From IMG/VR virus record IMGVR_UViG_3300027508_000039, positions 1 through 27,349 of that record: 27,349 bases of DNA; one strand, written 5' to 3'. Positions within the stretch are counted from its first letter, which is position 1. Each line of letters begins with the position of its first letter. Positions 1 through 27,349 of this stretch are shown piece after piece. Source of the DNA: a virus. Lineage: Duplodnaviria; Caudoviricetes. The translations under genes and the position numbers were made by a program. Below the pieces are notes generated by a model. That model was given only the letters and a program-made list of their open reading frames with translations, made no database searches and had not been told where the DNA came from.

Positions 1-3000
1 TTATTGTCAGGTTCCCGCATGTGAAGATACATTGCGCCCATTAACGCAAGAACAGATGAGATGCCAGCGATTCTTTGAATAGCGCCCGACAGCGTCAAGT
101 AGACAACCAAAGACCCTGAAATTGTGAAGCCCAAATTTAAGATACCAAATGTAAACTTTTTCATAAAAAGACCCCAATCTAAAATTTTAACTCCATTATT
201 ATACCTGAAAATACTTAACTGATTTATCCACTCCACGCCATCCCAAGCAAGTTCCCCGTTCATCTCTTCTTCCTCGGGCTTACGGGCGACATTATTACCT
301 GAACTAGGTGAACCACCGGCACCGGAACCGCCACCAGAACCACCACCAGAACCACCAACAGCCCCAACAGCGCCAACTATGGCAACAGCAGCCCCAACAG
401 CAAGAACCGTTCTACGATCACCGACATCAATATTTGAACCCAAAGCAACATATGTATCAAACACACCAGCGAACACATTGATTTCTTCCTCAAAAGATTC
501 TTTAACTTCTACTGGGGCGTCCGTAAGTGCCTCGGCAATTTCAATACCCGTTTCTTCCGAGACCTCGGCAACAACGATTGCGGCAAACACTTCTGTCGCT
601 TGTTCGCCGTCAATGCTTTCAAGCACTTTGGGGCTCGTTGCCAGTTCCGTTGCTTGGTCACTAGGAATACCACCTTCCTGTTCAATTACCAATGTGACAA
701 CTTGTCCAACTTGCTCGCTCGTAATCGTGTCTGATTCCAAGACGTCCACGATGACGCCAAGCGACTCTTCGTTAAGTTCATTACCCAAGACGGCGGTAAA
801 GGTTTCAATCAAAACCTCGGTGCTTACTTCTTCGTCAAAGACTGCATCAAGTGCGGCGCCCAAATTGTCTGCGGTAAGACCGTCTTTCAATACATCAACG
901 ATAAGGTCAATGGTTTCTGCATCGGAAAGGTCATCGTCAAACACGCTGTCAAATATTGCTTCTGTTTCTGCTTGACTGAGATTTGTTTCAAGCAAGTCGT
1001 CAAGTACGGTCATAGTGTCTGCAGCGGAAATGTCCTCGTCAAATACTGCGTCCATAACTTTGTCTAGGTCGCCAGAACTAAGCGGACCATCAAAGATTGA
1101 TTCCAAAGCCGACACCATATTCTCAGCAGAAGTATCTTCTGAGAACGCTGAATCCAAAACTGCCGCCAACTGTTCGCTAGTGATGTCTGCATCCAGCATT
1201 GTTGTTAGTGCTTCGGTGAATACATCTGCCGAAACATCTTCGGTAAACACGGCTTCTAGGACATTGTCGAACTGAATGTCGGTAAGTTCTGCGCCAAGGA
1301 GCGTGTCAAGAACAGCGCCAACCTCGTCAGCCTCAATATCAGTAGTGAACGTATTTTCAAGAATATTGTCCAATATGACTGTTGTGATTGGCTCGTTGTC
1401 TTCTATATCGACGACGGTATAATCATCTGGTGGAATTATTACTACTACCGTTTCAGTTTCTGTTTCAACTGGTTCAAGTTCTATTGGGTCTACTTCAATT
1501 GGTAGTAAAGTTGTTTCTGTTGATTCCCACCCTTCTGGGATGGTTACTGTTGGCAATTCGGTTCCAGGTAATGTTTCTGTTGGAAGCGTCACCGTTGTGG
1601 ATTCTGTGTCAGGGTCTGGGTATTGCGGCAGTGGCACTGTGGGTACGGTTGGCAATACAACGGGTTCGGAGACTGTAGACGTAGTGCCAGTGTCTACTGG
1701 CGGAACATAAACAGGGGTAGCGATAGTCGTCGTAGTTGTAGTAGTCGTAGTAGTCGTAGTTACTGGAGTCGGGTCAAGAACGGTTGCATCAACAGTTACT
1801 TCAGGACCATAGGTGCAACTACCAGTTCCAACTCCAACACACCCACCCGTCATTGCTTTGATACCAAAGCGAACTGGTCCGTATCCAGTCGTGACAGGAT
1901 TACTACCAGAAAACATTCCTGTGCTTAACGAGTAGTTGGTTCCTTGATTAGTCCAAACTCCCCAACCACCTGATTGTGCTCCACCGATTACGGTGAGGTC
2001 GTAGAAACTAACCGAGTAACCGTAGATAACGCAATTGCTTGCCGCCGATGCATCCCAATCAAGGTCAACACTTCCGTCTGCGTTTGCAACAGCAGTCAAG
2101 TTTGTGACTGGATTCAGATAAGCCGCAGTGATTGTGTTATTGGACTCGACATACCCAGAGCCAGAGAAATTGTTTGTGTTTTGCGCAGTGGTGCCAAATG
2201 TGTTTCCACTGGCTGTGGAGAACGAGTTGGAACTTACTCCGTTGTACACGGAGGAGCCGTTATTCCAATTATTTGCAAACTGAATAGCAGTCGTGTTGCC
2301 GTTGAATGTGTTACCTGAAACCATTTGATTGCCAGCGCCAACTGTCCAACTTGTCGGAATCCATGACGATAAGTACACGCCAACACCGTTTGAAGTAAAT
2401 GTTGAGTTGGTTACCTGCTGACGGTTGAGCCCTCCTAGATACGCACCAAACTGCGTGTTGCCTGTGAACTGACTGTTATTTATTTTGACAAAGCGCTCGG
2501 TACGAATGCCATAAGTATTTGATGTAAATGTAGAGCCATTGACATAAATACGATTTGAGTAATCAGTATCCGTAAGGCTCAGGGCTGTAGGTGTTCCGCC
2601 GTGGTCAGAGGTAATTGCATAACCATTATTGGTGAATTGGGAATCATTGAATGTGGTTACTCCACCACCGCCTTGATAGAAAGCCCAAGATGAATGATTG
2701 GAAATCTTTATACGATTGAACGTCATTGTTCCAGAGGCGTTGTAAATCAGCCCACCGTTCCATGAAACATTTTTACCTTGCTTGAATGTGATGTCTTCAA
2801 TAACAATTGTTCTTGAGCCATTGTTGTAAATGGCTCGCCACAAATTATTGCCATCAATAATTGTCGTAGCCATTCCCGTGCCGGTGATTGTCACCCCAGC
2901 CGTAATATTGGGCAAGTCGGAAGTAAGGGTGATTGTCCCTTCTGTGGTGATGTCAATGGCATCGTAAATCCCACCAGCATTTGCGTTGGCTTGATTGATT

Positions 3001-4085
3001 GCCCAGCGAAGAGTTCCGCTTGAACCATCATCTAAGAGGCTTGTAACTTCAAGCGATGTTGAGGCAGGAATCGTAGTGGTCGTAGTCGTAGTCGTAGTTG
3101 TGGTAGTTGTACTACTGGTAGTAGTGGTTTGAGCAACAGTGGTTGTGGTTGTAGTGGTAGGGGGAACGGTTGGGGCAGTTTCACTATTTGATGCAACTCC
3201 ACCAAATGATGTACAGGTACTAGAAATGCAACGGTTTGTTGAACCAGCCTCACTATCAACCATCAGCGCTGGAGGCAAACCTGTGTCGTCAAGGTTGAAC
3301 GAAGCAAAACCAAGTTTATAAGTACCGCTTATAGAAACTTGATATGTTGAAGTTTGCCAACCCGTAGAGCCATAAGAATTCGTTGAATAGTCGCCAGTTC
3401 CAGGATTAGTAAATCCAAGAAGTGCGTATTGCTTGACATAGTTGTTTACCGTTACTACTGGAGTGCCAGTAACAGTCACGGGAACGAGTGAAGTTATGGA
3501 GCCATCATTGTAAGGAACATAGTCGGTTCCGACATAGTTCCACGCCATTGTGTAGGTCGTGCCTGCCGTCAGTTGCACCTCACGAGTTATCCATGCCGCG
3601 TCCGTCGGTGTACCTCCGCCATTGCCTGATGCTTGCGCCTGCGATGTAAGCATGTTTTTAATTTCTGTCACTGAGCCAGCCGAAAGGCTCAAAGCACTTG
3701 AGGCTTGGTCAAAAGTCTGTTCACCTTTGGGTTGAAGCAGAACAGCGTTTGTTCCGTTGTTGGGTGAGAATGTCCAACTTCCAGAAGCAACTGCTGGTGC
3801 GTAATACTCGCTAGACGGGCTTCCAACAGCACCCCTAGAACCGTGAGTGAAAGTCCGAGAACCAGTAAATATAGTTACTCCACTACCGTTACCAGTAATG
3901 GTGTTGCCCAATGTTCCAGACTGTGATCCTTTTGACCAGCCTGTGAAAGTTCCATCCTCAAAACCTGCATCAGGGAAAGAATCAGCCCGTGCAGTATCGG
4001 GCAAAGGGACAAAAAGGGCGAGCAGGAGTAGAGGCACAACGAGCGCCGATACGCGCTTAAAGATTGAATACGACCGTTGAAGCAA
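1..4085 (-). CDS. Large secreted/membrane-anchored multidomain surface protein (~1360 aa, 3'-truncated by window edge; absent from ORF track)
   Basis: Translated by hand; the frame is open from TTG at 4085 to position 3, with an in-frame TAA just upstream at 4109-4107. N-terminus MLQRSYSIFKRVSALVVPLLLLALFVPLPDTARA|DSF is a Sec signal peptide with an A-x-A site. It is followed by a GFEDGTFTGW beta-sandwich-like domain, a Thr-rich linker, a CSLREA-like cap (VTSLLDDGSSGTLRWAINQAN), beta-helix-like FTxN repeats, an FN3-like domain (PVTNLTAVANADGSVDLDW), a Thr/Pro/Glu linker, acidic helical repeats, a hydrophobic segment (VLAVGAAVAIVGAVGAV), a Gly/Ser linker and two C-terminal TM-like helices. Confidence 0.9.
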   Translation of the reverse strand, partial: MLQRSYSIFKRVSALVVPLLLLALFVPLPDTARADSFPDAGFEDGTFTGWSKGSQSGTLGNTITGNGSGVTIFTGSRTFTHGSRGAVGSPSSEYYAPAVASGSWTFSPNNGTNAVLLQPKGEQTFDQASSALSLSAGSVTEIKNMLTSQAQASGNGGGTPTDAAWITREVQLTAGTTYTMAWNYVGTDYVPYNDGSITSLVPVTVTGTPVVTVNNYVKQYALLGFTNPGTGDYSTNSYGSTGWQTSTYQVSISGTYKLGFASFNLDDTGLPPALMVDSEAGSTNRCISSTCTSFGGVASNSETAPTVPPTTTTTTTVAQTTTTSSTTTTTTTTTTTTTIPASTSLEVTSLLDDGSSGTLRWAINQANANAGGIYDAIDITTEGTITLTSDLPNITAGVTITGTGMATTIIDGNNLWRAIYNNGSRTIVIEDITFKQGKNVSWNGGLIYNASGTMTFNRIKISNHSSWAFYQGGGGVTTFNDSQFTNNGYAITSDHGGTPTALSLTDTDYSNRIYVNGSTFTSNTYGIRTERFVKINNSQFTGNTQFGAYLGGLNRQQVTNSTFTSNGVGVYLSSWIPTSWTVGAGNQMVSGNTFNGNTTAIQFANNWNNGSSVYNGVSSNSFSTASGNTFGTTAQNTNNFSGSGYVESNNTITAAYLNPVTNLTAVANADGSVDLDWDASAASNCVIYGYSVSFYDLTVIGGAQSGGWGVWTNQGTNYSLSTGMFSGSNPVTTGYGPVRFGIKAMTGGCVGVGTGSCTYGPEVTVDATVLDPTPVTTTTTTTTTTTTIATPVYVPPVDTGTTSTVSEPVVLPTVPTVPLPQYPDPDTESTTVTLPTETLPGTELPTVTIPEGWESTETTLLPIEVDPIELEPVETETETVVVIIPPDDYTVVDIEDNEPITTVILDNILENTFTTDIEADEVGAVLDTLLGAELTDIQFDNVLEAVFTEDVSADVFTEALTTMLDADITSEQLAAVLDSAFSEDTSAENMVSALESIFDGPLSSGDLDKVMDAVFDEDISAADTMTVLDDLLETNLSQAETEAIFDSVFDDDLSDAETIDLIVDVLKDGLTADNLGAALDAVFDEEVSTEVLIETFTAVLGNELNEESLGVIVDVLESDTITSEQVGQVVTLVIEQEGGIPSDQATELATSPKVLESIDGEQATEVFAAIVVAEVSEETGIEIAEALTDAPVEVKESFEEEINVFAGVFDTYVALGSNIDVGDRRTVLAVGAAVAIVGAVGAVGGSGGGSGGGSGAGGSPSSGNNVARKPEEEEMNGELAWDGVEWINQLSIFRYNNGVKILDWGLFMKKFTFGILNLGFTISGSLVVYLTLSGAIQRIAGISSVLALMGAMYLHMREPDN
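1725..1760 (-). repeat. Poly-Thr linker (12 ACN codons) in the surface protein
   Basis: Plus-strand ngt triplets in the frame of the large minus-strand ORF. Confidence 0.85.
3072..3158 (-). repeat. Thr-rich linker (T7-VAQ-T4-SS-T13)
   Basis: Read directly from the minus-strand translation. Confidence 0.85.
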
Positions 4086-4103
4086 TGAAGAACCCCGACG
4101 ATA

Positions 4104-4114
4104 ATTTTACAACA
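4104..4114 (-). promoter_or_regulatory. Putative -10 promoter for the surface protein gene
   Basis: TGTTG-TAAAAT on the minus strand, 18 nt upstream of the TTG start. A GGGG SD-like sequence lies between them. Confidence 0.5.
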
Positions 4115-4143
4115 TTTGATCCTCAATAAAAAATACCCATTTT

Positions 4144-4154
4144 TGATGTATAAT
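4144..4154 (+). promoter_or_regulatory. Putative -10 promoter (divergent) for the 4189 operon
   Basis: TGATG-TATAAT is a perfect -10 in an AT-rich intergenic region. A GAGG RBS lies at 4180-4183. Confidence 0.6.
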
Positions 4155-4188
4155 CTAAATAACTTTCAAGAAAGCAACAGAGGTTTAA

Positions 4189-5139
4189 ATGGCTGGTGCA
4201 GGCGTTCGCTTGTTTTCCGCTGGTAGCCAAGTATTGGCATCGCAGGTAAACACTTATTTGATGGATCAGGTTGTCGCTTATTTTGCGGACAGCGCTGCCC
4301 GTGATGCATCATTTGGCGGTGTTGGCGAGCCGACTTTGAGCCCAGGTCGTGTTTGCTACTTATTTTCCGACAACAAACTGTACCTATATGGGAACGATAA
4401 TGCGTGGGCAGAAATCGGCGCACAGTTGGATGACAGCGAAGTAACCACAGCAAAGATTAATAACCTTGCCGTAACTGAAGCAAAACTAGCGGACAACTCT
4501 GTTACTAGCGCAAAAATTGTTGACGGAACTATTGTTAACGCAGATATCAACGCTTCTGCGGCGATAGCGCTATCAAAACTTGCTAGTGGCACAGCGGCTC
4601 AGGTGGTTGTCCATAACAGTTCTGGCGTTCCAACCGCAACGACCGTAACGGGAGATGTCACGATCTCTTCCTCTGGTGTGACTGCTATAAGTTCTGGTGT
4701 AATAGTTGACGCTGATGTTAATGCTTCCGCCGCTATTGCTTATTCAAAACTCAACCTCGCTGGTTCTATCACGAATAGTGACATTTCAACTACAGCCGCA
4801 ATTTCTCTCACCAAGGTTGCTGACGTAACAATATCCACAAAAACAAGCACCCCATATGTGATAGCGTTAGGCGACAAAAACTCGTTGATTGAAATGAACC
4901 TCGCAGGAGCGAATGTGGTGAACGTCCCAACAAACGCATCTACACCTTTCCCGATAGGAACAGTAATTAATATTGTTCAATATGGTGCAGGAAAAACACA
5001 GGTAGTTGCTAGTACTCCGGGTACTACATCTGTTCGTGCTACACCGGGCAACTTCTTGCGGGATCGGTACGCAACCGCTGCGCTTATCAAGCGAGGCACA
5101 GACGAGTGGTATCTGATAGGTGACTTGAGCGAAACGTGA
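4189..5139 (+). CDS. Phage minor tail/fibre protein with C-terminal 'GDL' domain
   Basis: N-terminus AGAGVRLFSAGSQVLASQVNTYLM...AARD resembles actinophage minor tail proteins. It carries VTxAKI/L and IVNADINASAAI fibre repeats. The C-terminal domain (YVIALGDKN...FPIGTVINIVQYGAG...LIKRGTDEWYLIGDLS) is shared with 18975 and 21821. Confidence 0.8.
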   Translation: MAGAGVRLFSAGSQVLASQVNTYLMDQVVAYFADSAARDASFGGVGEPTLSPGRVCYLFSDNKLYLYGNDNAWAEIGAQLDDSEVTTAKINNLAVTEAKLADNSVTSAKIVDGTIVNADINASAAIALSKLASGTAAQVVVHNSSGVPTATTVTGDVTISSSGVTAISSGVIVDADVNASAAIAYSKLNLAGSITNSDISTTAAISLTKVADVTISTKTSTPYVIALGDKNSLIEMNLAGANVVNVPTNASTPFPIGTVINIVQYGAGKTQVVASTPGTTSVRATPGNFLRDRYATAALIKRGTDEWYLIGDLSET

Positions 5140-5783
5140 TAAACCAATTCGGCAATATTGCTGGTGGCGGAAAATTTGTTACATCTCCAACTAGCGTTTC
5201 GGCGACAGCAAGTGGTGCTGTGGTCAATGTGACCTTCGTTGCGGCAACTTATGATGGTAAAGAAATAGCCACATATACGGTCACTTCAAGTCCGGGCAAC
5301 ATAACAGCCTCAGGTTCATCATCTCCGATAACCGTAAATGGTCTTACTGCCAATACTGCCTACACCTTCACTGTTACCACCGACAGCACTTATGGTGTCA
5401 CGCAAACTTCTTCACCTTCAAACTCTGCTACCCCACCATATTTCCCACCGTACTTTCCACCGTTTTTTCCTCCTTTTTTCCCGCCGTTCTTCCCGCCGTT
5501 CTTCCCGCCGTTTTTTCCTCCCTTCTTCCCGCCCTTCTTCCCGCCGTTCTTCCCGCCCTATTTCCCACCATGTTTTGCCGGTTCATGCGGTTCATGTTCC
5601 CCGTCATCATCAAATGGAACGGGAGCGCTTATCGGGTGCCAAATGCCGGGCTGTCAGACGGGTTGCCGTTACTACACAACCACAACAACATGTGGTTGTA
5701 CGGGGTGCACCAATGCCTGTGGTGTTCCTGGGTCGGTATCCTCTGGATGTTCAACATCCAATACTGGTTCGGTGTGTGTATAG
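5136..5783 (+). CDS. FN3-like domain + (PP[F/Y]F)12 tract + Cys-rich C-terminal domain; putative fibre tip/adhesin
   Basis: GTGA overlap with the upstream fibre gene. FN3 signature YTVTSSPG...ITVNGLTANTAYTFTVT; 12 Cys in the last 70 aa. Confidence 0.85.
   Translation: MINQFGNIAGGGKFVTSPTSVSATASGAVVNVTFVAATYDGKEIATYTVTSSPGNITASGSSSPITVNGLTANTAYTFTVTTDSTYGVTQTSSPSNSATPPYFPPYFPPFFPPFFPPFFPPFFPPFFPPFFPPFFPPFFPPYFPPCFAGSCGSCSPSSSNGTGALIGCQMPGCQTGCRYYTTTTTCGCTGCTNACGVPGSVSSGCSTSNTGSVCV
5433..5576 (+). repeat. Coding 12-nt tandem repeat x12 (PPYF x2, PPFF x8, PPYF, PPCF)
   Basis: Units of the form CCN-CCN-TWY-TTY counted directly, with heavy synonymous variation. Confidence 0.95.
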
Positions 5784-5797
5784 CCAATAACCGTATA

Positions 5798-5806
5798 TGC
5801 TATTGT
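5798..5806 (+). promoter_or_regulatory. Putative extended -10 promoter
   Basis: TGcTATTGT upstream of the AAGGA RBS of the 5834 gene. Confidence 0.5.
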
Positions 5807-5833
5807 GACTATTAACAGAGAAAAGGACACCAC

Positions 5834-6091
5834 ATGTCAGACGAAACCCCAACACCACCAGTATTCACGGCACCAGTAAACCATACACATTACGCTTTCG
5901 TCGTAGATGGTGATTTGGGCTGGCTTCACTCAATAGACAACAACCTTGAAGGTGCAAACGCTGTATTCAAGTCTGCCCCAACGATCGTTGAAATTTCAGA
6001 AGAACAGTTCCTCAATTTCCTAAACGGAGCGATCCCGCCGTACGGCAATTACAAGTGGGACGGCACGAACTGGTCGCTCGCCACAGAATAA
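5834..6091 (+). CDS. Small hypothetical protein, possible fibre-assembly chaperone/accessory
   Basis: Good RBS. YAFVVDG...YKWDGTNW pattern is typical of small proteins that follow phage fibre genes. Confidence 0.65.
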   Translation: MSDETPTPPVFTAPVNHTHYAFVVDGDLGWLHSIDNNLEGANAVFKSAPTIVEISEEQFLNFLNGAIPPYGNYKWDGTNWSLATE

Positions 6092-6318
6092 TGAGCGCAT
6101 GGCAGGAATATAAAAAGAAAATGGGAACAACAACCCCATTAACCGCGCTCAACCCTGATAACTACAATTTTGACGAAACCGTATCCAACAAGCGATACGA
6201 GATATGTGAATCATGTCCTAGGTTTTTCAAACTGACCAAACAATGCAAAGAGTGTGGTTGCTTCATGGCTATAAAGACAAAACTCCGAGAGGCAGAGTGT
6301 CCTTTAGGCAAGTGGTAA
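6091..6318 (+). CDS. Small Cys-rich metal-binding protein (DUF6171-like)
   Basis: Start moved to ATG 6091 (TAATG overlap). Motif RYEICESC...CKECGCFM...CPLGKW. Confidence 0.75.
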   Translation: MSAWQEYKKKMGTTTPLTALNPDNYNFDETVSNKRYEICESCPRFFKLTKQCKECGCFMAIKTKLREAECPLGKW

Positions 6319-6324
6319 TTGGGG

Positions 6325-6330
6325 TAGTGT
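6325..6330 (+). promoter_or_regulatory. Putative leaderless -10 promoter
   Basis: TAGTGT lies 6 nt before ATG 6337. Confidence 0.5.
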
Positions 6331-6336
6331 TTATAC

Positions 6337-7038
6337 ATGGCTTACCTCGGGCATGAACACATTTATACTTTTGATGATTTCATCACAGAGGAAGACGCCT
6401 CAGAATTAATCAGATTCCACGATGACGAGTTTCAGTGGGATAGCAGTATGTCTTGGGTTGCCCCATTGGAACAATTCAATGTTGGATCCGTTGTCCTCAC
6501 AGGCGCATATGGGGAAGAGGTAAAAAGAAGGCAAAGCGAATGGAGCCCCACTTCAACGCACCCATTAAGCGCTGTTTATGGCGAAAAAATCATGAAGATA
6601 GCCTCACAGACATTTGGTAGAACTTTAGTTCACAGGCTTATCCCTTACTACAAGAAATTTCTAGTTGGTTCAGATCATGATCCACATGCTGACAGTGAAG
6701 CGATGGACAAAGGCGTTGTTGACTTCATGCCACGGTATAGTCCAAGCGAATTCAATACACCTGTCCTCATTGAGGTTGCCGCAAACCTCTATCTCAATGA
6801 TGAATTTGAAGGTGGAGAACTTTATTTCCCCACTCGCGATTTGGTGATTAAACCAAAAGCAAGACAACTGATTCTTTTCCCCGGCGGGCACGAGTACATT
6901 CACGGAGTCAAAACAATAACTAGTGGAGATAGATGTGTTTTGTTCAGTCCGCTAACAAGCCCGCAACGCCTACTTCTACACATGCACGCCTACAACACAT
7001 GGCAGGAACTAGAGAAGGTAAAAAATGAGCGACAATGA
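6337..7038 (+). CDS. 2OG-Fe(II) oxygenase, prolyl 4-hydroxylase-like
   Basis: PHAD (HxD); YLNDEFEGGELYFP; HGVKTITSGDR (distal His and 2OG-binding Arg). Confidence 0.92.
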   Translation: MAYLGHEHIYTFDDFITEEDASELIRFHDDEFQWDSSMSWVAPLEQFNVGSVVLTGAYGEEVKRRQSEWSPTSTHPLSAVYGEKIMKIASQTFGRTLVHRLIPYYKKFLVGSDHDPHADSEAMDKGVVDFMPRYSPSEFNTPVLIEVAANLYLNDEFEGGELYFPTRDLVIKPKARQLILFPGGHEYIHGVKTITSGDRCVLFSPLTSPQRLLLHMHAYNTWQELEKVKNERQ

Positions 7039-8086
7039 TTTGTTTAACGGCACCACGCCCGAAATAGACAAGCCAACTATCAAAGAGATCATGGATACAC
7101 CCATGGAAAGTTTGGGTGGAGGGGTCGTACGATTCCCCGGCGTAGTTAAAATTGACCGAGAAAAAGTAAGCAAATGGTGCGACGCCAATGCAAAAAAAGC
7201 CCACGAGCAAAGATGGACTTACCACAAAGACAACGATGGCGTCACCTATGCGACCAACGAAGATGGGAACAAATTTTCCCTTGAACAGATTGAAGAAGTT
7301 CCTGTTCGTCTTTTAAACCCAGTAGAACAAGACACAGATCCTGAAATGGTAGAAATTTTCAAGCATTGGGAAGACGAAATTTATAAATGCCTAATCAAAT
7401 ACATTGATGAATACCCAATGGTTCTTGGAACCTTGTGGTGGAGAAGCCGTGGTCACTTAATGCGATACGACGAAGGAGACTACCTAGGTATTCACAATGA
7501 CAACGATTCAAACTTCCGCTCCACCAAAGGCAAGCGATATGTCCCAACTGGTCAGATGCAGATGCGTCAAGTTGTTGCAATCATGCTGTACCCAAATGAC
7601 TGCGTTAATACAGAAGAAGAGTACGACGGAACGAACTATGTTGGCGGGAACTTATTCTTCCCATACTTGGGTATAGAAACCACACCAAAACAGGGAGATA
7701 TTTTTATCTTCCCAACAAACTATATGGCTACCCATGGTGTGAAAACAGTTACCAAGGGGCACAGATACGGATATCTAGAGTTTTGGTCTCAAGGTAATTC
7801 CGACGAAAGTGTTTTGATTAGCGTTGCAGAGCCTGCTGATTGTGATGGTTGGTGCCGACCGCATTGGATTGACAGCCTGTACGACGACTACAACAAGTAT
7901 TGTTTGTACTCAGAGTATTTAAATCCTGAGAAAGTTGATCGCGCAAACCCTGTTTATCAGAACCGAACCCTTGAAGGCAACGAGGGGCAAATGCAACCGT
8001 ATTCTCATCACAGGGTTTTTGAAGATAACAAAGACAGAGGGAAAATAAATCCAGATGTTCTCATGCCCAACATTCAAGAAAGTTGA
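7025..8086 (+). CDS. 2OG-Fe(II) oxygenase, P4H-like ('LGGG/WWR' paralogue group)
   Basis: HND; YVGGNLFFP; THGVKTVTKGHRY. Confidence 0.9.
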   Translation: MSDNDLFNGTTPEIDKPTIKEIMDTPMESLGGGVVRFPGVVKIDREKVSKWCDANAKKAHEQRWTYHKDNDGVTYATNEDGNKFSLEQIEEVPVRLLNPVEQDTDPEMVEIFKHWEDEIYKCLIKYIDEYPMVLGTLWWRSRGHLMRYDEGDYLGIHNDNDSNFRSTKGKRYVPTGQMQMRQVVAIMLYPNDCVNTEEEYDGTNYVGGNLFFPYLGIETTPKQGDIFIFPTNYMATHGVKTVTKGHRYGYLEFWSQGNSDESVLISVAEPADCDGWCRPHWIDSLYDDYNKYCLYSEYLNPEKVDRANPVYQNRTLEGNEGQMQPYSHHRVFEDNKDRGKINPDVLMPNIQES

Positions 8087-8843
8087 GTTCATTGATCTAT
8101 TAGTGAATGCCTCGTATTATGGGCATCTTCTCAATGTTTATGGCGCTGTAGGTTTTAAGAAAATAAATGTTACTCCAGCACAACAGCAAGAACTATGTAG
8201 GCTTCTAGGTGATTTTGTTAATTGGATACCGAATTCCAAACATCCGACTCCAACAGTTGAACAGTACATCCAAACTTTTGAATTAGAACTCCAAAGTAAA
8301 AAGCCTAGACAAAAATTCTTGACAGAATTAAGCATGGACATAACAAGCCAGCCACCACCCGTCGGTTCAATCCTGAACAACACTGTTTTTCAGTGCAGTA
8401 AAAAATCGGGATCAACAGTCCTTATTGATATGAGAAAAGTGTTTAGCCTCCTCAGGGAAGAGTGGCAAGATTTTATTAGTAAAATTGCTTGGCTTGATTC
8501 GGAAACAGGGATTTCGCGTCTGATGGTTGAAAAACATAGGAGCACTAATCAAAAGATACTAATATTTTCTACAGAATTTGCATTAGAATTAGAACAAGAT
8601 TCAAGGTATAGATTTTTCTCAGACGGTGAAGAAATTAATCAGGAACAGAAAAAAATATTAAAAGAAATATTTGAAGAAATACTTGACATTATCCATATAT
8701 GCAATCTGAACATCCTAGAAGAATGGAAATGGGACGAAAAAGACTTACTGATAATTGATGACAGTTGCATGATGCAAGCAACAAAAGGTGGATTCAAGTA
8801 TGGCTCACGAATAATGATCCACCAAAAATGTTCGGCTAACTAG
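8055..8843 (+). CDS. TauD/TfdA-fold dioxygenase-like protein, apparently catalytically degenerate
   Basis: YGAVGFK...TPAQQ, GSTVLIDM and WKWDEKDLLIIDDSCMMQ match the TauD layout, but the HxD position reads SMD and the distal His position reads Q. Confidence 0.7.
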   Translation: MFSCPTFKKVEFIDLLVNASYYGHLLNVYGAVGFKKINVTPAQQQELCRLLGDFVNWIPNSKHPTPTVEQYIQTFELELQSKKPRQKFLTELSMDITSQPPPVGSILNNTVFQCSKKSGSTVLIDMRKVFSLLREEWQDFISKIAWLDSETGISRLMVEKHRSTNQKILIFSTEFALELEQDSRYRFFSDGEEINQEQKKILKEIFEEILDIIHICNLNILEEWKWDEKDLLIIDDSCMMQATKGGFKYGSRIMIHQKCSAN

Positions 8844-9615
8844 TTATATCACCAACATAAACTTGTTTCTGATAGGAATATCCGACATCTTCGCGGAGTT
8901 TTTTCATCCAAGAGTATTGTGCATCCATTGAAGTTGATTGCGAATTGATATCAAGATGGGAAGTCAAACCATGAGCGAACCAAGACAGGTAAGCGAACCT
9001 GACACCACTCTCTAATGGTGCAACAGAATGACACCCAATAAAAGAAGATGGGTAGATGAGGATGCTTCCTTTTGGGGGCTTTATATTTATTCCCCAAGGC
9101 GCAAAACCTATTTCTCCTCCTTCGTAATCATCGTTTAATACGAGGCTAGAAGTAAGCGTATTGTGAATAGGGAATCTATTTACCTCAACAAAACTGTTCG
9201 GCTCATACGCAATGGCGCAGTCAGAATGCGATCCAATATACATACCTTTGTGATACTCAATAAAATACCCACGAGTTCTCCAAGTAACCGTTTCCATCAC
9301 AACAGGAAAAGATTTACAATATTCAACAAGGCATTTGTAGATTGAGTCCTCCAATAATTGTACAAAGGCTCTATCGTCATCCGAAATTCCTTGATACAGA
9401 GTGTTGGTATGGCGAATCGGTAGAGAAGAAAGATGGTCGTCTTGGAATTCGTACCCACCATTGTTTTTGACTGTTTCCTCATCTTTTGCAATACCGTAGA
9501 CAGTCGGAGGGGAGTTATCGTACATTCGCTTCATAAAAGAAACAAAGAACTCAGAGTCCACATTGACAGCATCTTCAAAAAGAATTATTCCGCTACCCAG
9601 ATGTCTGGCTTTCAT
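8836..9615 (-). CDS. 2OG-Fe(II) oxygenase, P4H-like ('LGGG/WWR' group)
   Basis: HSD; LNDDYEGGEI; CHSVAPLESGVRFAY. Confidence 0.9.
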   Translation of the reverse strand: MKARHLGSGIILFEDAVNVDSEFFVSFMKRMYDNSPPTVYGIAKDEETVKNNGGYEFQDDHLSSLPIRHTNTLYQGISDDDRAFVQLLEDSIYKCLVEYCKSFPVVMETVTWRTRGYFIEYHKGMYIGSHSDCAIAYEPNSFVEVNRFPIHNTLTSSLVLNDDYEGGEIGFAPWGINIKPPKGSILIYPSSFIGCHSVAPLESGVRFAYLSWFAHGLTSHLDINSQSTSMDAQYSWMKKLREDVGYSYQKQVYVGDITS

Positions 9616-10502
9616 TAGTTCATTCGCTCTGTCAAAGTAAAACCAAGATGTTCTGTATCTTTGACATTGGCAGTCAAATAGTTGCGGAAGTCTCTCCTTA
9701 GATTTGGCATGTACACGTTTGTTGATCGTTGCGCCTCTTCGGGGTCAGTTGTAGGGTCAACAATTGTTTCGTTGAGGTCAGGGTTTGGTGACCCATGTGA
9801 ATACCAGCCAAGGTAACTGTAACGAGTTCCGCCAGTAACTGGTTTCACTTCGTGTGAGGCAATAAAGTTTGAAGGGAACATCAGAATGTCTCCCTTGCGA
9901 GGAGAGTAAGTTATTCCGAGATAGTCAAAAACATGTTCTCCTCCACTGAATGCATCCTCTCCAACTTGATCTATACCGACGCAATCGTTGACATACATAA
10001 CTACTGAAAGAGTATTTTTTGTTGGTAACTGCTCTTTAGGGTGGTCTATCCCGTATAGATAGTCCACACTTGAATCAGAGTGTGTCCCCAAGAATAATCC
10101 ACCCTTTTGTGTTGAGTAAGAAACAATATGCCCCTTAACCTTCCACCAAATATTCTTGTATGCGAGCGGATGAATGGTCATATAGCCAAGCAAACAATTA
10201 TCTCGGGCAGATTCTAAAAAATTCAATAGTTCAATTACTTCAGGTCGCTTATCTTGATGAGTGTTGGCTGCCCGCCGTGGCATCATATCAACACCATCTT
10301 TTCTGAAAATATACCCACTTCGGTTTATGTAACAGGGTTCGCCTGTTTCAGGGTTTATCCCTTCTGTGTACATAGATTCACGTTCAGAAGCAACGAATTC
10401 TTCAAATAGATCGCGCGTTGAGCCCCAATCTACCGTGAAGGCGTTTTTGAAGAGTATTACTCCACCACCCAATTCCTCTGGCTCTATCCCGTTGAATTTC
10501 AT
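9615..10502 (-). CDS. 2OG-Fe(II) oxygenase, P4H-like ('LGGG/WWR' group)
   Basis: HSD; FSGGEHVF; SHEVKPVTGGTRYSY. Confidence 0.9.
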   Translation of the reverse strand: MKFNGIEPEELGGGVILFKNAFTVDWGSTRDLFEEFVASERESMYTEGINPETGEPCYINRSGYIFRKDGVDMMPRRAANTHQDKRPEVIELLNFLESARDNCLLGYMTIHPLAYKNIWWKVKGHIVSYSTQKGGLFLGTHSDSSVDYLYGIDHPKEQLPTKNTLSVVMYVNDCVGIDQVGEDAFSGGEHVFDYLGITYSPRKGDILMFPSNFIASHEVKPVTGGTRYSYLGWYSHGSPNPDLNETIVDPTTDPEEAQRSTNVYMPNLRRDFRNYLTANVKDTEHLGFTLTERMN

Positions 10503-11366
10503 TTAAATGTGGTCTTTCGCTCTGCTTTTGAATAGTGTGAGTTTCTCTGGAACCCCATTAGGGTACTTGCGATAAATATAGTCTTCATAATCGTCAATGA
10601 GAGTTTCAAGCCACCACTGACCACCAGAATGGTATTCGCCGTCAGACACAATAGGGTTAACCCCATGTTCAGGTGCTGGTGTGCCCTGAGCGAACCACAA
10701 AAGATATGAATACCTTGAACCCTTGGTTATTTCATGTATCTCATGGGCTCCAAGATAGTTTGCTGGCATCAAAACGATAGAGCCCGTATGAGGGACAATG
10801 TCAATATCAAAGTAAGGAATACTCATGTGACCACCGCTGAATCCATATTCACATTGACTTCCGTCATCGGTGCACGAATTGAAATAAACAAGCGCAGAAA
10901 CAACGTTCCGAGTCGCATGATCAAGTTGAGGAATAGCGCCATACCTGTAATTCACATCATTATCAGAATGAAAGCCAAGGCTGGCACCCTCGTCGTAGCA
11001 AAGAACATGACCACCAGATTTCCACCACAAACACTGCAAAATCGCAGGGAACATCTCTATATATTCAAGAAGTGCTTCGTAAACACGATCATCACATTCT
11101 TTAAAGAATGGGTGAGTTAGGTTTTGAATTCTTACTGGTGAACGCTTGTATGCGTCAAGACCATAAATAAACCCACCCTTATTGATGGTGTGCAAGGGTT
11201 CACCGTTATCGTCATAGACAATAGTGAAATTCTCTTGACGCCACTTTTCTTTTTCCTGTTCAAGATATGAAATCAAGTCACCCTGTGGGACGGTTATCGC
11301 ATTCTCAAAAAGAACAGTTCCGCCACCAAGATGTCTTGGCTGAAGCGGATTTTTTTCATTCACCAA
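10503..11366 (-). CDS. 2OG-Fe(II) oxygenase, P4H-like ('LGGG/WWR' group)
   Basis: HSD; FSGGHM; AHEIHEITKGSRYSY. Confidence 0.9.
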   Translation of the reverse strand: MVNEKNPLQPRHLGGGTVLFENAITVPQGDLISYLEQEKEKWRQENFTIVYDDNGEPLHTINKGGFIYGLDAYKRSPVRIQNLTHPFFKECDDRVYEALLEYIEMFPAILQCLWWKSGGHVLCYDEGASLGFHSDNDVNYRYGAIPQLDHATRNVVSALVYFNSCTDDGSQCEYGFSGGHMSIPYFDIDIVPHTGSIVLMPANYLGAHEIHEITKGSRYSYLLWFAQGTPAPEHGVNPIVSDGEYHSGGQWWLETLIDDYEDYIYRKYPNGVPEKLTLFKSRAKDHI

Positions 11367-11973
11367 AAACCTCTTTCAATGCTTCCAAAATAGTCTCCGT
11401 GCTTTGATCTGTCAGCCTCTCCGCGGCAAGAGGGAACTCACCCCAACTGAATCTGCGAATAACCCTACCAGAAGAATCAACTAGAAATTTTTCATAGTTA
11501 TGAGGGACACGATGAAGAGCCTGATTCGCAAGATTATGACCATGTGACGCTTCAGCAGAGTTGTCCGCTCTGGTATCACTAGAAATTCTTTTTGCTGTTC
11601 CTTTTAGAAATGAAAATAAAGGATGCTCGTTCTCTCCGTTGACTTCAACTTTTTCTGTGATTGGAAAAGTTACCCAAGGGTACGCCTCTTTTACAAATGA
11701 GGATATTTCTTCGCTTGTTGCTGGATCCTGTGATCCGAATTGATTGCATGGAACACCGACTACCGAAAAATCCTCGTACATATCGTTGATTGTTTGCAAT
11801 TCCCATAACTGCCGCGCGGTTCTCGTGTATGACCATATTGCACTTATTTTAGGTAAGTACTTTGTTTTAGTTGCAATATTGACTATCATGCATGTCTTCC
11901 CGCGAATACTGGATAGCACATCATCTGTTCCACCATCAGCAGAGCCAATTTTTATATCAAAAACAGAGTTCAT
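11356..11973 (-). CDS. Glutathione peroxidase (BtuE/Gpx)-fold protein lacking the peroxidatic Cys
   Basis: GVPCNQFGSQDP, FPITEKVEVNGENEHPLFSFLK and NYEKFLVD are Gpx motifs. VNIATKT replaces VNVASKC. Start moved to ATG 11973 (ATGA overlap). Confidence 0.85.
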   Translation of the reverse strand: MNSVFDIKIGSADGGTDDVLSSIRGKTCMIVNIATKTKYLPKISAIWSYTRTARQLWELQTINDMYEDFSVVGVPCNQFGSQDPATSEEISSFVKEAYPWVTFPITEKVEVNGENEHPLFSFLKGTAKRISSDTRADNSAEASHGHNLANQALHRVPHNYEKFLVDSSGRVIRRFSWGEFPLAAERLTDQSTETILEALKEVFGE

Positions 11974-12563
11974 TGTAGACACCAAAACTGTGTCATAAAA
12001 AATCTGACACCAGATTCAACAGGTGTCACATAGTGAGTGTAGATTTCCGAAGAAGGAAACAAAGCAAGCATTCCCCGTTTTGGCGAAACGCTTACGCCAA
12101 GATTGGGAAAATTTAATACCCCACCAGTAAATCCACTATTCAGATATAAAACAGAACTCACGTCTCTACTTTCATATCCTGCGGGTGTAGGGAGATCAGG
12201 TTTTAGACCGTCATAATGAGGCTTCAACATCTCACCTTCTTGGTATCCGCAAAAATCATAGCGATTTTCCAATCCGACCTTGCGCCCCCAGATCAGTTCA
12301 ATATGTTCATGAATTTTGTTAACAATGGGGTTGAAAAATTCGTCCATTTGACCATTATTCGCAATTACCAAAGATGGCTGTTTGTATTCATCACCATTAT
12401 CATCTTTTGTTGACGAGTAAAAATTGACCCCATCGTCCGTCAGTTCAGTTAAAACTTTCTTTGGATGTGCGATCAGCCTTTGTTCAATAATCTCTGCTGT
12501 TTCAACATCAATGAAATCGTCCAGAATGTGGATTCCGCCAGTTGTTGGATGGTCAATGATCAT
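11970..12563 (-). CDS. 2OG-Fe(II) oxygenase, P4H-like
   Basis: PHYD; RDVSSVLYLNSGFTGGVLNFP; THYVTPVESGVRF. Confidence 0.92.
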   Translation of the reverse strand: MIIDHPTTGGIHILDDFIDVETAEIIEQRLIAHPKKVLTELTDDGVNFYSSTKDDNGDEYKQPSLVIANNGQMDEFFNPIVNKIHEHIELIWGRKVGLENRYDFCGYQEGEMLKPHYDGLKPDLPTPAGYESRDVSSVLYLNSGFTGGVLNFPNLGVSVSPKRGMLALFPSSEIYTHYVTPVESGVRFFMTQFWCLQ

Positions 12564-13528
12564 ACTGAAATAACTCCCTTGACATTAAGCGTAGAGTAAT
12601 CGTTGATCTTCATATAACCGCTCACATTCCCATTATCTTCAACAAGGTTAAGGGAAACTTTAGCAATCATCGGTGTGGAGACCTGATATTCGGAATAGAA
12701 ACAACCTTCACTAAGGGAGTATGTGATATCCGTTGAATACTTACCTTGCTCAATTTTTGCCTTTGAGTCTGTATCAAAAACTATAGATATGTTTTCGTTA
12801 CCTAAAGGTGTTAAAACGGTCAAGCGGTACGACTTCCCAAATAATGGAGAACCAGTTTCGTAGTGGAAACCATTATTGAACAAACCTTGTGGAGGGCATT
12901 CTTTACTCCAAACATTAACAATCAACGACTGTTTAACCCCAGAAGGCGCTGGTGTCGTTCCATGAAGTTGATGACCTGCATCAAATATGATTAAGCGATT
13001 ACTCTTATATTTGATTCTTTCACGAGTTTCTATTGGGCTATTTTTCAAAATCGGATCAATGAAACTTTTCTCCAAAGAACCGACTGAATCACGAACCAAT
13101 AAGATTGGATAAAGTTCAAAAAAACCTGCTTCTTCTCCGTTATCCACTCCCCACCAAACAGCACCGAGAGTTGGTGTTCCTAAAGATTTATCGTGAACGT
13201 AGCGAGCAGTGTCGGCATCAATATGTGGTTGTATGTACTGACCCGGCTCATATGTTCTTGTCCAATACTCAAATCCGACCACTTCATCAATGTTTATTTT
13301 TCCCTCAAATATCTTTCGGATCAATTTCTTTTTGAGGGTATCCATTGGGCTTTTCCACCAACCATCCCAAAACATGTATGGAGAAAAAACCGAACCATTA
13401 GGGTCGTTGTACATATTCGGCACAGATGCGACCTTCTCCCCATCACCCATGGATACAGGGAAAAATGAGTCATCATCAAATATTGCGCTCAGGGTTACTT
13501 CGTCAAAATAGTTGTCTTGAATAATCAT
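12560..13528 (-). CDS. 2OG-Fe(II) oxygenase fused to a ~90-aa C-terminal beta-rich domain
   Basis: FEYWTR...PHID; KSNRLIIFDAGHQLHG...GVKQSLIVNVW. Start moved to ATG 13528, which follows an AAGGAG RBS. Confidence 0.82.
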   Translation of the reverse strand: MIIQDNYFDEVTLSAIFDDDSFFPVSMGDGEKVASVPNMYNDPNGSVFSPYMFWDGWWKSPMDTLKKKLIRKIFEGKINIDEVVGFEYWTRTYEPGQYIQPHIDADTARYVHDKSLGTPTLGAVWWGVDNGEEAGFFELYPILLVRDSVGSLEKSFIDPILKNSPIETRERIKYKSNRLIIFDAGHQLHGTTPAPSGVKQSLIVNVWSKECPPQGLFNNGFHYETGSPLFGKSYRLTVLTPLGNENISIVFDTDSKAKIEQGKYSTDITYSLSEGCFYSEYQVSTPMIAKVSLNLVEDNGNVSGYMKINDYSTLNVKGVISV

Positions 13529-13529
13529 A

Positions 13530-14279
13530 TTACTCCTTAACAACTATTGTAAGTCCATAAAACAAAGGTATATGGTAGACATTACAGAAACTATTGTGTT
13601 TTAGTTCATGATGCCATTCCCACGCAGGACTTACTATCGTTTTATTGTGATACAGAAATGAGGAGTCCGAACTGTTTTGGATCAGCATCACCCCACCAGA
13701 ATTGAGCCTGTCAACATAAGTTGATGCACCCAAAAACGGATTCTCCATATCCGATGACCAACCAAGAATCAAGTCATATTTAGTGTCTTCATCCAAATCT
13801 AATTCCTGTCGTGTCACCATTTTATACGGCACATTTGGAAGAATATTTGAAGTCCCTTTAGCGAATCGTTCATAATACAAAAGTCTCTTTGAGTTAAGTA
13901 TTGAAAGTTCTGCACCATACTTATTCACGAGCGTGTCATACTTGAATCTGTCCAAATATCCTGAAATTGACAGAACTGTATTCATTCTTTTCACATCAAA
14001 AATTGCAAAAACTAGTGCTAAAGAAAGCCACTGCGGACTTGAGTATCCTTTATGAAGTTTGGCGTGAGGCTGATGAATTACGTAATCAAAATCACTAGCC
14101 CCACCAGTAGCGATATTGCGACGATCAACGCCAACGGTATTGAACATATACTCGCCAATTAAAACAGACTGTGCGCAATCTTCATCTATGCATTGGTCGG
14201 CAAAATCAGAAAGCGGTACGTCTGTAAAACTGCTCAAATCAAACAGTTGATCTAACTCGTATCTTTTGTTATCAGACAT
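13530..14279 (-). CDS. Class I SAM-dependent methyltransferase-fold protein (divergent)
   Basis: C-terminal YDLIL...YVDRLNSGGVMLIQN...YHIPLFYGLTIVVK resembles the O-methyltransferase C-terminus. No clear GxGxG motif. Start moved to ATG 14279. Confidence 0.55.
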   Translation of the reverse strand: MSDNKRYELDQLFDLSSFTDVPLSDFADQCIDEDCAQSVLIGEYMFNTVGVDRRNIATGGASDFDYVIHQPHAKLHKGYSSPQWLSLALVFAIFDVKRMNTVLSISGYLDRFKYDTLVNKYGAELSILNSKRLLYYERFAKGTSNILPNVPYKMVTRQELDLDEDTKYDLILGWSSDMENPFLGASTYVDRLNSGGVMLIQNSSDSSFLYHNKTIVSPAWEWHHELKHNSFCNVYHIPLFYGLTIVVKE

Positions 14280-14574
14280 TTGATAACTCGTAGGATGAAA
14301 CTTGAAGATCAAAGTATGAGCGACGAAGAACCCGTGCTAAAAGTATGTTCTGACTCTTTAGATATTCATACACGGCATAGTTTTCTGTGTGCATATTTAT
14401 AAGATGCGAAGGCTTATATGCATAAATCGTGCGAATACGCTCCATTGCCTCATCAAAAGAAACAGTTTTGATTTCTGATTGTTCATAACCTAAAGTCAAA
14501 AGCACGCAAGCAATTGTTGTGGAAGCATAGCCAAAATCAGAGGTGGCGTCATAGGTTTCATCCTTTGTTTTCAT
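14272..14574 (-). CDS. Hypothetical protein (100 aa, helical)
   Basis: Overlaps both neighbours in operon fashion; GAGG upstream. Confidence 0.7.
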   Translation of the reverse strand: MKTKDETYDATSDFGYASTTIACVLLTLGYEQSEIKTVSFDEAMERIRTIYAYKPSHLINMHTENYAVYEYLKSQNILLARVLRRSYFDLQVSSYELSNV

Positions 14575-14749
14575 CAGTGCCGTCCTCTACCGTGTAGTCA
14601 ATAGTATGACAATTAGTTACCCATTCACCGTTGGACAGCCATCTTCCTGTTTCGCTCTCAAAATAAATTACGCCGTCATCAAACTTTGGGAGGTCAGTAT
14701 CTGACTCCCCAAATTTTGTTGGATCTTCTACTTGCTCGTTCGGATCCAT
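14558..14749 (-). CDS. Small acidic hypothetical protein (63 aa)
   Basis: Fills the operon gap tightly (4 nt from the upstream stop). Confidence 0.6.
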   Translation of the reverse strand: MDPNEQVEDPTKFGESDTDLPKFDDGVIYFESETGRWLSNGEWVTNCHTIDYTVEDGTDENKG

Positions 14750-14753
14750 GACA

Positions 14754-14963
14754 TTACGACAACTTCTTTAATGCAAAAATTTCGCTTTTCAAACATTCCC
14801 AACTTGTATGAAGTGGGTCTTGAAAATTATAAGGATTAGCCGAAGTTTCGTTAATAGAAGACGGGTCAATATCCATCATTTTAGAAAGAATAAATATTGA
14901 TTCCTCTAAAAAAACCTTAGCCTTAGATCTTGCCTTCTCGTAATCAAAAACGCCTATGTCCAT
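14754..14963 (-). CDS. Small hypothetical protein (69 aa)
   Basis: Same strand and tight packing with neighbours. Confidence 0.65.
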   Translation of the reverse strand: MDIGVFDYEKARSKAKVFLEESIFILSKMMDIDPSSINETSANPYNFQDPLHTSWECLKSEIFALKKLS

Positions 14964-14974
14964 AGGCTTCCATG

Positions 14975-15694
14975 CTAGTTCATCGGTTCATTCAGTTTTG
15001 GCAACCCCTGAAATGACGGTCCGATCTTATTCCCGTCGGCATCCAAACCAGTTTTTATCCCTTTTGTCCAAGTCCATGGTTTTTCTTGGTTATTTTTTGA
15101 TTTCATGGCACCATACTTGGATCGTTGTTCAACAAGTTCTTTGTCATCCCACAGGCTTGACACTTCAAAAGAAGTTTCAGAAAGCACCCTATTGTCAAAT
15201 AGGGTAAAAAACATGAATGGCATACCAGCCTCAAACACGACTGGTTCACCAATTCTGGTGATCATCCAGTTCATTTGGAACTCATCCGGCCACCAAGAAC
15301 TTGGAATGATTGCAGATAGTGGTTTAGCACCATCAACCATATAGTTTGGCGACCCACCAATCCAAATGTCGTAGTTTTCTTCTGTGCGAAAAGCGTATTG
15401 TGTTGAAAAGGAGATCATGCCAATAATGCTTGAATGAACAATGAGTTTGTGTGCGCCAAGCGCAGTCTGTATCTTTTCACCAGAGATGATGGTTGGTGGC
15501 ACATTGCCTCCATTCCACTCAACGACCACATCCTGCTCTAGTTGCAATTCCCACCCATAAACATTCGCATAGGTCATTGGTAGGCATTGGTAAGCATGCT
15601 TGTTATAGGTGTTGTCCATCCACTCCCGTTTGAGCCGAGACTGAACTATTTTGGGCGTAGTTGTCTGTGTTTTCAGTAATTGTATTTTTGACAT
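14975..15694 (-). CDS. DUF6065-like protein
   Basis: AYQCLPMTYANVYGWEL, GSPNYMVDG.KPLSAII..SW and FQMNWMITRIGEPVVFEAGMPF match my recollection of the DUF6065 motifs. Confidence 0.75.
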   Translation of the reverse strand: MSKIQLLKTQTTTPKIVQSRLKREWMDNTYNKHAYQCLPMTYANVYGWELQLEQDVVVEWNGGNVPPTIISGEKIQTALGAHKLIVHSSIIGMISFSTQYAFRTEENYDIWIGGSPNYMVDGAKPLSAIIPSSWWPDEFQMNWMITRIGEPVVFEAGMPFMFFTLFDNRVLSETSFEVSSLWDDKELVEQRSKYGAMKSKNNQEKPWTWTKGIKTGLDADGNKIGPSFQGLPKLNEPMN

Positions 15695-16353
15695 TAATAA
15701 TTTTTTTCTTGACTGTAACTTGCTTGACGGGTTAGGTCATGGTTGTTGTCGTTGTAATCAAACATTGTCACAGCAGAGTACTTCGTCCCTGAAAGAACTG
15801 GCTTAGCCGCATGGGCATATATGTATGTTGATGGGAAAAGAACAATATCTCCGTATTCGGGCTTGAAGGACAAATCCAAATAGGGGAACCATAATTCCCC
15901 ACCCTCGTAGTCATCATTCAAATACATACATGATGAAGTAGTGCATGTATAAGAAAAACCATGATCTGTATGGACTTGAAAGTGTTGATTCGTTCCATAC
16001 CTAATGTAGTTAATCGCCTCCATGTAGGCGAGATTAATGTTGTAGCGCTTCTCGTAGTCCGCGATGCACTCTTTCAGCGGGTTTTTAGTGTCATTGTAAA
16101 TGTTTATCAATTCAGAGAATTGGGGAGGGCAGTGTTTGATATGGAGTTCACCCATCTTGCAATCAACGCAATCTCTGTACTCGGGCATTTTTTGGTTATA
16201 ACCAACTAGCGCATCCATCCACATGTATGGCGGTGTCTTGCTTTCCCCAATTGTTTCTTCAAGACGATCTACAAGTCTTAACGACTTTGGTAAGGCGTTT
16301 TGATATAACAGGATCCCTAGACGTGGGTCACTTAAATGAACAGGATTTTTCAT
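15694..16353 (-). CDS. 2OG-Fe(II) oxygenase, P4H-like
   Basis: VHTD; YLNDDYEGGELWFP; AHAAKPVLSGTKYS (Lys at the 2OG-binding position). Confidence 0.92.
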   Translation of the reverse strand: MKNPVHLSDPRLGILLYQNALPKSLRLVDRLEETIGESKTPPYMWMDALVGYNQKMPEYRDCVDCKMGELHIKHCPPQFSELINIYNDTKNPLKECIADYEKRYNINLAYMEAINYIRYGTNQHFQVHTDHGFSYTCTTSSCMYLNDDYEGGELWFPYLDLSFKPEYGDIVLFPSTYIYAHAAKPVLSGTKYSAVTMFDYNDNNHDLTRQASYSQEKNY

Positions 16354-16357
16354 ATGC

Positions 16358-17005
16358 TCAGTCTACCTCCCATACTTGTTGCCATGAGTATCTTTCGCCA
16401 GAAGTAACACTGGTCACTTCATGACATGAATTCTCGTCGGCAATGTTATTAAGTAAAACCATCGTATTGGCAAGTGGCTTCAGCGTGATACCGAGAAACG
16501 GAGCATGGAATTCGCCCCCTTCAAAATCATCATTTATGTAGTAAACCGTAGAAAATGAAGCAGATACATAATCTGTTCCTATGCTCTTTTCATAAGTATC
16601 AGAGTGCATGCGCAGACCGCGCCCATCTGAATACTTCAATAAAAAGTTATTGTATATTCCCCTAGGATGAATATCAAATGTTGACATAATAGCCTTCATT
16701 GACAAAATCTCAATTTTAAGAATAACTTTTTTTATTTGTTCATCAATCGGTTTATTGCGAAAATATGACCAGTCCATGACCGTGGGTGGGTAATCAAGAT
16801 CGGTGTTATCTGTTTGAGATGGAACGTATGGTCTGAGATAAGAAACAGATGCGTCACCGCTGTGTGCAACATGTTTGAACCGCACAGCAGAAAGTTCGTC
16901 CGTTGAGGGCTGAAAATCTACGCCGCTTTTAACATATTCAAGTAGCAACTTATGATCGTCGGCGTTTAAGAAATCTTTAAAAACATGAAAATTAGTGTTT
17001 GGCAT
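16358..17005 (-). CDS. 2OG-Fe(II) oxygenase, P4H-like
   Basis: MHSD; YYINDDFEGGEF; CHEVTSVTSGERY. Start moved to ATG 17005 to remove an 86-nt overlap. Confidence 0.88.
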   Translation of the reverse strand: MPNTNFHVFKDFLNADDHKLLLEYVKSGVDFQPSTDELSAVRFKHVAHSGDASVSYLRPYVPSQTDNTDLDYPPTVMDWSYFRNKPIDEQIKKVILKIEILSMKAIMSTFDIHPRGIYNNFLLKYSDGRGLRMHSDTYEKSIGTDYVSASFSTVYYINDDFEGGEFHAPFLGITLKPLANTMVLLNNIADENSCHEVTSVTSGERYSWQQVWEVD

Positions 17006-17009
17006 TGAA

Positions 17010-17756
17010 TTAACTTTCGTCCAAAAGCCAAAAATGTTGGCGAACATAGCGCACACCTTTTGTGACGCTATTGACGCGATGAGCCATATCCTCATCCCAT
17101 GGCGTGCAATTTAGGATTAGGGAATTTGGTTTTGGCTTAAAACTTAGCCCAATATACGGAGTGCAATGCTCTCCACCCTCATAGTCATCATTTAGGTAAT
17201 AGATTGAAGCAAAATGGCATGGACGATGCGCAGTTGGTGAACTCTCATTAAAATCATAGCCATCTGTGTGCATTCTCATTGAGCGACTGTTTTCAATTTT
17301 TGTGAATACTGGCGGAAAAGTATTTTGTGCTTTTTGCCCAAACAAAGAAAAAATTTGTTCATTTATTTGAGAATCAAGTTTTGTGATTATGTCTAAGATC
17401 TTTTGTTCAATAGGTTGATGTAAGACCAGATTCCAGTCTTCATAGTTTTCCAAGCCCTCGGGGAAAGGTTCCGCCATCTGCCCACTTTTTATTTTTTCAA
17501 AAGTTTCATCATCAAAAACTTCTGAACGCAAATATTCAATAGATTCATCTTTGCTGTGCTTTACTGTATGAAATCTTGTCGCTGTAGGAGGTCTTTTATC
17601 CATTGATTCAGTGAATCCCCAAGTAAGTGGATCCGTATTTCTTACATACCAATCCAATGTTGACCATGAATCGCCATCTAGAAAATCTTGATAAATAGAA
17701 ATACTCGGGTATACGCTTTTCGGCGGGTTGGACGGAGTCGGCATAGTTTTAAACAT
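17010..17756 (-). CDS. 2OG-Fe(II) oxygenase, P4H-like (tandem paralogue of 16358)
   Basis: MHTD; YYLNDDYEGGEH; AHRVNSVTKGVRY. The start is at 17756 or 17765. Confidence 0.88.
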   Translation of the reverse strand: MFKTMPTPSNPPKSVYPSISIYQDFLDGDSWSTLDWYVRNTDPLTWGFTESMDKRPPTATRFHTVKHSKDESIEYLRSEVFDDETFEKIKSGQMAEPFPEGLENYEDWNLVLHQPIEQKILDIITKLDSQINEQIFSLFGQKAQNTFPPVFTKIENSRSMRMHTDGYDFNESSPTAHRPCHFASIYYLNDDYEGGEHCTPYIGLSFKPKPNSLILNCTPWDEDMAHRVNSVTKGVRYVRQHFWLLDES

Positions 17757-17757
17757 G

Positions 17758-18405
17758 TCACTCATCCACAACGGTATAGAAAGCAGGAGTCGTATATCTT
17801 TCTCCACTAATCACTGGTTTAACCCCGTGCATGTAATAGAAGTCTCCGGGGTGAAGTACTGCTAAACCCGGTTTGGGTTTTACGATGATGTCGTGCTGTG
17901 GGTAGTAAAGTTCCCCACCTTCAAAGTCGTCGTTGTAATAAAAAAGCGAATTTATGTCATATGTTGGGAACGGATTTGGGGATCCATCGTTTAATTGTTT
18001 ATCGGCGTGGGGTTGTTGCTCTATCCCTCCAAACCAACGGATCAGGCATGGCGGACGGGAACTTAATTTTACATGAAAAATATCTTCCATGGTTTTAGCC
18101 ATTTTGGCTATGTAGTGATCAATTAGATCGTAGATACCCGAATCAAGGCGCTTTAGTATCGTCGCCGTGCATTGACGGTCATTCCAATAGGACGCATCAT
18201 AGGTGCAGACACCCTCTTCGTTGTAGGTGTTTTCTAGTTGATCGTTATGCCACTCTTTGATGTTTCGCGCAAAACCAATGATTTTTTTGACATCGTCAGA
18301 ATCAATGAAGTTTTCTATGACATGAATGTTTTCTTTGCCTCGCCCAAAAGCGCCGGGTTTTACAGCCCAAGGACCATCATCAAAGTTGTGTTGTGTTTGT
18401 TCCAC
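17758..18405 (-). CDS. 2OG-Fe(II) oxygenase, prolyl 4-hydroxylase-like
   Basis: PHAD; YYNDDFEGGELYYP; MHGVKPVISGERY. Confidence 0.92.
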   Translation of the reverse strand: MEQTQHNFDDGPWAVKPGAFGRGKENIHVIENFIDSDDVKKIIGFARNIKEWHNDQLENTYNEEGVCTYDASYWNDRQCTATILKRLDSGIYDLIDHYIAKMAKTMEDIFHVKLSSRPPCLIRWFGGIEQQPHADKQLNDGSPNPFPTYDINSLFYYNDDFEGGELYYPQHDIIVKPKPGLAVLHPGDFYYMHGVKPVISGERYTTPAFYTVVDE

Positions 18406-18407
18406 AC

Positions 18408-18427
18408 AAAAATCCTAGCACTCTAGG
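18408..18427 (-). terminator. Weak intrinsic terminator-like hairpin overlapping that promoter
   Basis: CCTAG-agtg-CTAGG followed by ATTTTT, just after the 18437 stop. Confidence 0.35.
18412..18420 (-). promoter_or_regulatory. Putative extended -10 leaderless promoter of the oxygenase operon
   Basis: TGcTAGGAT, then 6 nt, then GTG at 18405; no SD sequence. Confidence 0.6.
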
Positions 18428-18436
18428 GTGTGATAC

Positions 18437-18973
18437 TTATTTGAATGCTGGTGGGAAGAACGGAGGGAAAAATGGTGGGAAAAATGGCGGGAAGAATGGT
18501 GGGAAGAATGGTGGGAAAAATGGTGGGAAGAACGGTGGGAAGAACGGAGGGAAGTATGGAGGGAAGTATGGCGGAAAAAACGGCGGAAAGAACGGCGGGA
18601 AATAAGGTGGGAAATAAGGTGGGAAATAAGGTGGGAAATAAGGTGGCGTTACTGCTGCGCTCGCTGCTGAAGCAGGACTAACAGGACCGCTACTGCTCGT
18701 AGCAGTCACAGTAAACGTATAAGCAGTATTTGATGTTAAACCAGTGACAGTCAAAGGTGAAGATGCACCCGTTGCAACATGACCACCGCTTGATGTTACC
18801 GTGTAGGAAGAAATAGTACCAGTTTTTCCAAGGTAGGCAGGAGCAGTGAACGGAACAGTAACGGTTTGCGCGGTATTACCTGCCGTATTGTTGACAACAG
18901 CATTTACGGTTGGCGTACCAACTGTCGGTGCTGCTGGTTGTTTACCGCCAGAATCTTTTCCTTTTGTTGCCAT
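18437..18973 (-). CDS. FN3-like domain + C-terminal (PP[F/Y]F)17 tract; putative fibre tip
   Basis: YTVTSSGG...LTVTGLTSNTAYTFTVTA. Starts 1 nt after the stop of the 18975 fibre gene. Confidence 0.88.
   Translation of the reverse strand: MATKGKDSGGKQPAAPTVGTPTVNAVVNNTAGNTAQTVTVPFTAPAYLGKTGTISSYTVTSSGGHVATGASSPLTVTGLTSNTAYTFTVTATSSSGPVSPASAASAAVTPPYFPPYFPPYFPPYFPPFFPPFFPPYFPPYFPPFFPPFFPPFFPPFFPPFFPPFFPPFFPPFFPPAFK
18443..18646 (-). repeat. Coding 12-nt tandem repeat x17 (PPYF x4, PPFF x2, PPYF x2, PPFF x8, PPAF)
   Basis: Counted directly. The first four units are identical (CCACCTTATTTC). Confidence 0.95.
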
Positions 18974-18974
18974 A

Positions 18975-21569
18975 TTATGCGCTCAAGTCTCCAACGACTA
19001 CCCATGTATTTTCTGCCCGTTTGATGAGTGTAACATACGACCACTGTGCGCGGAGTTTAAGACCCGGTGTTCCGTTTACCGTCACACCCGCACCAGCAGT
19101 GACGGTGCATTGACCAGTGTTTGTTTGCAAAACGTTTATTTGACTTCCAATAGGGAAGGCGACAGATGAGTTTGGCGGTACGGTGAGCGTGTTCGCTGTA
19201 GCGACACTCATTTCAACAACCTTGTTTTTGTCAGCCAATACAAGGGTGTATGAGGCGGTCTGTGCGCTTGTTGAAACATCTGCAATCATCCCGAGTGAAA
19301 CGGTTCCAGAATCTGCCGTGGTTACTATATTCCCGTATGTCGTGCCGTCGTTTGTGGCTTCCCACTTATCAGTAGTTTCGTTCCAGCGGACAAGAACATT
19401 TGCCGAGGTTCCACGCTCTACTTCAATACCAGCATTCTCAGTCGGAGTACCTGTCACATCATTATTCAAAATAACAATGTTGTCGGAGACATTTAATGTT
19501 GCCGTATTGATTGATGTGGTTGTTCCAGAAACAGTTAGATTGCCACTCACCGTTAGGTCGTTGAATGTGACATTGCTACCAGTTCCGACAGCCTGACCGA
19601 TTGCAATGGTCGGAGTTGCGGTTTCTCCAGAGTTGTTGGTAAGGGTTACACCAGTACCAGCAACGAGTGACGCAACGTAATCTCCAGTTGTTTTGGTGCC
19701 AAGAGCCACCGCGTCATTAGCAACCTTAGATGCAGTTACTGCACCATCTGCAATTTTTCCAGTACTTACTGCGCTATCCGCAATTTTTGCTTCAGTGACT
19801 GCTGAACCACCAATTTCGTTTGTGCCAACAGAATCATCAGCCATCATTGACTGCGAAATTGTGTTTGCGGGAAGCGTTACAGTTCCCGTGAAAGTTGGTG
19901 AAGAAAGAGTTGCGTACGGAGTGAAATCTGATGTCAAAGCAACAGTTCCCGTTGCATCAGGAAAAGTTACTGTTCGGTCAGCAGTTGGATTACCAGCGTT
20001 GAGAACCAATTCAAACTCGTCCGAGGTGTTCCCCTCCATTGTGATTCCACCTGTTAGATACAGGTTTGCGAAAGAAACATTGTCGCCAGTTCCTACTGAT
20101 TGACCGATTGATAAAGTGTGGGCTGTGCTTTCACCGCTGGTTGCCGCAGATGAAGTAACACCAGTACCGCCAGTAATAGAAGCGACATAGTCACCTGTAG
20201 TTTGTGTTCCAAGTGCAATAGATGCTTCAGCCGTAGTTGATGCCGTGACACGACCATAAGCATCCGTGGTTACAGAGGTCATGAAAGTGCTTGTTGCAGA
20301 ACCACTAGAGTTTGTTCGTGCCAATTCTGCAAGGTCAATACTGTCAGCGTTAATGACGATGCGCGTAGATGATGCAGTACCAATGCTCAGGTCAGAGTTG
20401 CTAGCGGCAAGACCATTACCAGCGATGATTTGGAATCCAAGACCCGTAAATTGCTGGAATGTGATGTTGTCTGTCCCAATGATATGAGCGCCATTGGTTC
20501 CTGAACCAGTTGACGAAATAGCAAAACTTTGATAGCGGTTTACTGCTGAAGAGTTACTTAGTGAACCAACTTCAACACCCTCATCTTTAGTGATCTGTTG
20601 GGCGACAGATCCGTCCATGTCTGTTGCGCGAGTCAAAACCCAAGTTGCACTTACTGAACCTTGAGCAGTAACAACATAAACACCGTTTTGTTTTTGATCT
20701 ACTTGATTCTTGATCAGGACACGCTGTCCTGTGGAGGCATTTTCTCCATCAATTACTAGACGACCGTTTGAAGTCGCGGTAAGAGTTGCACCAATACCTG
20801 TTCCGCCGTCTGCGTCAGTTGTTCCAGCAGAGTATGTAGGTGTCTGTGGAAGCACAGCATGCGTTGCGAGAACAACACTCTTATGCCAATGCTCTTCGGC
20901 AAGGCGGTTTTCAAGTTCTAGTTCGGTAACGATAGGGGAATAAGTTGATCCGTTAACAGTCAATTCCCAAACATCGGTGGTTTCATTCCAACGGAGTTGA
21001 ACATTTGTTGACGATCCGCGCTCAACTTCAATACCAGCATTCTCGGAAGGTGCGCCAGAAGCATTGTTGTTCAAAACAATGATGTTGTCATTTACAGTCA
21101 ATGTTTCTGTGTTTAAAGTGGTGGTTGTTCCAGAAACTGTAAGGTTTCCTGAAACCGTAAGATCATTAAAGGTAACATTGCTATCCGTGGCAACTGCCTG
21201 ACCGATAGCAATTGTTGGTGTTGCGGTCTCGCCAGAGTTGTTTGAAAGAGATACGCCTGTCCCCGCAACAAGCGAAGCAACATATCCGCCAGCGGTGTCT
21301 GTGCCAAGATCAATGGTGTCGTTAACCCACGCAGATCCATTCCATTTCAGGAATTGACCGCTAGAAGCACTCGTAATAGTTACATCGCCAACTTCATCAA
21401 GCGATGGAGGCGCATAATAACCAAGGGAGTTCCAAGCAGTAGACCCGTTTCCGAGTTTCATCTTTAGCGTGTCAGTTTCAATACCTACTTCGCCACCAGA
21501 AAGCGTAGGGTTGGCAGATGTCCAGTTTGTTGCTGTGTCTCGTCGCAGTATGATCTTTTTGTACGCCAT
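18975..21569 (-). CDS. Phage tail fibre protein with Mtd_N-like N-terminus and 'GDL' C-terminal domain
   Basis: IILRRDTATNWTSANPTLSGGEVGIETDT...GNGSTAWNSL (major tropism determinant N-terminal-like). Also RVLIKNQ...NGVY...RATDMD domain and a duplicated NAGIEVERG module. Confidence 0.88.
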   Translation of the reverse strand: MAYKKIILRRDTATNWTSANPTLSGGEVGIETDTLKMKLGNGSTAWNSLGYYAPPSLDEVGDVTITSASSGQFLKWNGSAWVNDTIDLGTDTAGGYVASLVAGTGVSLSNNSGETATPTIAIGQAVATDSNVTFNDLTVSGNLTVSGTTTTLNTETLTVNDNIIVLNNNASGAPSENAGIEVERGSSTNVQLRWNETTDVWELTVNGSTYSPIVTELELENRLAEEHWHKSVVLATHAVLPQTPTYSAGTTDADGGTGIGATLTATSNGRLVIDGENASTGQRVLIKNQVDQKQNGVYVVTAQGSVSATWVLTRATDMDGSVAQQITKDEGVEVGSLSNSSAVNRYQSFAISSTGSGTNGAHIIGTDNITFQQFTGLGFQIIAGNGLAASNSDLSIGTASSTRIVINADSIDLAELARTNSSGSATSTFMTSVTTDAYGRVTASTTAEASIALGTQTTGDYVASITGGTGVTSSAATSGESTAHTLSIGQSVGTGDNVSFANLYLTGGITMEGNTSDEFELVLNAGNPTADRTVTFPDATGTVALTSDFTPYATLSSPTFTGTVTLPANTISQSMMADDSVGTNEIGGSAVTEAKIADSAVSTGKIADGAVTASKVANDAVALGTKTTGDYVASLVAGTGVTLTNNSGETATPTIAIGQAVGTGSNVTFNDLTVSGNLTVSGTTTSINTATLNVSDNIVILNNDVTGTPTENAGIEVERGTSANVLVRWNETTDKWEATNDGTTYGNIVTTADSGTVSLGMIADVSTSAQTASYTLVLADKNKVVEMSVATANTLTVPPNSSVAFPIGSQINVLQTNTGQCTVTAGAGVTVNGTPGLKLRAQWSYVTLIKRAENTWVVVGDLSA

Positions 21570-21754
21570 TACGCGTTTCCTCCGTCAATTTCGTCCAACG
21601 GATCTGTACTGATCGTTGAGTTAGATGCTGTTCCTGATTCCCATACTGATATCCCCGCCACCCGTCGCCATCTGGTTCCAAAGCGCTGAAATACTTTATT
21701 ACCTGCCGTGAACTGGTCGCCGTTCGCAGGACTAGATGGAAAGGTAACAGCCAT
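21569..21754 (-). CDS. Small virion structural/adaptor protein (61 aa)
   Basis: FPSSPANGD motif typical of phage structural proteins; ends in IDGGNA; TAATG overlap with the downstream gene. Confidence 0.7.
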   Translation of the reverse strand: MAVTFPSSPANGDQFTAGNKVFQRFGTRWRRVAGISVWESGTASNSTISTDPLDEIDGGNA

Positions 21755-21760
21755 ACAGCA

Positions 21761-21775
21761 ATAATACAGTATTAT
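21761..21775 (-). promoter_or_regulatory. Putative leaderless -10 within a perfect palindrome
   Basis: ATAATAC-t-GTATTAT. TATTAT (21766-21761) is 6 nt before ATG 21754. Confidence 0.55.
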
Positions 21776-21820
21776 CCTACATCAAAAAGGAAGCCCTAAT
21801 TAATGAAAACACTAAATAAA

Positions 21821-24256
21821 TTATGTTAGGTCTCCAGATAGCAAAAATGTGTTTGATGCTACACAGGTGACTGTTATGAGTGAATATCGTGCTCTGGTCG
21901 TCACAGAGTTACCCGGCGAGACCATGGAAGCCGCGCCAGACACAGTGACAGAAACCTGTCCAGTACCATATTGAACAATGTCAACCTTTTCTCCGATATT
22001 GGCACTCCATGAACCAAGATCCACGCTTGTCGCAGAGGAACTGTTGAATTTGAGCAATTTACCGCTATCAGCATTCAACACCGAATAGGTGGTAGCGGAA
22101 CTATCGGAGACAGTTTGTCGTGGAGCAGAGTTAACCCAGTATCCACTAACACCATCAAATCTCAAAATCTGGTTAGTGAGCAGATCGCCATCTATTGATA
22201 CATCTAGCAATTCAGACAAATCAAAGAAAATCGGGTCTTCGCTAGTTACTTGAACCCATGCACCACTGTAGTAAATGTAAAGATTAAGACCAGTGCTGTC
22301 GTACCAGAAGTCTCCTGCACCAACATCAACAGATGGTGCGGTATCGGAAACCGTCATGCCACCAAAGTTGGCTAATGCGGTCTGAATGAACTCTGTGGTG
22401 GCAACCGCTGTGGTGTTGTTTCCTAGGGTTTGAGTAACTGCCGTCGTTCCTGTTGGTAGTGACGGGGTTCCAGTGAAAGTTGGTGACGCAAGTGGTGCCT
22501 TAAGGTCTAAAGCAGTCTGCGTTGCTGTGGAAATGGGCTTATTGGCATCCGATGTGTTGTTAACATTTCCAAGACCAACCATCGTTGGGCTGATACCGCT
22601 TACAGTTCCCGTGAAGGTCGGCGAATTCAGTGGAGCCTTGGCGTCCAACTGTGTCTGAATCGCCGATGTTACTCCGTCAACATAATTGAGTTCAGTTGTT
22701 GTGAGAGTTGCGCCATCAAGGATGTTAATTTCGGCGGCAGTTGAAGTTACGCCAGTAAGATCCGTTGGTGCGATAGAGATATTCGCGGAGCCATTAAATG
22801 ACTGACCAGCAATGTTGCGTGCTGTGGCAAGAGTTGTGGCAGTAGATGCATTCCCTGTCAAAGCCGCACTGATTGTTCCAGCAGTAAAGTTGCCAGATGC
22901 ATCACGAGCGACAATTGCGTTAGCCGTATTTGCGTCAGTTGCCGTGGTAGCAGAGTTGGACACTTTTCCTGCGCTTGAAATGGTTCCAAGTTTTGTGTCA
23001 TCAATCGCGGCTGAAGCATTAATGTCTCCATTGACGATTGTTCCGTCAGCGATCATCGTGCTGGTGACCGTGCCCGAATCAGCACTTGTGACGATATTGC
23101 CGTAGACAGATCCGTCGTTTGTTGCTTCCCACTTATCGTTTGTTTCGTTCCAACGTACAGACACATTGGCGGAAGTTCCGCGCTCAACTTCAATACCCGC
23201 GTTCTCTGTAGGTGAACCAGTAACATTATTGTTAAGAACAACGATGTTGTCATCAACGGTAAGAGTTTCGGTATTAATTGATGTGGTCGTACCAGAAACT
23301 GTTAGGTTTCCACTTACTGTCAAGTCATTGAAGGTGACATTGCTGTTTGTGGCTACAGCCTGACCGATTGCAATGGTTGGAGTTGCCGTTTCTCCAGAGT
23401 TATTAGTGAGGGTTACACCAGTTCCTGCAACAAGCGAGGCAACATAATCACCAGTGGTCTTTGTCCCAAGAGCCACGGTGTTGTCGGGAATTGTTACCGT
23501 TCCAGTGAATGTCGGCGAATTGCTTGGAGCCTTGGTGTCAATCTGTGTTTGAATGGCAGAGGTTACGCCATCTACATAGTTGAGTTCTGTTGTTGAAAGA
23601 GTGGCACCATCAAGAATGTTTAACTCTGTAGCAGATGCCGTAAGGATAACATCCTCATTGATTTTTGGAGATGACAGCGTTTTATTGGTTAGGGTTTGAG
23701 TTGTATCCGTGCCGACAAGGGTGGTCGTTGCATCAGGAATGGTGATAGTTCTGTCCGCCGTTGGGTCGGTTACGGAAAGAGTTGTCTCAAACTCATTGGC
23801 AGTTGCACCTTCAAAAACAATGTTCCCATTTAGGTTTAGGTTGGCAAATGTTGGGCTTGCCGAAGACGCGACATCTTGTCCGATAGCGATGGTTGGCGAT
23901 GCACCTTCTCCAGAGTTATTGGTTACCGTAACACCAGTACCCGCAACAAGAGATTCAACATAAGAACCAACTGTGTCGGTTGACAGGTTTACTGCATCGT
24001 TAATCCATGCAGATCCGTTCCATCGCAAAAAATCACCGTTAGTTGCGCTGGTGATCGTGACATCAGAAAGCGCATCAAGCGAAGCAACAGAAAGGTTGGC
24101 ATTGGCGTAAGAAAGACTTGTCCAAGCAGTTGAGCCGTTACCAATCTTGAATTTAGCGGTATCGGTTTCGTAACCAAACTCGCCGTTATCAAGCGTCGGG
24201 TTAAGGGACGTCCATGCAGAAGCGGTAGTTCTTTTAAGTTGAATTTTTACGCTCAT
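21821..24256 (-). CDS. Phage tail fibre protein with Mtd_N-like N-terminus
   Basis: IQLKRTTASAWTSLNPTL..GEFGYETDT...IGNGSTAWTSL; KAPxxSPTFTGT fibre repeats (x3); ELNYVDGVTSAIQTQ (x2); C-terminal SGDLT domain. Confidence 0.88.
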   Translation of the reverse strand: MSVKIQLKRTTASAWTSLNPTLDNGEFGYETDTAKFKIGNGSTAWTSLSYANANLSVASLDALSDVTITSATNGDFLRWNGSAWINDAVNLSTDTVGSYVESLVAGTGVTVTNNSGEGASPTIAIGQDVASSASPTFANLNLNGNIVFEGATANEFETTLSVTDPTADRTITIPDATTTLVGTDTTQTLTNKTLSSPKINEDVILTASATELNILDGATLSTTELNYVDGVTSAIQTQIDTKAPSNSPTFTGTVTIPDNTVALGTKTTGDYVASLVAGTGVTLTNNSGETATPTIAIGQAVATNSNVTFNDLTVSGNLTVSGTTTSINTETLTVDDNIVVLNNNVTGSPTENAGIEVERGTSANVSVRWNETNDKWEATNDGSVYGNIVTSADSGTVTSTMIADGTIVNGDINASAAIDDTKLGTISSAGKVSNSATTATDANTANAIVARDASGNFTAGTISAALTGNASTATTLATARNIAGQSFNGSANISIAPTDLTGVTSTAAEINILDGATLTTTELNYVDGVTSAIQTQLDAKAPLNSPTFTGTVSGISPTMVGLGNVNNTSDANKPISTATQTALDLKAPLASPTFTGTPSLPTGTTAVTQTLGNNTTAVATTEFIQTALANFGGMTVSDTAPSVDVGAGDFWYDSTGLNLYIYYSGAWVQVTSEDPIFFDLSELLDVSIDGDLLTNQILRFDGVSGYWVNSAPRQTVSDSSATTYSVLNADSGKLLKFNSSSATSVDLGSWSANIGEKVDIVQYGTGQVSVTVSGAASMVSPGNSVTTRARYSLITVTCVASNTFLLSGDLT

Positions 24257-24849
24257 GCCGCTATCCCTCCATCAAAGACTGCTATCACACCGTTGGTCAC
24301 TTCCGCCTCGTAGAGTTCAGGTAACGATATGTTTCCTCCGTCTAGATCTGGAAGCGCGACAGCGCCACTTACAGTATCCCACGAACCACTGTCGTAAATG
24401 TAAAGGAGGTTGCTGACATTGTTATACCAAAGATCTCCGTTCTCTGGGTCTGCTGGTGCGGTTGAAGAAATGGTTACATTCGCTCCACCTCCACCGCCTT
24501 CTCCTGCGGATACCTGAGTCCAAGTTGAGTTGGAACGGTAGTAGAAAACATGGTTTGTCGTATCAACAGCAAGCGCACCGTTCGGCAGGGAGACGTTCGG
24601 GGCACCATTTGTTGTCAATGTGACCATGCCATTAGTGGCGACAAAAACATCATCTGTTGTCAGGGTGTTTGAGTCACTCCTGTACAGATTCGTATCACCA
24701 GCGGCTGAACCTGAACCCCAAGTAATTTTTCCGCCAGCATCAATGCGGATTCTCGGAACAGCATCTGAATTTACTCGTGCTGAGAGTGCCTCATCCGATA
24801 CGGTGCTAAAGCCAAACCCGCGTAGCGGTGACCCAACAAATTTTGTCAT
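24253..24849 (-). CDS. Phage minor tail/structural protein
   Basis: GKITWGSGSAAGDTNLYR and SSTAPADPENGDLWY motifs; C-terminal DGG motifs. Confidence 0.72.
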   Translation of the reverse strand: MTKFVGSPLRGFGFSTVSDEALSARVNSDAVPRIRIDAGGKITWGSGSAAGDTNLYRSDSNTLTTDDVFVATNGMVTLTTNGAPNVSLPNGALAVDTTNHVFYYRSNSTWTQVSAGEGGGGGANVTISSTAPADPENGDLWYNNVSNLLYIYDSGSWDTVSGAVALPDLDGGNISLPELYEAEVTNGVIAVFDGGIAA

Positions 24850-24917
24850 AGAAACTCAGCCTCAACTGTTTTCAAAAATATGAAACACCCCTCAAGGTGC
24901 TTGTTTTTTATAAATTT

Positions 24918-26381
24918 TTAACCTGTTATGACAACAGTGTATGCACCGTTGTCTGGGGCAACCGAGAAACTCAGGGTTACTGCATTAACATTGGTTCTTA
25001 CAACATCACAGATCACCGTATCGTATGTTGCAGAATCAAAAACTTGAACAGACACATTTCGTGTGTTGAAGTTGTGTGTAACAACGATTGATGTTAATGA
25101 GTTATTACCAATGACCTGTGATGTGACGCGGGAAAGAGTAGGGGTTGTGGAAGTACGGGTTCCTGTGTCTCCGCCTACCGCAAGATTCTCGCGAGCGCCA
25201 GATTCGGTTGTAGCACCAGTACCACCCTGATCAACAGGGAGTGTTCCCGTGGTGTCATCGGATCCTTGTGCAAGGTCAATTACATTTCGGCTTAGAACAC
25301 CTGCCGTGTATGTGAGACCATCACCAGCAATGTCTGACTTGATTTTGAGACCATCGGAGGTAGTGGCAAGACCAGCAATCGCTGCGTCAAGTTTAATACC
25401 TACAGCATCTGAGGTGATTGCAAGACCAGTGCTACCACCAATGGTTACAGAAAGGACACCTGCGTCGTAACCAAGACCGTCACCAGCGGCATCTGATTTG
25501 ATGCGCAAAGCGTCAGAATGGATCTCAATACCAACACCTGTATTGACATTAAGAACATCGCCAGTTTTTGAAAGACCGTCACCTGCAAGGATGTTTCCCG
25601 CTACCGAGAAAAGTGAGAACGCGAGACCAGTTGTTCCAACGGTAATGTCGCCATCAGTGATGAGAACCCAACCGCTGTCTGCGTTCGTTGTTCCATTTTC
25701 AACGAAGGTGAACATGCCCGGTGTGACTTCAGCATTGTTGTCTGCGTCAGTTGCTCGTGAAGCAGAACCAGAAACAGAAGCAATGTAGATACCGTTTTCT
25801 GAAGCGGTACTTTGGTTCTTGACAAGAACACGGTCACCAGCGACAAGCGTATATCCGTCAATAACATCGCCAGCCTCAAGACCTGAAGCAATGGTGATCG
25901 CTGCGGTGGTCGCAACCTTTACGGACGCCTTAACATCAAGACCCGTGCGAGCCGCGTCAACATATCCCTTGTTGGCAACATCAAGATCAGCAGAAGGCGT
26001 TGCGGCTTTAAAACGACCGTTTGCGTCGCGCAAAACAAGAGTGTTAGCAGTTTCTGTTGCTGTTGATGCATCAAGTTTTGCTTTATCAGAAGCCGACATA
26101 ACACCGTCATTGGACGATGTCGCAAGATTCGGCTGAATCGTTACAGCACCATTGGCTTCAGAGATTGTTAGCGCTTCGGACTGATCACCAGTGCTGGTAA
26201 TGCCGTGAAGCATCTTGCGCCATGCAGAACCCGTATAAACCTTGATGGTTTTTTCGGTACTGTTATAAATTAAACGACCTTCAAAGTTGTCGCTTGAAGG
26301 ATCGGACGCTAGAACCTCAAATTTACCGTTAATTAACTGATTTTGATTGAGATTTAAATTTGTTACGAATTTTTGTGCCAT
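24918..26381 (-). CDS. Phage fibre/decoration protein
   Basis: ANKGYVD; GLDVKASVKVATT...IDGYTLVAGDRVLVKNQ...ENGIY...RATDAD; AGDGL beta-spiral-like repeats; C-terminal VTHNFNT domain. Confidence 0.82.
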   Translation of the reverse strand: MAQKFVTNLNLNQNQLINGKFEVLASDPSSDNFEGRLIYNSTEKTIKVYTGSAWRKMLHGITSTGDQSEALTISEANGAVTIQPNLATSSNDGVMSASDKAKLDASTATETANTLVLRDANGRFKAATPSADLDVANKGYVDAARTGLDVKASVKVATTAAITIASGLEAGDVIDGYTLVAGDRVLVKNQSTASENGIYIASVSGSASRATDADNNAEVTPGMFTFVENGTTNADSGWVLITDGDITVGTTGLAFSLFSVAGNILAGDGLSKTGDVLNVNTGVGIEIHSDALRIKSDAAGDGLGYDAGVLSVTIGGSTGLAITSDAVGIKLDAAIAGLATTSDGLKIKSDIAGDGLTYTAGVLSRNVIDLAQGSDDTTGTLPVDQGGTGATTESGARENLAVGGDTGTRTSTTPTLSRVTSQVIGNNSLTSIVVTHNFNTRNVSVQVFDSATYDTVICDVVRTNVNAVTLSFSVAPDNGAYTVVITG

Positions 26382-26393
26382 TTATTTAAATCC

Positions 26394-26741
26394 TCACGTC
26401 AAATAAGCGAAACCAGAAAAAGGGGCTGAAAAAGATACAGTTATACTTGTGTTGCTATTATATACTACATCACCAACTACTACTGTTCCTGCACTATCCA
26501 CGATGGTTACAGACGGTCTTCCGCCCAAGTCATGTGTAATGTTCCATGTAGACGATGCACTACTTTGGGTGTGTATCTGTCTGTCGTTAAGTACCGCGGC
26601 GTCAATAGTTGCCGAAGACAAAGCGGTGAAAAATGGCGTATCCGGCCACCCTGCCTCGGTTTTCGGACCATAAAAATCGCCAGTAAGTACGTCAATATAT
26701 ATATCGCCAACATTGCCGTAGTCTGATGGCTGTGCGGGCAT
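26394..26741 (-). CDS. Small phage structural protein
   Basis: GDIYID...GDFYGPK motif followed by the HTQSSASSTWNITHDLG...SGFAYL domain. Confidence 0.75.
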   Translation of the reverse strand: MPAQPSDYGNVGDIYIDVLTGDFYGPKTEAGWPDTPFFTALSSATIDAAVLNDRQIHTQSSASSTWNITHDLGGRPSVTIVDSAGTVVVGDVVYNSNTSITVSFSAPFSGFAYLT

Positions 26742-26742
26742 A

Positions 26743-26940
26743 TTAAATCTCTATCTCAATCGTCCAAGGCGCACCCTCGCCATAGGAAACATTCGTTCTA
26801 GAACTTGCGGCAACACCCGGAAGAACTACCTGAATAATGTTGGGCTCCTCATTGCCAATATGGACAATGTTCCGTTGATCTTCAATAACAACATTAAAAT
26901 CCGCGTTGCCCATCGTCAACTGTGTGGAAAGATCACTCAT
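26743..26940 (-). CDS. Small hypothetical structural protein (65 aa)
   Basis: ATGA overlap with the upstream gene, GGAGAG/GAGAGG upstream, and 1 nt from the next gene. Confidence 0.6.
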   Translation of the reverse strand: MSDLSTQLTMGNADFNVVIEDQRNIVHIGNEEPNIIQVVLPGVAASSRTNVSYGEGAPWTIEIEI

Positions 26941-27287
26941 CGTGAAACCTCTCTTTCAAGTTTGAACTCTCCTCTAACCACTTTGTGAACCGCACCAGTT
27001 GCAGTTTTAACGATCTCTAGGTCGTAAACACCGCTTTGTGTCAATGAGGCAGTCAAATCGGGGGTTAAAGTCAGTGTTAGCGCCCCAAGAGCGGCGTTGA
27101 TCGTGATTCGCCCATTGGCGGTAGTTAAACTTATAAGCGCAGTGGATGCGTCAACAGTTCGCCTTACTTCCATGCGGGCTGTATAGCCATTCAGAGAAAA
27201 CACCGTTCCGTCGGCTTCTTTGATCTCTATGGTGCGCGTAAAGGTAGACCCTTGGTCGCACACCATGTTGTATTTTCCTGCAAGCAT
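26937..27287 (-). CDS. Baseplate/fibre anchor-like Ig-fold protein (BppU-like)
   Basis: DQGSTF...LNGYTARMEVR...LTLT..LTASL...GVYDLEI pattern, typical of the first gene in phage fibre operons; GAGG RBS. Confidence 0.65.
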   Translation of the reverse strand: MLAGKYNMVCDQGSTFTRTIEIKEADGTVFSLNGYTARMEVRRTVDASTALISLTTANGRITINAALGALTLTLTPDLTASLTQSGVYDLEIVKTATGAVHKVVRGEFKLEREVSR

Positions 27288-27331
27288 TAGCCCTCAATCC
27301 GTGACGCAGCCCAAACTGCTGTCACCTATCA

Positions 27332-27342
27332 AGAATACATCA
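27332..27342 (-). promoter_or_regulatory. Putative -10 promoter of the fibre operon
   Basis: TGATG-TATTCT. The predicted +1 (~27325) coincides with the start of a leader hairpin. Confidence 0.45.
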
Positions 27343-27349
27343 CTTGTAT

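Follow-up and report, generated by a model that had tools for sequence, protein, structure and literature searches.

Introduction

PBCV-1, a eukaryotic virus (chlorovirus), encodes one collagen-type prolyl 4-hydroxylase, vCPH (PDB 5c5t), an Fe/2OG enzyme of the P4H fold whose presumed targets are Pro-rich repeats encoded by the same genome; to our knowledge, the peptide substrates of this enzyme contain no Phe pairs. Bacterial and giant-virus collagen hydroxylases (mimivirus L230 is of the LH3 type) modify a repetitive surface fibre protein of their own organism, and their substrates are built of Gly-X-Y. In T4 and S16, a small gene with an unusual repeat, gp38, lies directly behind the fibre gene, the S16 protein having a polyglycine sandwich. 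A tandem dioxygenase array has been described in phage Syn9 (gp41-gp54), where ten dioxygenases follow Gly-rich fibre-block proteins; its authors proposed that it makes a secondary metabolite (Iyer, Abhiman, de Souza and Aravind 2010, PMC2938197).

The locus analyzed here lies in 27,349 nt of DNA from an uncultured phage (Caudoviricetes; IMG/VR record IMGVR_UViG_3300027508_000039, the whole of this stretch being called the window below). Like PBCV-1 it encodes a P4H-fold Fe/2OG enzyme, here named OG0, but it belongs to a bacteriophage, and it places eleven paralogues and a DUF6065 protein beside the candidate substrate. The B. anthracis P4H (3itq/5hv0) and LH3-type enzymes are the closest solved sequences for several of these paralogues. 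The candidate substrate, a Pro-Phe tract, differs from collagen in having no Gly and a four-residue period, and would therefore not form a collagen triple helix of any known kind. Like this locus, Syn9 has numerous different 2OG dioxygenases arranged in tandem just behind fibre genes on the same strand, together with a dUTPase-fold protein in which a Cys is conserved. Unlike it, Syn9 also carries a JmjC-type member and two tryptophan halogenases and apparently has no Pro-Phe tract; PF19541, the DUF6065 family, had no match in the Syn9 record. The analogy with RiPP clusters drawn in a first-pass annotation of this DNA holds for co-encoding, with a repetitive candidate-substrate gene first and several tailoring-type enzymes after it on one strand. 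It is loose in that the tract is attached as a tail to a folded FN3 protein encoded within a fibre block, and in that a search for a leader peptide, a protease or an exporter of the RiPP type found none here. The gp38 proteins have no sequence relation to the tract proteins. We found no published description of the module.

Results

Two FN3 proteins with Pro-Phe tails

As the first-pass annotation had proposed, two paralogous proteins combine an FN3 domain with a PP[F/Y]F tract, and each is tightly coupled to an upstream fibre gene (Table 1). Behind this domain, tract protein 1 has 11 strict PP[FY]F units, then a single PPCF and a Cys-rich tail of 70 residues, and tract protein 2 has 16 strict units and PPAF-K directly before the stop; their paralogy follows from 56% identity between the FN3 domains over 78 aa. 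The sequence GTGA at 5136-5139 overlaps the stop of the fibre-like gene with the start of tract gene 1, while at the junction of the 864-aa fibre gene with tract gene 2 (18977-18971) a single base separates TAA from ATG. Both fibre proteins carry a conserved C-terminal tip domain, their last 110 aa being 42% identical (alignment A4), and most related loci have this domain upstream of their tract gene. Relatives have a Peptidase_S74 or Hint-like domain downstream of the tract, and in one of them the Peptidase_S74 fibre chaperone follows directly. Judged from gene order, the tract protein would be attached to the fibre tip. Tract gene 2 and the OG0 gene are 31 bases apart, and a weak terminator-like hairpin lies in this interval.

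Table 1. Features of the tract and oxygenase module and the adjoining fibre genes.
Feature	Position	Strand	Evidence
Fibre-like protein, 316 aa	4189..5139	+	PHROG tail and minor-tail families, E 4e-17
Tract protein 1 (P0001), 215 aa	5136..5783	+	Translation, fn3 E 1.1e-5, tract position
Small ORF, 85 aa	5834..6091	+	No Pfam or PHROG match
DUF6171 small Cys-rich protein	6055..6318	+	PF19668 28 bits
2OG-Fe(II) oxygenase	6337..7038	+	PF13640 26.7 bits; PHROG 61 E 5e-18; HxD...H, R
2OG-Fe(II) oxygenase, 353 aa	7025..8086	+	PF13640 34.1 bits; triad
TauD/TfdA-family 2OG dioxygenase	8055..8843	+	PF02668 E 9.7e-10
2OG-Fe(II) oxygenase	8836..9615	-	PF13640 32.6 bits; triad
2OG-Fe(II) oxygenase	9615..10502	-	PF13640 43.9 bits; closest PDB lysyl hydroxylase LH3, E 0.008
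2OG-Fe(II) oxygenase	10503..11366	-	PF13640 34.6 bits; triad
Glutathione-peroxidase-family (GSHPx) protein	11356..11985	-	PF00255 E 6e-22
2OG-Fe(II) oxygenase	11970..12563	-	PF13640 49.1 bits
Divergent 2OG-Fe(II) oxygenase, Lys for Arg	12560..13543	-	PF13640 18.8 bits (under cut-off); triad
Recurrent 260-aa protein	13530..14312	-	Cluster in 19/84 loci
Recurrent 100-aa protein	14272..14574	-	Cluster in 10/84 loci; no family match
DUF6065 protein	14975..15694	-	PF19541 E 8e-47
Core oxygenase OG1	15694..16353	-	PF13640 46.1 bits; PDB B. anthracis P4H E 8e-7
2OG-Fe(II) oxygenase	16358..17095	-	PF13640 35.5 bits; triad
2OG-Fe(II) oxygenase	17010..17807	-	PHROG 61 E 2.8e-13; no Pfam match; triad
Core oxygenase OG0	17758..18405	-	PF13640 27.7 bits; first gene after tract protein 2
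Terminator-like hairpin, weak	18414..18427	-	5-pair stem plus ATTTTTGTGT; consensus match only
Tract protein 2 (P0002), 178 aa	18437..18973	-	Translation, fn3 E 3.5e-6, tract position
Tail fibre, 864 aa	18975..21569	-	Mtd_N start, PF18454 E 2.4e-13; PHROG tail families
Second tail fibre of the same block, 811 aa	21821..24256	-	PF18454 E 4.8e-9; PHROG tail-fibre families

Oxygenases and accessory genes

The 11 PF13640-type Fe/2OG oxygenases predicted earlier do lie between the two tract genes. Eight pass the Pfam cut-off (nine in a six-frame variant of the search), the others having 26.7 bits, 18.8 bits and a PHROG 61 match only. The His, Asp and His of the HxD...H motif are retained in all 11, and the residue after the distal His is Arg in nine and Lys in two. 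Both sequence and fold place the enzymes with protein prolyl and lysyl hydroxylases, in agreement with their earlier description as prolyl-hydroxylase-like: paralogues match P4H, PKHD and LH3 chains in the PDB, and the enzyme at 11970..12563 is closest to B. anthracis P4H and human C-P4H alpha-2 (3itq/5hv0, E 4.5e-5). The predicted structure of OG0 (AF2, pLDDT 94) has PBCV-1 vCPH (5c5t) as its top Foldseek match (E 2.6e-11) and aligns with human P3H1 (8k0f) at a TM on query of 0.67 and an rmsd of 2.5; PHD2, an algal P4H with a (Ser-Pro)5 peptide, B. anthracis P4H and LH3 are further fold matches. OG0 is the best candidate for a tract hydroxylase.

Among the accessory genes, the TauD, GPx and DUF6065 assignments of the first-pass annotation are supported by Pfam matches, and a methyltransferase fold for 13530..14312 was not confirmed (faint matches only, E at least 0.05). 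The DUF6065 gene, which the OG1 gene adjoins, is a single-copy core member found in 56 of 84 loci; the clusters of GPx, DUF6171 and TauD occur in 22, 24 and nine of the 84, and in locus L192 the DUF6171 gene likewise stands just ahead of the first oxygenase. All the best Foldseek matches of the DUF6065 model (AF2, pLDDT 92) are dUTPases (E about 2e-4, TM on target 0.6-0.68), and its residues C37, H33 and R23 are invariant.

Recurrence of tract and enzymes

The Pro-Phe tract occurs far above chance expectation. A 48-base tract pattern was found in about 1000 IMG/VR stretches and, among prokaryotes (185,579 genomes, 596 Gb), in 14 stretches, all of them MAG contigs; oxygenases were near all five long tracts on MAG contigs vs none of eight short spurious matches. 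Of the 116 oxygenase ORFs on 14 whole contigs, 77 are found at most 10 kb downstream of a tract gene. The density of oxygenase ORFs per 10 kb is 4.27 on the downstream side, vs 0.14 on the upstream side and 0.54 in the remainder of the contigs. Counted by gene order, 44 of the 53 tract proteins shorter than 500 aa for which 5 kb or more of downstream sequence was available are followed by two or more oxygenase ORFs (median 5), and where 5 kb was available on both sides (29 rows) there were 104 downstream and 25 upstream. These loci are kin by descent, and the counts are not of independent events. Tract-bearing proteins with few or no oxygenases nearby also occur and count against hydroxylation of the tract: none is nearby in L007, L009 and L017, which are three of the four tract proteins of at least 700 aa, or in L052, and the L018 lineage has a single oxygenase 4.5 kb from its tract gene.

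The fibre tip domain alone served as an independent anchor, and 50 distinct loci found with it extend 5 kb or more downstream. Two to nine oxygenases are present in each of the 44 that have a tract, and none or one in each of the six that do not; OG0 is present in 44/44 of the former vs 0/6 of the latter. In three sister loci the fibre and the FN3 protein are kept, the tail is degenerate, and the remnant of the module consists of DUF6065 and, as the sole oxygenase, OG1. Conversely, all five distant loci found via an oxygenase have an FN3-(PPxFFx)n protein, its gene lying ahead of a 7-gene array. The association is seen with at least two unrelated N-terminal architectures, and also in lineages with only about 10 common ORFs of ~33% identity. 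Taken together, gene order, co-occurrence in divergent lineages and tip-anchored presence and absence strongly support the earlier claim that candidate substrate and enzymes are encoded together.

Four members make up the conserved core: the tract protein, OG0, OG1 and the dUTPase-fold DUF6065 protein. OG0 is single copy in 60 of 84 loci, and OG1 is found in 59 of the 84 and in both main lineages. OG0, OG1 and DUF6065 are conserved across lineages and the other nine oxygenases are lineage-specific; the orthogroup of 7025..8086, for example, is restricted to the lineage of the window, and 12560..13543 forms an orthogroup of its own in 15 loci. The idea of eleven enzymes acting on one repeat is therefore not implied.

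The cyanomyovirus setting suggested at first is not supported. A related contig has a terminase that most resembles those of Gordonia, Brevibacterium and psiM2 phages, and the tract is absent from the oxygenase-bearing cultured cyanomyoviruses and pelagimyophages; S-PRM1, Mosig and Melnitz have three to seven scattered oxygenase copies and no tract. Given such tract-free enzymes, and those of Syn9, the family must also have other substrates.

Discussion

Gene context and fold lead us to consider it somewhat probable that the PP[F/Y]F tails are hydroxylated post-translationally by the phage's own prolyl-hydroxylase-type oxygenases, yielding a modified, fibre-associated virion polymer. OG0 would hydroxylate Pro in the PP dipeptides; a second reaction, on the tail or at its end, might fall to OG1 together with DUF6065. 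TauD, GPx, DUF6171 and the lineage-specific paralogues could be responsible for additional modifications or for maintaining the iron enzymes in a reduced state. As one relative has the fibre chaperone right after the tract, the modified protein would be located at the fibre tip or next to it, probably in trimeric form. Crosslinking of the tract, adhesion and oxidation of Phe or Tyr are speculation. We know of no documented P4H motif in which Pro is flanked by Phe. Eleven paralogues also exceed the needs of a four-residue repeat, which counts against this explanation.

A less likely explanation, which nevertheless deserves some weight, is that tract and oxygenases co-travel only because both sit in an exchangeable block behind fibre genes, the enzymes acting on other fibre or virion proteins, on host envelope or ribosomal proteins, or on a small molecule. 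TauD-family enzymes usually act on small molecules, nine of the 11 paralogues are lineage-specific, and cultured relatives have oxygenases without tracts. Syn9 offers a comparable array, with its dUTPase-fold protein and apparently no tract, which its description reads as secondary-metabolite synthesis. Mere co-travel, however, does not predict that where the tract is degenerate or gone and fibre and FN3 are kept, the array falls to none or one gene and OG0 is always lost. Nor does it predict an array so strongly one-sided, downstream of the tract gene, or a linkage that is found again next to unrelated N-terminal domains, and also in lineages that have hardly any other genes in common; and the closest folds are those of peptide hydroxylases.

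It is improbable, in our view, that the tract is a scaffold rather than a substrate, a hydrophobic tail that recruits or holds the enzymes or anchors the fibre in a hydrophobic host envelope while the enzymes act upon the fibre itself or surface molecules of the host during adsorption. The position of the tract protein downstream of the tip domain in most related loci would suit such a role, as would the tract that precedes a Peptidase_S74 chaperone, the usual place of a structural stalk, and the label 'minor coat protein' on two Syn9 array genes (record annotation, taken as is). Yet 2OG oxygenases require Fe(II), 2OG and O2 inside a cell, and a scaffold leaves unexplained why OG0 tracks the tract and not the fibre. 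Tuning of host nitrogen signalling through 2-oxoglutarate use, or DNA repair, both offered for cyanomyovirus 2OG-Fe(II) oxygenases by Sullivan et al. 2010, is very hard to credit here, as neither accounts for oxygenases in tandem that are linked to a repeat protein of the fibre block, the folds are of P4H, P3H and PHD rather than AlkB type, and the terminase does not support a cyanophage identity.

Hydroxylation of the tails by the co-encoded enzymes is thus the reading we prefer. Because many other phages also have the repeat in company with the enzymes, the Pro-Phe repeat is a likely, predicted target for phage oxygenases whose role has been unexplained since 2007-2010.

Results

The two tract genes and the enzymes between them

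Two proteins of the window join an FN3 domain (56% identity over 78 residues) to a (PP[F/Y]F)n repeat, the tract; they are listed with other features in the table. Each tract gene is joined to an upstream fibre gene, one by a GTGA overlap and the other by a TAA-N-ATG arrangement, and both fibres end in a common C-terminal domain of ~110 residues (42% identity), referred to here as the fibre tip domain. The arms that start at the two tract genes converge near 8840 and hold 11 PF13640-type oxygenases, a TauD-family dioxygenase, a glutathione-peroxidase-family protein (GPx), DUF6065, DUF6171 and a few unknowns. Translation, Pfam searches and gene order thus confirm what the first-pass annotation had observed, two FN3-PP[F/Y]F proteins coupled to fibre genes with oxygenases between them. 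Its count of 11 oxygenases with intact catalytic residues also holds: the His, Asp and His of the HxD...H iron-binding triad are invariant in all 11 paralogues, and the basic, 2OG C5-carboxylate-binding residue that follows the distal His (the aligned G-x-R/K column) is Arg in nine and Lys in two. The PF13640 cut-off of 27 bits is passed by eight of the 11, two others score 26.7 and 18.8, and the remaining one, which has no Pfam match, matches PHROG 61 (E 2.8e-13); a six-frame search placed nine oxygenases above the same cut-off. The paralogues, to which the TauD protein comes in addition, are 17-32% identical to the first of them, and the nearest solved chains by sequence are B. anthracis P4H, human C-P4H alpha-2, PBCV-1 P4H, PKHD/PiuC hydroxylases and the lysyl hydroxylase LH3.

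The meeting point of the arms, with the end of the TauD gene and an oxygenase gene, has a G+C content of 0.365, as against 0.39-0.50 in the other 1-kb segments. Tract gene 2 and the first oxygenase gene are separated by 31 bases that contain a weak terminator-like hairpin, a consensus match only; it may act as an attenuator that lowers read-through from the structural gene into the enzyme genes. The promoter scan of the window gave no signal, with 33 sites where 38.4 were expected.

Features of the window and of related loci (L) and contigs (G)
Feature	Coordinates	Strand	Description
1361-aa ORF	3-4085	-	runs past window start
Tract protein 1	5136-5783	+	215 aa; FN3, 11 strict PP[F/Y]F, one PPCF, Cys-rich tail
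Low-G+C segment	8001-9000		meeting point of convergent arms
Oxygenase at meeting point	8836-9615		
Proposed methyltransferase-fold gene	13530-14312		
DUF6065	14975-15694	-	PF19541
OG1 oxygenase	15694-16353	-	
OG0 oxygenase	17758-18405	-	
Hairpin	18414-18427	-	5-pair stem and T-run
Tract protein 2	18437-18973	-	178 aa; FN3, 16 strict units, PPAF, Lys, stop
Virion-type protein	24918-26381	-	487 aa
Tract and Peptidase_S74	L031:1085-1771	-	
Tract and Hint/intein-like sequence	L006:3762-5135	+	also L038
Tract and Hint/intein-like sequence	L060:8066-9304	-	
Variant tract gene	L192:3316-4218		also L189, L191, L193
Decayed-tail locus	L218:10331-12572		also L222, L227
244-aa family	L066:3297-4031		and 32 other genes
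Syn9 gp38, gp39	L194:10344-12328		Gly-rich, 'tail fiber assembly'
Syn9 array	L194:12966-23145		dioxygenases and halogenases
Pro-Phe-run protein (960-1395 aa)	G002:45808-49530		
Pro-Phe-run protein (960-1395 aa)	G037:33793-37572		
Pro-Phe-run protein (960-1395 aa)	G017:32249-36433		
Pro-Phe-run protein (960-1395 aa)	G009:42414-45293		

Most tract genes are followed by oxygenase arrays

IMG/VR was scanned with a pattern of four in-frame PP[F/Y]F units, which returned at least 121 stretches (estimate ~1000 overall); those listed all read in frame as Pro-Phe tracts, apart from a few at the edge of a locus. The same pattern found only 14 stretches in 185,579 prokaryote genomes, all on MAG contigs, where five long tracts resemble phage proteins and have oxygenases adjacent, and eight short matches are non-genic and without oxygenases. 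A PF13640 match was present in 35 of 40 tract-bearing records, many of which have 6-11. The family is undercounted by the strict PPFF pattern, since a six-residue variant, (PPxFF[AS])n with x = G/A/N and a Cys-rich end, also exists; the gene of this type precedes DUF6171 and a seven-oxygenase array.

Oxygenases were counted with a profile built from the window's own 11, in 79 flanked loci (L053, on the same contig as L054, was excluded, and the tract is edge-cut in three loci). Where the tract protein is shorter than 500 aa and at least 5 kb of downstream sequence is present, 44 of 53 have at least two downstream oxygenase ORFs, with a median of five. Both flanks reach at least 5 kb in 29 rows, and these hold 104 oxygenase ORFs downstream versus 25 upstream; in the one contig checked, G014, the 'upstream' array is actually downstream of a second tract gene. 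As an internal control, 14 long contigs (50-105 kb) were read whole, excluding G005, a partial sequence. Oxygenase density per 10 kb is 4.27 over the first 10 kb downstream of tract genes, compared with 0.14 on the upstream side and 0.54 in the rest of the contigs, the enrichment for which the first-pass annotation had proposed to look; 77 of the 116 oxygenase ORFs lie downstream of tract genes, and the clustering is seen in 12 of the 14 contigs, the exceptions being G017 and G018. Tracts commonly standing without oxygenases, which the same annotation had named as evidence against its reading, are not what the 44 of 53 indicate, but four loci (L007, L009, L017, L052) do lack arrays and L018 has a single distant oxygenase. 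The converse test is small, since a search from a single oxygenase yielded only seven loci.

The long contigs form at least two deeply separated groups, with genomes of ~107 kb and of ~145 kb (the latter including the window), and two outliers. The two groups have ~10 ORFs in common at ~33% identity, mostly the oxygenases themselves. A shorter Pro-Phe run also occurs in the ~107-kb lineage, near the C-terminus of much larger proteins and far from oxygenase arrays; three of the four contigs concerned (G002, G037, G009) also carry a small tract gene with an array.

Two core oxygenases, one of which follows the tract

At 40% identity the oxygenases fall into 66 groups, only two of which are near-universal and present in both main lineages: OG0, which in the window directly follows tract protein 2 and is single-copy in 60 of 84 loci, and OG1, which adjoins DUF6065 and occurs in 59. 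Loci were also anchored on the fibre tip domain alone. From the best 80 of 573 confirmed loci, 50 distinct ones with at least 5 kb downstream were obtained. A tract occurs somewhere in 44 of these, with 2-9 oxygenases per locus (median 5), and is absent from six, where the oxygenase counts are 0, 0, 0, 1, 1 and 1. All 44 tract loci contain OG0 and none of the six others does, which makes it the sharpest candidate for a tract-requiring enzyme. What comes after the fibre in the tract-less loci is an unrelated 680-aa protein (some), a Gly-rich protein (one) or the usual FN3 protein with a tail reduced by decay to two PPxF units and a Cys-rich and PSFG-type remnant (three); the last three keep only OG1 and DUF6065. 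These decayed-tail loci, which retain the FN3 protein and a fibre tip of 73-78% identity, look like a natural minimal module.

OG0, the sole paralogue of the 11 to be folded (with 68 relatives), gave a model of pLDDT 94, a double-stranded beta-helix that resembles protein prolyl hydroxylases most. The structures that it matches best are 5c5t, a collagen prolyl hydroxylase from a chlorovirus (E 2.6e-11), and 8k0f, which is human P3H1 (TM on query 0.67, rmsd 2.5 A); PHD2, the algal P4H with a (Ser-Pro)5 peptide (2jig/3gze), B. anthracis P4H (3itq) and LH3 come next. As modelled, then, OG0 is matched by protein hydroxylases and not by AlkB- or TET-like nucleic-acid enzymes.

DUF6065 and accessory genes

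The window's DUF6065 passes the curated PF19541 cut-off (26.6 bits) with 160 bits (E 8e-47). Folded with 52 relatives, it gave a model of pLDDT 92 whose structural matches are dUTPases only (E ~2e-4, TM on target 0.6-0.68, 6-14% identity), and Cys37, His33 and Arg23 are invariant. When 1501 genes from 84 loci were clustered, DUF6065 was found exactly once in 56 loci, DUF6171 in 24, GPx in 22, the family of the proposed methyltransferase-fold gene in 19 and TauD in nine. The fold assigned to that gene in the first-pass annotation could not be confirmed: its profile reached E 0.063 at best for a methyltransferase in the PDB, and Pfam gave two faint matches across 19 members. The third commonest module member, a family of 244-aa proteins, occurs in 29 of 84 loci and is absent from the window. 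It has no Pfam match, and its likeness to DUF6065 is weak (hhalign probability 6%).

The tract protein belongs to the fibre block

In related loci, the start of the tract gene mostly lies no more than a few bases from the stop codon of a fibre gene with the tip domain, and the tract protein is a protein of the fibre block. The N-terminal parts joined to the tract are unrelated, comprising one to five FN3 domains, a 60-residue short domain, He_PIG Ig domains, or PASTA and Cys-rich regions, and the tract ends in a single Lys in many relatives and in Cys-rich tails in others. At L031, a Peptidase_S74 'chaperone of endosialidase' domain directly follows the tract (E 3.7e-11), in the position held by trimeric stalks in other fibres. 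In three further loci the tract is followed by Hint/intein-like sequence starting with Cys, which in L060, the fully scanned member of the three, is below Pfam cut-offs. Such autoprocessing-type domains hint, at the level of sequence, at cleavage or transfer of the tail end once the protein has folded. We infer that the tract protein is a fibre-associated, probably trimeric appendage.

Phage setting

The IMG/VR contig of 27,349 bases lacks end repeats and is rated ~19% complete, which would place the genome near 144 kb; a 17-kb stretch identical to the window is present in two further IMG/VR contigs. The comparison with T4-like cyanomyoviruses (Kyanoviridae) in the first-pass annotation finds no clear support. 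No hallmark gene was found in the window, and the terminase of the related contig G025 is nearest to those of psiM2, Gordonia and Brevibacterium phages (39-44% identity); 14 of 110 G025 ORFs are shared with the window at ~42% identity and, conversely, 16 of 28 window ORFs match G025 at ~40%. Pieces of the fibres match Synechococcus, Gordonia and Arthrobacter phages equally, with coverage of the protein never above 29%. The cultured phages S-PRM1, Mosig and Melnitz have three to seven scattered PF13640 genes and no tract, and cultured PSS2 has neither. Across 50,697 cultured phage records, there was no match to the 14.8-kb region (megablast), to DUF6065 (tblastn) or to tract protein 2 (tblastn, in which the BLAST low-complexity filter masks the tract).

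Outside the module, the 1361-aa ORF at the window start probably encodes a large fibre or spike; it has no PHROG family, and its match to a right-handed beta-helix is faint (E 0.0015). For the virion-type protein the PHROG match is 2647, 'head decoration' (E 3e-48). Over a piece of 159 residues it has 54% identity with a structural protein of the cyanophage PSS2 virion, and it also matches Pelagibacter and Methylophilales phage fibres; on these matches, the fibre block is a mosaic.

Discussion

Our data tip slightly in favour of hydroxylation of the tract by the core enzymes. The first-pass annotation had read the oxygenases as acting on the repeat, and gene order, linkage, catalytic residues and folds, which our analysis establishes directly, agree with that reading, with hydroxylation itself as the predicted step. 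The Pro of the PP units would be the site, OG1 together with DUF6065 would carry out a second step, GPx and the Cys-rich DUF6171 would provide redox upkeep of the iron enzymes, and the modified product would stand at the fibre tip. Several points count against hydroxylation of the tract: a repeat of four residues would not need so many paralogues, arrays without tracts occur elsewhere, tracts without arrays occur too, and the loci have a common ancestry. A fuller proposal, which we hold more tentatively and at somewhat less than even weight, is a hydroxyproline-rich fibre polymer of the phage's own, in which a (Pro-Pro-Phe-Phe)n tip tail is made soluble and stiff by OG0, finished by OG1 and the dUTPase-fold, Cys-bearing DUF6065, and diversified by lineage-specific oxygenases.

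In aquatic phages, few 'auxiliary' genes are commoner than those of 2OG oxygenases, whose substrates have been a matter of guesswork since 2007-2010: Sullivan et al. (2010) suggest a 2OG drain or DNA repair, and Iyer et al. (2010; PMC2938197) propose secondary-metabolite synthesis for the Syn9 array, in which ten dioxygenases in tandem are accompanied by two tryptophan halogenases and by a dUTPase-fold protein that has a conserved cysteine. Like Syn9, the window has a tandem array of several distinct 2OG dioxygenase families (the 11 paralogues and TauD) and, in DUF6065, a modelled dUTPase fold with an invariant C37; unlike Syn9, tryptophan halogenases and a JmjC/MINA-type member were not found among the 30 window proteins (Pfam, E ≤ 0.01). 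PF19541 has no match in Syn9, Melnitz, Mosig or S-PRM1, so DUF6065 is likened to the Syn9 protein by fold and Cys and not as an ortholog. In the Syn9 record the array likewise comes after fibre genes on the same strand, directly following gp38 and gp39, but the genes before it are Gly-rich and not Pro-Phe. Two array genes carry the record label 'minor coat protein', and the arrangement raises the question of Gly-rich fibre proteins as targets in Syn9.

Another parallel, for the predicted hydroxylation, is PBCV-1 vCPH. Here, too, the genome encodes Pro-rich repeats, in the two tract proteins, and the linkage holds across loci; the module is a new variation on the theme of a virus hydroxylase plus a repeat. 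The RiPP-like cluster envisaged in the first-pass annotation fits less well: a short leader-bearing precursor and a releasing protease would be expected, whereas here FN3 proteins carry the tract as their C-terminal tail and no protease family was found in the window, relatives having a C-terminal S74 or Hint-like domain instead. Literature searches outside subscription journals turned up nothing on Pro-Phe tracts of phages, on DUF6065 or on prolyl hydroxylases in the post-translational modification of phage tail fibres.

The module is of good interest because it is directly testable, offering a concrete substrate candidate and, in OG0, a first enzyme candidate. If the hydroxyproline-rich fibre polymer is real, the orphan arrays of tandem dioxygenases in phages would serve to tailor virions and would not be metabolic genes. 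If the tract is confirmed as the substrate, virions would gain a new kind of post-translationally modified structural polymer, the DUF6065 family with its modelled dUTPase-like fold would have a role, and a large class of phage genes now called 'metabolic' would belong with virion construction and host recognition.
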